A stretch of DNA of 64,000 nucleotides from Abditibacterium sp. (GTDB taxonomy: Bacteria; Armatimonadota; Abditibacteriia; Abditibacteriales; Abditibacteriaceae), in contig OZ251992.1 in NCBI GenBank assembly GCA_965246885.1, forward strand, positions 1,568,001 through 1,632,000, read 5' to 3'. The position numbers and the translations under genes are program-made. Under the pieces are notes generated by a model that was not told the DNA's origin, ran no database searches, and saw only the letters and a program-made list of their open reading frames with translations. Positions 1-64,000 of this stretch are shown here, piece by piece. The first letter of the stretch is position 1; each line of letters begins with the position of its first letter.

Positions 1-599
1 GAAGCTAAACCGCCCGCGCACAAAGCCGTTTTGCCGAGGGCAAAGGTGAACTTCAACGGGTCAGGTTTGGGAACAATGTCCCCGCCGCCATCGAAGGCCC
101 ACAGCGAGATTCCGTCCACGTCGTCGTTACTGAGGTGGGCGGTGTTGGTGTATTGCAAGCGCAGGTGGTAGACCTGACCGGCGGTGAACGATGTTTTGCC
201 ATACGGGGCGAGGGTGACGAAGGTCGAATCGAACTGCTCGAAACCTTGGCCTTGGCCCGCACGGTCAAGAACTTTCACACCATCTATCCACACACTCGTG
301 CCGTCATCCGATAGCAACGCTAACTTACTGGCGCTCGCGCCGGGTGCCGCCTTGAAGTAGCCATCATACCAGCGCGTTTCCAACACCTTGCTTTTGTAGA
401 AGGGCGTCGCGTTGATTTGCGCCATCGCCGCACTTTTCACCGACTCATACGGCAAACCGCCCATGTTCAAGAAGATGGAGCCGCTTGGGTCGCCCGTCAA
501 GGGGAGCGGCGAGGCTTCCGTTTGAGCGAAAGATGTGCGCGCCGTGCCAAACAGGGCAAGCGCGCAGCAAGCAACACGGAAAAATGTGGAGAACTTTAT
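1..599 (-). CDS. Secreted PA14-like domain protein, runs off the left edge; probable ATA start at 599 (first ATG at 464)
   Basis: Own translation, not in the ORF track: IKFSTFFRVACCALALFGTARTSFAQ (signal peptide-like) ... LLSDDGTSVWIDGVKVLD ... GQVYHLRLQY (PA14-like). The frame is open to position 1. Confidence 0.7.
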   Translation of the reverse strand, partial: MKFSTFFRVACCALALFGTARTSFAQTEASPLPLTGDPSGSIFLNMGGLPYESVKSAAMAQINATPFYKSKVLETRWYDGYFKAAPGASASKLALLSDDGTSVWIDGVKVLDRAGQGQGFEQFDSTFVTLAPYGKTSFTAGQVYHLRLQYTNTAHLSNDDVDGISLWAFDGGGDIVPKPDPLKFTFALGKTALCAGGLA

Positions 600-1387
600 C
601 GGGATACGGTGGGTGTCGGGAGCGTTGCCAGACGTTGTTGAAGCGGCGCCCGCAAAAAAGCGAACCCCTTGGCGTTATCGGGTTTCATGCGCCCCAACAA
701 CACGAGGGCGCGTTGCAAGTCGGCGCGCGGCGCCTTCGGCGGCGCAACCAACAGCGAAGCGAGTGTGCCGCGCGCCCAATCGAGCGTGTTGTCGTCCACT
801 CGAAGGGCGCCACCCCTGCCGAGCAACCATTCCAACACGCGCTTTTGGGCGGGAGTTTCTCCGGCGTTGCCAAACGCCGACACCGCCCCTTCCAATGTGC
901 GTTGCCGCGAGGGGTAGGATTGAACGGATGTGTTCGCCAACGCCAGATTGGGCAACAAGAATCCGCTATAGATGCGGGCGAGCAACCATTTCTCGTTTGG
1001 CAAATGGCCCGCGACGAAGTTCGTCGCTTCGTTTGCCAGTAAAAAACCCTGCTTGCGACCTCGCTCGCCTTTGCGGCTAAGAAACTCCTGCGATAGGAAT
1101 AAGGCTTGGCCGACCAAACGGAACTGCGACGGCGCGTCAGTGGGCAGCGTGGTTTGGCTTGTCTCCCACCACTGGATAGGCGAGTCAGAAACGGGCAGGG
1201 CCGTTTCCATCTTTGCGCCCGCCTTAGAAGTTATATATACGAAAACTTGGGCGCGCTGCGAAGCGGGCGAGGGAGAAGCCGCCGCTTTGGGCGGCGCGAC
1301 GGCGCGCGGAGAAGCGTTCGCTCCCGTCATGCCCGCAAGAGCCAGAAGCGAATAAAAGAAAGGCGCGGCGCGCTCACTCTTTCTCAT
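596..1387 (-). CDS. Hypothetical secreted protein
   Basis: Track ORF 596..1465 trimmed to the ATG at 1387, which gives a signal-peptide-like N-terminus (MRKSERAAPFFYSLLALAGMTGANA). Confidence 0.6.
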   Translation of the reverse strand: MRKSERAAPFFYSLLALAGMTGANASPRAVAPPKAAASPSPASQRAQVFVYITSKAGAKMETALPVSDSPIQWWETSQTTLPTDAPSQFRLVGQALFLSQEFLSRKGERGRKQGFLLANEATNFVAGHLPNEKWLLARIYSGFLLPNLALANTSVQSYPSRQRTLEGAVSAFGNAGETPAQKRVLEWLLGRGGALRVDDNTLDWARGTLASLLVAPPKAPRADLQRALVLLGRMKPDNAKGFAFLRAPLQQRLATLPTPTVSR

Positions 1388-1510
1388 CTGCCGGGAATTG
1401 TAGCAAGAACTTAAGAGAAGCGCAAGAGAGTTTTTTGAAGATTGCAAGGAAACTTTCCGGGGCACGGGAAGTGACAGTCAAATCGGTCGCCTCATACAAG
1501 CCGAAGTCGG

Positions 1511-1720
1511 CGTAGATTGGAACGAAGTTGTCGTAAATTAGGAAGTCGACGGCGTAAGTTAGGAAGTTGACGGCGTGAATTGAGAAGAAGTTGTCGTAAA
1601 TCAGCAAGTAGACGGCGTAAGTTAGGAAGTAGACGGCGTAAGTTGCGAAGAAGTTGTCGTAAATCAAGAAGTTGGCGGGATAAATCAGCAAGTTGACGGC
1701 GTAAATCAGGAAGTTGGCGG
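1511..1720. repeat. Tandem array of 10 x 21-bp degenerate units with a 63-bp higher-order period
   Basis: Units such as CGTAAATTAGGAAGTCGACGG, CGTAAGTTAGGAAGTTGACGG and CGTGAATTGAGAAGAAGTTGT; units 1, 4 and 7 end in GAAGTTGT. Confidence 0.95.
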
Positions 1721-1847
1721 CGAAAAAAAGCGAGGTGTGGGCGCCCGCGAGGAAATTGGATAAAATGGGAAGGCCCCTGCTGGAGATGAAGCGCGAAAAT
1801 GTATGGACGCGCGAGTTGCTGGCGTAGTTCGGGGCGCACAAGACACC

Positions 1848-3032
1848 ATGAGCATCCGCTTCTTCTCATCCGAGTCCGTGACCGAGGGCCATCCCGACAA
1901 AATGGCCGACCAGATTTCTGACGCCGTTCTCGACGCCATCCTTAAAGACGACCCGCACGCGCGCGTCGCTTGCGAGACGTTCCTGACGACCGGCATCGTC
2001 GTCGTCGGCGGCGAAATCTCGACCAAGACGTATGTCGAAATCCCGACCGTCGTGCGCAAAGTCGTGAAGGAAATCGGCTACGTGCGCGCCAAGTTCGGCT
2101 TCGACTACCTGACGGCGGGCGTCCTCAACGCCATCGGCCAGCAAAGCCCCGACATCGCGCAGGGCGTCACCAAGAGCCTCGAAACGCGCGAAGGCAAGGC
2201 CGACAGTTCGCACTACGACGAAGTCGGCGCGGGCGACCAAGGCATGATGTTCGGCTTCGCGTCCAGCGACACCGACGTGTTGATGCCGCTCCCCATCACC
2301 CTCGCGCACGCGCTGTGCAAACAGTTGGCGGAAGTCCGCAAAAACGGCACCTTGAAATGGCTGCGCCCCGACGGGAAGTCGCAAGTCACCGTCAAATACG
2401 AGAACGATATCCCCGTTTCCGTCGAGAAAGTGCTGATCTCCACGCAGCACCACCCCGAAGTCGAGGCCGACGAAATCCGCGCGGGCGTCATCGAACACGT
2501 CATTCAGCCCGTGTTGGGCGACAAATACTTCCGCCCCGAAATCGAGATTTTCGTCAACCCAACGGGCCGCTTCGTCATTGGCGGGCCGCAAGGCGACGCG
2601 GGCTTGACGGGCCGCAAGATCATCGTGGACACCTACGGCGGCATGGGACGGCACGGCGGCGGCGCCTTTTCGGGCAAAGACCCCACCAAAGTGGATCGCT
2701 CCGCTTGCTACATGATGCGCCACATCGCCAAAAACATCGTCGCGTCGGGCCTCGCCACGCGCTGCGAAACCCAAGTCGCCTACGCCATCGGCAAAGCCCG
2801 CCCCCTGTCCGTCTACGTCGACACCTTCGGCACCGGCAAATACGACGACGACCGCATCACCAAGGCCGTCGAACGCACCTTCGACCTGCGCCCCAAGGCG
2901 ATCATAGAACACCTCGACCTCCTGCGCCCCATCTACCGCAAAACGGCGGCGTATGGTCACTTTGGCCGGACAGAGCCAGAGTTCGTGTGGGAACACGTGC
3001 ATAAAGCCGACGCGCTGACGAGCGCGATTTAG
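1848..3032 (+). CDS. metK: S-adenosylmethionine synthetase
   Basis: [17 protein letters not shown] and GGGAFSGKD motifs; ATG at 1848. Confidence 0.98.
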
Positions 3033-3038
3033 GCAGAC

Positions 3039-3071
3039 GAAGGGGAAGAAGGCGCTGCTTTCTTCCCCTTC
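3039..3071 (+). terminator. Hairpin after metK
   Basis: GAAGGGGAAGAA-N9-TTCTTCCCCTTC directly after the stop codon; weak U-tract. Confidence 0.5.
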
Positions 3072-3083
3072 AAACTTTCCGTT

Positions 3084-3704
3084 ATGCCCACCAAAAGCAT
3101 CTTCAAAGCCGTTTTGACCGGGGATGAAGAGTCGCTGTTAGCCCTCATCAAAAAGGGCGCCGACCTCAACGTCAGGGATAAGCAGGGACTTCCGCCTTTG
3201 CATTGGGCCGCGTATCGCGGTGTCAACAACACACTGCGGCTCTTAATAGAACACGGCGCCGAGGTCAATACGGCGAATAACATCGGTTACACGCCTCTTA
3301 TGGCTGCTTCGCGCGAGGGGCGCACCGAAACTGTGCGCCTCTTGTTGGAATACGGCGCCGACATCCACGCCCAAAGCAACGATGAAAGCACCGCCCTGAC
3401 TTTCGCCGCGACCTACGCTCATGTGGGCGTCGTGGAGTTGCTTTTGGAACACGGGGCGTCTGTGCAAGGCAAGGGCGCTGACGCCGCTTTGTTGGGCGCG
3501 GCGTGGAACGGTATCAGCCAAAGCGTGGCCGCTTTGATAGCGGCGGGCGTCAACATTCGAGCAACGAATAAAGCCGGAAAAACGGCGTGGGATTTGGCGA
3601 GTGAGGTAGGCCGCGCCGAAGCGGGTCGCGCGGCGGTGAGGGAAGTTTTGAAGAAAGCCAAAGCAGCCCGCCTGAACGCCGATGTATCACCAGATGAGGA
3701 GTGA
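3084..3704 (+). CDS. Ankyrin repeat protein
   Basis: Repeated GxTPLHxAA...LLIEHGAxVN-type motifs. Confidence 0.93.
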   Translation: MPTKSIFKAVLTGDEESLLALIKKGADLNVRDKQGLPPLHWAAYRGVNNTLRLLIEHGAEVNTANNIGYTPLMAASREGRTETVRLLLEYGADIHAQSNDESTALTFAATYAHVGVVELLLEHGASVQGKGADAALLGAAWNGISQSVAALIAAGVNIRATNKAGKTAWDLASEVGRAEAGRAAVREVLKKAKAARLNADVSPDEE

Positions 3705-3710
3705 CGAACC

Positions 3711-4307
3711 ATGCCCGCAACCAACGAGATTCGCGCTGATTACGACGCGCGCGGTATTACCATCTATCAGGCATATGGGGCGGCGATTGCGCTGCCCGCG
3801 ATTCGAGAGCAACGCTTTGTGTCGCCGTTCTCGCTCGCGCGCATGACTTGGATAAAACCGTCGTTTCTGTGGTTGATGGAGCGGAGCAACTGGGCGCAAA
3901 AGTCGGGACAGGAGTTCGTTTTGGGCGTGCGAATCTCGCGGAGCGGCTAGGAAGAAGCGTTGTCGGTGGGCGTTCTTACGAGTTACGAGCCGTCCGTTCA
4001 CGCCAACCCACGAGCATGGCGGGATGAGTTCGAGCGGGCCACCGTCCACGTTCAGTGGGATCCCGAACGCTCGATTCGCGGCGCCGATGTGGGTTGCAAC
4101 AGTATCCAAATCGGCATCAGGCGCCACCTCATCGGGCGATATGTGGATGAATGGGTGCTGGAAATCCAAGACCTCACGCCATCCGTGCGAAAAATCCACG
4201 CCCTCATCAAAGCGGGCCACGTTGACAAAGCGCGAAAGCTACTGCCGAGCGAACGCCCCTACCCCGTGAACGCCGAAGTTGCGAGAAGGTTGGGCATGGC
4301 GAAGTGA
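3711..4307 (+). pseudogene. DUF4291 family protein interrupted by an in-frame TAG at 3948-3950
   Basis: [31 protein letters not shown] and VQWDPERS motifs lie in one frame across the stop (ISRSG*EEAL). Confidence 0.8.
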
Positions 4308-4337
4308 ACAGTGGCACACTCTGGCGGAGAAAATCTG

Positions 4338-4550
4338 ATGACGCATCTCCAAGAACAACTGGTTCACGAAGTCGAGCGGCTGGACGAGAGCGACTTGCGC
4401 TCTCTCGCGCAGTTCATTTCATTCCTCAAGTTCCGCGCGCAGGGCGCGGATGAAGACGCGCGCTTTTGGCAGGGCGCGAGTGCGTCGGCCCTCGACGCGG
4501 TGTGGGACAACCCGGAGGACGATGTGTATGGCGAGCTACTCAAGGCTTGA
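4338..4550 (+). CDS. Putative type II antitoxin (DUF2281-like)
   Basis: 70 aa, acidic C-terminus WDNPEDDVY, GGAGA RBS, overlaps the toxin start. Confidence 0.75.
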   Translation: MTHLQEQLVHEVERLDESDLRSLAQFISFLKFRAQGADEDARFWQGASASALDAVWDNPEDDVYGELLKA

Positions 4551-4875
4551 GGTCGTGCTGGTGCGCTACCCGTTCACGGATTTGACGGGTTCCAAAGTGC
4601 GTCCGGCGATTGTGGTGTCGGACGCGCACACGTCGCAAGACTTAATCGTTGTCGCGCTCACAAGCCGGACTGCGAACCTGCTGGCGGGCGAGTTCGTTCT
4701 CGCTGAATGGGGCCAAGCCGGGCTGAACTTGAAGACCGCCCTCAAGCGGGGCATCTACACGGTCGAAGAATCGCTGGTTCAAAAAGGGGTTTGGCTGTTG
4801 GAGGCCGGGGATGCCCTCCGCCTCGACCAGTCTTTGCGGATGTGGCTCGCTCTTCCTCAAAACGAAACCCCATAG
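4528..4875 (+). CDS. PemK/MazF family toxin
   Basis: VVLVRYPFTDLTGSKVRPAIVVS...VVALTS signature; ATG at 4528. Confidence 0.9.
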   Translation: MASYSRLEVVLVRYPFTDLTGSKVRPAIVVSDAHTSQDLIVVALTSRTANLLAGEFVLAEWGQAGLNLKTALKRGIYTVEESLVQKGVWLLEAGDALRLDQSLRMWLALPQNETP

Positions 4876-4880
4876 TAGGC

Positions 4881-7088
4881 CTACCGCGCCTTTAACACCC
4901 ACACCCGCGCCGAGAAGTCGCCCTCTGATTGGAATTGGAGGCCCGCGTGCATGAGGGCATCGCCGCCCAAGACGAGTGGCGCGGGCGTGTCGGCGGATGG
5001 TGCGCTCAGTTCAACGGGGGTGAGTTCGTAGTCGCGGGCGGGGTTGAGTCCGGCGAGTTTGAGGCGGGCGAGGGGGGCGTTGGGAACCGCAAGGGTTTGC
5101 ACCCACGTCACGAGGGCGGCGTTTTGGTCGGGTGCGACGAACATCCATGCGCTTTCGTTTTGGGCGCCCCGAAAGACGGATTGGAGGGCGTAGTAATCGC
5201 CGCCGTGAATGAGGGCGCGGTGTTCCTTGAAGAACGCGACTTGCGCTTTGGTCGCGGCTTGGTCTTCGGGGGAGAGTTTGCCGAGGTCGAGTTCGTAGCC
5301 AAAAGTGCCCGCAAGCGCGACGGCGGCGCGGGTGGAAAAGGGCGTGGTGCGGTGGACTTGGTGGTTGGGCACGTCCGAAACGTGCGCGCCCATCGAGACG
5401 CTCGGATAAGCGAGCAGGGTGCCCTCTTGGATGCGCAAGCGCGCGACCGCGTCGGTGTTGTCGCTGCCCCACACCTGCGGCATGAAAGGGAGCAGGCCCA
5501 AGTCGAAGCGCCCACCGCCGCCGGAGCAACTCTCGAAAAGGACTTTCGGAAAGCGGCGCGTCAGTTCGCCCAACACGCGATACAAGCCGAGGATGTAGCG
5601 GTGCGCCGTTTCGCGTTGCTGTTGCGGCGGCAAAAGCGCGGAGCCGACTTCGGTCATGTGGCGATTCATGTCCCACTTGATGTAGCCGATGTTCGCATCC
5701 GACAGAACTTTGGAAAGCGTCTCGATGAGGTAGTCTTGGACGTCGGCGCGCGACAGGTCGAGGATGAGTTGGTTGCGCGCTTCGGTGCGGCGGCGGTCGG
5801 GGGTGTGCAAGCACCAGTCGGGGTGCGCGCGGTAAAGGTCGGAATCGGGCGACACCATTTCCGGCTCCAGCCACAAACCGAACTGAAGGCCCAAGGCATT
5901 CAAGCGGTTAGCGAGGGAACTGAGTCCGTGCGGAAACTTGATCGGGTGCGGCGTCCAATCGCCCAGCGAGGTCGTGTCGTCGTCGCGCTGCCCAAACCAG
6001 CCGTCGTCCATGACCAATAACTCGATGCCCGCCGCGCTTGCCGCCTCGCCCAAACGGACGATGGTTTCTTCATCTATATCGAAGTAGGACGCTTCCCACG
6101 AGTTGACCAAGACCGGGCGTGGCTTGTCGCGCCACTCGCCCCGACACAGGCGCGTGCGAATCAGCGCGTGAAACGCCCGCGACATCGAGCCAAAGCCCTG
6201 AGCCGAATAAACCATGACCGCTTCGGGCGCTTGGAACGCCTCCCCCGGCAAGAGTTGCCAGCCGAAATCGAAGGGGTTGATGCCCGTTTGCACCCGCGCC
6301 ACGCCGAACTGGTCTACCTCGACCTGACCCAAATGGTTGCCCGAATACACGAGGTTAAACCCCCACACTTCGCCGCTTGCTTCGTTCGCGTCGGGAGAAC
6401 ACAGCGCGAAGAACGGGTTTTGAACGTGCGAACTCGCTCCGCGCCGCGACTCGATGGACTGCACTCCGGCGCGAAGCGGCGCGCGCACAATGTCCCGCTC
6501 GCGCGCCCACGCGCCGCTTAGATGCACGAAGTGGTAGTCGCTCGTCGGAAAATCCACGCTCGCCGACAAGACGCGCCGTAACTGCAACGGCGACGCGGAG
6601 CGGTTCTCGACGCGCACGCTCCGCGTGATAGCGCCTGCCTCGAACGCGGTGTAACTGAGAATCAGCGCCGCGCCCGACACGGCGTCGAGCAGTTCGAGTT
6701 CCAGCGTTTGCGCTTCCGCGTCGTCTTCGACATAAAACGACGGCAAACCCGCCAACTCCAGCTTGCCCGCGAAGATGCGGTGCGAATGGTAGATGAACTC
6801 GCCTGCCGTCGCGCCGTTCGCGCTTTGAATCTCCACGAGCGGCGAGCGGAAATCGCCGCCGCCGAAGGCGGGCGCTTCTTGGGGCAGTAGGTCGAGCGAG
6901 AACCCATGCGAAATTTCCGGCGAAAACGCGCGGCCCCGTCGCTCGCCTAACAAGTGCGTCCCGTTCGCTTCCCGCAACGGCGACCCGAAATACAAGTGCG
7001 CCACATGGCCAGACGGCAAAACGGACAAGACGTAAGAGCAGGCGCGCGTTTGGAGGTGGAAGACCCCGTCGGAAAAAGTGATCGGCAT
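4881..7088 (-). CDS. Alpha-galactosidase, GH36
   Basis: NSWEA, VMDDGWFG, GLWLEPEMV, YIKWDMNR, ESCSGGGGRFD and SDNTD motifs. Confidence 0.95.
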   Translation of the reverse strand: MPITFSDGVFHLQTRACSYVLSVLPSGHVAHLYFGSPLREANGTHLLGERRGRAFSPEISHGFSLDLLPQEAPAFGGGDFRSPLVEIQSANGATAGEFIYHSHRIFAGKLELAGLPSFYVEDDAEAQTLELELLDAVSGAALILSYTAFEAGAITRSVRVENRSASPLQLRRVLSASVDFPTSDYHFVHLSGAWARERDIVRAPLRAGVQSIESRRGASSHVQNPFFALCSPDANEASGEVWGFNLVYSGNHLGQVEVDQFGVARVQTGINPFDFGWQLLPGEAFQAPEAVMVYSAQGFGSMSRAFHALIRTRLCRGEWRDKPRPVLVNSWEASYFDIDEETIVRLGEAASAAGIELLVMDDGWFGQRDDDTTSLGDWTPHPIKFPHGLSSLANRLNALGLQFGLWLEPEMVSPDSDLYRAHPDWCLHTPDRRRTEARNQLILDLSRADVQDYLIETLSKVLSDANIGYIKWDMNRHMTEVGSALLPPQQQRETAHRYILGLYRVLGELTRRFPKVLFESCSGGGGRFDLGLLPFMPQVWGSDNTDAVARLRIQEGTLLAYPSVSMGAHVSDVPNHQVHRTTPFSTRAAVALAGTFGYELDLGKLSPEDQAATKAQVAFFKEHRALIHGGDYYALQSVFRGAQNESAWMFVAPDQNAALVTWVQTLAVPNAPLARLKLAGLNPARDYELTPVELSAPSADTPAPLVLGGDALMHAGLQFQSEGDFSARVWVLKAR

Positions 7089-7103
7089 GGAAGCCAGAAG
7101 ATT

Positions 7104-8150
7104 TTAACGCGCGGGGCTTTGAGGGTGGAACAGGATGAGAAGCAAAGCGGCGGCGCCAACCAGTTTGGCGACAGGCGACCCGACCACAATGTTGAGCGCG
7201 CTCATGCCCGCGTACGCGCCCAACCCCACGCGCAGCGCGCCCACCGCGCCGCCGCGAACCGCGCATCGTCCGACACACAACACCCACGCCCCCCAACCGA
7301 ACGCGAACGCCCACAACGGCATGCCACGCGAGAAAGCGAGTGCGCCCACCAACAACACGGGCAAAAAGGCGGCGCCCAGCCATGCGCTGCGCCCGATGGA
7401 CAAACGGCCCGCGTCGGGCGACGACTGGCCCGCATCGGGGAACGACGACCAAGCACCGGGCCGCGTCCGACCCGCGCCGGGAAATGTTCCACCCGCACCG
7501 GGGAATGTTCGCCCGGCGTCGGGCGCTCTTTGCCAAGCGCGGGGAGCCGTCCACCCGCCCCGCCATAGCGAAGCCGCGACTACGCTTGCGCCGATGCCCG
7601 CCCACAATCCCCAAAAACCGGGCGGCGCGGTGTGTGGGCGCTGCGAGAAGTACGTCGTAGAAATCAGCGCGACGACCAGCAAAAGCGCGCCCGCCGACCA
7701 CCCGGACAGCCACGTCGCTCCGGCGGTTTGCGGGCGCAATCGCTCGATCAGCAGAAGCGGCGTCACGATGGCGAACAGCGAGTGATACGCGCAAATGACC
7801 AGCAGCCAACCCCAGTTGACGCCGCCCGCGCCGACGTGCCCATCGAACAAGCCCCAAGGAACATGGCGGTTGAGAAACAGCGTCTTGGCGACGAGTCCCT
7901 CGTTGAACAACCCGTAGCCAAACCCCGCGAGTAACAGCCCGCCCAATGATACCCCACGCCGCAACGCCCATTCGCGCAGCAGCAAAATGGGAAACCCGTA
8001 AATTGGAATCAGCCCCCACGCATGAGTCACGAAATCCCAAGGCGTGCCATTCGAGGACAGCACCTCGGCCATGAACGGGCACACGAGACACAGTGTCGCC
8101 GCCGAAATGCGGGTGTCGCGGCGTGTGGGGCGGTGGAGGGATGTGGTCAT
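7104..8150 (-). CDS. Hypothetical multi-pass membrane protein with a heptad-repeat loop insertion
   Basis: Several hydrophobic helices (YGLFNEGL motif). Start moved to the ATG at 8150 because the track start lies inside the REP-like element. Confidence 0.7.
   Translation of the reverse strand: MTTSLHRPTRRDTRISAATLCLVCPFMAEVLSSNGTPWDFVTHAWGLIPIYGFPILLLREWALRRGVSLGGLLLAGFGYGLFNEGLVAKTLFLNRHVPWGLFDGHVGAGGVNWGWLLVICAYHSLFAIVTPLLLIERLRPQTAGATWLSGWSAGALLLVVALISTTYFSQRPHTAPPGFWGLWAGIGASVVAASLWRGGWTAPRAWQRAPDAGRTFPGAGGTFPGAGRTRPGAWSSFPDAGQSSPDAGRLSIGRSAWLGAAFLPVLLVGALAFSRGMPLWAFAFGWGAWVLCVGRCAVRGGAVGALRVGLGAYAGMSALNIVVGSPVAKLVGAAALLLILFHPQSPAR
7408..7554. repeat. About 7 x 21-bp degenerate tandem units, in frame within the membrane protein gene
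   Basis: CCCGCGTCGGGCGACGACTGG, CCCGCATCGGGGAACGACGAC, CCCGCGCCGGGAAATGTTCCA, CCCGCACCGGGGAATGTTCGC; encodes QRAPDAG-RTFPGAG-GTFPGAG-RTRPGAW-SSFPDAG-QSSPDAG. Confidence 0.85.
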
Positions 8151-8157
8151 GCCATTC

Positions 8158-8225
8158 GTAGGGACGCTGCTTGCCGCGTCCACCTCGAAACGCTTTGAAG
8201 AGGACGCGGCAAGCAGCGTCCCTAC
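8158..8225. repeat. GTAG-type REP doublet (REPIN-like)
   Basis: Perfect 24-bp inverted arms GTAGGGACGCTGCTTGCCGCGTCC with a 20-bp spacer; each arm is itself palindromic (GGACGC...GCGTCC). Confidence 0.85.
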
Positions 8226-8232
8226 GGTCTGT

Positions 8233-10038
8233 CTAATGCGACAGGCGAGAATCTAAGCGGTCTAACTCGTGCCATAATTCCTGCGGCAGATGTTCGCCGA
8301 AGGTATCGTAAAACTCCTGAATTGAAGCTACCTCGCGCTTCCATTCTTCGATGTCCACCGCCAGCAGTTCCGTCATCGCCGCGTCCGAGACATCCAAGCC
8401 CGTCACGTCCAACTCGCGCGGCACCCAGCCGATGGGGGTGTCGAGGGCGTCGGCCTGCCCATCGGTGCGCTCGAAGATCCATTTGAGGACGCGGATGTTG
8501 TCGCCGAATCCGGGCCACAGAAACTTCCCGTCGGCGCCGCGCCGGAACCAGTTGACGCCGAAGATGAGCGACATTTTGTCGGGCGTGGTGCTTTGCGGGA
8601 TTTCGAGCCAGTGGGCGAAATAGTCGCCCATGTGGTAGCCGCAAAAGGGCAGCATCGCCATCGGGTCGCGGCGGATTTGGCCGACTTGACCGCTCGCGGC
8701 GGCGGTGGTTTCGCTCGCAATGGTGGAGCCGATAAAGACCCCGTGCGCCCAATCGCGCGCTTGAAAAACGAGGGGCACCGTCGCAGGGCGACGCCCGCCG
8801 AATAGGATGGCTGAGATGGGCACGCCGCGCGGGTCGTCGTAGGCCGGGTCAATGACGGGACACTGCGACGCGCGCGCGGAAAAGCGGGCGTTGGGGTGGG
8901 CCGCGGGCGTGAGCGAGTCGGGCGTCCAAGAGTTGCCGCGCCAGTCGGTGAGATGCGCCGGTTTCTCGTCGGTTAAACCTTCCCACCACACGTCGCCGTC
9001 GGGCGTGCGCGCCACGTTGGTGAACACAACGTCCCGCTTCAAGGTGCCGATGGCGGCGGGGTTTGTCGCGGGGCTTGTGCCCGGCGCAACGCCGAAGAAG
9101 CCGAACTCCGGGTTGACGGCATACAGGCGCCCGTCGGCTTTGACGCGCAGCCACGCGATGTCGTCGCCGACGCACTCGATCTTCCAACTGGGCAGGGTGG
9201 GCGTCATCATGGCCAAGTTCGTTTTGCCGCACGCGCTTGGAAACGCGGCGGCGAAGTATTTCTTGCGCCCTTGGGGGTTGGTGATGCCCAAAATCAGCAT
9301 ATGCTCGGCCATCCACCCCTCGTCGCGCGCCATGACGGACGCGAGGCGTAGCGCGAAGCACTTCTTGGCAAGAAGCGCGTTGCCGCCGTAGCCGCTCCCG
9401 AAACTCCAAATTTGCCGCGCTTCGGGAAAATGCGCGATCATGCGCGCGTCGGGGTTGCACGGCCACGCGACATCCGCCTCACCTTCCTTTAAAGGCGCGC
9501 CAAGGGAATGAACGCACTTGACAAAATCCTCGCGCGCTCCCAAAGGCCGCAACACTTCGTGCCCACAGCGTGTGGTCAACCTCAGCGACAAGGCGACGTA
9601 GGGCGAATCGGTGATCTCGACGCCGATGCGCGCGATGCGCGAATCGAACGGCCCCAGACAAAACGGCACCACGAACATGGTGCGGCCCCTCATGCAGCCA
9701 TCGAAGAGGCCGAGCAGGTGCGACTTGGTGGCTTTGGGGTCGCGCCAATTGTTGGTCGGGCCAGCGTCTACGGGACGTTTGGAGCAGATAAAGGTCTGCT
9801 CCTCGACGCGCGCGACATCGCGCGGGTCACTTCTCGCCAAGAAGGAGTTCGGGCGCAAGTCTGGGTTGAGTTGTTCGAGCGTTCCCGCTTCGACCATGCC
9901 ATCGGCGAGCCATTCGTATTCCGCTTCGCTCCCATCGCACCAGTGCACGGCATCAGGCTGGCAAAGCGCGACCTTGCCAGCGACCCAGTCAAAGAGCGCC
10001 TCGTTCTGCGTGATTTCAAGGGGAAAGGGGATGTTCAT
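8233..10038 (-). CDS. pckG: Phosphoenolpyruvate carboxykinase (GTP)
   Basis: [31 protein letters not shown] and HPNARF motifs. Confidence 0.97.
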
Positions 10039-10138
10039 GGAATTAATCGCTTTGTTTTCCCGAAACGGGACGAGACGGGCAGTGTAAGGCGCGCAGTTTG
10101 CCTATTCTTCCCTTGATTCCATAGCAGGAACAACTCCG

Positions 10139-10777
10139 ATGAAAAAACTCTTGATGACGGGCCTCGCCCTTTCCCTTGTTGCTGGCGCCCATGCCAAGCC
10201 GATGAAGATGATGGCGCCCATGCCCTCGACCCCTGAACAAGTGGCGCCGCTTAAAAACGCCGTCGCCGCGAACTACGACCGCCTTTATACCCTCGCCGCC
10301 AGCGCAACCAACCTCAACGAAGTGGCGCTGGGCAAATTGGCCATGACGCACACGCGCAACCCCGACGTGCTCGCCATCGCCAAAATGACCCTGACCGAAC
10401 ACGGCGCCGCCGAGCGCGACCTCGCCGCCGCCGCGCGTGCCGAAGGCTTCCCCCTCTCGCCCGATCCCGGCCCGGTTAACAAAGCCTTCGGGGAGAAACT
10501 GGCCACCTTACGCGGCGCGGCATTCGACAAGATGTATCTCGCCGCGCAAGTCGCCGGTCACGAGACGGCCATCACCCTGACTACGCACGAAGTCGAAACC
10601 GGCCAGAACGCGCGCATCAAAGCCTACGCGTCCAACAAGCTCCCCGGCATCATCGGTCACACCTCGATGATCTACACCTGCGCCGCCAAATTTGGCGCGC
10701 CCGGCTCTAACCTGCGCCCCGCCGCCGTCAAAAAAGCCGCGATGGAAGTTGCCATGAAGAAAATGGGCAAGATGTAG
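10139..10777 (+). CDS. Secreted DUF4142 domain protein
   Basis: Signal peptide; EVALGKLA...L.GAAFDKMYL..QVAGH pattern. Confidence 0.85.
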   Translation: MKKLLMTGLALSLVAGAHAKPMKMMAPMPSTPEQVAPLKNAVAANYDRLYTLAASATNLNEVALGKLAMTHTRNPDVLAIAKMTLTEHGAAERDLAAAARAEGFPLSPDPGPVNKAFGEKLATLRGAAFDKMYLAAQVAGHETAITLTTHEVETGQNARIKAYASNKLPGIIGHTSMIYTCAAKFGAPGSNLRPAAVKKAAMEVAMKKMGKM

Positions 10778-10792
10778 TTCCAACCCACCCAA

Positions 10793-10824
10793 AAAGCCCC
10801 GCGACGGATCCGTCGCGGGGCTTT
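10793..10824. terminator. Perfect 32-bp palindrome between convergent genes, likely a bidirectional terminator
   Basis: AAAGCCCCGCGACGGATCCGTCGCGGGGCTTT. Confidence 0.75.
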
Positions 10825-10826
10825 CG

Positions 10827-12509
10827 TTATCCGCTTTCCAAACACCGGCGCCACGCGCGAAGCGCCCAACCCCACAGCGCCGCGCACACGCCAGCCAGCG
10901 AGAGCAGCATGGGAGAGACGGGCGCGGCGTCCGTTCCACCCACCACAAGCGCGCGGATGGGAACCAGCCACACCACTTCAATCGGTGCGGGCGCCGCAAA
11001 CAGCATCGGCGAAAAGACGGCGGGTAACACCAAGAACAAGACCACCAACGCGCCCAACGTCGCGGGCGTTGCTAATGTCACCGCCCGAAAACGCAGCCCG
11101 CACACGGCTCCAAGGAGAGACGACAGCAAGAGCAACCCCGCACCAATGCACGCTTCCTCCGCGATGCGAAGAGGGCTTGCGGGAAGTGCGGCCAAACCCA
11201 AGCCAACGAGTGGAATCCCCCAAAAGCGTGCGCCGAGCAGAATGGGCGTGACGACTTTGGCACCCACGATTTGCGGAGGGGATAGCGCTGTCAGTTGCAG
11301 TTGCGCCATCATGTTGCCCGCCCGCTCGCGCGCCCATCCGCCCGACGAGAGTAGCGCGGTCTGCACCGTCGCCGCGCCGATAAGGAGGTCGAAACAGACG
11401 TGCAACGTCGTCGCTACCCCCGAAGTTATCACGCCCAAGAGAGCCAGCGCAGCCCCGACGAGAAGCGCCGCGCGAATCGAAAAGACCGGCGCTGGTTCGC
11501 CAATGAGGAGCACCCGCCGCCACGCCCGCAGTTGCGTTCGCACGTCACGTTCTGCCAACACGTTGCGAGATGCGAGGGCTTCCAATTGTAAATCGAGCTT
11601 AGACGGAGGCGGTTCCAGTAGGCCGCGCTCCACCTGCGCCGCGTTCATGGTGCGCGCCAACTCCTGCGCGCTCATCGGCTCTCGCGCCTGCTTTGCGCCC
11701 GCCGACATCCTCAGAAGTTGCGGCTCCAAGCGTAGGGGAACGGTGTCCGGGTCTGGCGACCAGTCAGGCGTTTGCGGCGCGTCTATTTCGAGGTGACGGG
11801 TCAGGAAATAAATCTCCTCCTCGACGCGCCGTAGCAAATAAAGCGGCAACATCGCCGCCACCACGCCGCCCGCCAACAGAAGTTCTGGTGCAAGTGACGG
11901 CGCCAGATACAGGAGCGGGCACGCGAAAAAGCCCACCACCCACGTTCTGACCGTCGCGTCCAAGATGGCCGATGAAACCGTCTTGTGAGTTGCCGACACC
12001 GCTGACCCCATTGCGCACGACGCGAGCGCGACGCCCACGCACAGCGTGTTCGCCGCCACAAAATCCATGGGGGACACACCGCCCAACGGAAAACACAGCG
12101 CCGCAACGGGAAGCGGCGCGACCACCAACACAAGCGCGAACGACGCGAGCGAACTCCACTTGGCCCGCACGATTTGGCGGCTCTCGATACCCGCTAAGGC
12201 CAACTCCGGCAACGACCGCCTCTCCCGCTCCAACGCCAAGACGGGCGCACCCAACAGCAAACCAAGTGGCACCCATCCCGCGATTTGCCACGCCACGAAA
12301 TGCCAAAACAGTGGCGCCCCCAACCCCAACCCCTGCTTGGAAAACGGGATTTCGCCCTGCGGCACGAGCGCCCCGTAGAACACCCGCGCCAAAATCGCCA
12401 GCGCCCCCGCATACGCGCCCAGCAGCAAAAATGTCCAAGGCCGCCGCCAGCGCCCGCGCACTTCGCGCACCCACAACGGGTCACGTTCTTTGGCCGCGCG
12501 GGGAAACAT
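10827..12509 (-). CDS. ABC-2-type permease-like membrane protein with two repeated halves
   Basis: DPLWVREVRGRWR, ERERRSLPELAL and RERAGNMMAQLQLTALSP.QIV.AK motifs; many TM segments. Confidence 0.7.
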   Translation of the reverse strand: MFPRAAKERDPLWVREVRGRWRRPWTFLLLGAYAGALAILARVFYGALVPQGEIPFSKQGLGLGAPLFWHFVAWQIAGWVPLGLLLGAPVLALERERRSLPELALAGIESRQIVRAKWSSLASFALVLVVAPLPVAALCFPLGGVSPMDFVAANTLCVGVALASCAMGSAVSATHKTVSSAILDATVRTWVVGFFACPLLYLAPSLAPELLLAGGVVAAMLPLYLLRRVEEEIYFLTRHLEIDAPQTPDWSPDPDTVPLRLEPQLLRMSAGAKQAREPMSAQELARTMNAAQVERGLLEPPPSKLDLQLEALASRNVLAERDVRTQLRAWRRVLLIGEPAPVFSIRAALLVGAALALLGVITSGVATTLHVCFDLLIGAATVQTALLSSGGWARERAGNMMAQLQLTALSPPQIVGAKVVTPILLGARFWGIPLVGLGLAALPASPLRIAEEACIGAGLLLLSSLLGAVCGLRFRAVTLATPATLGALVVLFLVLPAVFSPMLFAAPAPIEVVWLVPIRALVVGGTDAAPVSPMLLSLAGVCAALWGWALRAWRRCLESG

Positions 12510-12539
12510 GGCGGGGAGTGTAGATTGGCGGTGACGCCC

Positions 12540-13493
12540 TCACCCTGCCCGCAAGCCAAAGTCGCCCATGCCAAAGCCTTTGGGTTCGGGCAAATGCGCG
12601 CGCACCTGCGCGTCCGCAAAACGGGTGCGCGGCACTAAATCGGCGGGGAGCGGCGACGCGACGCCAACGGGCAGGGCGCTTTCCACTGGCTCGGACAGCA
12701 TGAAAACTTGCGCCGATGAGATGAGCGGGATCGGCATCAACCGCTCGAAAATCTGCGCCAGAACTTGGTGCCCCACAACGGGAAACGGGAAGACCAGCAC
12801 CGGGCGGCGAATCAGGCGCGCCACTTTATGCACCGCGTCGGACAAACGCATTCTGTCCGGCCCCAACACGGCGACCGTTTGATGGGACAGGCGCCCCTGC
12901 GTCAGGCACGCGAGGACAACCTTGACGACGTCTTCGACCGCGACGGGCCGAATCGCTTTCTGGCGCAAGCCCACCGTCGCAAACAGCGGGAAAGAGTGCA
13001 GCGTGTGCGACAGATGGTCGAGCATATGGTCGCCGCGCCCATACGTCATGCCCGGCTTGAGAATCGTCCAGTCGAGGTCGCTCGCCCGCACAATTTGCTC
13101 GGCGGCCCACTTCGATTCGTGATACGCCGAGCCGCAACTGGGACGCGCCCGCACGAACGACAGCAGCGCCAGCTTCGGCACGCCCGCGCGCCGGGCCGCT
13201 TCGACCACGTTGCGCGTGCCCCCAACGTGAACGCGCTCATACGTTTGCTCGCCGATTTCGCGGTTGATTCCCGCACAGTGCGCGACGCCGTCGCAGCCCG
13301 CGAACGCTTGGGCTAATTGCTCCACCGAGTCCGTGCCGACAGCCAGAAAGCGAACGCCCGCCAACTCCCGTATCGCCAAGTCGCGCGTATCGCGCCCACG
13401 CGACAGTAACACGACCTCATGCCCATCCGCGACCAAGGCGCGAGCGAGATGGCGCCCGACGAAACCGGTGCCTCCGGTAATGGCGATTTTCAT
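12540..13493 (-). CDS. NAD(P)-dependent epimerase/dehydratase (NDUFA9-like)
   Basis: ITGGTGFVG, HCAGI and YHESK motifs. Confidence 0.9.
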   Translation of the reverse strand: MKIAITGGTGFVGRHLARALVADGHEVVLLSRGRDTRDLAIRELAGVRFLAVGTDSVEQLAQAFAGCDGVAHCAGINREIGEQTYERVHVGGTRNVVEAARRAGVPKLALLSFVRARPSCGSAYHESKWAAEQIVRASDLDWTILKPGMTYGRGDHMLDHLSHTLHSFPLFATVGLRQKAIRPVAVEDVVKVVLACLTQGRLSHQTVAVLGPDRMRLSDAVHKVARLIRRPVLVFPFPVVGHQVLAQIFERLMPIPLISSAQVFMLSEPVESALPVGVASPLPADLVPRTRFADAQVRAHLPEPKGFGMGDFGLRAG

Positions 13494-13505
13494 GGTGCTT
13501 GGAAT

Positions 13506-14771
13506 TTAGCGGCTTCCGGCGATGACGCCGTGCGCGCGGTCTTTTTGGAGTTGCGAGGCCGTCGTGATGCCTTCGCGCTGGGTAATGCCCAAGTTCGCGC
13601 CGGGCTGGATGAGGTCGGCCTTTTGGCTGGACAAAAGCGTCTCGACATCGGTGACGCCCTCCAAGCCGCGCGAGAGGACGTTGTAAAGCGGATTGCGCTC
13701 GACGGGGTCCCTGCCTACTTCGAGAATCATCTCGACCAGTTCGCGCGAAGTCAGCACTTGCTTGCGGTCGCGGGTGGGGTCGCGGATGATTTCGTATTCC
13801 ATGATGGTGCCGTCCACATCATCCGCGCCGAACCAAAGGGCCGCTTGCGAGACGGGCGCGGTGTTCATAATCCAGAACGTCTTGATGTGCGGGAAGTTAT
13901 CCAGCATGAGGCGCGCGACGGCGATTTCGCGCAGGTCTTCCACGCCTGTTGGCGCCGGTAGCTCTTCCATCGCCGTCTTTTCCGGGTGCCACGAGAGCGG
14001 GATAAAGGTGAGGAAGCCGCCGGTTTCGTCTTGCAGTTCGCGCAGGCGTAGGAAGTGCTCGACCTTTTCGGGCGTCTGCTCCACATGGCCATACAAGAGT
14101 GTCGCGTTCGACTTGATGCCCGCAATGTGCGCGGCGCGCGCCAATTCCAGCCAGCGCTCGGCATTGGGTTTGGCGAAGAAGAGGTCTTCGTGAACGCGCT
14201 CGCTCATCACTTCGGCGCCGCCGCCGGGAATGGCGTCCAGCCCGGCGGCTTTCAAGTCGGCATAAACCTCCTCTGGCGCTTTCTTGGCCGCGCGCACGAT
14301 TTGGTCTATCTCCACCATCGTGAACGCTTTGATGTGCGCCTTGGGCCGGGCGGCTTTGATGGCTATCAGCAGTTCGAGGTAGTAAGCGTAGGGCAGCTTG
14401 GGATTGACGCCGCCGACGATGTGGATTTCGCTAATCGGCACGTCGCCGTAGTTGGCCACCTTTTGCGCAGCCTGCTCTGGCGTCATGGTGTAGGCGCGCG
14501 GGTCGTCCTTTGGCTTTGCATAAAACGAGCAGAACAGGCAACCTTTATTGCACACGTTGGTGTAGTTGATGTGTTGGTTGCGCACCCAGTAGGCGACATT
14601 GCCGTTTTTTTGCTCGCGGACGAAGTTCGCTAAGTGTCCAACGGCGTTCAGGTCGGAGGCGCGATACAGCGTCAGGCCGTCCTCGAACGAGAGCCGCTCG
14701 CCGCGCGCGACCTTGTCGGCGATGGCGCCAAGGCCCGCGCGTTCGAGGCGGCTTTGGAAAACGGGATTCAT
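13506..14771 (-). CDS. mqnE: Aminofutalosine synthase (radical SAM, CofH/MqnE family)
   Basis: HINYTNVCNKGCLFCSF, PGGGAE, SNATLLYGHVE and ARLMLDNFPHIK motifs. Confidence 0.8.
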   Translation of the reverse strand: MNPVFQSRLERAGLGAIADKVARGERLSFEDGLTLYRASDLNAVGHLANFVREQKNGNVAYWVRNQHINYTNVCNKGCLFCSFYAKPKDDPRAYTMTPEQAAQKVANYGDVPISEIHIVGGVNPKLPYAYYLELLIAIKAARPKAHIKAFTMVEIDQIVRAAKKAPEEVYADLKAAGLDAIPGGGAEVMSERVHEDLFFAKPNAERWLELARAAHIAGIKSNATLLYGHVEQTPEKVEHFLRLRELQDETGGFLTFIPLSWHPEKTAMEELPAPTGVEDLREIAVARLMLDNFPHIKTFWIMNTAPVSQAALWFGADDVDGTIMEYEIIRDPTRDRKQVLTSRELVEMILEVGRDPVERNPLYNVLSRGLEGVTDVETLLSSQKADLIQPGANLGITQREGITTASQLQKDRAHGVIAGSR

Positions 14772-14882
14772 ACCGGGAAAAACGAACGGGACGATGGGGG
14801 GACGCCCACTTTTTTCGATTGAGAGAACAGAGGCAGAGTAGGAGACAGTTCGGGTAAATTATTCGGCGATTTCGGAGGATTT

Positions 14883-16508
14883 ATGCGGTCGTTCTCTCTT
14901 CTACTTTGGGCCGTTGGTGCCGCCTTGTGCTTGTGCGCGGGCGCCGCGCCGTGTGGTGCGGCGACTTTCGCCGCTAAAGCTGACTATCCTACTGGCGCCA
15001 ACCCTTATTCCCTTGCAAGCGGCGACTTCAACCGCGACGGAAACCTCGATTTGGCCGTCGCCAATCGAAGTAGCAACACTGTCTCTATCTTCTTAGGCCA
15101 TGCCGATGGCACCTTCGCCCCCAAAGTGGATTACCCGACGGGAACCAACCCGCTTTTCGTGGTCGCCAGCGATTGGAACCGCGATGGTATCCCCGACCTC
15201 GCTGTGTCCAACACCGGGAGCGATACCGTTTCCATCCTTATAGGTAAAGGCGACGGCACCTTCGGCGCCAAAACCGATTATGCCGTTGGCACCAACCCCT
15301 ATGGCGTCGCGGTCGGCGACTTCAACGGTGACGGAAAGATAGACCTCGCCGTCGCTAATTTCTCTGCGGCCTCCGTCTCCGTCCTGCTTGGAGATGGAAG
15401 CGGCGCCTTCGCCGCCAAAGTGGACTACCCCACCGGCACCAACCCCCGCTCCCTCGCTATTGGGGACTTCAACCGCGACGGCCACCTTGACCTCGCCATC
15501 AGCAATTATGGGAGCGACACCGTTTCCATCTTGCTTGGGCGCGGCGATGGCACGTTCAACGCCAAAGCTGATTACTCAACTGGCAGAAACCCGTTGGCCG
15601 TCGTCGCCAATGATTTCAACGGCGATGGCAACCCGGACTTGGCCATATCCAACAGTGGGGACGGCACTGTCTCCATTCTTATTGGAAGCGCGAGCGGTGC
15701 GTTCGGCGGCAAGACCAACTTTTCTACTGGCGCCACACCCGCCTCAATTGCGGTCGCTGATTTCGACGGTGACGCCCACCTTGACCTCGCCGTCGCCAAC
15801 TACGGAAGTAATAATCTTTCTTTCCTCGCGGGCAAAGGAAATGGCGCCTTCAGTCCCAAAGCGGATACCGCAATAGGCAGCAACCCCTACTTCGTGTTGA
15901 GCGGCGACTTCAACCATGACGGGGCATCTGACCTCGCTGTCGCCAACTACGGGGCCAACACCCTTTCCGTTCTGCTCAACACGACCACCGCTCCCGTTGC
16001 CACGCCCAGTGCGCTTTTTAGTGAGTTTCGTTTGAGCGGGCCGGGTGGGTTAGGGGACGAGTTCATCGAGCTGGCCAATGCAACGGGCGCGTCTGTGGAC
16101 GTGAGCGGTTGGAGCGTAGTGGCGGGGGGCGTGACCGTTCCGCTGAGCGGGGTCATTGCGGCGAGGGGGCACCTGTTGCTGGCCAATGCGGGCGGGTATT
16201 CTTTGGGCGGGGCCGCTCCCGCCGACCTGAGCTACTCCGGCGACATCCCGACCGATGCTACTGGTGGCGCTGGTGTCCACGAGGTTGAAGTCCGTCGTGG
16301 TGTTGCCCGTGTTGGACGGGGCGCCGCTTTCGAGGCGCCGCACGTAGGCATATTGGTCAGTCGCGTTGGGTGGGATGGGCGAGGCCCCGACCGTGTCCAC
16401 GACGGTGCCCCCGGCGTTCTGGAGGGTGAGGCCGCCATCGGAAGGCAGGTCGCCGGTGTAGGTCACATCTCCCGCAACGCCCAAGGAGTAGCCACCACTG
16501 TTAGTTAA
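14883..16508 (+). CDS. Secreted FG-GAP/VCBS repeat protein with a truncated lamin-tail-like module (gene A); sequence after about 16254 is chimeric
   Basis: Signal peptide, seven GDFNxDGxxDLAVAN repeats, then LFSEFRLSGPGG..DEFIEL. After DIPT it reads the antisense strand of the neighbouring gene. Confidence 0.85.
   Translation: MRSFSLLLWAVGAALCLCAGAAPCGAATFAAKADYPTGANPYSLASGDFNRDGNLDLAVANRSSNTVSIFLGHADGTFAPKVDYPTGTNPLFVVASDWNRDGIPDLAVSNTGSDTVSILIGKGDGTFGAKTDYAVGTNPYGVAVGDFNGDGKIDLAVANFSAASVSVLLGDGSGAFAAKVDYPTGTNPRSLAIGDFNRDGHLDLAISNYGSDTVSILLGRGDGTFNAKADYSTGRNPLAVVANDFNGDGNPDLAISNSGDGTVSILIGSASGAFGGKTNFSTGATPASIAVADFDGDAHLDLAVANYGSNNLSFLAGKGNGAFSPKADTAIGSNPYFVLSGDFNHDGASDLAVANYGANTLSVLLNTTTAPVATPSALFSEFRLSGPGGLGDEFIELANATGASVDVSGWSVVAGGVTVPLSGVIAARGHLLLANAGGYSLGGAAPADLSYSGDIPTDATGGAGVHEVEVRRGVARVGRGAAFEAPHVGILVSRVGWDGRGPDRVHDGAPGVLEGEAAIGRQVAGVGHISRNAQGVATTVS
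16003..16254 (+). repeat. 252-bp inverted repeat, partner at 22271-22522
   Basis: By-eye comparison found no mismatch to the reverse complement of 22271-22522. Confidence 0.9.
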
Positions 16509-19500
16509 TAAGAGGTGCCCACGCGCCGGGATGTTGCCGGTGATGGCGATGGGCGCGGACGCGCCGCCCAACACCTGCCAGCCCGTCAGGTTGAGCGCGC
16601 CACCGGTGGTGTTGCAAAGCTCGATGAACTGGTCGCTGTTGCCACCCGGCCCGGTCAGGCGGTATTGGCTAATCAGCGCGCCCGAAATGGCGGGAGGAAT
16701 GGCGGGAGATTCGATGGCGCCGATGTCCACGATGCCGCCGATGACGCGCGGATGGCCAACGCCGCGCTGGTCGTAGGGGGTGGCGGTCGCGTCGAAGGTG
16801 GGGTTGCCCGCGTTGGCGGCGGGGCTACCAGCAAGCAGCAGTTGGGTTTGCGTCGGGCCGCCGTTGTCGGCGAGGGCGCCCAGAAGCGGGTCTTGGCCCG
16901 TCACGTTGTGCGTGCCGGAAAGCGTGGCGTCCGTAATGTCGCGCACGAGGTTGTAATCGCCCGCTTGGACGGTGCCCTCGATGTCGGCGCCCGATGCCGA
17001 GGCGGTGTTATTGGCGACGATGCTGTTGGTCAGCGTCAGGTAGTTGGCTTGATAGATACCACCGCCGGAGTAACCGTTGCTGGCCGCGTTTTCGGTGATG
17101 GTGCAGTTGTTGATGGCCACGACGCCCGCGACGAAAACGCCGCCACTGTCCCCGTTAGTCGCCGCGTTGCCGTTGACGGTGGTGTTGTTGAGCGTGACAT
17201 TGCCTGCCGCGTAGATGCCGCCGCCATAGCCACTGGTGGCGGTGTTGCCGCTCAGGGTGCTGGCGTTGACGGTGAGGGTGCCATAGAAGTAGTTGTAAAC
17301 GCCGCCGCCGTTGTTGGCCGAGGTGTTGTTCGAGACAGTGCAAGCGTTCAGCGTCAGTGCGCCCTGATCGTTGTAAATGCCGCCTCCACCAGATGAGAAA
17401 ACCGCGTTGCCGGTGACGACGACGCGGTTGAGCGTGGTGGTGTCTTGGTAATAGTTGTAAAGACCGCCGCCGTAGGTCGCGGTGCTGCCGTTAGTGATGG
17501 TGAGGTCGGAGATGTTGACGACAGTTCCAGAGTTTGTGCCGGACAAGTTGAAGACGCGGCTGAGGCCACCGCCGTTGACGGTCAGCTTGGCCGTCCCGGT
17601 GCCTTGGATGTCCACGCTGCCGGTCACGAGGAGTTCCGTTCCGCCGAGGTTGATGCTTTGGGGAGACGCGAAGGCGCTGGGGTCGAAGGAAATGGTCGCG
17701 GCGCTGGTGTAGTGGTTGGCGGCGCGGATGGCTTGGCGGAGCGAGCAGTCGCCAACGGCGCAGGCGCCATCGGCGTCGGTGCTGTTGGTGACGACGAAGG
17801 AGGGGCCGGATTGGACGGTCTTGGTGGAGCCGGACTCGACGGCGCCGATGTCATTCGCCGCACCGACGGGCCGGGCGAGGCCGCGCTGGTCTACGTTGGA
17901 CTCCGTGAGGCCAACGTCAATGGCGGGGCTACCGGCGAGAGGCAAGTGGGTGAGCGTCGGGCCGCCGTTGTTGGAAAGGGCGCCGAGTTTGGGGTCTTTG
18001 CCAGTGACGTTGTGGGTGCCAGAAAGGGTGGCGCCGCTCGTGGACTTAACGAGGTTGTAGTCGCCGCTATTGACGGTGCCCTTGATGTCGGGGCCGGTGC
18101 CGCCCGAAGCGAGGTTGCCGCCGACGATGGTGTTGTTGAGCGTGAGATTGTTGCCGTCGTTGGCGATGCCGCCGCCGCCGTTGCCCGACCCGCCGATGGA
18201 AGCGGCGTTGAGCGTGAGGGTGGAGTCGGACACGTTCAAGGCGCTGCTGTTGTAAATGCCGCCGCCGAAGCCGCCGTTGGGACATTTGTTGGCCGAGAAG
18301 GTGGAGTTGGAAACGGTGACGTTGCTGTATTGGTTATAGATGCCGCCACCACTGCCCGCGCCTTTGGCGAGGTTGCCGGAGAAGGTGCTGGAATCAACGG
18401 ACAGTGTGAGGTTGGAGGCGAAAATGCCGCCGCCGCCGTTGCCCGCCCCGCCAGTAGTAGTGCTGTTGCCAGCGAAGGTGGTCTTCGAGATGTTGACGGT
18501 GCCGTATTGAACATACAAGCCGCCGCCCTGCGTGGCGGCGATGTTGCCGGAGAAGGTGCAGTTGGTAATGGTGTCGCCGTCGTATAAAAACATGCCGCCG
18601 CCGGCGCCGGTCGCGGTGTTGCTCGAAAAGGTCACGTCAGACAGGAACACATGCTTATCTCCACTCGTACCCTCCGCGTCCAAACCGCCGCCGTTGCCAG
18701 CCGCGTTGCCTTTGGTGATGGTCAAACCGGAGATGTTGTAAGCCGCGTCTGCGGTCAAGTTGAACACGCGACTGGCGTTGTTGCCGCTCACGGTCAATTT
18801 GGCCGAGCCGGGGCCGATGAGGGTGGCAGCTTGCGAGAGGGCCAACTCGGTTCCGCCGAGGGTGATGGTTTGGGCGCTTGCGAAGGCGGAAGCGTCGAAG
18901 GTAATGGTGGGCGGGTCGAAGGAGTTGTTGGCCGCGCTCACCGCTTGGCGCAAGGAGCAGTTACCCGCCGCGCACGCGCCGTCCACGTCTGTTGTGTTGG
19001 TGACGGTGAAGGTGGGGCCGGGTTGAACGACGGCGGAGGAGCCGAACTCGTAGGCGCCGATGTCGTTGGCCGCGCCAACGGGCCGCACGCGCCCGCGCGC
19101 GTCGGCGAAGAGCGTGGAAGCGGGGTCGCCCGCGTCAATGGCGGGGCTGCCGCTTTGCAGGGCGACGGTTTGGACGGGGCCGCCGTTGTTGGCGAGGGGT
19201 TGGATGAGCGGGTCTACGCCGGTCAGGTTGTGCGTGCCGGAAAGCGTGGCGCCAGTTGCGTCTTGAAGGAGGTTGTAATCGCCGGAGCTAACGGTGCCGG
19301 AAAAGTCGGGGCCGGTGGTGTCACCGGGCGACGTGTTGCCCGCGACGAGGGTGTTGCTCATGTTGAACGTGCCCCCGGCGACGATGCCACCGCCCGCGCC
19401 GCCCGCGTTATCGGTGTTCGCGGTGTTGCCCGTGACGGTGCAAAACAGGAGGTTGGCGGTGGCGCCGTTGTTATACAAGCCGCCGCCGCCGCCCGCCGCG

Positions 19501-20240
19501 TTGTTATTGGCGATGGTGACGTTGGTGAGGTTCATCGGCCCCGCGTTCAGGATGCCGCCGCCCGCGCCGCCCGCGCTCGCGGTGTTGCCAGAGATGGTCG
19601 AGGAGTCGGCGTTGAGCGTGCCCGACGAGTTGTAAATGCCGCCGCCAAAACCGCCCGCCGCAGCGCTGTTGCCCGCAACCGTCGAGGAGCGCAAGATGAC
19701 GGTGCCGGAGTTGTTGTAGATACCGCCGCCGCCCGAAGTGGAATCGGCTGTGGTGTTGTTCGAGACCGAGGAGCGCACGAGGGTGAGCGTGCCGGAGTTG
19801 TAAATGCCGCCGCCGCCCGCCGTCGCCGACGAACCGCCCGTGATGGACAGGTCTTCCAAGCGCGCATTCACGCTGGCATCCACTTGAAAGACGCGGCTTA
19901 CATTATTGCCTGATACGGATACCCCGGCGGCGCTACCCTTGATGAGGACGTTTTTGGACAGTTCGAGTTGGGTACCGCTCAGGGTGATGACTTTCGCGGA
20001 CGCGAAGGCCGTCGGGTCGAAGGTGATGGTGGCGCCGGAAGCGGCGGCGTTGGCGGAAGCGATTGCTTCGCGCAGGTTGCAGCCATCGCCGACACCGGCA
20101 GCCGTGCAACTGCCATCACCCGCATCGGAGTTGTTCGTGACAACAAAAGTCGAACCAGCCGCCCGCGCGGGACGAAGCGGCAACAGCGCCCCTGCCGCAC
20201 ACAGCAACAGGGCGCCCCAAGGCAAAGATCGGGATTTCAT
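16050..20240 (-). CDS. Large secreted CSLREA / choice-of-anchor-Q beta-helix protein with three modules and a truncated lamin-tail-like module (gene B)
   Basis: ATG at 20240 with signal peptide; CNLREAI, CSLRQAV and CSLRQAI modules; GGGIYN repeats; DPxLGxLxxNGGPT...DQRG...DIGA. Sequence below about 16255 is chimeric. Confidence 0.88.
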   Translation of the reverse strand: MKSRSLPWGALLLCAAGALLPLRPARAAGSTFVVTNNSDAGDGSCTAAGVGDGCNLREAIASANAAASGATITFDPTAFASAKVITLSGTQLELSKNVLIKGSAAGVSVSGNNVSRVFQVDASVNARLEDLSITGGSSATAGGGGIYNSGTLTLVRSSVSNNTTADSTSGGGGIYNNSGTVILRSSTVAGNSAAAGGFGGGIYNSSGTLNADSSTISGNTASAGGAGGGILNAGPMNLTNVTIANNNAAGGGGGLYNNGATANLLFCTVTGNTANTDNAGGAGGGIVAGGTFNMSNTLVAGNTSPGDTTGPDFSGTVSSGDYNLLQDATGATLSGTHNLTGVDPLIQPLANNGGPVQTVALQSGSPAIDAGDPASTLFADARGRVRPVGAANDIGAYEFGSSAVVQPGPTFTVTNTTDVDGACAAGNCSLRQAVSAANNSFDPPTITFDASAFASAQTITLGGTELALSQAATLIGPGSAKLTVSGNNASRVFNLTADAAYNISGLTITKGNAAGNGGGLDAEGTSGDKHVFLSDVTFSSNTATGAGGGMFLYDGDTITNCTFSGNIAATQGGGLYVQYGTVNISKTTFAGNSTTTGGAGNGGGGIFASNLTLSVDSSTFSGNLAKGAGSGGGIYNQYSNVTVSNSTFSANKCPNGGFGGGIYNSSALNVSDSTLTLNAASIGGSGNGGGGIANDGNNLTLNNTIVGGNLASGGTGPDIKGTVNSGDYNLVKSTSGATLSGTHNVTGKDPKLGALSNNGGPTLTHLPLAGSPAIDVGLTESNVDQRGLARPVGAANDIGAVESGSTKTVQSGPSFVVTNSTDADGACAVGDCSLRQAIRAANHYTSAATISFDPSAFASPQSINLGGTELLVTGSVDIQGTGTAKLTVNGGGLSRVFNLSGTNSGTVVNISDLTITNGSTATYGGGLYNYYQDTTTLNRVVVTGNAVFSSGGGGIYNDQGALTLNACTVSNNTSANNGGGVYNYFYGTLTVNASTLSGNTATSGYGGGIYAAGNVTLNNTTVNGNAATNGDSGGVFVAGVVAINNCTITENAASNGYSGGGIYQANYLTLTNSIVANNTASASGADIEGTVQAGDYNLVRDITDATLSGTHNVTGQDPLLGALADNGGPTQTQLLLAGSPAANAGNPTFDATATPYDQRGVGHPRVIGGIVDIGAIESPAIPPAISGALISQYRLTGPGGNSDQFIELCNTTGGALNLTGWQVLGGASAPIAITGNIPARGHLLLTNSGGYSLGVAGDVTYTGDLPSDGGLTLQNAGGTVVDTVGASPIPPNATDQYAYVRRLESGAPSNTGNTTTDFNLVDTSATSSIGRDVAGVAQVGGSGPAQRIPARIGQQQVPPRRNDPAQRNGHAPRHYAPTAHVHRRARCIGQLDELVP
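16256..16365 (+). repeat. 110-bp direct repeat, partner at 22085-22194
   Basis: TGCTACTGGTGGCGCTGG...GGTCAGTCGCG is identical at both sites by eye. Confidence 0.9.
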
Positions 20241-20280
20241 GAGAAGACGCCGGGCCTTCTTGCCCGCGCGCCACACATGT

Positions 20281-20400
20281 TAACAGATGCATCCAATCAA
20301 TTCCAGAGGTGTGAAGGTAAATTTTTTAACATTTACGCCTCTTTTTTGGTAAAATATAATTAATTAAGGAACATCCCTCATTCAACGTTGTCAAGAGTGG
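20281..20400 (-). promoter_or_regulatory. AT-rich promoter region of gene B containing a GTAAAT-N8-ATTTAC inverted repeat (20317-20336)
   Basis: Strongly AT-rich patch in a GC-rich window; the operator role is an inference. Confidence 0.45.
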
Positions 20401-20418
20401 CAGTTAACCCTTTTGCCG

Positions 20419-20607
20419 TCCGTCTGGCACACCGCGCCAGACGCCGGTGACGCGACGACAGACATCCGGCGGCTAATGACAGAGGGCGGCGGAACAATGA
20501 CGGACGTCTGTCGCGGAGTCACCGGCGTCTGGCGCCCAGTCGCAGAGGGCGGCGAACGAACGCCCGCCCTCCGAAAGTGGAGGGCATAGGGCGGTGACGC
20601 GAAGTTA
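20419..20607. repeat. About 9 x 21-bp highly degenerate tandem units abutting the SDR stop codon
   Basis: GACGCCGGTGACGCGACGACA, GACATCCGGCGGCTAATGACA, GAGGGCGGCGGAACAATGACG, GACGTCTGTCGCGGAGTCACC, GGCGTCTGGCGCCCAGTCGCA, GAGGGCGGCGAACGAACGCCC. Confidence 0.75.
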
Positions 20608-21366
20608 AAGGCGCGCGAGGCGTCCAGCGTCAACGGTTAGAGTGGTGCCGGTGATAAACGCGGCGCCATCGGAGGCAAGATAGCAAATGGCGTCGGCGAT
20701 GCCTCCGGCGGGAATGACGGTGCCTTCCAGCTTTTCGGCGCCCGATTGCAAATTGGGGTTGCTCCACAAAAGCGGCGTGTCAACGGCGCCGGGGGCGACA
20801 GCGTTGACGCGCACGCTTTGCGTTTCGACTTCGAGGGCGAGAGCGCGCGTGAACGCTTCAAGTCCGCCTTTGCTCGCGGCGTAAGCGGACACGTTGCGCG
20901 TGGTGGCTTGGGCATGAACGCTGGACACGTTGATGACCGCGCCGCCGCGCCGCCCGTTGGCGCGCTTCATGTGCGGCACAGCGTATTTGCAAAACAGGAA
21001 GGCCGCGCGCAGGTTGACATCCATCACAGTGTCCCAGTCGTCCTCGGACAAGGCAACGACGGGAGCAAAACGCATGGTTCCGGCGTTATTGACGAGGGTG
21101 TCGAGGCGCCCCCATAGCTCTACGACGCGATTGACCGCACCCTGCACGTCGGCGCTTTGCGACACATCAGCGCAGAGAAACACGCCCTGTCCGCCTTCTT
21201 TGGTGAGCAGTTCGAGGGTTTGCGCGCCGGTTTCGCGGTCGTTGTCCACGATGGCCACGCGCGCGCCCTCGCGGGCCAGTTGTAAGGCCGTCGCGCGCCC
21301 AATACCCGACCCGGCGCCCGTCACGAGGGCGATTGATCCCTTGAATCGCATGAAATTCTGCTCCAT
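20605..21366 (-). CDS. SDR family oxidoreductase
   Basis: TGAGSGIG, NNAG and YAASK motifs. Confidence 0.93.
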   Translation of the reverse strand: MEQNFMRFKGSIALVTGAGSGIGRATALQLAREGARVAIVDNDRETGAQTLELLTKEGGQGVFLCADVSQSADVQGAVNRVVELWGRLDTLVNNAGTMRFAPVVALSEDDWDTVMDVNLRAAFLFCKYAVPHMKRANGRRGGAVINVSSVHAQATTRNVSAYAASKGGLEAFTRALALEVETQSVRVNAVAPGAVDTPLLWSNPNLQSGAEKLEGTVIPAGGIADAICYLASDGAAFITGTTLTVDAGRLARL

Positions 21367-21512
21367 GATGTCGTTGATGAGTTCTATCTCTTCTCCTAAC
21401 GAGCAAGGGAAACGCCATTCAACGGGATTTCCCTTATAGTGAACGTCTTATCAGTCATCAGAGACTTCATTCTTTGGATTAAATTTGGGTAAAGGTTCCC
21501 TATCCTGCTGCC

Positions 21513-23522
21513 TCAGGGCAGGACTTCGGCGTCCACAACGATGCGGAATTGGCCTTCGGCTTGGATGCCGAAGAGGAACTCGACGTTCACGCTCGCACCC
21601 GCCGCGAGGGTGCCGCCGGGAAGCGGCACCGTCCAACCCGCGTTGAGGCCGCCGCCGTTGCCGCTCGAAGCGGCGGAAAGCGGCGCTTCCGTCGGCGTGG
21701 TGGGCGCGTCCAAGGTCATGCCGTAAGCGGCGCGCTGGATGACGTGGCTGGCATCGTAGTAGCGCACCCCGCCCGACGAGATGGCGCGCAAATCCGCCAC
21801 GCCCGAAGCCGTGCTCCCGCCAGAGGTCGCGCCCACGATGCGAAAGCGCAACTTGGACACGCTCGCGCCGGTGGTGTTGGTGATGGTGCGGCGGATGCTG
21901 AGGCGGCCTTGAGGATCAATGGCGCTGCCCTTGCTGGGGTAGCGCGCAATCGAGTAGACGCCGGGGATGTTCATCGCTTTGTTGCTGATGCCGTCGTTGC
22001 GCTGAACCGTGCTCGCGGCGTTGTGCGGGTTCGGGCTGCCCAAGCGCGCGCCGCCGAGAGCGCCCACACCGCTTGCGCCGACCGTGCTACTGGTGGCGCT
22101 GGTGTCCACGAGGTTGAAGTCCGTCGTGGTGTTGCCCGTGTTGGACGGGGCGCCGCTTTCGAGGCGCCGCACGTAGGCATATTGGTCAGTCGCGCTCGCA
22201 GGCGAGGCGATGGGCGCCGAAACGGTGTCCACGACGGTGCCCCCGGCGTTTTTCAAGCAAAGCGAGGAGCCGGTCGGGATGTCGCCGGAGTAGCTCAGGT
22301 CGGCGGGAGCGGCCCCGCCCAAAGAATACCCGCCCGCATTGGCCAGCAACAGGTGCCCCCTCGCCGCAATGACCCCGCTCAGCGGAACGGTCACGCCCCC
22401 CGCCACTACGCTCCAACCGCTCACGTCCACAGACGCGCCCGTTGCATTGGCCAGCTCGATGAACTCGTCCCCTAACCCACCCGGCCCGCTCAAACGAAAC
22501 TCACTAAAAAGCGCACTGGGCGCAACCGGGGCCGCGACGTTGAGTGGCGCGGTTGCGCTCGCCGTTTTTGCACCGCCCACGCCGGTGTTGCCCAAATCAT
22601 TGATGCCCAGCGTAAGAGTGTCGGGGCCGGTGTAGCCGGTGGCGGGGGTGTACGTCAGGCCATCTAACGCGGCGTTGGCCGCTCCACCGGGGATGTCGTT
22701 GCCTTGCGCGTCTTTGGCGACGGTAACGGTGCCCCGAAAAACTATCGAAGTGTCGCCCGTCCCGGTGCCCTGCGAAAACGTGAGGCCCGCTTTGCCGTTG
22801 AGGGTGAGGGTGCCGTGTAGCACGCTCAGGCTCACTTCTTCGGGTTGCCCGGAATCGTCCGCATCGGCGACGCCCATTTGGTTGTTCGTTCCCGCCGAGA
22901 AGACGAAAGGCGTGTTCAGAGTCACATTTTGTGTCACGGCGCTGCCGTTGCCATCGGTGGGAACAACGGCGATGGGCGCGTTGTTGGTGGCTGTGATGCT
23001 GACGGTTGTGGTGGCGGTGGCGGAGTTAGCGCCATCGAAATCCTGCACAACAACGGTGATGACGCGCGGCGTGGTGTTGGGGTTGGTGCTGGAGTTGGCG
23101 TAGCGCACGGTGCGAAGCACCTGTTGAAAATTGGCCACCGACTCGCCGCCACGCAGATACAGTTCGCCCGTTGTCTTGTCGTAGCCCGTCGTGGTGATGG
23201 TGGTGCCACCCGTCAACGCGCTCAATGATTCTGACGCGCCGTTGAGTGGATTTGTGAGCGTCACGGTCATCGAGTAGATGTTGTATGGCGTGGTGCCGTC
23301 ATCGCTGATGGTGCCTGCAGTCGCGATGAGCGGGCGCCGTTGGGCGGCGGGAGCGCCTTCGGTGTAGGCTGCCGTGTTGTCTATCCCCGCGCCGGGGCCG
23401 TTCAGGTCAACGACGGGCGGCTGATTCGCGTGCGCGCCAACGGCGGCGCCGACCAAAGTTCCCATCATTGCCATCAACAGCGCGCAACGGCGCGCGATGG
23501 GCTTGCATGAAAGCGATTGCAT
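21513..23522 (-). CDS. Secreted cadherin/Ig-like repeat protein with the complete lamin-tail-like and C-terminal module (gene C)
   Basis: ATG at 23522, signal peptide, NQPPVVDLNG and NNAP repeats, LTYTPATGYTG.DTL, C-terminus GRLSIRRTITNTTG...VVDAEVLP. Confidence 0.85.
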   Translation of the reverse strand: MQSLSCKPIARRCALLMAMMGTLVGAAVGAHANQPPVVDLNGPGAGIDNTAAYTEGAPAAQRRPLIATAGTISDDGTTPYNIYSMTVTLTNPLNGASESLSALTGGTTITTTGYDKTTGELYLRGGESVANFQQVLRTVRYANSSTNPNTTPRVITVVVQDFDGANSATATTTVSITATNNAPIAVVPTDGNGSAVTQNVTLNTPFVFSAGTNNQMGVADADDSGQPEEVSLSVLHGTLTLNGKAGLTFSQGTGTGDTSIVFRGTVTVAKDAQGNDIPGGAANAALDGLTYTPATGYTGPDTLTLGINDLGNTGVGGAKTASATAPLNVAAPVAPSALFSEFRLSGPGGLGDEFIELANATGASVDVSGWSVVAGGVTVPLSGVIAARGHLLLANAGGYSLGGAAPADLSYSGDIPTGSSLCLKNAGGTVVDTVSAPIASPASATDQYAYVRRLESGAPSNTGNTTTDFNLVDTSATSSTVGASGVGALGGARLGSPNPHNAASTVQRNDGISNKAMNIPGVYSIARYPSKGSAIDPQGRLSIRRTITNTTGASVSKLRFRIVGATSGGSTASGVADLRAISSGGVRYYDASHVIQRAAYGMTLDAPTTPTEAPLSAASSGNGGGLNAGWTVPLPGGTLAAGASVNVEFLFGIQAEGQFRIVVDAEVLP

Positions 23523-23624
23523 AATTTCATTGCAAGGAGCACAGCCCCTCGCCAATTCGCTAGGATTTTAACCAATTCTGCCCTGCGCGTCACCCCACGC
23601 CAAGGGCATAAACACCGAGCCGGT

Positions 23625-25496
23625 CTACTCCACTGTCACGCTCTTGGCGAGGTTGCGGGGTTGGTCTACGTCGTGGCCGCGTAGGAGGGCGATGTGATAC
23701 GCGAGCAGTTGGAGCGGGAGGGCGACGATGAAGGGCGTGAAAGACTCGGTGAGTTCGGGGACGCGCAGGACATAGTCGGCGTTGGCGGCGATGTGGGCGT
23801 CACCCTTGCCCGCGATGGCGATGAGCTTGCCTTTGCGCGCGCGCACCTCCTGCATGTTGGAAAGCATCTTCTCGTGGGTGTGGCCTTGGGTGGCGATGGC
23901 GAAGACGGGCATCAGTTCGTCTATGAGCGCGATGGGGCCGTGCTTGAGTTCGCCCGCGCTGTAGCCTTCGGCGTGGATGTAGGAGATTTCTTTCAGTTTC
24001 AGGGCGCCTTCGAGGGCGGATGGGGTGCCGAAGTTGCGCCCGATGAACAGGGCGTGGGCACACGCCCAGAAGCGGCCCGCGACGCGCTCGATTTCGGAAG
24101 TGTCGGCGAGGATTTCGCGCATGACGGCGGGCAGTTCGGCGAATTTGTCGAGACGGCGCTTCATGCGAGCGGCGTCTATCTGGCCGTGAACGCGGCCCAA
24201 GTGGAGCGAGAGGAGATACAGCGCGCCCAACTGCCCGATGAACGCTTTGGTAGAAGCCACACTGATTTCAGGGCCAGCGTTGGTGTAAATCACGCCGTCC
24301 GACGCGCGCACGATGCTGGACGCGGGCATATTCACGACGCTGATAACCTTCAAGCCGCGCTCGCGCGCTTCTTGCACGCCCGCGAGGGTGTCGGCGGTTT
24401 CGCCGGACTGGGAGATGGCGATAACCAGCGTGCCCTCGCCCAAGATGGCGCCCTTGGCGTGGTCGGCGACGTTGCGGTAGCGGAATTCGCTGCTGGTATC
24501 CACATCCACCGAGATAAGACCGAGCCGCTCGATGAGTAGCTTGCCGACAAGTCCGGCGTGCCAACTGGTGCCACACGCTTGGATGAAGATGCGCCGCACG
24601 CTCCGCAGTTCGTCGTCGCTCAGGCCAATGTCGGGCAGAATCACCGTTTCGCGGGCCGCGTCGGTGTAGCGGGCGAGGAGGCGCTCGATGACTTCGGGCT
24701 GCTCGTGGATTTCCTTGAGCATATAGTGCGGCCAGTCGCCCAGTTCCGTTGAGTCGGGGTTCCATTCGAGGCGCTCGACTTTGTGCGCGCGCGCGGCGCC
24801 GTCGGCGAGGTCGAACACTTCGACGGAGTTCGGCTGAAGGACGGCCAACTCGCCGTTGCCCAGAAACACGATGTCGCGCGTCCATTTCAAGATGGCGAGC
24901 GGGTCGGACGCGCAAAAGTTCTCGCCGTCGCCGATACCAACGACAAGCGGCGAGGTTTGGCGCACCGCGACAACCGTATCGGGGAAGTCGGCGTGCATGA
25001 CCGCGAGGGCGTAAGCGCCGCGCACGCCGCGCAAGGCGCTCCGAATGGCGCCGACGAGATCGCCGGGGTGTTCGTCGTAGGCGCGGTGGATGAGGTTGGG
25101 CAACACCTCGGTATCGGTCTGCGAGTGGAAGGCAACGCCCTCACGTTCGAGCGCGGCGCGGATTTCGGCGTAGTTCTCGATGATGCCGTTGTGAACCACG
25201 AAGACGGTGCCCGTCGCGTCGGCGTGTGGGTGGCAGTTGGTTTCGGAGGGGCGCCCGTGCGTGGCCCAGCGCGTATGGCCGATTCCGACGGTGCCTTCAA
25301 GCGGCGCGTTTTTAAGGGAAGACGCGAGGTTTTCTAACTTGCCGACGGCGCGGCGCAGTTCGATGCCACTGCCCGCCGCGCCGCCCGCAATGGACACGCC
25401 CGCCGAGTCGTAGCCGCGATATTCCAATTTCGACAGGCCGCCCAATAAAACGGGCGCGGCGCTTTGAGTTCCAACGTATCCAACGATTCCACACAT
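23625..25496 (-). CDS. glmS: Glutamine--fructose-6-phosphate transaminase
   Basis: MCGIVG, GHTRWATHG, SQSGETADT and PRNLAKSVTVE motifs. Confidence 0.98.
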   Translation of the reverse strand: MCGIVGYVGTQSAAPVLLGGLSKLEYRGYDSAGVSIAGGAAGSGIELRRAVGKLENLASSLKNAPLEGTVGIGHTRWATHGRPSETNCHPHADATGTVFVVHNGIIENYAEIRAALEREGVAFHSQTDTEVLPNLIHRAYDEHPGDLVGAIRSALRGVRGAYALAVMHADFPDTVVAVRQTSPLVVGIGDGENFCASDPLAILKWTRDIVFLGNGELAVLQPNSVEVFDLADGAARAHKVERLEWNPDSTELGDWPHYMLKEIHEQPEVIERLLARYTDAARETVILPDIGLSDDELRSVRRIFIQACGTSWHAGLVGKLLIERLGLISVDVDTSSEFRYRNVADHAKGAILGEGTLVIAISQSGETADTLAGVQEARERGLKVISVVNMPASSIVRASDGVIYTNAGPEISVASTKAFIGQLGALYLLSLHLGRVHGQIDAARMKRRLDKFAELPAVMREILADTSEIERVAGRFWACAHALFIGRNFGTPSALEGALKLKEISYIHAEGYSAGELKHGPIALIDELMPVFAIATQGHTHEKMLSNMQEVRARKGKLIAIAGKGDAHIAANADYVLRVPELTESFTPFIVALPLQLLAYHIALLRGHDVDQPRNLAKSVTVE

Positions 25497-25514
25497 GACG
25501 CTTCCCAGTTTGCC

Positions 25515-26444
25515 CTAATCGCCCAACTTGGCCCGCTTCAACGCCGCGACGCCATCCAACAAGCGCGGGCCGGGACGGAGCAACAAGTCGCCGTCCACCA
25601 CGATGACGCGCCCCGCCCGCACGCAGGCGAGCTTGGAAAAGCCCGCGTCGGCGCGCAGCGACGCGAGTATCTGGGCGCGCGGCTTCTTGGAAGGAACAAT
25701 GATGGCGTCGGGCTGGTGCACGAGCAGCGATTCAACGTTGACCTTCTTGTAGCCATCTATCCTTAAGGCGTCGGCGATATTGGCGTAGCCCGCGTGTCGC
25801 GCGGCGTCGGCGACGAGCGTGCCGCGTCCGGCAATCCAATCGGGCGTGTCTCCCGTTTGAATCAGCGCCGTCGCTTTGACGGGCGGGAGCGGGAGGGTGA
25901 ACTGCTTCGCCAAGGCCGCCGCTTCTTTGGGCTTGTTAATCCAACCGCCCAATTTTGTGAAGTCGCCCGCGAGCGAGGCGAAATTCGTCGTCGTGAGCGC
26001 CGCGACGGGGACGCCGATTTTGCTTTGCCACCCCTCGAAGCGCGCGCGGTTGGAGGTTTCGCCCTGCACCACGACCAAATCGGGGCGGAGCGCAAGGCAC
26101 TGCTCGACGTTTGGCCCATTATAATCGCCGCCAACCGCGACCTTCTTCGCGCTCGCAGGGAAGTCCGCGTAGCTGTCGCGCCCGACGAGTTGCGACGCGG
26201 CGCCAAGGTCAAACATCGTCTCGACCGCGCCCGGCCCGATGACGACGACGCGCTGGGCGGGGCCGCGCAAGGCGACGCGACGCCCCAAGTCGTCGGCGGG
26301 AAAAATGGGAACGTCGGGGTCTTGCTTGTACTGCGCCCTGCCAATGCCTTTTTGCTTAAGTCCGTTGGAGGGCGCGGGGGCGTGCGCGCAACCCGCAAGA
26401 ATGAACGGCGCGAGGAGAATAGGGGCAAGGCGGCGGGGGAACAT
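25515..26444 (-). CDS. Helical-backbone ABC substrate-binding lipoprotein (BtuF/iron-siderophore type)
   Basis: ATG at 26444 with lipobox LAGC; DDLGRRV.L..PAQRVV and LLRPGPRL motifs. The longer track ORF is an antisense shadow of lpdA. Confidence 0.85.
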   Translation of the reverse strand: MFPRRLAPILLAPFILAGCAHAPAPSNGLKQKGIGRAQYKQDPDVPIFPADDLGRRVALRGPAQRVVVIGPGAVETMFDLGAASQLVGRDSYADFPASAKKVAVGGDYNGPNVEQCLALRPDLVVVQGETSNRARFEGWQSKIGVPVAALTTTNFASLAGDFTKLGGWINKPKEAAALAKQFTLPLPPVKATALIQTGDTPDWIAGRGTLVADAARHAGYANIADALRIDGYKKVNVESLLVHQPDAIIVPSKKPRAQILASLRADAGFSKLACVRAGRVIVVDGDLLLRPGPRLLDGVAALKRAKLGD

Positions 26445-26591
26445 TGTGGGGCTTAAGTTTGGGGGCTTTGTTTGGAGTGCGCCCGTCAGGGCGTTGTGTT
26501 CCTCGCCCTGATGAGCGCACTCCAAACAAAGGTTGCTTCCACAAGCATCCGCACGGCGCGCGTTTACACTGGCGGGCGTCCATCTAAAGCC

Positions 26592-27962
26592 ATGAAACAC
26601 GATTTGCTGATTATTGGCGCTGGCCCCGGCGGGTATATCGCCGCCATCCGCGCCGCGCAGTTGGGATTGAACGTCGGGTGCATCGAGAAAGAGCCGCGCT
26701 TGGGCGGCACCTGCCTGCGCGTCGGATGTATCCCCTCCAAAGCCCTGCTGGAGTCCAGCGAGAAGTATTTGGAGACCCAAAAGACCCTCGCTGCGCACGG
26801 CATCAACGTCGCGGGCGTGAGCCTCGATTTGGGCGTGATGCAAACCCGCAAAGACGGCGTGGTGAAGTCCCTCACCGACGGCGTGGCGTTTCTCTTTAAG
26901 AAGAACAAAATCACCCGCTACGAAGGCAGCGCCAGTTTCGTTTCCAAAAACAGCGTCAAAGTCGGAGACGAAACGGTTGAAGCCGAGCGCATCCTCATCG
27001 CAACCGGCAGCAAAGCCGCGCCCCTTCCCGGCATCGAGTTCGACTATGACCGCGTCGGGACTTCCACTGAAGCCCTGTCTTATCCCGAAGTGCCGGAGCA
27101 TTTGGTCATCATCGGCGCGGGCTATATCGGCCTCGAAATCGGCAGCGTGTGGAAGCGGCTGGGCGCGCGCGTCACCGTGCTGGAATATCTGCCCATCATC
27201 CTGCCCGGAATGGATGGCGAGATACGGGACGAGGCGTTCAAGATACTCAAAAAGCAGGGCTTGGAGTTTCGCTTGGGCACGAAAGTCATTGGCGCGAGGG
27301 CAACCGAAGGCGGCGCTGTCGTCGAGATAGAAGGCGGCGAACCCATCACGTGCGACCGGGTCTTAGTCGCGGCAGGGCGCCTGCCCAACACCGACGGGTT
27401 GGAGTTGGAAAAAGCCGGTTTGGGCACCGACTCCAAGGGCCGCATCGAAGTGGACGCGCATTATCGCACCAAAGTCGAGGGCATCTACGCCATCGGCGAC
27501 GTGATCGCTGGCCCGATGCTCGCGCACAAGGCCGAGGAAGAGGGCGTCGCGTGCGTCGAGGGCATCGTGACGGGCTACGGCCACGTTAACTACGACGCCA
27601 TCCCCGCCGTCGCTTACACCGACCCCGAAATCGCAGGCGTGGGCAAAACCGAAGAGCAACTCCAAGAAGCGGGCGTCGCTTACAAAAAGGGCGTTTTCCC
27701 CTTCATGGCCAACGGACGCGCCAAAGCCATCGCGCACACCGAAGGCAAAGTCAAAATCCTCGCCGACGCGCAAACCGACCGCATCTTGGGCGTCCATATC
27801 ATCGGCCCGCACGCGGGCGATCTCATCGCCGAAGCCGTCGCCGCCATCGAATTTGGCGCGAGCGCCGAAGATTTACGCCGCACCAGCCACGCCCACCCGA
27901 CTTTGGCCGAGTGTCTCAAAGAAGCGGCCTTCGCCGTCGAAGGCGCCGCGCTGAGTTTGTAA
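26592..27962 (+). CDS. lpdA: Dihydrolipoyl dehydrogenase
   Basis: GAGPGGY, GGTCLRVGCIPSK and HAHPTLAE motifs. Confidence 0.97.
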   Translation: MKHDLLIIGAGPGGYIAAIRAAQLGLNVGCIEKEPRLGGTCLRVGCIPSKALLESSEKYLETQKTLAAHGINVAGVSLDLGVMQTRKDGVVKSLTDGVAFLFKKNKITRYEGSASFVSKNSVKVGDETVEAERILIATGSKAAPLPGIEFDYDRVGTSTEALSYPEVPEHLVIIGAGYIGLEIGSVWKRLGARVTVLEYLPIILPGMDGEIRDEAFKILKKQGLEFRLGTKVIGARATEGGAVVEIEGGEPITCDRVLVAAGRLPNTDGLELEKAGLGTDSKGRIEVDAHYRTKVEGIYAIGDVIAGPMLAHKAEEEGVACVEGIVTGYGHVNYDAIPAVAYTDPEIAGVGKTEEQLQEAGVAYKKGVFPFMANGRAKAIAHTEGKVKILADAQTDRILGVHIIGPHAGDLIAEAVAAIEFGASAEDLRRTSHAHPTLAECLKEAAFAVEGAALSL

Positions 27963-27978
27963 ATCACTTGCCCCGGCC

Positions 27979-28965
27979 ATGAACTCGCCCGACTTGCCCC
28001 TCTTCCCCCTCGCGTCGTGGGAATTGCCGCCCGATTCGACCGAGCCGTTGGTCGCCCCGGCGACGTTGCGATGGAGGGGGACTTTGTTTGGGCGGGAGAC
28101 GGATTGGTTGCTCAGACTGATACCGTCCAACGACTTGCTGGGCGAACTCTTTGTGCGCGCCGAGGACGAATCCGAAGCGGGCAGCTACTGGTTTGGAATC
28201 CAATTTATCATGCCGGACGAATGCCAACAGGTGGCCTCGTTGGAACATGAGATGAGATGGAACAGCAGTAGGGTTCCTCAGTGGAGGCGAATATTCTTCG
28301 AGCGAGCCTCGCAAAGCTACGGCGCAACCGCTAACTCAACGGAATTGGAAGTTTTCGTGGTCGGATGCCAAGCAGAAAGCGCCCGCCTTGAAGTGCGTTG
28401 GCCCTTCGAGTTCAACAACGCTTCTTCCGCTCAAGTGCGCGCCGCGATGCTGCGACATTGCGACGACGACTCCGATTTGGGTTTCGCCTGTCGTTGGTTG
28501 CTTCTGCCTCCCGGTGAAAAAGTGGCGATGGTCGTCCAATGGCAACGCGGGAATGAACTGGAACTACGCGCTCTGATGGGAGTTGTGCTGCGCGCGTTGG
28601 GGCCAACAATCTCGCCTTTCACGTTGGAGTGGCAATACCGCCCAGAGTCGAAAACATGGTTTATGGGCCAACATATAGATGAGGAGTGGTGGGAGCCGAT
28701 GGACGAGGGGCTGGCTTCTTGGGAGGACGCACTTCCAGAGTTCTTCGGCATAAGCTGGAACAACGAGCTGGCGGTCAAGCACCGGTGCGTGCGGATTTAC
28801 GAGAAAAGGGAGTTTGTAGAACGCTTCCAAGTCCTTTGCGTACCGCCCACCGCTCACGAACAACTCGAAGCCGCGCGGGAGCTTTCGATTTGGCTTGATG
28901 AACGCGCGGCGCGGCGGGAACTTGCGGCGGAACTGGTGGCGCGGTTGCGCGCGACATTGCGGTGA
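27979..28965 (+). CDS. Hypothetical Trp/Glu-rich protein of the 'P[ST]AHExxEA' family
   Basis: Fills the gap after lpdA; its C-terminal half resembles that of 37491..38501. Confidence 0.75.
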   Translation: MNSPDLPLFPLASWELPPDSTEPLVAPATLRWRGTLFGRETDWLLRLIPSNDLLGELFVRAEDESEAGSYWFGIQFIMPDECQQVASLEHEMRWNSSRVPQWRRIFFERASQSYGATANSTELEVFVVGCQAESARLEVRWPFEFNNASSAQVRAAMLRHCDDDSDLGFACRWLLLPPGEKVAMVVQWQRGNELELRALMGVVLRALGPTISPFTLEWQYRPESKTWFMGQHIDEEWWEPMDEGLASWEDALPEFFGISWNNELAVKHRCVRIYEKREFVERFQVLCVPPTAHEQLEAARELSIWLDERAARRELAAELVARLRATLR

Positions 28966-29015
28966 AAAATTCTCCCCTCCCGTGAACCTTTTCACCCCCA
29001 CCGGGAACTAAGAGG

Positions 29016-29654
29016 ATGGTGCAAAACGACGACGCGCGGCTAAGGCGAAGAATCGAACGCGGCGAGCGGGCGGCGTTCGAGGAGTGGCTCGACCGCGACG
29101 GGCCGCGCGTGCGGGCGCTTTGTCTTCGCATGGGCGCCGATGCGCACGAGGCCGACGACCTGACGCAAGAGATATGGGTCGCCGCGTTCGGGGCCATCGG
29201 TTCCTTTCGCGGCGACGCGGCGCTTTCGACGTGGGTGTATCGGCTCGCCATCAATCATTGCCTGAAATGGCGCGAGAAGGCGGGGCGCGCGGTGGTGCTA
29301 TCGGGCGAGGACGCCGAAACGCTCGACGTGCGGGCGCCCGATGAGGACGACTTGCCGCCGCGCCATTTGGAGCGGCTCGAACTGCGCGGCCAAGTGCGAA
29401 GCGCGCTCGATGCTCTGTCCGACGCGCACCGCGCCGTCGTGGTATTGCACGAACTGCACTACCTGACCTACGCGCAGTGCGCTCAGGCGCTGCAAATCCC
29501 CGTTGGAACCGTGAAATCGCGTTTGTTCCATGCTTTTGGCAAGTTGCGCCGCGAGCTTGGCCCCTACGTTCTGTCCGCCGAGGAGGGCGAAACCGGAGCG
29601 CCCGACCCCGTCGCGCGTTTTCCGGCGCCCGCGTGCGAAGGAGACCTCTCGTGA
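29016..29654 (+). CDS. ECF RNA polymerase sigma factor
   Basis: DDLTQEIW, FRGDAALSTWVYRLAIN and IPVGTVKSRL motifs; AGAGG RBS. Confidence 0.95.
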   Translation: MVQNDDARLRRRIERGERAAFEEWLDRDGPRVRALCLRMGADAHEADDLTQEIWVAAFGAIGSFRGDAALSTWVYRLAINHCLKWREKAGRAVVLSGEDAETLDVRAPDEDDLPPRHLERLELRGQVRSALDALSDAHRAVVVLHELHYLTYAQCAQALQIPVGTVKSRLFHAFGKLRRELGPYVLSAEEGETGAPDPVARFPAPACEGDLS

Positions 29655-30961
29655 CCCCATCCACCCACTGCCGCGCTTCCGAACGCGCCGATTTGAAAGC
29701 CTTTGCCGACCGCGAACTGCCCTTCCGGGAGCGTCGGAATGTCGCCCGTCATCTGCGCGGTTGCCCCGCGTGCCGCGAGGAGTTGCTTGCCATGACCAAT
29801 TTATCCACCGAACTGCGCGAAACCGCCGCGCCCGAAACCCCGCTCGCGCCCGAACTTCGCGCCCAAATCCTCGACCAGTTGCCCTCACCCGGCGCCCTTC
29901 TCGACGCGGAAGCCGTCCGCCGCAAGAAGCGCGTCGCTCGCAAGAAATTGGTGCTGGCGTTGGGCGCGTGCGCGGTTGCGGGCGTGCTGACGGTGAATTG
30001 GTTCGGTTCCGACGTGAAAAGCACCTTCAGCGCCGCCGCCCTTTCGTCGGGCGCGAGCGCGGATATGGCGGCGGAACCGATGAGTGCGGGTGGCGCTGGC
30101 TCTTTCTCGATGGGTGCGGGAGCCGTAAGTGCAGCCAAGGCGACTAACTCTTTCTCCAAAACCACCAAAGAACTCGCTGATGAGACCGCGAGTCAACGCG
30201 CGGCGGCTCCGAACACAGCAGAGGCGCCCGCCGCATCAGTCACAACATTCGACGCCCAACCCGATTCCGTCGTGCCCGCCGAGCGCGCGGTTCACCGGGA
30301 AGGTTCGCTCACGGTCGCCGTCGCCAACGCCGAAACTGCGAGCGACGACACGACGGCCATCATCAAGAACGCGGGCGGCTTTGTCGCGCAGAACTCGCTG
30401 CAAACCGGCGCGGGACAACACCGCACCGCCACGCTCGATTGTCGCGTGCCGGTGGATAAGTTTGAATTGGTCGTGTCGAAGGTCGGCGCCTTGGGAAGCG
30501 TGCGCGCCAAGTCGCTGAACGGGCAAGACATCACGGCGCAAGTCGCGGGGGCGGGCGCGCGCAGTCAGTCATTAGAAGGGGAGTTAGCAGTTGCCCAAGC
30601 GCGACTGGACAAGATTCAGCGCGCTAAAAAGCCCAACGCAGGCACGGTCTACGAGAGCCGCGCCGAAGTGCGGACGTTGCGCATGCAAGCGGCGCAGGCC
30701 CGCGCGCAGTTGGAAACGCTGCGCAAATACGGCTCGCTTGCATCCTTATATGTCTCGCTGCAAGAGGGCGCACCGCCCTTGGCGCAGAAGTCGAGTTGGG
30801 CCGACTCGCTTAGCCCCACCACGCGGGCGGCGTGGGACGCTTTCGGCAGCAACGCGCGCTTGCCGCTCCAGTTGGTGCTGTGGGTGTTGGCGTATGCGCC
30901 GCTTTGGTTGCCCGCGCTGTTGGTGTGGCGCAAGTGGGGACGCAAGTGGCTCGCGGAGTAA
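29651..30961 (+). CDS. zf-HC2 anti-sigma factor fused to a DUF4349-like domain
   Basis: GTGA overlap with the sigma stop; HLRGCPAC zinc motif, TM helix, GGFV...RVP..KF...QDIT pattern, C-terminal TM. Confidence 0.85.
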   Translation: MTPSTHCRASERADLKAFADRELPFRERRNVARHLRGCPACREELLAMTNLSTELRETAAPETPLAPELRAQILDQLPSPGALLDAEAVRRKKRVARKKLVLALGACAVAGVLTVNWFGSDVKSTFSAAALSSGASADMAAEPMSAGGAGSFSMGAGAVSAAKATNSFSKTTKELADETASQRAAAPNTAEAPAASVTTFDAQPDSVVPAERAVHREGSLTVAVANAETASDDTTAIIKNAGGFVAQNSLQTGAGQHRTATLDCRVPVDKFELVVSKVGALGSVRAKSLNGQDITAQVAGAGARSQSLEGELAVAQARLDKIQRAKKPNAGTVYESRAEVRTLRMQAAQARAQLETLRKYGSLASLYVSLQEGAPPLAQKSSWADSLSPTTRAAWDAFGSNARLPLQLVLWVLAYAPLWLPALLVWRKWGRKWLAE

Positions 30962-31009
30962 AGCGGCTTGACAGAGGGAAGGGCGAAAAGCGTGTTTGAC
31001 GCTTGAGCA

Positions 31010-32638
31010 ATGTCTTCTCCTTACCTGCGCCCATCGGCGTTGCTCCCTTGGTTCACCTTCGTGTGGGTGCCGCTACTGGCGGGGTTGTTCGCTTCGCCCG
31101 CGAGCGCACAGGGGCACGAAGCCGCTGCGTCGCCTTCGCCGTTGCCGCTACTTTTAGGGGCGGGTGTAGCGGGGATCGTCTTGGGCGCGGCGCTGGGTAT
31201 GGGACTAAAGAAGGCGCCGTCCGCGCCCGTTGTTGCCGCGAGCGAGCGGGACTATGTGTTTGACGAGGCGTCCGCGCCATTGTCGGTGGTAGATTCCAAG
31301 GAGCGCTTCGTGCGCGTCAATGGCGCGTGGGAGGCGCTGTTGCAAACCGAGGGCGCCGGGGGACGCGGGTTCATCTCGCTCGTTCATCCCGATGACGCGC
31401 CCGACGTGCGCGCGGGTGTCCTGTCGGTGTTCGAGGGCGAGACGCGCCTGTTCGAGCGCGAAACGCGCTTGTTCCGCCCCGACGAAAGCCTTGTGACCGC
31501 CCGCCTGAGTGCGCGCGCCCAAGGAGACAAGAAGAAGCCGGACACGGTGCTACTGGGCTTGCTGGATGTCGGCGAGTTGGTCGAGGCCAAGCGTGAACTG
31601 GCGGGCGCGAGGGCCGCGATTCGCTCCCTCTACGAAGTGATGGCGGGCGACAAAACCGCCAACTTGGACGCCAAAATTAAGTCGTTGCTGGCGATGGGGT
31701 GCGGGCGCTTGGAATTACCCATCGCCGCTTTGTCGCGCCGCGTGCGCGCCGAGGACGGCGGGGATGCGCTTGAAACGCTGTTCGTGCAATCGCCCGACCG
31801 CCGCGTGCGGCCCGCGCTGGTGCTGCGGCGCGGCGACACTTCGCCCGAAGGCCGCTTGCTCGGACTCGACGTGTTGCCGCTCGCGGGCGAGTGGCGCGAG
31901 TCGCCGTGCGTGGCGGCGGGCGAGGCGCTCACGTTTCTGGGTGCCCCGGTCGAAGTGGGCGGCGCGTGGTTCGGCTGGCTGTCGTTCGCTTCCCTTGAAA
32001 CGGGGCGCAGCGGCTTCGAGGCGAGCGAGGTCGAGCTATTGGGCTTGATGGCACAGTGGGTGGGGAATGAAATCGAGCGCGAAGAAGCGCGCCGCGAAGT
32101 GCAGCAGACGCAGTACGAGGTGCTCGCCGCCAACCAAAAGTTGGAATCACTCGCTACAGTTGACCCGCTCACCGAGGTCAAAAATCGCCGCGCTTTCGGC
32201 GACAAACTGCTCGAAGAATGGTCGCGCGCCACGCGCTACAACACGCCGCTTTCGCTCGTGCTCCTCGATATAGACACCGAAACCGACATAACCGCCACGA
32301 GCGATGCCGCCGTCAAGCACGTCGCCTGCGTCGTGGGTGATGCCATCCGCAACACCGATTTCCTTGCGCGCTACTGCGGCGGCCAGTTCGCCCTTTTGCT
32401 GCCCAACACCGAAGGAGAAGGAGCCTGCGTGCTCGCGGAACGCTTGCGCTCGCGCCTCGAACAAAGCGCGCCCGCGACCGGTGCGCTTACAGCCTCGGTG
32501 GGCGTGGCTTCGCTTGACACCGAAATGAAGAAAGCCGAAGACCTGCTTCACGCCGCCCAAGAAGCCCTGAGCGCAGGCCAAGAGCGCGGCCCCAATCGCG
32601 TCACCCGCGCCCACGAACTCGTGGGCGCGGCTTTGTAA
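31010..32638 (+). CDS. Membrane PAS-GAF-GGDEF protein with a degenerate GGDEF site
   Basis: VHPDD PAS motif, GAF-like segment, DPLTEVKNRRAF; the active-site motif reads RYCGGQF. Confidence 0.85.
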   Translation: MSSPYLRPSALLPWFTFVWVPLLAGLFASPASAQGHEAAASPSPLPLLLGAGVAGIVLGAALGMGLKKAPSAPVVAASERDYVFDEASAPLSVVDSKERFVRVNGAWEALLQTEGAGGRGFISLVHPDDAPDVRAGVLSVFEGETRLFERETRLFRPDESLVTARLSARAQGDKKKPDTVLLGLLDVGELVEAKRELAGARAAIRSLYEVMAGDKTANLDAKIKSLLAMGCGRLELPIAALSRRVRAEDGGDALETLFVQSPDRRVRPALVLRRGDTSPEGRLLGLDVLPLAGEWRESPCVAAGEALTFLGAPVEVGGAWFGWLSFASLETGRSGFEASEVELLGLMAQWVGNEIEREEARREVQQTQYEVLAANQKLESLATVDPLTEVKNRRAFGDKLLEEWSRATRYNTPLSLVLLDIDTETDITATSDAAVKHVACVVGDAIRNTDFLARYCGGQFALLLPNTEGEGACVLAERLRSRLEQSAPATGALTASVGVASLDTEMKKAEDLLHAAQEALSAGQERGPNRVTRAHELVGAAL

Positions 32639-32952
32639 AAGCAGTATTGCGGTTTTGCGGAGTTATAGCCCGTAAGAGGGAAATAGCCTCTTGCGACGCG
32701 GCGCAAAGCGTTCGTCTTGTTTGCCCCAGACCGCTGAAATAAGAGTTCTCACGCTTGGATTCCTCCTTTCAAGCGTAAAGGCACCGCGTCGTCTTCAAAA
32801 AGGCGTTCGCCTGCGTTTTGCCTCCACAAAGGCCATCTCCATGCTTTGTGCGAGGTAGAGCGGAGAGGCTGGCATTCCCTGAGAAAAACTTCCTTTTCTT
32901 GAAAGCCTGCGCCTCAAACCCGCCCCAGACTGTGGCACATAGATGCTCGGCA

Positions 32953-35900
32953 ATGAAACGATTCAACATTCTGCTACTTAGCACTCTTATATCAGTCATC
33001 GGCGCCGCGTGTGCGGTTTGTCCCGCGCAGGCGGCAACCGATCCAAGGACGGCTCCGGGCGAAGGCGCGGATTTGTGTATTAGCGGCGTCGGCACGGGTA
33101 ACGGCCAGTTCGACCGCTTGCGCGACATCACCTTTGGCACCGATGGGCGGCTTTACACTCTCGAAACCGCCGGGTCTGATTCGACCACCGCAGGCAACAT
33201 CGTCGGTCTTGGCCGCGTTCAAGTGTTCGATAATAGCGGGAAGTTCTTGAACTCCTTCTCGCTGGGCGCTGATGCGCAGGCCGCCAACGCCGTGACCGCC
33301 CAAAATCAAGATGGCCCGATGGCCGCCGCGCGCATCGCCGTTGACGGGCAAAACCGCGTCTACGTTTCGTTCCCCATTGCCGGATTGGTGCGCGTCTTTG
33401 GCACGGACGGGCGCAAACTGAACGACATCTCCTTTGTCGGCGCGCTGGCTTTGGCGTGCGCCAACGACGGGAAGATCATCGCCCTTGGCTCGCACGCGTT
33501 GATTCGCGGCGGCCACTGGGTTTGGGATGGCGGCGGTGCGTTCGCCGTTTTGACGCCATCGGGCATCCAGTCCACCACTCCCCTCTCGCAGCCGTTGTGG
33601 AACGTACTGGATGCCACCGTTGCGTCCAACGGCGATTTGCTGGTGTTGGCTGGGAGCGCGGCGGCCCAATACAATTGGAACCCGACCCCAGTCATTTGGC
33701 GTTACAATTCGTCGGGAACGCTGTTGTCATCGCTGGGTTCGGGCCACAACGTGCGCGCACAAGACGGCAGCGAGCCACTGCACTCGCTCGTCATCGGGCG
33801 CGACGGTGCCATCACCACGATGACATACGGCAACCCCGGCCCAATCGTGCGCTTTGCGGCGGACGGCAAAACCGTCGTTCGTCGTGCGGGACGCTTTTCG
33901 GGGCTGGATGTCTGGTGCCCATCCAGTGCTTACACCCCGCTCGCGCTTGACCCAAGCGGACGCTTGTGGGTGGGGATCGCGTATGCCAACAACCCCAAAG
34001 ACCTTCAAGTCAACACGCGTCACCAACGTCCCGCCGTGCTGCGAACCCAGACCAACTTCTTCGATTCCTCCCTGTTAGGCGTTGCGGTGTCCGATGTTCG
34101 CACCCTCGGCTTCACGCCTAAACTCAGTTCGCCCCTTCCCTTTAACATCGCTTATGAGGCCGGTAAGCCGATTCAAACGGTTGTGACCGTGCCCGCCGCC
34201 CGGCGCGCATTGGACTGGCTTCAAGCCTCCTTCCGCGTCTTCGATGTCAATGGGCGCGTCATCGCTTCCGGCGAGAAATCGCTTTCCTTGGTCAACGATC
34301 AGCCCTCGCAAGCCACCTTCGAGTGGACGCCTCCCACTTATGGGCCGTACACAGTCGTAGTGGATTACAATTCCAGCGCCGACGTGCTCAAGTCCCAAGT
34401 GCTTTATTACGGCGTCACACCGCGCTACGCGAGCCGCCCCGAAATGCGGGCGGGCGACTCGGTGGGCGGTTGGGAAGACCCGGTGCGCCAGAAATTTTGT
34501 GGCCTCGACTTGATGCGCTTGCATCTGGCCAAAGGCGACGCCAAATTGCTCGCGGACTTGGATGCCGCCAAGAAGAACGGGGTCATCGCGTTCGTGCAAA
34601 TGACCGATAAGGTGGCGGACTTCACACCCGAAAACGCCACGCGCCTCGCCAAACTCGTCAAAGGTCGCGGCGCCATTGTCGAACTATGCAACGAGCCGAA
34701 CCTCATCATGTCGGTCGCCGACTACGCAACCCGCGCCAAAGCCGCTTACAATGCCATCAAAGCCGTTGACCCGCAAATCCAAGTCGTTGGCCCCGCCATT
34801 TGCGGCATCAATCTGGGCTTCATCGAGGGCTACTATCAAGCCGGAGGCAAAGCCACCTGCGACATCCTATCGGTGCACGATTATGAAGGGCACGAATCCA
34901 TCACTGCCGAACATTGGAAGTGGAAATACGGTGCCCTACGCGCGCTGATGGCGAAATACGGTGATGCCCAAAAACCCGTGTGGCAAACCGAACGCGCCAT
35001 CTCCTCCGTGCGCGGCGGCTTGAACACCGGCCTAAGCCAAGCGATCCGCCTCACTTTGCACCGCGACTTGCTTAGCTCGCTCGGTGTGCCCGATAACCAC
35101 AACTCCCACTATTATCTCAATCAAGGCGGCTATTCGGACGTGCCCTCTTATGTGTGGTGCGACCTTGGCCCGCTTCCCGGCGCCCTCGCGGTGCGCACCC
35201 GCGCGGCTTTGATCGGTGAGCGCCCTTGGCAAAGCAGCTTGGATTTCGGCGCCGTCAGCAACTCCTTGTATGAGGGCGAGTGCTACCGCGACGCCACCGG
35301 CAGCACGCTCTCGCTGCGCAACCTCATCGGCGGCGTGCGCCCCCTGGACTTTGCCGTGACTCCCGGCACCGCCTTGAGCCTCTTCGATGCGTGGGGCAAC
35401 CCCCTCGACATCCCCGTCAAGGACGGCGTGTTAACCTTGCCCCTTGGCCAATTGCCGCTTTACGTCCAAATCACCGGGGCGGGCACCTTGGCGCCCAAAA
35501 CGTGGAAATGGGGACAAAACGTCGCGCTGGGCGCCAAGGTTTCGGTTCAGGGCACGAGCGTTGGCGATTTGTCCTTGCTCACCAATGGAATACTGGAAAG
35601 CATCCACGAGGGCGACCCCTTGGGTGGCACCGACGGCAAGAACATCGTGGAGTTGTCGGGCTTCTCGCCGCGTAATCCGGCCATCGTCGCGCTGCAATTG
35701 AAGACCCCGGCCTCCATCAACCGCGTCATCGTGCACGGCCTGAGCGCCGACAACGCCTTCGGCGCCCTGCGCGACTTCGACTTGGAAGTCCACACGGGCG
35801 GCGTTTGGAAGCGGGTCGCGCGCGGAGGAACGGCCATTCCGCCCACCGTTTTGGGCGAAAGCGGCGACGCCGGGGCGCTCACGTTCTACGCCAACGACAA

Positions 35901-36078
35901 CGCTTGGGCGATGGGCTTCGACCCGGTGGTGGCCGACGGCATCCGCCTCGTCATCCGCGATGCCACGCGCGGTTTCGAGCCGGACGAAGTCGGACGCGCC
36001 CAAGTCGTCAAAACGTGGGGCGGCGCCAACCCGCTCTGCGCCTCGCTCCGCGAAATCGAAGCGTATCTGGCCAACTGA
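32953..36078 (+). CDS. Secreted NHL/beta-propeller + clan GH-A (GH39/GH5-like) + discoidin-like protein
   Basis: ATG at 32953 with signal peptide; GTGNGQF..LRDI NHL motif; ELCNEP, SVHDY and VWQTE. Confidence 0.75.
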   Translation: MKRFNILLLSTLISVIGAACAVCPAQAATDPRTAPGEGADLCISGVGTGNGQFDRLRDITFGTDGRLYTLETAGSDSTTAGNIVGLGRVQVFDNSGKFLNSFSLGADAQAANAVTAQNQDGPMAAARIAVDGQNRVYVSFPIAGLVRVFGTDGRKLNDISFVGALALACANDGKIIALGSHALIRGGHWVWDGGGAFAVLTPSGIQSTTPLSQPLWNVLDATVASNGDLLVLAGSAAAQYNWNPTPVIWRYNSSGTLLSSLGSGHNVRAQDGSEPLHSLVIGRDGAITTMTYGNPGPIVRFAADGKTVVRRAGRFSGLDVWCPSSAYTPLALDPSGRLWVGIAYANNPKDLQVNTRHQRPAVLRTQTNFFDSSLLGVAVSDVRTLGFTPKLSSPLPFNIAYEAGKPIQTVVTVPAARRALDWLQASFRVFDVNGRVIASGEKSLSLVNDQPSQATFEWTPPTYGPYTVVVDYNSSADVLKSQVLYYGVTPRYASRPEMRAGDSVGGWEDPVRQKFCGLDLMRLHLAKGDAKLLADLDAAKKNGVIAFVQMTDKVADFTPENATRLAKLVKGRGAIVELCNEPNLIMSVADYATRAKAAYNAIKAVDPQIQVVGPAICGINLGFIEGYYQAGGKATCDILSVHDYEGHESITAEHWKWKYGALRALMAKYGDAQKPVWQTERAISSVRGGLNTGLSQAIRLTLHRDLLSSLGVPDNHNSHYYLNQGGYSDVPSYVWCDLGPLPGALAVRTRAALIGERPWQSSLDFGAVSNSLYEGECYRDATGSTLSLRNLIGGVRPLDFAVTPGTALSLFDAWGNPLDIPVKDGVLTLPLGQLPLYVQITGAGTLAPKTWKWGQNVALGAKVSVQGTSVGDLSLLTNGILESIHEGDPLGGTDGKNIVELSGFSPRNPAIVALQLKTPASINRVIVHGLSADNAFGALRDFDLEVHTGGVWKRVARGGTAIPPTVLGESGDAGALTFYANDNAWAMGFDPVVADGIRLVIRDATRGFEPDEVGRAQVVKTWGGANPLCASLREIEAYLAN

Positions 36079-36107
36079 AGCGTCGGCGCCAGTGTGAGGA
36101 GTTGCAA

Positions 36108-36140
36108 AAAGACCCTCCCCGCGATGCGGGGAGGGTCTTT
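36108..36140 (+). terminator. Intrinsic terminator-like hairpin
   Basis: AAAGACCCTCCCCGC-GAT-GCGGGGAGGGTCTTT. Confidence 0.75.
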
Positions 36141-36160
36141 GCGCGAGTGGGTCGCCGTGT

Positions 36161-36194
36161 AAACTCCCTCTCCCGCACGCGGGAGAGGGAGTTT
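36161..36194. terminator. Second hairpin between the convergent genes (terminator or REP-like)
   Basis: AAACTCCCTCTCCCGC-AC-GCGGGAGAGGGAGTTT. Confidence 0.65.
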
Positions 36195-36200
36195 GTTTCC

Positions 36201-37292
36201 TTACCGTCCCTGACCCGACTGATACGCCGCACCCGATTGGCGCAACTCCGCGCGCGAAGCGGGAACCAACGACAAGGCGGCGGAGTGTGTCGCGGGGCTT
36301 GTGGTGGACGCGCTAAGCACACGCAAGCGCACCCAGTCCACGTCCACCGAGTAAGTCTGGCTGGCGGCGGCGGTCGCGGCGGGTTGGAGCGTGTCGCTAT
36401 ACGCATCGACCCAGCCGCCAACGGCTGGCGAGGACGCTGCCCAAATGTTGAAGCGCACACCCATCGGATCGTTGGGCAGGGGGCCTGCGGTAGGTGGATC
36501 ACTGCGAATCAGTTGGTCGTTGATGAACCACTGCACCTGCGTCGCTTGCCACACCATGCGGTAGGTGTTCCACCCGCTCGGATTATAGTTGGGGGGAAAG
36601 CGATTGGACAGGCCATTAGTTCTGCTCTTGTCGCCGTAATTATCGCCGGAGGGAAAGCCGGGTTGCGGAATACGGAAATCGTTGTAGATGTTTGTCCACG
36701 TGTACGGCTTCGCGGCGGCGAAGGAGGTGGTAAGCAGTTCGTGATCTATCTCGTCAAACGAATATGGCGGCGTGCCACCGAAGCTGCCGTTCGGGTTGGC
36801 GCCGAACGCGAAAAAGCCACCGACCAGACCCTGTTGTTCCGGGTTGGACACGCGGATGCGCGCTTCGTAAACGATGCCCGCGCCGGAGAGGGGAACTTTC
36901 TGATTGGCCGCGACTTCCGTCCCAAAGAACTGGCGCGTTCCTTGGGCGCGCGCGGCGCCGTCGGGCAAAAAGGTGTCTAACTTCACGCGCATAAAGCGTG
37001 TGCCATCGGTGTCTTGGCCAAAGTCCGGTTGGTTGCCAAACTCGGTGCGCTGGATGGTGCTGTCGGTGCCGAGCGTCGTCCACTTCGCGGTGTCGAGCGC
37101 GCCCGCGTTGAACTCGTCCGAAAAAACCGTGCCCGGAATGGGCGTAGGAGTCGGCGTAGCAGTAGGGCCGGGTGTGGCCGTCGGGACAGATGTCCCGCCA
37201 CCGCCACCACCACAGCCCGCGACGAGCAACGCGCCGCCCAGCAACAATGCACCCGGCGCGAGCGCCAGACGAACAAGAGGGTTAGAAAACAT
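36201..37292 (-). CDS. GH16 family lipoprotein
   Basis: ATG at 37292, lipobox VAGC, FSDEFN, catalytic EIDHE, VDVDWVR. Confidence 0.85.
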   Translation of the reverse strand: MFSNPLVRLALAPGALLLGGALLVAGCGGGGGGTSVPTATPGPTATPTPTPIPGTVFSDEFNAGALDTAKWTTLGTDSTIQRTEFGNQPDFGQDTDGTRFMRVKLDTFLPDGAARAQGTRQFFGTEVAANQKVPLSGAGIVYEARIRVSNPEQQGLVGGFFAFGANPNGSFGGTPPYSFDEIDHELLTTSFAAAKPYTWTNIYNDFRIPQPGFPSGDNYGDKSRTNGLSNRFPPNYNPSGWNTYRMVWQATQVQWFINDQLIRSDPPTAGPLPNDPMGVRFNIWAASSPAVGGWVDAYSDTLQPAATAAASQTYSVDVDWVRLRVLSASTTSPATHSAALSLVPASRAELRQSGAAYQSGQGR

Positions 37293-37407
37293 AGGATCCA
37301 AAAAGTCAGGCGCCTTAGTTTGGCGCGCAAGCGCGCCCCTTCGCCATTGACTCAGAGAAGTATCCCCGTGAACGAGATTGGCCGCCGCTCCAATCACCGC
37401 CCTCTGT

Positions 37408-37491
37408 CACTCGCCGACACACGCGCGCCACCGACTGACACACGCGCGCCACCGAGCGACACACGCGCGCCGACGAGCGACAGACCTCCGT
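37408..37491. repeat. 4 x 21-bp tandem units abutting the stop codon of 37491..38501
   Basis: CACTCGCCGACACACGCGCGC, CACCGACTGACACACGCGCGC, CACCGAGCGACACACGCGCGC, CGACGAGCGACAGACCTCCGT. Confidence 0.9.
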
Positions 37492-38501
37492 CAGTCGCGC
37501 AAATCCGCCGCGCTCAGCCCGCGCTCCTCCCACAAGGCGCGCAGTTCCAGCAGCGCTTCCACCCGCTCATGCGCCGATGGAGCGGGCGTCCAAAAGTGGA
37601 ACATGCCCAACCGATATTCGCGGAGCCACTGCGTCACGCACGAGTAGCGCGCCAACTCACCTCCGCGCGTTGGCTCAAAGTAAGAAAGCGCCGCGTCCCA
37701 GATGCGCTCAAAGCGCGGCGTGAGTTCGACTGAATCGTAACTGTTGTTTCTGAGCCACGCGCGCTCTCCCGGCGCCTCACCCTCGGCCAATTGGAACTGA
37801 AAACCGATGGCTTGCGCGTTCGCCCACAAAGCGGTGTCCGTTAGCACCGCCAAGCGCAGCACCTGCTGAAAGAGCGCGAACGAGTCGCGGCACGTTCCGG
37901 TTGAGAGTTCATCCCGTTCTTCGCGCATCTTGGCCGCCCACTCCGCCGCGAACGCGACATCGGAACCCACCTCGCGCGCCAACACTTGAAACGCCTTCAG
38001 CCACTCAGGTGCTGGTTCTTCAAGCCATTCCTCCGCTACGCCGTCGTGCCACCGAAAACTTTGCGCCTCGTTCTGCACGATGTCGCTGATATTGTTGTTG
38101 CTTGGAATACTCGCAATGCGCGTCCAACTGCCGCGCCCATCGGCGTTCAAAAACACCTTCCATACCACTCGTTGCGGATACGCGATTGGTTCGAGGTCGT
38201 CGCCCAAGCAGAAGACGTGCCCGACGCGCCCTTCCTCCCACGCCGCGCGCCACAGTTCCTCCAACGGTTGCTTGGAAGCACCCAGCCATGTGGCTCTTTG
38301 GAACGGCTTGCGCTTGAGGGCGGCGCACAAATTGAAGCGGGAATCCTCCCCGATGCGGCGGGCCACCAGAAAGTGAATCATGTTTCCCGCCACGCCCCAC
38401 ACCCACTCCCCATCCGTGTCCACGTCGCGGCACTGTAAGAAGCTGGCGTCCAAGTCCGCCGCTTCCCAAGGCGCCAAGTCGAGGGTCAGAGTGTCACTCA
38501 T
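37491..38501 (-). CDS. Hypothetical Trp-rich protein of the 'P[ST]AHExxEA' family
   Basis: 8-bp overlap with the gluconokinase stop; C-terminus PSAHERVEALLELRALWEER. Confidence 0.75.
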   Translation of the reverse strand: MSDTLTLDLAPWEAADLDASFLQCRDVDTDGEWVWGVAGNMIHFLVARRIGEDSRFNLCAALKRKPFQRATWLGASKQPLEELWRAAWEEGRVGHVFCLGDDLEPIAYPQRVVWKVFLNADGRGSWTRIASIPSNNNISDIVQNEAQSFRWHDGVAEEWLEEPAPEWLKAFQVLAREVGSDVAFAAEWAAKMREERDELSTGTCRDSFALFQQVLRLAVLTDTALWANAQAIGFQFQLAEGEAPGERAWLRNNSYDSVELTPRFERIWDAALSYFEPTRGGELARYSCVTQWLREYRLGMFHFWTPAPSAHERVEALLELRALWEERGLSAADLRD

Positions 38502-39942
38502 ACAGCTTCGCTACCAAGCCATTTTGACGGCTGAGGGCGCGCTCGTAAAGGGCGGTGCGGGCCGGGTCGGGGCGGAGTTCTTCGCCGGTTTCAAACTTGG
38601 CGGCGGCTACGTCGGGCAGGGCGCCGATGGCTTCGAGGGCAAGCAGGGCGGCGCCGCGCGCGCTGGCTTCGGCTTCCTTGGACGCGCTGATGGGGCGGCC
38701 CAAGGCGTCCCCCACGATCTGTGCCCAAACGGGGACGTGTTCGAGGGCGCCGCCGGAGAAGGTGATGCGGGCGCCCGGAGCAAGCGGGGCAAGCAGGTCG
38801 CTCAAGACCCGGTAGCGCAACGCCGCGCCTTCCAAGCAGGCGCGCAGGATGTCCATCGCGTCCGTATGCAAGGTGGCGCCCGCGAGGACGAAGTGGGCGT
38901 TGGGGTTCCACAAGGGCGCACGCTCGCCCGCGAGGAAAGGCAGAACAGTCAGTTCGTGCGCATCGGGATTCATAGTGCCCAACCGGGTCTGCCAGTCGTC
39001 GGGCAAGCACAGATTCGCCCGCGCCCATGCGAGAACGTTGCCGACGTTGGAAATGGCGCCGCCAACGAGGGAGCGGCGGGCGTCCACGCGGTAGCGCCAT
39101 AACCCGCGCGGCGGCGCACCGGAAAAATCGGGCAACACCACGCGCAAAGCGCCGCTCGTTCCGGCGTTGAGCGCCAAAGTCGAAGCGTCGAGACCGCCGC
39201 CACCGATGTTGGAACACGCGCCATCGCCCAAGGCCGCGAACCACTTGGCGTTCGCCAAACGCGGCCAGCGCGCGGCGGTTTGGGCCGAGGGCACAAGGGC
39301 GTCGTGCGCATCGCAAAGCGGCAAGAGTTGGGCGCGCTCGATGGGCAGATGCGAGAGCATTTCCGCGTCGAAGTCGCATTTGTTCTGGTCAAACAGCCCG
39401 GTTCCCGACACCATTGATAGCGACACGCGCGGCGCTTCCAACCAGCGCAAAGCCGCGAACTCGCCGAAACTCATCCAGCGCAGGGGCGACGCAAACAATT
39501 CGGGCCGCACGTCGCGCAACCACAACAGCTTCGCGGGCCAGTAGGAGGTGTGGAACGGAGTCCCCAAGCGCGCGTGCGCCGCGTCCTCGTCCATCAGTTC
39601 GCGCAAGACTCCGACGTGCGCACGCGCCCGGTTGTCCGCCCAACTGATGACGCTCGTGCGCGCCTTGCCGTCGGCGTCTACTGCCAACAGGGAATGCCAA
39701 AAGCAACTCATGCCGACCGCGAGCACCTCGCCCTCGGTCTTGGCGAGGATGTCGTCCATGCACTTTTCCAGCAGGACAAGTAGCGCGTCCGCGTCGGTTT
39801 CGACGCCGCCATCTGTGCTGGTGGTTTGTAAGTAGGCGATTTGCGACGCCACGCCGATTTGGGCGCCCGAAGTGTCGAAGGCGATGGCGCGGACGGACGA
39901 GGTGCCCGCGTCGAGCGCGAGGATAAAGGGCTGAGCGTTCAT
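38494..39942 (-). CDS. gntK: Gluconokinase, FGGY family
   Basis: LDAGTSSVRA, SCFWHSL, GDGACSNIG, GTSGALR and LPFLAGERAP motifs. Confidence 0.85.
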   Translation of the reverse strand: MNAQPFILALDAGTSSVRAIAFDTSGAQIGVASQIAYLQTTSTDGGVETDADALLVLLEKCMDDILAKTEGEVLAVGMSCFWHSLLAVDADGKARTSVISWADNRARAHVGVLRELMDEDAAHARLGTPFHTSYWPAKLLWLRDVRPELFASPLRWMSFGEFAALRWLEAPRVSLSMVSGTGLFDQNKCDFDAEMLSHLPIERAQLLPLCDAHDALVPSAQTAARWPRLANAKWFAALGDGACSNIGGGGLDASTLALNAGTSGALRVVLPDFSGAPPRGLWRYRVDARRSLVGGAISNVGNVLAWARANLCLPDDWQTRLGTMNPDAHELTVLPFLAGERAPLWNPNAHFVLAGATLHTDAMDILRACLEGAALRYRVLSDLLAPLAPGARITFSGGALEHVPVWAQIVGDALGRPISASKEAEASARGAALLALEAIGALPDVAAAKFETGEELRPDPARTALYERALSRQNGLVAKLYE

Positions 39943-40017
39943 GGAAAGTAGGAGATAATTTAAGGCAGTTGCGCCCGCCGCGTCCGCTTTGGGCTTCGGC
40001 GCGCCCATACTTTGCCC

Positions 40018-41385
40018 ATGCCCGATTTCTCCCCGCGCGTTTTGGAAGGCTGGGGCCGCTTCCCGCGCCAGAGTTGCCGCGTCGCGCGCCCCGAAAAGCG
40101 GCGCACCGTCTTCGATTTAGTGGCGAGCGACGAAACGGACGTTATACTTCCGCGCGGCTTGGGCCGCGCGTATGGCGATGCGGCGCTTTCCGAGGGAGAG
40201 GGTGTTTTGCTCCTCGAAAAGCAAGACCGCTTCTTGGACTTTGACTCGGAGACCGGCGTCTTGCACGTCGAAGGCGGCGCCTCTTTCGCGTCCATCATTG
40301 AAACCTTCGTGCCGCGCGGCTGGTTTTTGCCGGTCGTGCCGGGAACCAAGTTCGTCACTGTCGGCGGCGCGCTTGCTTCCGATGTGCATGGCAAGAACCA
40401 CCACCGCGTTGGCACCATCGGCGAGCACGTTGAGGAGTTCGAGTTACTCGTTGCGTCGGGCGATGTGCTCGTTTGCTCGCGCACCCAGCACCCCGATGCC
40501 TTCCGCGCCACACTTGGCGGCATGGGGTTAACCGGCGTCATCCTGAGCGCGAAACTTCGCTTGCAGCCCATCGAAAGCGCGCAGATCGTGCTGCGAACCG
40601 AACGGACGCGCAACCTTCAGGAGACGCTCCAAGGCTTTGGGCGCGACTCCGACACGGCGTATTCCGTCGCGTGGGTGGACTGCCTCGCGGCGGGCGACTC
40701 GTTGGGGAGGAGCGTCTTCCTGCGCGGCGAACACGCTTCCAACCGCGACCTGCTCGCCGCCGATTTTGAGGGCGACCCCTTTGCATCTTCCTCAAATAAA
40801 GCCAAAAGCATCCCGCGCGACTTCCCCGATTTCGCCCTCTCCGCCGCATCGGTGCGCGCTTTCAACGCCGCTTACTACGCGAACCACCCCGATGGGCAGG
40901 CCTTGCAGGGCTTTGAGCGGTTCTTCTGGCCGCTTGACTCGCTCGGCGGCTGGAACAAAATCTACGGCGCGCGCGGTTTCGTCCAGTATCATTGCATTCT
41001 CCCCTTTGCCACCTCTGCTGACGGGCTGACGCGCCTATTGGAGCGCATCTCCGGGTCGGGCCGCGCGGCGTTTTTGGCCGTTCTCAAGCTCTACGGCCCC
41101 GAAAACGATTCGCCCTTGTCCTTTCCGCTCGCGGGCCACTCCCTCGCTCTCGACCTGCCCGCCAGTGAAGGAATCGTCGAGTTCTGCCGCGAACTCGACG
41201 CCATCACCCTCGAACACGGCGGGCGCACTTACCTCGCCAAAGACTCGACTCTCTCACCCGACGCCTTCCGCCACATGTATCCCCGTCTGCCCGAATTTAG
41301 GCGCATCAAAGCGCAACTTGACCCGCACGCTCGTTTCCAGTCGTCGCTGTCGCGTCGCTTGAACATCGCTGGAGGTGCCGCTTAA
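40018..41385 (+). CDS. FAD-binding oxidoreductase, DprE1-like
   Basis: RGLGRAYGD, PVVPGTKFVTVGG..ASDVHGKNHH, FLAVLK and YLAKDS motifs. Confidence 0.9.
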   Translation: MPDFSPRVLEGWGRFPRQSCRVARPEKRRTVFDLVASDETDVILPRGLGRAYGDAALSEGEGVLLLEKQDRFLDFDSETGVLHVEGGASFASIIETFVPRGWFLPVVPGTKFVTVGGALASDVHGKNHHRVGTIGEHVEEFELLVASGDVLVCSRTQHPDAFRATLGGMGLTGVILSAKLRLQPIESAQIVLRTERTRNLQETLQGFGRDSDTAYSVAWVDCLAAGDSLGRSVFLRGEHASNRDLLAADFEGDPFASSSNKAKSIPRDFPDFALSAASVRAFNAAYYANHPDGQALQGFERFFWPLDSLGGWNKIYGARGFVQYHCILPFATSADGLTRLLERISGSGRAAFLAVLKLYGPENDSPLSFPLAGHSLALDLPASEGIVEFCRELDAITLEHGGRTYLAKDSTLSPDAFRHMYPRLPEFRRIKAQLDPHARFQSSLSRRLNIAGGAA

Positions 41386-42135
41386 ATGGCCCAGAAAACC
41401 TTTGGCAAAGACACGCGCGTCCTCGTCGTCGGCGCCTCTGGCGGCATTGGGAAAGCGCTTTGCCGCGAGTTCGCCCGACATGGCGCGAACCTCATCTTGG
41501 CCGGACGCGACGCCGAAGAACTCGCGCTTTTGCGTTGCGACTTGCAAGTGCGCGGCGGCGCCCATGTCGAAGTCAAGAGCTTCGATGCCCTCGACTACGC
41601 CTCGCACCCCGCCTTCTGGCAAGAGTGCGGCCAAGTGGACGGCGTGGTTTGCTGCTTCGGCATCTTGACCGACGAAGCGCACGCTCAACGCGACCCGGCG
41701 CTCTGCCGCGCTCTGATTGAAACCAACTACAACGCCAACATCTCCCTGCTCAACGAAGTAGCAAACACCTTTGAGGATCGCGGGCGCGGCTTCATTTGCA
41801 CCCTTTCCAGCGTCGCGGGCGAACGCGCGCGCCAATCCAACTACCTTTACGGCTCCGCCAAAGCGGGCCTGACCGCCTATACCGAGGGCCTGCGCGCCCG
41901 CCTTTGGAAGTCCGGCGTGTCCGTCACGACCGTCAAACCCGGCCCCGTCGACACCGGCATGACATTCGGCATGGACAAACTCCCGCTTCTCGCCCCGCCC
42001 GAAAAGGTGGCGAGCGACATCTACCGGGGCCTGCGTCGCGGCGCCGATGTCGTCTGGACGCCCGCCCCTTGGCGCCTCATCATGGCCATCCTTCGCCTCA
42101 TCCCGGCAGGCGTGTGGAAGCGGTTGAAGTTCTGA
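41386..42135 (+). CDS. SDR oxidoreductase, DprE2-like
   Basis: Abuts the dprE1-like gene; SSVAGERARQSNYLYGSAKAG and VKPGPVDT motifs. Confidence 0.88.
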   Translation: MAQKTFGKDTRVLVVGASGGIGKALCREFARHGANLILAGRDAEELALLRCDLQVRGGAHVEVKSFDALDYASHPAFWQECGQVDGVVCCFGILTDEAHAQRDPALCRALIETNYNANISLLNEVANTFEDRGRGFICTLSSVAGERARQSNYLYGSAKAGLTAYTEGLRARLWKSGVSVTTVKPGPVDTGMTFGMDKLPLLAPPEKVASDIYRGLRRGADVVWTPAPWRLIMAILRLIPAGVWKRLKF

Positions 42136-42157
42136 GAAGCGTGCGCCGTACTGGGTA

Positions 42158-42574
42158 TCAAGGCGCCTTCGACCCATAAAACCCTACTTCATAACCCGCC
42201 GCCCGCAACTTCCTTATCGCCAGCCGGTTGATACTTTGCAGGACGAACAAGCCAACTATCGAGAAGAGTGACAGAATAATGGCGATCCAGCCGCCCTTCA
42301 ACTTAAGCGCCGAGGTCATTCTTCCCACCACGAACGCGCACACCGCGCTAAGCGAAAGTTGTACGAGAGTCAATAGTAAATGCGTGGTGTCGGGCACCTC
42401 CGAGACAGATGTTGTGGGCACCGCTTCATGTACGCCGTAAGCGACTAGAGCTCCGAGGTGCGCGAGTGCGCCGACCCACGCCCGCCTTTGCGCGCTGGCG
42501 AGTGCCGGGAGGGAAATGGCGTTGGCAAGCGGCGCGTCGGCTGTTGGCGAGGCGATGGGCGGGAACTCATTCAC
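42158..42574 (-). CDS. Small hypothetical membrane protein
   Basis: Three hydrophobic segments, C-terminus LRAAGYEVGFYG; GTG start inferred. Confidence 0.6.
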   Translation of the reverse strand: MNEFPPIASPTADAPLANAISLPALASAQRRAWVGALAHLGALVAYGVHEAVPTTSVSEVPDTTHLLLTLVQLSLSAVCAFVVGRMTSALKLKGGWIAIILSLFSIVGLFVLQSINRLAIRKLRAAGYEVGFYGSKAP

Positions 42575-42635
42575 CCCTTCAGTATCGCCTTCGCGTTGGC
42601 GCACGCGGCGGTTTAAACTGCCCGCAGTTTCTTTT

Positions 42636-43325
42636 ATGCCGTTGTCCAATCCGTCTGATGCCGTGTTAGTGGCCCTTGATGTGCCCGCGCCGGAGCGCGC
42701 GCTGGAACTGGTGCAGTTGCTCGAACCGCATGTGGGCGGGTTCAAGGTGGGGCTGGAACTGTTCTGCGCGAGCGGGCCGGGGATCGTCGAGGGGATTGGG
42801 GCGGGGCGGGTGTTTCTGGACTTGAAGTTTCACGACATTCCCAACACCGTCGCGGCGGCGTGCCGGGTGGCGGCGCGGATGGGGGTGCGCATCTTCAACG
42901 TGCATTGTCTGGGCGGACTGGACATGATGCGCGCGGCGGTGGACGCGACGCGCGAGATAGACCCGAACGTGGCCTTGATTGGCGTGACGATCCTGACCTC
43001 GCACGACGCGGACTCGCTCGCGCGCTTGGGCTTGCAAGAGTCGCCGCGCGAGGCCGTCTTGCGCTTGGCGGAGTTGGCGCAGCAAGCGGGGTTGGACGGC
43101 GTGGTGTGTTCGCCGCGCGAGATTCTGCCCGTGCGCGCGCGGTGCGGCGACGACTTCCTGCTCGTGACGCCGGGTATCCGTCCGCAACACGCTGAGTCGG
43201 GCGACCAAAAGCGCACGCTTTCGCCGCGCGAAGCGCTCGAAGCGGGCGCCAACTTCCTCGTCGTCGGGCGCCCTATTACCGGCGCGACCGACCCAGTAGC
43301 GGCGGCGCGGCGGCTGTTTGATTAA
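42636..43325 (+). CDS. pyrF: Orotidine-5'-phosphate decarboxylase
   Basis: VALD, FKVGLEL, FLDLKFHDIPNTV, TPGIRP and VVGRPI motifs. Confidence 0.97.
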   Translation: MPLSNPSDAVLVALDVPAPERALELVQLLEPHVGGFKVGLELFCASGPGIVEGIGAGRVFLDLKFHDIPNTVAAACRVAARMGVRIFNVHCLGGLDMMRAAVDATREIDPNVALIGVTILTSHDADSLARLGLQESPREAVLRLAELAQQAGLDGVVCSPREILPVRARCGDDFLLVTPGIRPQHAESGDQKRTLSPREALEAGANFLVVGRPITGATDPVAAARRLFD

Positions 43326-43453
43326 AGGGCGGCAGAAAAACCAACGAATATAAAGCCCCTCTTAACATCCGCCCCGTGCGGCGCGCGTCTAAGGAGATGG
43401 AACAGAGTTCGCACCGCTTGGTGCGCGGACTCTCGCAGTCACGGACAACACCC

Positions 43454-44197
43454 ATGAAAACCAACCTTTCTCGCGCCCTCACTTTGGGCACCCTCGGCCT
43501 GTTTGCGGGCATGGCTCTCGCCCAGCCCGGCCCCGGCAACGATGCCAATAGGGGCGGTCAGGGCAACGGCGGACGCCCCGGCGGTCGTGGCGGCAACCGC
43601 CCCGATTTTGCGAACATGACCCCCGCCCAGCGCGAGGCTTCCCGTGCCGGGCAACGCGAGCGCCAATTGCGCCGCGCCTTGGCAACCATCGGCATCAACG
43701 ACGCCGCCACGCAAGACCCCATCGTCAAATACAGCAACGACGAAGCCGCCACCATGAGCGCCATCAATCCCAAGATTGAAGCGCTCCGCGCCGCCTTCCG
43801 CGACGGTGCCGACGACAAAACCGTCGCCGCCGCGCTCGCCGATTACAAAACGACTGTCCAAACCGCGCAAACCAATCGCACCGCCGCTATTGCTGCCCTC
43901 GACCAACAAATCTCCTTCTCGACCAAGCCCAAACTCGAAGCCCTGCTCACCATGCTCGGCGTCATCGGCGATGAGACCGGCTTCGTCGCCAACCTGAGCG
44001 GCGACGCCCGTCTCCCCGGCGCCGGTGGCGGACGCGGCGGCAACGGCGGCGGTTTTGGCGGCGGAGGCGGCTTTGGCGGAGGCGGCTTCGGTGGACGTGG
44101 TGGAGGACGCGGCGACAACAACGGCGCCCCCGGCGGTGGCGGCCCCGGCCCCGATGGTGGCGGCCCCGATATGGCTCCCCCGCCGCCCCCGCAATAA
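43454..44197 (+). CDS. Secreted hypothetical protein with Gly/Arg-rich termini and a helical core
   Basis: ATG at 43454, signal peptide ending MALA-Q, strong C-ending codon bias. Confidence 0.8.
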   Translation: MKTNLSRALTLGTLGLFAGMALAQPGPGNDANRGGQGNGGRPGGRGGNRPDFANMTPAQREASRAGQRERQLRRALATIGINDAATQDPIVKYSNDEAATMSAINPKIEALRAAFRDGADDKTVAAALADYKTTVQTAQTNRTAAIAALDQQISFSTKPKLEALLTMLGVIGDETGFVANLSGDARLPGAGGGRGGNGGGFGGGGGFGGGGFGGRGGGRGDNNGAPGGGGPGPDGGGPDMAPPPPPQ

Positions 44198-44211
44198 CCG
44201 TTCAATCAAAG

Positions 44212-44239
44212 AGCGCCCAGAACGATTGTTCTGGGCGCT
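44212..44239. terminator. Bidirectional terminator hairpin
   Basis: AGCGCCCAGAAC-GATT-GTTCTGGGCGCT between convergent genes. Confidence 0.7.
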
Positions 44240-44263
44240 TCTTCTTAACGGGTTCTCTGCAAA

Positions 44264-47200
44264 TTACCCACAGCCCGTCGTTGTGCCACATTCGTTGCAT
44301 TTGTAGCACGCGCCGGAGCGGACGGTGATGGCGCCGCAGTTGGGGCAGGGCGGGCTGTCGGCTTGGGACTGCATAAGCGAGGCTTGCGCGTCGGCGAGGT
44401 TGCCGTTGGCCGCGCCGCCCTCGTGAGAGGGGAGCGAAAACAGCGTGGGCAGGGCGGTGGCTGAAGTGGGCGCGGCGCTAAAAGCGGGCGCCCGTTCAGC
44501 TTTTTTTGGTTCGACCTCCCCTTCTTGGGCGGGTGCGGCTTTGCCAAAGTGCCCGTTGTCGCCGTTGGGATGAAACTTCTGGTCGAACCACCGGAAGATG
44601 TAATCCATCAGCGACTTAGCGAGCGGAATGTCGCGGTTCGTCGTATACCCCGACGGCTCGAAGCGGGTATGCGAGAACTTGTTAACCAATACCCGCAGGG
44701 GCACTCCGTATTGCAAGCACATGGAGATGGCAACAGCAAAGGAGTCCATGAGGCCGGAGATGGTCGAGCCTTCCTTCGACATCTTAATGAATATCTCGCC
44801 GGGGCTGCCGTCCTCATAGAGGCCGACCATGAAGTAACCCTCTTGACCCGCGATGGAGAATTTGTGCGTAATGCTCATCCGTTCATCGGGCAATTTGCGG
44901 CGCAAAGCGCGTTTCATCTCCGACTCTTTCTGTTCCGCCTTTTGCGCGTCGCTCGAAGTCGAAAGCGGCTGCGTCCGTTTGGAATTGTCGCGGTAGATGG
45001 CAACAGCTTTCACGCCCGACTTCCACGCTTGGATGTAAGCGTCCATTATCTCATCTACCGTGCAGTCTTGCGGCATATTAACGGTCTTTGAAATCGCGCC
45101 ACTAAGGAAGGGTTGCGCCGCCGCCATCATCTTCACGTGGCCCATGTGATGAATGGAGCGCACGCCGTTCATCGCTTTGAAGGCGCAGTCGAAGACGCTA
45201 AAATGCCGGTCTTCCAATCCCGGTGCGCCCTCGATGGTGTCGTTCTTGTCTATGTACTCGACGATGGTTTGAATTTCGTTCTCGTCGTATCCCAACTTGC
45301 GCAACGCGGCGGGGACGGTCTGGTTGACGATCTTAAGCATACCCCCGCCGACCAATTTCTTGTACTTTACAAGCGCAATATCGGGTTCGACGCCCGTCGT
45401 ATCGGCATCCATCATAAAAGAGATGGTGCCGGTGGGAGCAAGAACCGTCGTTTGGGAGTTGCGATACCCATGCTTTTGTCCAAGTAACAATGCCTCATCC
45501 CATACCTTGTGCGCTTCTTCCAACACGTTATCGGCGACAAGCGAGTGGTCAATGCGGTTAACCGCGTCGCGGTGCTTGCCAATAACGCGCAGCATCGGCT
45601 CGCGGTTGAGTTCGTAACCCTCGAACGGGCCAGTATTGCGCGCTATTTTGGCGCTCTGGCGATACCCCGCGCCCGTCATAATGGCAGTTAGCGCCCCCGC
45701 AAACGCGCGGCCTTCATCGGAATCATACGCCAATCCCATCGCCATTAAGAGCGCGCCGATGTTGCAATAGCCCAACCCCAGTGGGCGAAACAGTTCCGAG
45801 TTTTCCGCGATGCGCGCGGTGGGATACGACGCGAAAGAAACGATGATTTCCTGCGCCGTCAAAAACACTTCGCACGCATGGACATAAGCCTTCGCGTCAA
45901 AGTTTCCGGTCTCGAAGTCGTAGAACTTGAGCAAGTTGATGGAAGACAAGTTGCACGCCGTCGAGTCCAGAAACATAAACTCCGAGCAGGGGTTGGAAGC
46001 ATAAATGCGGTCGGTGTTAATGCACGTGTGCCAGTCGTTAATCACCGTGTCGTATTGCATTCCTGGATCGCCGCAAATGTAGGTGGTCTCCGCGATGGAG
46101 CGCAGCATCTGGCGCGCGTCGAGGGTTTCCACCACTTGCCCCGATGTAACCGCGCGCGTCTGCCAAGGCTGGCCGTTCTCGGCGGCGCGCATAAACTCGT
46201 CTGTCACGCGCACAGAGTGGTTGGCGTTTTGAAAAGCGACCGAATCGTACGCGCCGCCGGGCACGTTGAAACCGCCGTTGTAACCCGCGTCTATCAAGGC
46301 CCACGCCTTCTTTTCCTCGTTCGCCTTGCACCAAATGAACTCGGCAATGTCGGGGTGATCCACGTTCAAAATCACCATCTTCGCGGCGCGGCGCGTCGTG
46401 CCGCCCGACTTAATCGCGCCCGCAAAAGCGTCCCAACCGCGCATAAAACTCACGGGGCCGGATGCAATGCCGCCGCCCGACAGGTGCTCCCTTGAGGAGC
46501 GAATGCGCCACAAATTCGAGCCTGCGCCCGACCCGCCCTTAAAGAGGCGCGCTTCGGTCGCGGCCAACTCCATGATGGACTCCATGTCATCGTGCACGTC
46601 GTTGATGAAACACGCGGAACACTGCGGTTTGGCGCCCTTGACGCCGAGGTTGAACCAGACGGGAGAGTTGAAGGCGCCGTATTGATGAAGGAGCAGATAC
46701 ACCAGTTCGTCACGAAAACTCTGCGCATCTTCGGGGCTGGCGAAGTAGCCGCCTTGGTTGCCCCAGTCGTGCAGGGTGTCGGCGACGCGGCCAATGACTT
46801 GGCGCACGCTGGTTTCGCGGGCGGGGGTATTCATCGGGCCGCGAAAATACTTGCTGACGACGACGTTGGTCGCTAACTGCGACCAATGCGCGGGAATGTC
46901 GCAGTCGGTCTGCTCAAAAACCGACTTGCCGTTTTCGCCGGTGATGGACGCAGTGCGCTTTTCCCATCTCGCGGTCGAGAAGGGGTCTTGACCGGCCTTT
47001 GTAAAGTGGCGCGGCATCTTGAGGGCGCGGTCGGGCGCAGTTTGAGCGCGGAAACCGGGCGTCCAACCCGTCGAGCCGGTGCCGGTCGTGACCGGAACTT
47101 TGGCGCGCGCGGCTTCGGCTTCTTCGAGTTCGGACGCGCCCATTTCGCTGGGCACGACAACCGTTGTGCCGTTGGTTTCGTGCGCATGGCCGTTGTGGGC

Positions 47201-47290
47201 GTGGCCATTTTCGGCGTGGCCGTTGCCGTTTTGGGAGGAAGCGTGGCCGTTAGTGGAGGCTGTGGCGATTGGAGTGATGGAGTCGGACAT
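44264..47290 (-). CDS. nrdJ: Vitamin B12-dependent class II ribonucleotide reductase with TSCPD domain and C-terminal zinc ribbon
   Basis: FNSPVWFN, CSACFI, SNPCSE, APTGTISF, SGAISKTVN, and terminal CPNC...CNEC...GCG. Confidence 0.95.
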   Translation of the reverse strand: MSDSITPIATASTNGHASSQNGNGHAENGHAHNGHAHETNGTTVVVPSEMGASELEEAEAARAKVPVTTGTGSTGWTPGFRAQTAPDRALKMPRHFTKAGQDPFSTARWEKRTASITGENGKSVFEQTDCDIPAHWSQLATNVVVSKYFRGPMNTPARETSVRQVIGRVADTLHDWGNQGGYFASPEDAQSFRDELVYLLLHQYGAFNSPVWFNLGVKGAKPQCSACFINDVHDDMESIMELAATEARLFKGGSGAGSNLWRIRSSREHLSGGGIASGPVSFMRGWDAFAGAIKSGGTTRRAAKMVILNVDHPDIAEFIWCKANEEKKAWALIDAGYNGGFNVPGGAYDSVAFQNANHSVRVTDEFMRAAENGQPWQTRAVTSGQVVETLDARQMLRSIAETTYICGDPGMQYDTVINDWHTCINTDRIYASNPCSEFMFLDSTACNLSSINLLKFYDFETGNFDAKAYVHACEVFLTAQEIIVSFASYPTARIAENSELFRPLGLGYCNIGALLMAMGLAYDSDEGRAFAGALTAIMTGAGYRQSAKIARNTGPFEGYELNREPMLRVIGKHRDAVNRIDHSLVADNVLEEAHKVWDEALLLGQKHGYRNSQTTVLAPTGTISFMMDADTTGVEPDIALVKYKKLVGGGMLKIVNQTVPAALRKLGYDENEIQTIVEYIDKNDTIEGAPGLEDRHFSVFDCAFKAMNGVRSIHHMGHVKMMAAAQPFLSGAISKTVNMPQDCTVDEIMDAYIQAWKSGVKAVAIYRDNSKRTQPLSTSSDAQKAEQKESEMKRALRRKLPDERMSITHKFSIAGQEGYFMVGLYEDGSPGEIFIKMSKEGSTISGLMDSFAVAISMCLQYGVPLRVLVNKFSHTRFEPSGYTTNRDIPLAKSLMDYIFRWFDQKFHPNGDNGHFGKAAPAQEGEVEPKKAERAPAFSAAPTSATALPTLFSLPSHEGGAANGNLADAQASLMQSQADSPPCPNCGAITVRSGACYKCNECGTTTGCG

Positions 47291-47347
47291 GGGAATGATG
47301 TGCGCGGCAAATGCGTGGCCTCCCCTCACACTCGCAGGAACGGGGAA

Positions 47348-47395
47348 ACCCAACATCTTGTGCCGTGCGGGGAAAGCGGGCACAACATATCGGAA
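47348..47395. promoter_or_regulatory. Two NrdR boxes, 32 bp apart, upstream of nrdJ
   Basis: ACCCAACATCTTGTGC (47348-47363) and GCACAACATATCGGAA (47380-47395) resemble the acaCwAtATaTwGtg consensus. Confidence 0.75.
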
Positions 47396-47554
47396 TTTGC
47401 GACCAGAAAAGGTTAAGGCGCGGCCCTCCTCTTTGCAAGCGGCGCGCACCCATTTTCTTTCCCAAAATCCAAATATCATTCCTCGTTTGGGGCACTTTTC
47501 CCTATTTGCGAGTCAGTTATCCCCGCTTTTGCAGCCGTTGGGACATCTGTTGTT

Positions 47555-47854
47555 TCAAGCGGGTTTCGCATCTCCCGATGGAGCCGAAGCGGGAGCCGGA
47601 GTTGTCGGGGCGTCGGCCTTGGTTTCGGCGGGAGCGGCGTCGGTTTTGGGGGCGTCTTCGACCTTGCCGACGCCCGCTTCGGCGCGCGTATCCGTCAGGT
47701 AAAAGCCGGAGCCTTTAAAGATGGTGCGCATCGGGCGAAACACCTTTTGCGTTGGGGCGCCGCAGGTCGGGCAGGGCGGAGCGGCAGAGCCGATCTCTTG
47801 CCATAAGTCAAAAATCGTTCCTTCTTCGGTGCACTTGTATTCGTAGGTGGGCAT
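47555..47854 (-). CDS. FmdB family zinc-ribbon protein
   Basis: MPTYEYKC...CPTCG...IFKGSGFYLTD followed by a low-complexity tail. Confidence 0.9.
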   Translation of the reverse strand: MPTYEYKCTEEGTIFDLWQEIGSAAPPCPTCGAPTQKVFRPMRTIFKGSGFYLTDTRAEAGVGKVEDAPKTDAAPAETKADAPTTPAPASAPSGDAKPA

Positions 47855-47940
47855 GATTGTTCGAAAGGTGTCGGGCGAGGCGGGAGAGAGGTCTGGCAAC
47901 CGTTCACCGGCCTAAAGGGACGAAAGCATTGTACCGGCGA

Positions 47941-48024
47941 ACCATCGGCGCGCCTCATTCTTTCGCTGGCGCGCCTCGTTCTTCGGTTGGCGCGCATAGT
48001 TCTTCGATTGGCGTGTATGCGCCG
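47941..48024. repeat. 4 x 21-bp tandem units in a divergent intergenic region
   Basis: ACCATCGGCGCGCCTCATTCT, TTCGCTGGCGCGCCTCGTTCT, TCGGTTGGCGCGCATAGTTCT, TCGATTGGCGTGTATGCGCCG. Confidence 0.85.
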
Positions 48025-48098
48025 GAAGTTCCCAGAAGCCGCGTCCAACACCCCTTGGAGTTTGGCAAAATGCGCCGGGTTGGGCCAAACTGCGCCGC

Positions 48099-49106
48099 GT
48101 GTGGGAACATTTGGTGCGCGGCGGCGCGTTCGAGTTGGCGCTGAGCGCGACCGGGAAAGTCTTCTTGATGGGCGTGGCGGGGTACTTGTTGCTCGCGTGC
48201 GGGGTATTGGGCGAGGAAGCGCTGGGCGCGTTCTCGGCGCTTGTGGCCAATCTGACGCTCCCCTGTTTGATTTTGGCGCGCTTCGCGGAGCAGTTCGACA
48301 CCCACGCGCTCCCGTTTTGGTGGGTGCTCGTGCTGGCGGGCGCGGGGCTACAGTTCGGGCAAATGGCAATTGGTTGGCTGGTGTCGCGGCACTACGCGGT
48401 CGAGAACGGGCGGGCGGAAGTGGTGATGCTGCTCACATTCCAGAACTCCGGGTTTTTCGTGTTGCCGATGTTGCAGGGGTTGCTACCGCGCGCGGAGTTC
48501 GGGCGGGCGGCGGTGCTGATGTTTCTGTTCATCATCTTTTTCAACGCCTCGTTTTGGCCGGTGGGAACGCGGGTGCTGCTGGGGGAGCGCGGCTTCGATT
48601 GGAAACGCACCCTGTTGGCGCCGACGACCTTGGCGACACTGGTGGCTCTGGTCGCGTTTGGGCCGTTGCACGCGTGGGCGCACGCTTGGATGGTGACGCT
48701 GCCCGGTGTGATGCTGTTCGGTGGGCGTTCGCCGGGGGCGCTTCAACTGCTGGGCGACTTGACCACGCCCTTGGCAACGCTTGTCTTGGGAGGCACGATC
48801 GGTCAGACCGCCGCGCGCGGTTGGGCGCACTTTTCGGGCAAGACGGCGGCGCTGGAAGTGTCGTTCTGGAAATTGCTGGTGTTCCCGGCGGTCGGTTGGT
48901 TGCTCATTCACCTCCTACCGGGCCTCTTCGCCGAGCGAGCGTTGCGCTTGATGGTGATGCTGCAATTCGCCGCGCCCGTTGCCATGAACGTGGCGATATT
49001 TTGCCAGCAGCACCGCCTGCCGATGCGCGTCACGCCCGCCGCGTGTCTGGCGACGTATGCGCTGTGCCTGTTGACCGTCCCGTTTTGGTGCGCGTTGGTG
49101 ATGTGA
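48099..49106 (+). CDS. AEC (auxin efflux carrier) family transporter
   Basis: About 10 TM helices; LTLPCLI, FQNSGFFVLP and AAPVA motifs. Confidence 0.85.
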   Translation: MWEHLVRGGAFELALSATGKVFLMGVAGYLLLACGVLGEEALGAFSALVANLTLPCLILARFAEQFDTHALPFWWVLVLAGAGLQFGQMAIGWLVSRHYAVENGRAEVVMLLTFQNSGFFVLPMLQGLLPRAEFGRAAVLMFLFIIFFNASFWPVGTRVLLGERGFDWKRTLLAPTTLATLVALVAFGPLHAWAHAWMVTLPGVMLFGGRSPGALQLLGDLTTPLATLVLGGTIGQTAARGWAHFSGKTAALEVSFWKLLVFPAVGWLLIHLLPGLFAERALRLMVMLQFAAPVAMNVAIFCQQHRLPMRVTPAACLATYALCLLTVPFWCALVM

Positions 49107-49111
49107 AGGTT

Positions 49112-49540
49112 TTACTTGGTGCGCGCCCAATAAGTGATGGCGTCGTCATCCGGTAGATTGCGGAAGTTGTAAAGGGTGATGAAGGCGCGGGTATAACCGG
49201 CGGGATGGCCAAGGATGAGTTGGCGTTGCTCGGCGAGTTGGGCGTCCTGCGCGGCGAGTTTGGTTTGCTGCGCGGTGAGTTTCACGTTCTGTGCGGCGAC
49301 TTTGGCTTCGAGATCGTCCATGCGCGCGGTCAGCGTTTCCAGTTCGGTGGGAATATGGACGGTGGTAATACCGTCTTTAAGGCGCTTATTGTTAAAGGAA
49401 GCCGGGTTGTCGTCGGGCACAACGAGGGTAGGCGTGGGGCGCTTGATGTGGATTTGCGAGTTGGCCACGAGGGGCAACAACAGGCCCGCGCCCATGCTCA
49501 GGGCGGCAACGACAACCAAGGTTTTGGCAGAGATTTTCAT
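49112..49540 (-). CDS. Small secreted coiled-coil protein
   Basis: GAGGG RBS, signal peptide, heptads KVAAQNV-KLTAQQT-KLAAQDA-QLAEQRQ. Confidence 0.7.
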   Translation of the reverse strand: MKISAKTLVVVAALSMGAGLLLPLVANSQIHIKRPTPTLVVPDDNPASFNNKRLKDGITTVHIPTELETLTARMDDLEAKVAAQNVKLTAQQTKLAAQDAQLAEQRQLILGHPAGYTRAFITLYNFRNLPDDDAITYWARTK

Positions 49541-49708
49541 GGTGGAACCCTCGCCGCCCTCGCCCCCAACAACTGACACTGCGGGTGCGGACTGAAGCAG
49601 TCCGCAGTGTATGCCGTATCGGGGAGTTGTCAAGGTGTTGTGCCCCCATTTGTGCGCGCCGCGTCGAGAACAACGGGAAAAGGCGAGAACTTGGCAAAGG
49701 TGATGGAT

Positions 49709-51346
49709 ATGAATCCCGCTTCCACTGTTCCCTACGATCCGACGTTTGCGCGCGAGGAGCGCCGTTTTCGGCGCTTGGAAGTATCGCTTCCCGTATGGAT
49801 TTCCACCGCCGAGGCACTCGCGCAGGGGTTGGACGTGTGGGAGTTGGGCTACACGCGCGACATATCGCTGGGCGGGGCAAAAATCATCGTGCCGATGGGC
49901 GAAGCCCCCATGTGGCAAAGCGCTTTGGCAAGCGGCACAGAGTTTAGGGTGCGCTTCGAGGCGGGCGAGGAATCGGGGGTGATTCCGGCCCTGTTGCGGC
50001 GCGTCGAGGTGGAGCCGGGCGGGGGCAAGCTGGCGCTGGGTCTCTCGTTCAAGGGGTTGGAAGCGAAAGAAGCGCGTGACCGCGCGGTCGCGGCGGGACT
50101 TTCGACGCTACGGGCGCGGCGCAAGTGGCAAGGCGCGTTTGTGGCTTCCTTGTTGGTGGTGGGCTTGGCGTCGCTTTCCATTCGCTCGCTGTCCGCGCAG
50201 GGGGCCGCGCAACGCGAGGAGATAGGCCGCTTGCAAACGACCATGCTCCAGACAGAAGCGCAGTTGCAATCCCTGTCCCGTCCGGCGCTGGTTCAAACCA
50301 AGAGCGCGGGCATTGACCGTGCGTTTCTGGGCGCGCAACTGCAAACGCAGTTAGGCGAACTGCGCTCCCACATGGCCCGCCTCAACGATCCGCGCAACAT
50401 GAGCGAGGCCATAGCCGCGCGCCAACGGGAAGCGCAAAAGTTGGGGCTGAGCCTCGCGCCCCAAGGCAACACGGCGCGCGTGCAACTGGGTGTGGCGTTC
50501 CCGTATGGCTATAACTGGCCGCTCGTGTTGGGCGATTTGGAGTCCGCGTTGGGAAGGAAAGTCCCGCAAGTGGTGGTGTTCGCCGATTGGCGTCAGCCGT
50601 TCCCCGACCTTGACGCGCGCGAAGCGCGGGCGCGCGGCAAGACGCTGCAAGTGACGTGGGAGCCTTGGCACTTCGGCGATCCGTCCGCCGTGAAGCTCCG
50701 TGACATCGGCGACGGGAAGTATGACGCGTACATAGACTCGTGGGCGGACGCCGCGCGCTCGTTTGGTGGGGAAGTCTGGCTGCGTTTTGGCCATGAGATG
50801 AACGGGAACTGGTATCCTTGGGCGCTGGCTGCCCAAGGGGGCGACCCGAAGCCGTATGTCCGGGCTTATCAGCGCATCCACGACCGCTTTCGCAAAGCGG
50901 GCGCGTCCAATGTGCGCTGGGTGTGGTGCTTTAACGCCGAGTCCGTGCCCGTAGCGTCGTGGAACGACTCCAAAAGGGCGTATCCCGGCGACGATTATGT
51001 GGACGCCGTCGGAATGGACGGCTACAACTTCGGCGATACGACGGCGCACTCGAAGTGGCAACCGTTTTCGGCCATCTTTGCCGACGCCTACGACACCGCG
51101 ACGCAAAACTGGCCGCATAAGCCGCTTTTTATCTCGGAAACCGGCTGTTCCTCGACGGGCGGGGACAAGGTCGCGTGGCTACGCGACATGGACGGCGCCC
51201 TGCGCGAACGGTTCCCCCGCGTCGAGAGCCTCACATGGTTCGAGGCGGCCAAGGAAGCCGACTGGCGCGTATTGTCCACCCTCGGCACTGCCCAAACCGC
51301 GCGGCAAATTTGGAAAACCCCGTTCTACGGACGGGGCGTGGGGTAA
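49709..51346 (+). CDS. PilZ-TM-coiled coil-GH26 fusion protein
   Basis: RRFRR and DISLGG (PilZ); TM AFVASLLVVGLASL; LRFGHEMNGNWYPW, YPGDDYVD.VGMDGYN and KPLFISETG (GH26). Start could also be 49703. Confidence 0.85.
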   Translation: MNPASTVPYDPTFAREERRFRRLEVSLPVWISTAEALAQGLDVWELGYTRDISLGGAKIIVPMGEAPMWQSALASGTEFRVRFEAGEESGVIPALLRRVEVEPGGGKLALGLSFKGLEAKEARDRAVAAGLSTLRARRKWQGAFVASLLVVGLASLSIRSLSAQGAAQREEIGRLQTTMLQTEAQLQSLSRPALVQTKSAGIDRAFLGAQLQTQLGELRSHMARLNDPRNMSEAIAARQREAQKLGLSLAPQGNTARVQLGVAFPYGYNWPLVLGDLESALGRKVPQVVVFADWRQPFPDLDAREARARGKTLQVTWEPWHFGDPSAVKLRDIGDGKYDAYIDSWADAARSFGGEVWLRFGHEMNGNWYPWALAAQGGDPKPYVRAYQRIHDRFRKAGASNVRWVWCFNAESVPVASWNDSKRAYPGDDYVDAVGMDGYNFGDTTAHSKWQPFSAIFADAYDTATQNWPHKPLFISETGCSSTGGDKVAWLRDMDGALRERFPRVESLTWFEAAKEADWRVLSTLGTAQTARQIWKTPFYGRGVG

Positions 51347-51384
51347 GACGCAACTTGCCTCGTCCCAAGCCAGAAGAACCGGCG

Positions 51385-53250
51385 TTAGCGCATGACCAAC
51401 AGCGCGTTGGAGACGCTTCGCTCCGTCCCGTCGCTGGGTTTGTTGACGATGCGGCCTTTGACGGCCATCGTGGTCGAGCCGCCGCCGTCGAGGTTCATGG
51501 CTTGGACGGCGCCGAGCTTTTGCATGGTCGCGGCGAGTTCGGGGAGGGTCAGGCCGGTCGAGTAGTTCTTCTGGCGGCCATCGGCGATAAGGATAAGATA
51601 CCGTCCACGCCTGTCCACGCCAAAGGCGGTGCGCGGGCCGATGCCGTTCGTGACATCGGAGCGGAAGCCCTCGGAGCGGATGGCGACTTGTCCGTTCTGG
51701 AGAAGCAGTGGGCCGCCGCCCAGAGCGGTGGAGATGCGCGGCCAACCAATGGGCGCAATAGAAAGCGAGGCGCGCTCGCCCAACGCGGCCTTTTCGAGAT
51801 AAGGCCGCGCCGCGCCCGACGCGACGAGAACAAAGCCCTCGGCGGGAATGGCTATGCCGCCGCCGCCGGGACGCGCGACGACGACCCCGTTCATCACTTC
51901 AACCGCCATTTCGCCCATGCCTAACTTGTAGTAGGGCGCGAAGCGGCGGGTGAGAACGCTCACCCGTCCCGGCGCGGGCCAGCCGTTGAGGTCGCGGACA
52001 GGCAGTTCCAAGCCGGAACTAAAGCGCGCACTTGCGCGGGTTTGGAGCGGGGCGATATGGGCGCGGCCCGCGTCGTCGAAGCCAACGGCGGTGCGCCCGC
52101 CCCAAGGCAAGCGAATCCACTCGCCCCCGACCAGCATCGCGCCGACAGCCGCGCCGTCATACGCGAAAAAGCCGCCGTTGACCGCCAATACTGCCCTCTG
52201 ACGCGCGGCCAAGCGCGAAGTGCGCGCGCGTTGCAAGACGGAGTAGCCGCCCGGTTCGACGCGCACGCGCCACCCTTCGCGCGGGTCGAGGCGCACCGCC
52301 CACATTTGCACCGGCCCGTGCCCGGTGCCGCGCCGGATGCGCGTGAGCGTTAAGCCCGCGTCGTGCGAGATGCTGGTTTCCTCGAACAAACGCTGGGAAT
52401 CTATCACCAAGCGCGTGGGAAAGCCCAAGGTGAACCAACTGATGGGCGCCGCGTAGTTCATCTTGACCGCGAAGCGCGCGTTCCAGTTGCCGGACACGAG
52501 GGTCGTTTGCGGCACGAGGTCATCCCCGACGCGCGCGGTTTCGGGGATGCCTGCGGCCCGCGCGCCCGCGAATTGGAAGTTGGCGCCCGCGCGGGCGACC
52601 GACGCGGTGATGGGCGTGGGGTTGGACAGCGTGACGACGGTGCGCACGCGGTCACCGCTCACCGTCGAGCGCACGCCCACGACGCGCGCGGCGCGGACTT
52701 TCAAGTGGACGACGTAGGGCTTGCCCGTCGGCGCGAAGTCGAGGCCGAGCAGACCGCAGAACTCGCCCAACGGCACGAAGAGTTCGCCGTCCCGGACAAG
52801 GGGCCGCGCCGCGAGAGTGATTGGCTCGCCGCCGCGCCGCGCGGCGCGCTGTCCGGCCCAACAGTCGAGGGTCTGCCCGAACCACAGCAGCTTGTAGTGC
52901 CCCCGTCCGACGGCCCCCGCCGACGCGCCGAGGTTGTCGGAGAAAAACGAGAGCGGCACCATCGTCCGCCCGCCCGCAACGAAGGGATGCGGCGACGAGC
53001 GCGCCCACACATCTACCAAGGGCGGCGCCGTCGGTGTGGGAACTGGCGTGGGCGCGGCTTGCACCGGGGACGGAGAGGGGCGCGGCGCGGGCGGCAGTTG
53101 GACGACCGGGCGCGGCGGTGTCGGTTCGGGCGGAGGAACCGCATCGCCGAAAGGGTGAGGGTTGGCAACCGGCGGCGCCCCTTCTTGCGCGCGGGCAAGG
53201 GGCGCGGCCCACAAGGAGGCACCTAAAGAAAGCAAAAAGAACGGGCGCAT
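51385..53250 (-). CDS. Secreted phosphodiester glycosidase (NAGPA) family protein with a copper amine oxidase N-terminal-like domain
   Basis: AVNGGFF, GGGPLLL, PRTAFG and AMNLDGGGST motifs; GRTMVPL. Confidence 0.88.
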   Translation of the reverse strand: MRPFFLLSLGASLWAAPLARAQEGAPPVANPHPFGDAVPPPEPTPPRPVVQLPPAPRPSPSPVQAAPTPVPTPTAPPLVDVWARSSPHPFVAGGRTMVPLSFFSDNLGASAGAVGRGHYKLLWFGQTLDCWAGQRAARRGGEPITLAARPLVRDGELFVPLGEFCGLLGLDFAPTGKPYVVHLKVRAARVVGVRSTVSGDRVRTVVTLSNPTPITASVARAGANFQFAGARAAGIPETARVGDDLVPQTTLVSGNWNARFAVKMNYAAPISWFTLGFPTRLVIDSQRLFEETSISHDAGLTLTRIRRGTGHGPVQMWAVRLDPREGWRVRVEPGGYSVLQRARTSRLAARQRAVLAVNGGFFAYDGAAVGAMLVGGEWIRLPWGGRTAVGFDDAGRAHIAPLQTRASARFSSGLELPVRDLNGWPAPGRVSVLTRRFAPYYKLGMGEMAVEVMNGVVVARPGGGGIAIPAEGFVLVASGAARPYLEKAALGERASLSIAPIGWPRISTALGGGPLLLQNGQVAIRSEGFRSDVTNGIGPRTAFGVDRRGRYLILIADGRQKNYSTGLTLPELAATMQKLGAVQAMNLDGGGSTTMAVKGRIVNKPSDGTERSVSNALLVMR

Positions 53251-53315
53251 ATAAGGAAAGACGGATGAGACGCCCGGTAGTTGAACCAAAAACCGGGAGG
53301 GCGCGGCGTCTTATC

Positions 53316-54515
53316 TTACAATGCGCACAATTTGGCCAAAAAGATTTCCATCGTCGCGGCGGAGTTCGCTTTGGACTCGAAGCCGCCGTCGCCCTCAATG
53401 CCCTTCATTGCCAAGTCCGCTTCGAGGGCGAGTTCCAAGGCGCGGCGCAGTTGGGGGAGGGTGAAGCGGCGGGCCGAGTTCGAGAGGCGCCGCGCGAGCC
53501 AGCTTTGATTGGCGAGAGCTTGGAGCAGGTTGTCTCGCCCTTCTTTGGGCAGTTGCGCGGCGAGTTCCGGCTTGATTTTGCGCGCGGCGCTCGCGTCGAG
53601 CGACAAACCCGCGTCGAGCAGGGCGCGGGCTTGGAGGAGTTGGCGCAGGTTGCCGGTGACTGTAGCCATGAGGCGTTCAGGCGCTTCGCCGCGTTCCAAC
53701 AGTTCGCGCAACGTCGAGATGGCCTTAGCGCCGCTTCGCTCGCCGATGGCGTCGGTGAGGTCGAAGATGGTATCGCCCAACGCGGGCCGCGTCATTTCGT
53801 CTATAATCGCGGGCGTGATGGGCGCGGATAATCCGGCGCACAAGGCGCATTTTTCGAGTTCGCCGAGCAGAAGTGCGATGTCGCTTCCGCAGCGATTGGC
53901 AAGGTAAGCCGCCGCGCCGCGTTCCAACTTGAGGCCGCGCGTTTTGGCTTCGCGTTCGAGTATCTCCCCGACAAAGGCGGAGTTCTTGGGGTCAACGGTG
54001 CAGTTGACAAGCGCGCCTATCCCGTCAATCACCTTGTCGAGGGCGAGGTTAAGGCACCGCTCGCCCGCGCGCTCGCCGATTTCGACGGTTTCGGGCGTGC
54101 GCGCCAAGATGAGGACGGTGGTGGGTGGCAGGGCAGCGATGCCTTCGCTCAGGCGTGCCCCGGCGCTCGCACCGCTCGCGGCTTTTTTCTTTTTGGCGGC
54201 GCTCCCGGCGTCGCCGCCGTCCGAAGCGCGGCCCAAGCCCTCCACCCGTTCGGCGCGCTTGACGAGCACCACGCGGCGGTCAGCGAGGAACGGGAGGTTG
54301 CCGACGGCGGCGAGGATGTCGCTGACTTTGGCGCCCTCGCCGTCGAGCGAGTCGAAGTTGAAGTCGCGCTCGCCCTCGCCAATGCCCGCTTCGACAAGCG
54401 ACGACACCACGCGGTCTTGGAGCCACGCATCGCCCCACACGCCGTAAACAGGGAGCGGCGTGCCGTCGCGCCGGAAAGCGCCGCGCGCGGCCCATTGCAC
54501 GAAAGAAAGCGTCAC
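53316..54515 (-). CDS. holA: DNA polymerase III subunit delta
   Basis: PVYGVWG, FNFDSLDG, LPFLADRRVVLVK, ELEKC, IFDLTDAI and EADLAMK patterns. Confidence 0.85.
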   Translation of the reverse strand: MTLSFVQWAARGAFRRDGTPLPVYGVWGDAWLQDRVVSSLVEAGIGEGERDFNFDSLDGEGAKVSDILAAVGNLPFLADRRVVLVKRAERVEGLGRASDGGDAGSAAKKKKAASGASAGARLSEGIAALPPTTVLILARTPETVEIGERAGERCLNLALDKVIDGIGALVNCTVDPKNSAFVGEILEREAKTRGLKLERGAAAYLANRCGSDIALLLGELEKCALCAGLSAPITPAIIDEMTRPALGDTIFDLTDAIGERSGAKAISTLRELLERGEAPERLMATVTGNLRQLLQARALLDAGLSLDASAARKIKPELAAQLPKEGRDNLLQALANQSWLARRLSNSARRFTLPQLRRALELALEADLAMKGIEGDGGFESKANSAATMEIFLAKLCAL

Positions 54516-54893
54516 TTAAGCCGCCTTGCGCCCGCTCCGGTTGCCGATAAACCACAAGACGGAGCGCGCCACGAAGAAGCCGCAGAGAAGGAACATGAGC
54601 AAGCCGGATATGGCGCCGAGGTTGTTGGCAAAGCCGCCACCCGCGAACAAAGCGGGCCACTTCGACACGAAGCGCAAGGAGCCGAGCAAGCCCAAGAACG
54701 CCACCACGACGGCGATGTGCAGTGCCATCTTGGTGGCTTTGGGCGTGGTCGCGCGCGCGCCGCACACCAGAAGCGCGATGCCGAACAGGGAGGGGATAAA
54801 CGCCGTAAAGCTCTTGTGCGCGCCGCCCAAAGAGAAGAATAGTGGCCCCAGCAGAAACAAAAGGGCGCCAGTAACGATGGTAGTTGTCCGCAT
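54516..54893 (-). CDS. Small 4-TM membrane protein (TMEM14-like)
   Basis: Hydrophobic profile; SFTAFIP motif. Confidence 0.75.
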   Translation of the reverse strand: MRTTTIVTGALLFLLGPLFFSLGGAHKSFTAFIPSLFGIALLVCGARATTPKATKMALHIAVVVAFLGLLGSLRFVSKWPALFAGGGFANNLGAISGLLMFLLCGFFVARSVLWFIGNRSGRKAA

Positions 54894-54920
54894 GGAAGAA
54901 AGGATACGCAGGCGAGCCGC

Positions 54921-57900
54921 CTACTGCACCCGTTCCGGATTGGCGGTCGGGACGTTGGCCCCGTTGCCCAAGCCGCCGAACAGCTTCTTGTTGATACGCC
55001 CCGCGAAGCGTGAGAAGTCGTCGAAGGCCGAGTATGCAACGGGCGTGGCGAGAAGCGTCAGAATCAGCGAGAGCGTTTGCCCGCCGAAGATAACGCTGCC
55101 GATGGCGCGGTTGGTGCCTGAGCCAACGCCGCTCGACACGATGAGCGGCAGCATGCCCGCGACGAAAGCGAGCGTGGTCATCAGGATGGGCCGCAAGCGG
55201 TCGCGGTTGGCTTGCAGGATGGCAGCGTTGCGCTCCATGCCGCGCTCGCGCAGTTGGTTGGTGTGGTCAATTTGAAGGATGGAGTTCTTCTTGACCACGC
55301 CAAACAAGACGAGGATGCCCAGCAGCGAGAAGATATTCAAGCTGCCGTGAAAGATGAGGATCGAAATCAGCGCGAAGGGGACGGTGAGCGGGAGGCTGAG
55401 CAGGATGGTGATGGGGTGGAGCCATGACTCGAACTGCGCCGCGAGGATAAGGTAGACGAAGACGAGCGAGAGGCCGAACGCGGCCAAGAACGCCTTGAAC
55501 GCTTTGGCTTGCTCCTTGGAGCGTCCAGTCGGGCCGCCGGTGTATTCTGGCCCCAAGTGCTGCTTGGCGAAGGACGCCGTAAGCGCGTCCAATCCTGCCT
55601 GAGCCGAGCCGCCGGGAAGGACGTTGGCTTGGATGGTGACTTGGCGGGCGCGGTTGAGGCGCTGGATCGAGGCGGGGCCGGTCTGCGGCACGAAGCTGAC
55701 AACTTGATCGAGCGGAATGGCGACGGGGCCGGTGTTGGGAGTGGTGGCCTCACTTTGCGTTGCGACTTCGGCGGCACCCTGCGGGTTGCCGGGGACAGTG
55801 AGGAGCGAGACGCCTTCCTGCGAACTGCGGAACTGCTGCGCGGCGCGCACGTGGACTTCGTACTGCTCGCCGCCCTGCTGGAAGTTGCTGACCTGCTGGT
55901 CGCCGACCAAGAAGTTGAGCGATTGGGCGATGTCTTGCGGTTGCACGCCGAGTTGCGCCGCCAAGGGCCGGTTGACGCGCACCGCGAGTTCCGGCTTGCC
56001 CTTGATGAGGCTGGTGTCTATGTCGGTCATGCCCTTGACTTTGCGCAGGTCGGCCATCATGTTCTGCGCGACATCGTTGAGCTTGTCGAGGTCGGGGCCG
56101 CCGATGGTGAACAAGACGTCTGCTTGCACGTCGCCGCCGCCCACGCCCCCGGATGGGCCAACCGTCGTGCGCAGGTTGTAGGACGCGAAGCGGGGTAATA
56201 TCTCCTCGCGGGCGACTTTGATAAGGTCGTCCTGCGAGCGGTCGCGCTTCTCGATGTCCTTGAGGCGCACGTAAATGGTGGCGTTGTTGCGCGCCGCGTT
56301 TTGGCCCGACCCGCCGATGGTGACGAGCGAGTAGTCCATCTCCTTGCTCATGGAGTTGCCGACTTCGTGCGCGATTTTGCGGGCGAGGTCGCGCGTTTGT
56401 TCGAGAGAGGTGCCTTCGGGCGCGCGCGCCGTAATCTGGAACTGCGACTCGTCGTCCTTGGGCAAGAAGTCCTTGGGGATGGGCTTGACCACAAAGGGCA
56501 TCGAGAACAGCGCCGCCAAGCAGAGCAGGCCAATGGCCCATCGGTGGCCTAAGCTCCATCGGAGGAGCTTGGCATAGCCCATGTCTATGTAGTGGAAGAA
56601 GCCGCCTTCTTTGGCTTTGTCGTGCGCGTGCCCTTCCTTGTCGCGCTTGGGGGCTTTGAGCATGCGGGCGCTGAGCGTGGGCGTGAGCGTGAAGGCGACG
56701 ACGAGCGACACCATGATGGCAAAAGCCATCGTGAGGCCGAACGAGTTCATGAAGCGCCCGACGATACCGGTCATGAACGCGACCGGCAAGAAGACGGCGA
56801 CAAGTGAAAGCGTCGTCGCCAATACCGCGAGGCCGATTTCCTTGGTGCCTTCAATAGCCGCCTCGAACGGATCCATCCCCTTCTCTTCGATGAAGCGGTA
56901 GATGTTCTCCAAGACCACGATGGCGTCGTCAATGACGATGCCGACCGCAAGCGTGAGGGCGAGGAGCGTGAGGATATTGAGCGTGAAGTGCATGATCCAC
57001 ATCAGCCCGAAGGTGGCGATGATGGACGCGGGAATGGCGAGCGCAGCGATGAGGGTCGAGCGCCAGTTCAATAAGAAGATGAGAACAACGAGGGCGGCCA
57101 AGATAGAGCCGACGACCAAGTGTTCCTCGACCGAGTTGATGGCGGCGATGATGTACTGCGACTGGTCGTTGACTACGCGCACCGAGTAGCCGTTCTCTTT
57201 GAGCGCGGGGCCAAGCGCTTTGACGCGGTTCTTGATTTCCTGAATGACGGCGACGGTGTTGGTGCCGGACTGCTTGGAGACTTGCAAATAGACCGTCGGC
57301 TTGCCGTTGAGTTCGGAGATAGAGTTGGCGTCGGCGATGCCGTCTTCGACGCGGCCCACGTCGCGGATAGTCACGGCGCCGCCATTTTGAGCGCGGATGG
57401 AAATATCCGCGAAGTCGGGCACGTTCTTGATGCGCCCCGCCGTGCGGAGCGTCAAGGAGCGGGCGCCCTGATCTAAGCGGCCCCCCGGCACATCCACGTT
57501 TTGCGCTTTGACGGCGTTGGTGACATCGGTGACGTTGACGCCGTAGCCGCGCATTTTGTAAGCGTCCAGATACACGTTGATCTGCCGCCCACGCCCGCCG
57601 AGCACGTCTATTTGCCCGACGCCCGGCGTGGACTCGATGCGGCGCCGCAAGACCTTGTCGGCGTACTCCGTCACTTCTTTGATGGTGCCCGACCCGGTGA
57701 TGGCGAGGCCCAAAACGGGCGCGGCGCCGGTGTCTTGCTTTTGCACGACGGGCTGTTTGGCGTCGGGCGGCAGGTCGTTGATGATGCGGTTGACCTTGGC
57801 GCGCACCTCGTTTTCGGCGACATCCACGTTCTTTTCCAACTGGAACTGGCACACGACGGTGGACACGCCCTCGTTGGAATACGAGCGCAGTTCGTCCATG

Positions 57901-58130
57901 CCGGAAATGGTGTTGACCGCTTCCTCGACTTTTTGGGTGATCTCGGTCTCGACCGATTCGGGCGAGGCGCCGGGCTGCGTGACCGTCACGGTCACGATGG
58001 AGAAGTCCACGTTCGGGAAGCGGTCAACGCCCAGTTGAAAGAACCCCGCCGCGCCCACGACGACGAGGAGCAGGATAAGCACCGCTGCGAAGACGGGGCG
58101 CTTGATACAGATTTCAGCCAGTTTTTGCAT
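54921..58130 (-). CDS. RND efflux permease, AcrB/AcrD/AcrF family
   Basis: [22 protein letters not shown] and RLRPILMTT motifs. Confidence 0.96.
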
Positions 58131-58189
58131 AGTAGGAGATAGGGGTCAGGTTGGGATGTCGTGGTGGATTGAGAAGCCGTGTGAGACCG

Positions 58190-59908
58190 CTAAAGCCCGT
58201 TCAGCGTGCCCGTATTGCCCGTCGAAGTTCCGGTTGTACCCGCCCCGATGCCAATGCCGGTGCCAGTTGTCGTGGTGCCAAAGGTTGTCGTCGTGGAAGT
58301 GGCCGCCACCGTGTTGCTCTGGTTGGCGCCCGACGAGTTGAGCGTTGCGCTCGAACCCGTTCCGGCGCTTGAACCTAAGCCGGAATTGCCCGTCGCCGAG
58401 CCGCTTCCGGTGATGGCCGTTGCTGCTGCCAACTGCACCTGAGCCGAAGCGACAGCGTAGCGCGCGTTGACGGCTTGGGTTTGGGCGTTGACGAGGGTGT
58501 TTTGCGCGTTGATAACGTCCAACTGCGTTCCGGCGCCCGCCGTATACGCGAGTTGCGCGGCGCGCAGGGCTTCTTGCGCCGATAAGATGGAAGTTTGCGC
58601 CGACGCCTGTTGTTTAAGGGCGGAGTCAAGGGTCAGGAGCGAACCTTCGATGGCGTTGGCGGTTTGAAGTTGCTGGCTGGACTGCCCCGCTCGCGCTTGG
58701 TCGAGGGTGGCGCGCGCCTCGTCCACTTGACTGTTAATGCGGTTGCCGTCAAGCAACACCTGCGCCACCGACAACCCCCCGGTGATGAAGAAGCGGCCCA
58801 GATAGGAGACAGGGTTACGCAGCAACCCCGACAGCGACGCGCTGATAGAGGGCTTCTTTTGCGCTTTTTGCGCGGCGACGTTGAAAGTCGCGGCGTCTAT
58901 GCGCTCGCGCGTGGCGCCCAGCGAGGGCAGGGCGGTGTCGGCGGCGGCGCGCAGGTCAGGCGAAGTCGGGGCAACGCCGCCGTTGGCGATGTCCGTTGCT
59001 TGCGCCGCCAAAGGGAAGCGCGCGACGGCGGGCAAGACGAGCGTGGTGATGGGTTCGACGCGCACCGGGGTTTCGGGCGCGCGGGCAAGCAGGATGTTGA
59101 GCGCGGCTTTGGCCTGCGCCACGCCATTGGCGGACGCGATGCGGCGCTGCGCGGCACTCGCCAAGTCGGAGTCGGCTTGCAGCACTTCCAAGCGCGCGGC
59201 GGCTCCGGCGTCGTAGCGCACGCCCGCGATGCGGCGGCGCTCGCGCGTCGTGTCGAGATTGGAGGTCGCCACTTGCAATAGCTCTTGGTTTTGCAAGATG
59301 GACACATACGCGAGGATGGTCTGCGCGGCGAGGGTTTGTTCAGTTTCTTGCGAGTCGAGGAGCGCGGCGCGCGCGGTCGCTTCGGCGGCGCGGCGGCTGT
59401 TCTTGATGCGTCCGCCCTCGTAAAGCGGCAAAGACGCGTTGAGTGACAGTTGCTCCGCAGAGGTGCCTCCCAAAAAGCCGGTTAAGCCGTTGGGGGTGCT
59501 GACGCTCGCGCCCGCTCCACCACCGGGAGCGGCTCCACTGCCGAAATAGCCGCGCTGATTGGTGGCGTTGCCTGACACGTTGACCTGAACTTTACCCGCA
59601 CTCGCCGCTTGCCCGGCGCGGGACAAGGCCGCTGCGACTGCCGCGCGCGCCGCAACGGGCGTGGGGTTGTCTCGCAACGCCGTGAGAACCGCGTCGCCAA
59701 GGGTGAGAACGGGCAAACCGGCGTCTTGGCGCTCGCGCACGTCGGCCAAGCCCGCCGTCGGGTAGTCGGGAACGGGCACCAAACCCGTGACCGCGCCGCC
59801 TGCCGCGCCTTGGCTCCCGTTGGTCGCCGGGACAGTGGTCGTGCCCTGTGCCCAAGTCGTCGAAGCGGCGCCCAAAAGCAAGCCGCCAACCCAAAGAAAA
59901 TGTTTCAT
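58190..59908 (-). CDS. TolC family outer membrane protein with a Gly/Ser/Thr-rich tail
   Basis: Signal peptide, LTLGDAV..AL, PLYEGG and RYDAG...LEVLQA; ATGA overlap with the MarR gene. Confidence 0.9.
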   Translation of the reverse strand: MKHFLWVGGLLLGAASTTWAQGTTTVPATNGSQGAAGGAVTGLVPVPDYPTAGLADVRERQDAGLPVLTLGDAVLTALRDNPTPVAARAAVAAALSRAGQAASAGKVQVNVSGNATNQRGYFGSGAAPGGGAGASVSTPNGLTGFLGGTSAEQLSLNASLPLYEGGRIKNSRRAAEATARAALLDSQETEQTLAAQTILAYVSILQNQELLQVATSNLDTTRERRRIAGVRYDAGAAARLEVLQADSDLASAAQRRIASANGVAQAKAALNILLARAPETPVRVEPITTLVLPAVARFPLAAQATDIANGGVAPTSPDLRAAADTALPSLGATRERIDAATFNVAAQKAQKKPSISASLSGLLRNPVSYLGRFFITGGLSVAQVLLDGNRINSQVDEARATLDQARAGQSSQQLQTANAIEGSLLTLDSALKQQASAQTSILSAQEALRAAQLAYTAGAGTQLDVINAQNTLVNAQTQAVNARYAVASAQVQLAAATAITGSGSATGNSGLGSSAGTGSSATLNSSGANQSNTVAATSTTTTFGTTTTGTGIGIGAGTTGTSTGNTGTLNGL

Positions 59909-60495
59909 AACGTTTCCAATTCGCCCCCAAAAGGCCGTTGCCATTCTCCCAATACCCCCGCGTCGCGCGCGGCGAACGCGCTCAGCATACGACCCAAGAG
60001 GTGCAGCAACTGCTTTTGCTCCCCTTCGTCCAGAAACCCCGCGAGTAGCTCGCCCGAAAAAAGCGCGAACGCCCCTTCAACGCGCCACCACATCGCCGTT
60101 CCCGCGTCCGTAATGACCACCCGCGACACGCGGCGGTCGTGCAAGTCGGGGTGACGCTCGACCAACCCCGCTTTCTCCAGCCTATCTACAACCCCCGTCA
60201 CGGGCGCCTTGGACAGCATCAGCCGCGAGCCAATCGCCGAGTGCGGCACGCCGTCCGCGCCCCCTGAAGCCACGCACCCCAACGCCAGCCACTGTGGAAG
60301 CGTCAAATTGTGCTCTTCAAGCATCCGGTTCCCCTCGCGCTCAATGACGGAATTGAGCACCATAATCGAGCACATCACGGCGTCCTTGTCGCTCGGCCCG
60401 CAGTGCGGCGCGCCGTCGGGCGCCTCGCTTGGCCCCATGCCGCGCAGAAACCCCAGAATCAATGATTCCCCTTCCGGGTGCGGCGTGTGGCTCAT
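59905..60495 (-). CDS. MarR family transcriptional regulator
   Basis: LTLPQW..L, VTGVVDRLEKAGLVER and DRRV motifs; ATG at 60495. Confidence 0.9.
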   Translation of the reverse strand: MSHTPHPEGESLILGFLRGMGPSEAPDGAPHCGPSDKDAVMCSIMVLNSVIEREGNRMLEEHNLTLPQWLALGCVASGGADGVPHSAIGSRLMLSKAPVTGVVDRLEKAGLVERHPDLHDRRVSRVVITDAGTAMWWRVEGAFALFSGELLAGFLDEGEQKQLLHLLGRMLSAFAARDAGVLGEWQRPFGGELETL

Positions 60496-60600
60496 GGGCA
60501 GTAAGGATGGTTCGGGGCAAAACTCGTTCCAACTGAAACTATCGGGCGCCATATTAGTTTCTGATGCCAGCCCGCGTTTCCCGGTAAAATTCACCTCGCC

Positions 60601-61620
60601 ATGCAATCGCCTTCCTCCTTCGAGGCCACGTCCGCCGTTTCCCCCGCCGTCGCCGCCGTTTCCGCCCCGCCCGCGCCCAAGATGATGGTCGAAATCAAGG
60701 GCATGACCAAGCGTTACCGCGACCTCGTTGCCGTACGCGAACTGAACTTGTCCATCGCGTCGGGCGAAGTGTTCGGCTTTATCGGCCCCAATGGAGCCGG
60801 GAAAACCACCACCATCAAGACGCTCGCCACCCTGTTGGAGCCGACGACGGGCACCGTCTTCGTGGATGGTGTGGACGTCTTGCGGCACCCGCTTGAAGTG
60901 CGGCGCATCATCGGCTACATGCCCGACTTCTTCGGCGTTTACGACGACGTGAAGGTCTGGGAATACCTCGACTTCTTCGCCGCCGCCTACAAAATCCCAG
61001 CCAACAAACGCAAGGCGATCATAGACGACGTGTTGGAGCTTACCGACCTGACCGAGAAAAAAGAGTCTTATGTGGAAGGGCTGTCGCGCGGCATGAAGCA
61101 GCGTTTGTGCTTGGCGAAAACGCTTGTCCACGATCCGAAGTTGCTCCTGCTCGATGAACCGGCGTCCGGCCTCGACCCCCGCGCGCGTATCGAGTTCCGC
61201 GCCCTGCTTAAGGAGTTGCGCTCGATGGGTAAGACCATTTTCGTCAGCAGCCACATCCTGCCGGAACTGGCCGACTTTTGCACATCGGTGGGCATCATGG
61301 AGCGCGGCCAACTCGTCGTCGCGGGGCGAGTCAACGACATCGTGCAAAAGTTGGAAGGCCAAATCCTGCTCGACGTGCGCTTAACCGGCGGCCCCGAAAA
61401 CGGCGCCCGCGCCCTCGACTTGGTGCGCCAACATCCGCTCATCAAGGACGCCAATGCAGAAGGCGCGCATCTGACGCTCGGCTTCATCGGGGCGCACGAC
61501 GAACTCCCGCAAATCCTCGCCCTCCTCGTTTCCAACGGCCTGCCCGTCGCCTCCTTCGCCCAGCGCGAAGCCGACTTGGAAGATGTCTTCATGAAGGTGA
61601 CAAAGGGCATGGTGCAATAA
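60601..61620 (+). CDS. ABC transporter ATP-binding protein (ABC-2 type)
   Basis: GPNGAGKTT, LSRGMKQR, LLLDEP and SSH motifs. Confidence 0.96.
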   Translation: MQSPSSFEATSAVSPAVAAVSAPPAPKMMVEIKGMTKRYRDLVAVRELNLSIASGEVFGFIGPNGAGKTTTIKTLATLLEPTTGTVFVDGVDVLRHPLEVRRIIGYMPDFFGVYDDVKVWEYLDFFAAAYKIPANKRKAIIDDVLELTDLTEKKESYVEGLSRGMKQRLCLAKTLVHDPKLLLLDEPASGLDPRARIEFRALLKELRSMGKTIFVSSHILPELADFCTSVGIMERGQLVVAGRVNDIVQKLEGQILLDVRLTGGPENGARALDLVRQHPLIKDANAEGAHLTLGFIGAHDELPQILALLVSNGLPVASFAQREADLEDVFMKVTKGMVQ

Positions 61621-61638
61621 GCGGCGCGACGTGCGGCA

Positions 61639-62457
61639 ATGACGAACCAACAGATAGAGCGGCTAATTCGCAAAGCGGAAACGGGCGCGTTTTCGAGGTA
61701 TTTCGTCGCCGCGCGCGTGGGCGGGGTCGTTGCGCTTCTGGCGCCGCTTTGTGCTTTTTACTACCCTCTTTCGGGAGAGGGCGTAGTTCTTGGCGCGTTG
61801 TTGGCGATTGCTGCTTCGGCAGCCACTTGGTCAAATTGGCGGGATGGTAGAGCCATCGCCCGCAAATTCTACCGCAATCGCGCCCGTTCCATTTGGGTGG
61901 AACTCAGTGCGACGAATATCTTTGGCGAAGACACATACGCCTTGCGCGGGATGCTCCTCCGCGTCGAGGCTCTTTATGAACGCGACCCGGAAGCCCAAGT
62001 GCTTCCGTTTATCCAAGCGGTGCGACTGGTTCAGGTTTGGCATCAGCAGCAAAGCCGCTTGAGCCTCATCCGCTCGCACGTCGCCCAGATGAGCGAGACC
62101 CGCGTGACGCTCATCGAAAAGCAAGCCCAATTGCGCGCCCTTGGCGACGACAACGCCGCTATCGGGCAAACGCTCGCGCGCCTCGAAGGCGACATCGGGC
62201 CGCTTGAACGCAGTAGCGAAACGCTCCGAGCATCGTGCGCGCGGCTCGAGGCTATCGTTTTGTCCGTTGATGCCGCCGCGCAACGTCGCCAACTGCACCG
62301 CGAAGTCGGCGAACTGACCGCCGACGTGCGCCGCGACGACGAGGGCGCGCTTGAATTGCGCGACGAGCACCTCGACTTGGAGCGCCAAATCGGGCGGGAA
62401 ATCGAGACCTTCCTCCAACTCGAACGCGAGACCGACGCGCACTTGCGCGAGTTGTAG
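61639..62457 (+). CDS. Hypothetical protein with two TM helices and a C-terminal coiled coil
   Basis: Co-oriented with the ATPase gene; hydrophobic pair followed by a heptad-rich tail. Confidence 0.7.
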   Translation: MTNQQIERLIRKAETGAFSRYFVAARVGGVVALLAPLCAFYYPLSGEGVVLGALLAIAASAATWSNWRDGRAIARKFYRNRARSIWVELSATNIFGEDTYALRGMLLRVEALYERDPEAQVLPFIQAVRLVQVWHQQQSRLSLIRSHVAQMSETRVTLIEKQAQLRALGDDNAAIGQTLARLEGDIGPLERSSETLRASCARLEAIVLSVDAAAQRRQLHREVGELTADVRRDDEGALELRDEHLDLERQIGREIETFLQLERETDAHLREL

Positions 62458-62492
62458 GGCAACGCACACGGGTTGCTCTGTAATGGGACCTA

Positions 62493-63317
62493 CTACTTCC
62501 GCTTGAGCGGCGGTAGCGTCCGCGTCACAACCGGGCCGGACGGTTTGACCGAAGCCGTCGAGCGCGTCGGGAAGTTGTTGCAATAGATGGTTTTGAGCGT
62601 GTTGAGATCGCGCGTCGAGATGGGTTCGGAGCCGTTAGCCGGGTCTAAGTAGGGGTACATTAAGTCTGTCGGGTTGGGCGAGTGGGCGCCGATGCCGAGG
62701 GCGTGCCCAAATTCATGCGCGGCTATGCTCTGGTTGGCGGCGCTCGCATTGGAGAGTTGGCTGGGCGTGTAAAAGAACAACTGCATCTTCGCCGAGGCGA
62801 TGGTGTTGTTGCTCTGGTAGTAGTAAACAGTGGTCAAACCGAGTGTGGTGGAGTTGGGGTCTTGCGGCGAGTAACTGACGACGAGGTCGGTGTTGGTGGG
62901 GGTGTTAACCAGTTGGTAGCTCACGCGCCCGCCCGTTGCTGTGACCCATTGGTTGAAGCCTGCGATGGTGGCGGCACGGTTGGCGTCCGTTGTGGCGCCG
63001 ATGTAAACCGAAATGGGGAAGTGCGTCCAGAAGGTGTAGTTGCCCGCTGTGCTGTCGGAAGGCGCGACGCTGGGGTCGGGTAGGCCGTAGTAATTGGGGG
63101 CGTACGTCGTGGAATTGCAACCCGCCGTGACGGAGGGAATGGCTCCACTGGGGAGCGGTGTGGAAGTGGGGATCGGCGTGGGAGTAGCCGTTGGGGTGGA
63201 AACGCCGCCCCCTCCACCGCCGCCACAACCGGCGAGGGGAACGAGGAGGGCGCCGCCCACAAGGAAGAGAGCGCGCAGGGAATGGGAAATCCGAAACATC
63301 GGGCTTTTGGAAAGCAT
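62493..63317 (-). CDS. Matrixin (M10-like) metalloprotease lipoprotein
   Basis: Lipobox LAGC; HEFGHALGIGAHS and Met-turn DLMYP. Start could also be 63299. Confidence 0.9.
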   Translation of the reverse strand: MLSKSPMFRISHSLRALFLVGGALLVPLAGCGGGGGGGVSTPTATPTPIPTSTPLPSGAIPSVTAGCNSTTYAPNYYGLPDPSVAPSDSTAGNYTFWTHFPISVYIGATTDANRAATIAGFNQWVTATGGRVSYQLVNTPTNTDLVVSYSPQDPNSTTLGLTTVYYYQSNNTIASAKMQLFFYTPSQLSNASAANQSIAAHEFGHALGIGAHSPNPTDLMYPYLDPANGSEPISTRDLNTLKTIYCNNFPTRSTASVKPSGPVVTRTLPPLKRK

Positions 63318-63348
63318 AACGGAAGCCGAGTTGCACTGTCTTTACCTG

Positions 63349-64000
63349 ATGTCCGCAATTACCAACACTCCGTTAACACCTCCGCAGTGGGATTTGACCC
63401 CCTTTTTCCCCGCGCTCGACTCGCCCCAGTTCGCCGGGGAGTTCAATGCAGTAACGGCGCTGATTGCGCAAACCGGCGCGCGCTTCGAGGCGCTCGGCGT
63501 GCGCCGTCGTGATGTGGCCATCGTTGACGCCGACTTTGCAACAGGAGCCGACGAGGTGATGAAGCGCTGGAACGAACTGCTGGCGCGGTTGGAAACGCTG
63601 TTCTCCTACTTGCACTGCCTGATTTCCACCGATGCCCGCGACGAAGCCGCCAAAGCGCGCTTGTCCGCCCTCGAAATGGCGAGCGTCCAGTTGGACGCGC
63701 TGGAAACGCGCTTGGTCGCGTGGCTGGGAACGAGCGATGTGGAAGCGCTTCTTGCCTTATCGTCCGTTGCACAAGAGCATGAGTTCTTTCTCCGGCGCGC
63801 GCAGGTGCTGGCGGCGCATCAGATGAGTGAAGCCGAAGAGAATCTGCTGGCGTCGCTTCGCCCGATGGGAGAGTCATCGTGGGCGAAGTTGCACGGGCAG
63901 ATGACTTCTCTTCTCACCGCCGAAGTGGAGTTGGACGGGCAAACTCAGGCGCTTCCGATGAGCGCCGTTCGTGCCCTTGCCGCGCACCCCGACCGCGCCG
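63349..64000 (+). CDS. pepF: M3 family oligoendopeptidase, runs off the right edge
   Basis: Own translation: MSAITNTPLTPPQWDLTPFFP...HQMSEAEENLL...SWAKLH. The catalytic HEXXH would lie outside the window. Confidence 0.8.
   Translation, partial: MSAITNTPLTPPQWDLTPFFPALDSPQFAGEFNAVTALIAQTGARFEALGVRRRDVAIVDADFATGADEVMKRWNELLARLETLFSYLHCLISTDARDEAAKARLSALEMASVQLDALETRLVAWLGTSDVEALLALSSVAQEHEFFLRRAQVLAAHQMSEAEENLLASLRPMGESSWAKLHGQMTSLLTAEVELDGQTQALPMSAVRALAAHPDRA

What the first reader, a model, noticed from the sequence alone, without database searches (positions are those of the whole stretch)
1511..48024. Five sequence-unrelated tandem arrays share a 21-bp period
Seen: arrays at 1511-1720 (10 units), 7408-7554 (about 7), 20419-20607 (about 9), 37408-37491 (4) and 47941-48024 (4). 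All have 21-bp units with no indels but have different consensus sequences and heavy substitution between units. Two abut a stop codon, two lie in divergent intergenic regions, and one is an in-frame insertion in a membrane protein. Inference: a length-specific rather than sequence-specific process may generate or maintain them, e.g. a fixed-step duplication mechanism, two-helical-turn phased protein binding, heptad micro-ORFs or processed small RNAs. I know of no named element class that fits.
Basis: partly seen in the sequence, partly recalled or inferred. Interest (0 to 1): 0.8.

Follow-up and report, generated by a model that had tools for sequence, protein, structure and literature searches.

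The report
Protein-ruled 21-base DNA satellites
This bacterium carries about 220 short repeat arrays on a strict 21-base grid, copied between sites and even into genes, and their spacing is likely set by a small unstudied protein whose doubled form goes with a doubled spacing, which offers a testable candidate for the missing partner of bacterial "constant-length satellites".

Summary
The five arrays are unrelated to each other, but four belong to species-specific families with 3-25 relatives elsewhere in the genome. They are dispersed, mosaic satellites, inserted even in frame into genes. Such constant-size satellites are in print (PMC8161180) with no protein known. The genome has two helical-bundle+FN3 genes, each with a 21-bp array just upstream and orphan copies of that array elsewhere. 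Across relatives, one-bundle genes have period 21 (28 of 60) or 42 (7); two-bundle genes have 41-42 (15 of 21) and never 21. Best reading: the protein is a DNA ruler (inferred, untested). Against it: none of the five window arrays has such a gene, the protein is not basic, and gene presence did not predict dispersed arrays in 20 sampled genomes. Earlier scan notes had reported the gene-upstream arrays in other genomes. The dispersal and the period-to-bundle scaling were not in the notes I saw.

The parts
1511..1720 (.). 21-bp array, about 10 units, in the divergent gap upstream of metK (1848+); one of a four-member AT-richer family
   Evidence: relatives at C1:1371012, 2308914 and 2289985 (17-19 of 21) with unrelated flanks
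7408..7554 (-). 21-bp array, about 7 units, in frame inside the membrane protein 7104-8150(-)
   Evidence: 43-residue insertion absent from 3 of 3 aligned orthologues (66-70% identical on the N-terminal side, 47-52% on the C-terminal side); only 1 partner at 15/21
20419..20607 (.). 21-bp array, about 9 units, main family (palindromic core CAGACGTCTG), abutting the stop of the SDR gene 20605-21351(-)
   Evidence: 25 partners at >=15/21, best 19
37408..37491 (.). 21-bp array, 4-5 units, main-superfamily variant, abutting the stop of ORF 37491-38501(-)
   Evidence: 9 partners at >=15/21; the flanking units fit the main-family register
47941..48024 (.). 21-bp array, 4 units, TAATTCTT-type family, in the divergent gap between 47555-47854(-) and 48099-49106(+)
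   Evidence: 11 partners at >=15/21
49220..49306 (.). sixth 21-bp array, 4.2 units, inside ORF 49112-49540(-); membership uncertain, may be an ordinary coding repeat
   Evidence: no partner at >=15/21

Best explanation
The five arrays belong to a genome-wide set of about 220 species-specific satellites on a strict 21-bp grid that have been copied between sites, and their period is likely set by a small helical-bundle+FN3 protein that would line up along the DNA at one bundle per two helical turns. SHOWN: the period excess, the strict register, the families and mosaic units, lineage-specific insertion (also in frame into genes), arrays just upstream of the bundle+FN3 genes, orphan copies of those gene-linked arrays, and period 21 versus 41-42 tracking one versus two bundles. 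INFERRED: that the protein binds the arrays; that the gene-linked array is a master or operator; that orphan arrays are non-autonomous copies, reshuffled by in-register slippage and recombination; and that the main family, which includes two of the window arrays, had a master gene that is now lost or undetected. The enzyme that moves the arrays is not identified.
For: (1) Period and register. Main-family profile hits lie a multiple of 21 apart in 228 of 229 gaps up to 130 bp. (2) Copying: 174 of 221 arrays have a partner at >=16/21, while 7 of 20,000 shuffled pairs reach 16. The core 12-mer occurs 79 times here and 3 times in all in 40 relatives. prmA carries exactly 35 extra residues (5x21 nt) against 7 of 7 aligned orthologues. 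(3) Genes A (C1:1335829-1336473) and B (C1:525622-526317) have arrays 115 and 46 bp upstream. B's array has 4 orphan siblings and A's has 1, while HMM scans find no further full-length A/B gene in the genome. In G019 a gene-linked array also has an orphan copy (83% over 172 bp). (4) Scaling: 60 one-bundle genes give 21 (28), 42 (7), 63 (2), 22 (1), none (22), never 41; 21 two-bundle genes give 41 (8), 42 (7), other (3), none (3), never 21. Controls: 0 of 12 FN3-only genes and 0 of 98 downstream regions have 21/41/42. AlphaFold models show one versus two three-helix bundles, each with a 53-56-residue helix, plus FN3. (5) DNA-level hints: a sigma-70-like promoter lies between array and gene at p<0.05 in 5 of 19 loci, and arrays show no consistent orientation to transcription.
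Against: None of the five window arrays lies beside a bundle+FN3 gene or belongs to the array family of A or B, so their link to the protein is by shared period and anatomy only. The main family has no master gene in this 92.7%-complete genome. The proteins are not basic (median pI 5.9), have no invariant residue and match only FN3 folds in the PDB: there is no known DNA-binding or catalytic motif. Co-occurrence is not clean: in 65-100-kb samples of 20 relatives, period-21 arrays appeared in 3 of 10 gene-bearing and 4 of 10 gene-less genomes; two of the gene-less cases lie inside long ORFs, but G157 has what looks like a true family. Seven one-bundle genes have a 42-bp period and 22 have no array above threshold. 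The loci are not independent (G019 gives many). Only 1 of 4 in-gene insertions is an exact multiple of 7 residues. The 52-nt satellites of PMC8161180 do not fit a 21-bp ruler.
Confidence: 0.45

Rival explanations
1. Two separate things share a two-turn period: the gene-upstream arrays are operators of the bundle+FN3 genes, while the dispersed satellites of this genome are bound and maintained by another, unidentified nucleoid or mobile-element protein.
For: The main family and all five window arrays have no cognate gene. Gene presence did not predict dispersed arrays, and G157 has arrays without a detected gene. Twenty-one is a natural helical period.
Against: The arrays upstream of A and B have long orphan siblings in ordinary gene gaps, as does one in G019. 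Gene-linked and orphan arrays share period and weak dyad symmetry (11.9 vs 10.5 and 11.7 vs 10.7 against shuffles).
Confidence: 0.25
2. The arrays are selfish REP-like repeats moved by a resident Y1 (RAYT/TnpA) transposase. The period is inherited from founder units, and the bundle+FN3 genes merely sit in the same insertion hot spots.
For: Five Y1 transposase genes are present. Arrays are dispersed and species-specific, and lie closer to the stop than to the next start in 80 of 110 co-oriented gaps. All 3 bundle+FN3 genes of this genome lie next to a copy of one 26-copy REP family.
Against: The Y1 genes are flanked by their own hairpins of other sequence, and only 3 of 78 REP loci lie within 150 bp of an array. 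This does not explain why unrelated units all keep 21, nor the 41-42 period of two-bundle genes in two phyla.
Confidence: 0.15
3. The arrays act as RNA: transcribed in 3' UTRs or divergently, folded, and measured or cut into about 21-nt pieces, possibly by the bundle+FN3 protein.
For: They sit nearer stop codons, and 19 of 47 arrays fold better than shuffles at z<-2. PMC8161180 raises the small-RNA idea.
Against: There is no orientation bias to transcription (7:13, 12:10, 2:7, 1:5), median folding z is only -1.6, and window array 1511 does not fold better than shuffles. Gap classes match background (110/42/18 vs 1019/354/198). There is no Rfam hit in the window. Periods of 21 and 41-42 match the B-DNA helical repeat.
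Confidence: 0.1
4. The arrays are heptad micro-ORFs or remnants of coiled-coil genes.
For: 21 nt is 7 codons, and B's array reads as a leucine heptad in one frame.
Against: The 41-bp period is not a multiple of three. In-gene copies are read on either strand. 170 of 221 arrays are intergenic and 3 have no open frame at all. The ORFs over array 1511 have no Pfam hit.
Confidence: 0.05

Closest known systems
Constant-size bacterial satellites of 20-21 and 52 nt (Subirana and Messeguer 2021, PMC8161180; I read parts 1-2 of 5 and further passages; their 2020 paper was seen only as cited there)
   Same: Fixed repeat size with variable sequence, several species-specific families per genome, mostly non-coding, short shared words and their reverse complements. 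The authors note that 21 nt is two DNA turns and suggest a protein that needs a constant repeat size to polymerise on DNA.
   Different: In the passages read they name no such protein and no source locus. Here there is a candidate gene family with upstream master arrays, a period that scales with its bundle number, about 62 arrays per Mb, and in-frame insertions into conserved genes.
REP/REPIN-RAYT systems (Bertels and Rainey 2011, PMC3116915; abstract and passages)
   Same: Dispersed, species-specific, mostly extragenic repeats whose sequence is also found beside one dedicated gene.
   Different: The units are direct tandem copies in register, not inverted doublets. The linked gene has no transposase fold. 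This genome's Y1 genes have other repeats.
Rickettsia palindromic elements and cyanobacterial small dispersed repeats (SDR, 21-27 nt); both recalled, papers not read (search listing only; not held)
   Same: [quoted passage not shown]
   Different: As recalled, they are single conserved units. Here the elements are variable-copy tandem arrays of many families on one grid.
Phased centromere or operator arrays such as parC-ParR and tubC-TubR (recalled, not tested)
   Same: An array of helically phased degenerate sites next to the gene of a protein that would polymerise on it.
   Different: Those proteins have known DNA-binding folds and an NTPase partner, and their arrays are not spread over the chromosome.

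Membership tests
Constant-size bacterial satellites (PMC8161180) | Constant 20-21-nt repeat with variable sequence | tested here: met
Constant-size bacterial satellites (PMC8161180) | Several species-specific families per genome | tested here: met
   families; core 12-mer 79 times here, 3 times in all in 40 relatives (one family tested)
Constant-size bacterial satellites (PMC8161180) | Mostly non-coding | tested here: met
   170 of 221 intergenic by my own gene caller
Constant-size bacterial satellites (PMC8161180) | Short characteristic words, with their reverse complements, shared across families | tested here: met
   main-family units found inside arrays of other families
Constant-size bacterial satellites (PMC8161180) | Only partial conservation between strains of one species | tested here: inconclusive
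   contigs of 2 runs of one study match the window exactly where they span arrays 1511, 7408 and 20419; no second strain was available
REP/REPIN-RAYT | Repeat organised as an inverted doublet forming a hairpin | tested here: not met
   direct tandem units in register, only weakly dyad-symmetric
REP/REPIN-RAYT | Same repeat flanks a RAYT gene | tested here: not met
   5 of 5 Y1 genes are flanked by other inverted repeats; two have an array about 1.1-1.3 kb away
REP/REPIN-RAYT | Dispersed, extragenic, species-specific | tested here: met
CRISPR-like or guide-RNA arrays | Conserved repeat alternating with unique spacers | tested here: not met
   the whole unit varies as a mosaic of shared words; no Rfam hit in the window
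Phased operator/centromere arrays (parC type, recalled) | Array adjacent to the cognate protein gene | tested here: inconclusive
   met for genes A and B and for many relatives; not met for the five window arrays
Phased operator/centromere arrays (parC type, recalled) | Cooperative DNA binding by that protein | not testable with these tools
   needs EMSA or ChIP
Coiled-coil gene remnants / heptad micro-ORFs | Period a multiple of three with a conserved open frame | tested here: not met
   41-bp period in 8 of 21 two-bundle loci; either strand read in genes

The most novel reading that the evidence does not exclude
A helical-bundle+FN3 protein is a modular DNA ruler (one bundle = two helical turns) that coats its own upstream array and drives the spread of non-autonomous copies across the chromosome and into genes: a REP/RAYT-like partnership without a transposase, and the missing protein behind constant-size bacterial satellites.
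Probability: 0.3. Interest if true: 0.85.

Novelty: new variant of a known kind. Interest (0 to 1): 0.62.

Why it matters
PMC8161180 leaves open why bacterial satellites keep a constant length while their sequence changes, and proposes an unknown protein that polymerises on them. This work names a candidate and gives a sharp test: one bundle should prefer 21-bp units and two bundles 41-42-bp units. If true, it is a new kind of length-reading DNA-binding module with many orthogonal gene/array pairs. It is also a source of new protein sequence, since arrays sit in frame in conserved genes such as prmA. If the link fails, the window is still an unusually dense member of a described but unexplained class.

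Tried and rejected
RAYT/REP membership: rejected. YhcG/DUF1016, recalled as carrying heptad repeats: 0 hits in the genome. A gene family enriched beside arrays: the top clusters were only the array-overlapping ORFs themselves. A master gene for the main family: not found with five HMMs; the weak hits were spurious frames. A shared flank motif seen at array ends: 9 of 274 near arrays against 4.1 expected for the wider form, 6 of 296 against 4.4 for the narrow form, so weak. Module boundaries or target-site duplications: none clear in 8 paralogue pairs or at prmA. Strain variation: none in contigs of 2 runs of one study; no RNA holder listed. Gene A on plasmids: no match in 72,556 records; phages not searched. 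Rfam: 0 in the window. The wide structural search and the viral fold search did not run, so only Foldseek against the PDB for the one-bundle model was seen. Literature: 7 searches; none returned a paper linking repeat arrays to a bundle+FN3 protein. PMC6749651 was searched for five terms only and has no 'fibronectin'. Subscription journals are mostly not covered, and no supplements were read; the supplementary tables of PMC8161180 could show which genes lie beside its satellites.
Full report
1. Observation. The five arrays are at the stated places on an ungapped 21-bp grid, in the contexts described. The window is G000:C1:1568001-1632000 of a 3.56-Mb, 62% GC genome. An earlier scan note calls the phylum Abditibacteriota; I did not test the name directly. 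Genome-wide, 185 of 290 TRF clusters at score >=70 have period 21, plus 22 at 42 and 5 at 63, against 9, 8 and 7 at periods 15, 18 and 24. An independent lag test gives 191 loci at lag 21, 12-14 at lags 15/18/24/30 and 0 at lags 20 and 22. After merging there are 221 arrays of three or more copies. They are spread evenly along C1 (17-25 per tenth), and 170 are intergenic by my own gene caller.

2. The arrays are families. The five window units match each other at only 8-12 of 21 positions, but have 3, 1, 25, 9 and 11 partners at >=15/21 elsewhere. In all, 174 of 221 arrays have a partner at >=16/21, a level reached by 7 of 20,000 shuffled pairs. The largest family has the palindromic core CAGACGTCTG. 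Its 12-mer occurs 79 times here and 3 times in all in 40 relatives. Units are mosaics of shared words, left-arm variants reappear as reverse-complemented right arms, and units of one family sit in register inside arrays of another. Profile hits of the main family lie a multiple of 21 apart in 228 of 229 gaps up to 130 bp; there are 479 hits against 3 in the reversed genome. This points to copying between sites plus in-register slippage or recombination (inference).

3. They are lineage-specific insertions. The window's membrane protein has 43 extra residues against 3 of 3 orthologues. prmA has exactly 35 extra residues (105 nt) against 7 of 7 aligned orthologues. The fabF-rnc gap is 272 nt against 77-80 in G002, G010 and G012, but 224 in G003 and 117-267 in five more distant relatives. 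Two other in-gene cases add about 19 and 25 residues in variable linkers, so only 1 of 4 in-gene cases is an exact multiple of seven. In-gene copies are read on either strand. I saw no target-site duplication. Contigs of two runs of one study show no variation at the three arrays they span.

4. A linked gene family. Reading the neighbourhoods of 20 long arrays turned up two orphan genes, A (C1:1335829-1336473) and B (C1:525622-526317), with arrays 115 and 46 bp upstream. Neither hits Pfam. Language-model look-alikes are uncharacterised clusters, FN3-bearing for A, and A has 508 homologues. The model of A (pLDDT 94) is a three-helix bundle with a 56-residue helix plus an FN3 domain; Foldseek returns only FN3 domains. 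A third, weaker candidate (C1:2849867-2851027, FN3 hit E 4e-5) has an array about 770 bp upstream. B's array has four long orphan siblings (C1:1216538, 1861677, 1928984, 2584761) in ordinary gene gaps, and A's has one (C1:3062234); no other full-length A or B gene is found. In G019 a gene-linked array also has an orphan copy, one sampled orphan has four siblings, and a second sampled orphan has none.

5. The period follows the protein. Longer homologues of about 310 residues have two bundles in tandem plus FN3 (alignment; model pLDDT 90). One uniform test was run on the 700 bp upstream of every distinct gene fetched. Sixty one-bundle genes gave period 21 in 28, 42 in 7, 63 in 2, 22 in 1 and none in 22; none gave 41. 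Twenty-one two-bundle genes, from this phylum and Verrucomicrobiota, gave 41 in 8, 42 in 7, other periods in 3 and none in 3; none gave 21. Controls: 0 of 12 FN3-only genes and 0 of 98 downstream regions had 21, 41 or 42. Left out of these counts: 8 partial hits, 1 gene with under 300 bp upstream, and rows removed as duplicates. The loci are not independent, and A and B are among them. A period of 41 excludes a codon explanation for this family. A 53-56-residue helix is about 80 Angstrom and 21 bp of B-DNA about 71 Angstrom (standard geometry), which is compatible with one bundle per two turns (inference).

6. Evidence against. None of the five window arrays is beside such a gene or in the family of A's or B's array, and the main family has no master gene here. 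The proteins are mostly acidic (median pI 5.9), with a few conserved K/R positions, the strongest in the FN3 part, and no invariant residue. In samples of 65-100 kb from 20 relatives, this genome's density (5.8 per 100 kb) was unmatched. Gene-bearing genomes gave G019 2, G286 3, G013 1 and 0 in seven others; genomes without a detected full-length gene gave G157 3, G193 3, G022 1, G006 1 and 0 in six others. The gene is therefore not sufficient, and not shown to be necessary. Small samples and undetected subfamilies weaken this test in both directions.

7. DNA or RNA. Arrays have no preference among co-oriented, divergent and convergent gaps, but lie closer to the stop than to the next start in 80 of 110 co-oriented gaps. 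There is no consistent orientation to transcription, and folding is variable (median z -1.6; 19 of 47 below -2). A sigma-70-like promoter separates array and gene at p<0.05 in 5 of 19 loci. These favour a DNA-level role only mildly.

8. What is known. PMC8161180 (parts 1-2 of 5 and passages read) describes species-specific satellite families of constant size (20-21 or 52 nt) and variable sequence in Bacillus and other groups. It notes the two-turn length and suggests an unknown polymerising protein. The window's arrays meet four of its five features, and the fifth is inconclusive. REP/RAYT membership fails on two features. Seven literature searches found no paper on the bundle+FN3 link. Earlier unchecked scan notes had reported 21-bp and 41-42-bp arrays upstream of FN3 genes in other genomes (made after my own lead was noted). 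A search of the notes for genome-wide dispersal returned nothing.

9. Verdict. The feature is real and of a described but unexplained kind. It is made more interesting by a concrete candidate protein and a period that doubles with the protein's repeat unit. The ruler mechanism is inferred (0.45), and the mobilising step is unknown. Interest 0.62.

Noticed in passing
G000:C1:132317-134044, 2290475-2292151, 2328711-2330690, 2748592-2750103 (L007-L010): Four paralogous orphan genes of 500-660 aa, each followed by a gene of about 280 aa, each have a 21-bp array 200-700 bp upstream, from three different families (one is a sibling of window array 1511). They may be a second array-linked gene family. 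No Pfam hit.
   Followed up: partly
G000:C1:1335645, 526584, 2851023: All three bundle+FN3 genes lie next to a copy of one 26-copy REP family, and gene A lies directly beside that family's Y1 transposase.
   Followed up: partly
G000:C1:2848970-2849367, 1501704-1502101, 1786623-1786937: A 398-bp block made of an array plus non-repetitive flank is duplicated at 90% identity, with a third copy at 72%, so the copied unit can be larger than the array.
   Followed up: no
window 9439-13725: One contig of run X2 joins 9439 to 13725, skipping 4285 bases. It may be a deletion variant or an assembly-graph artefact.
   Followed up: no
window 596-1387: A single-copy ORF of 263 aa with no Pfam hit lies divergent from metK, next to array 1511.
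   Followed up: partly
L309:2802-2933 (G003): A 41-bp-period array turned up in a close relative in a random sample; its neighbour gene was not checked.
   Followed up: no
L292:14842-14904 and L293:17691-17774 (G157): Two related 21-bp arrays in a genome with no detected bundle+FN3 gene.
   Followed up: partly
G000:C1, lags 64-68: A second periodic signal at 64-68 bp, probably CRISPR arrays; not examined.
   Followed up: no
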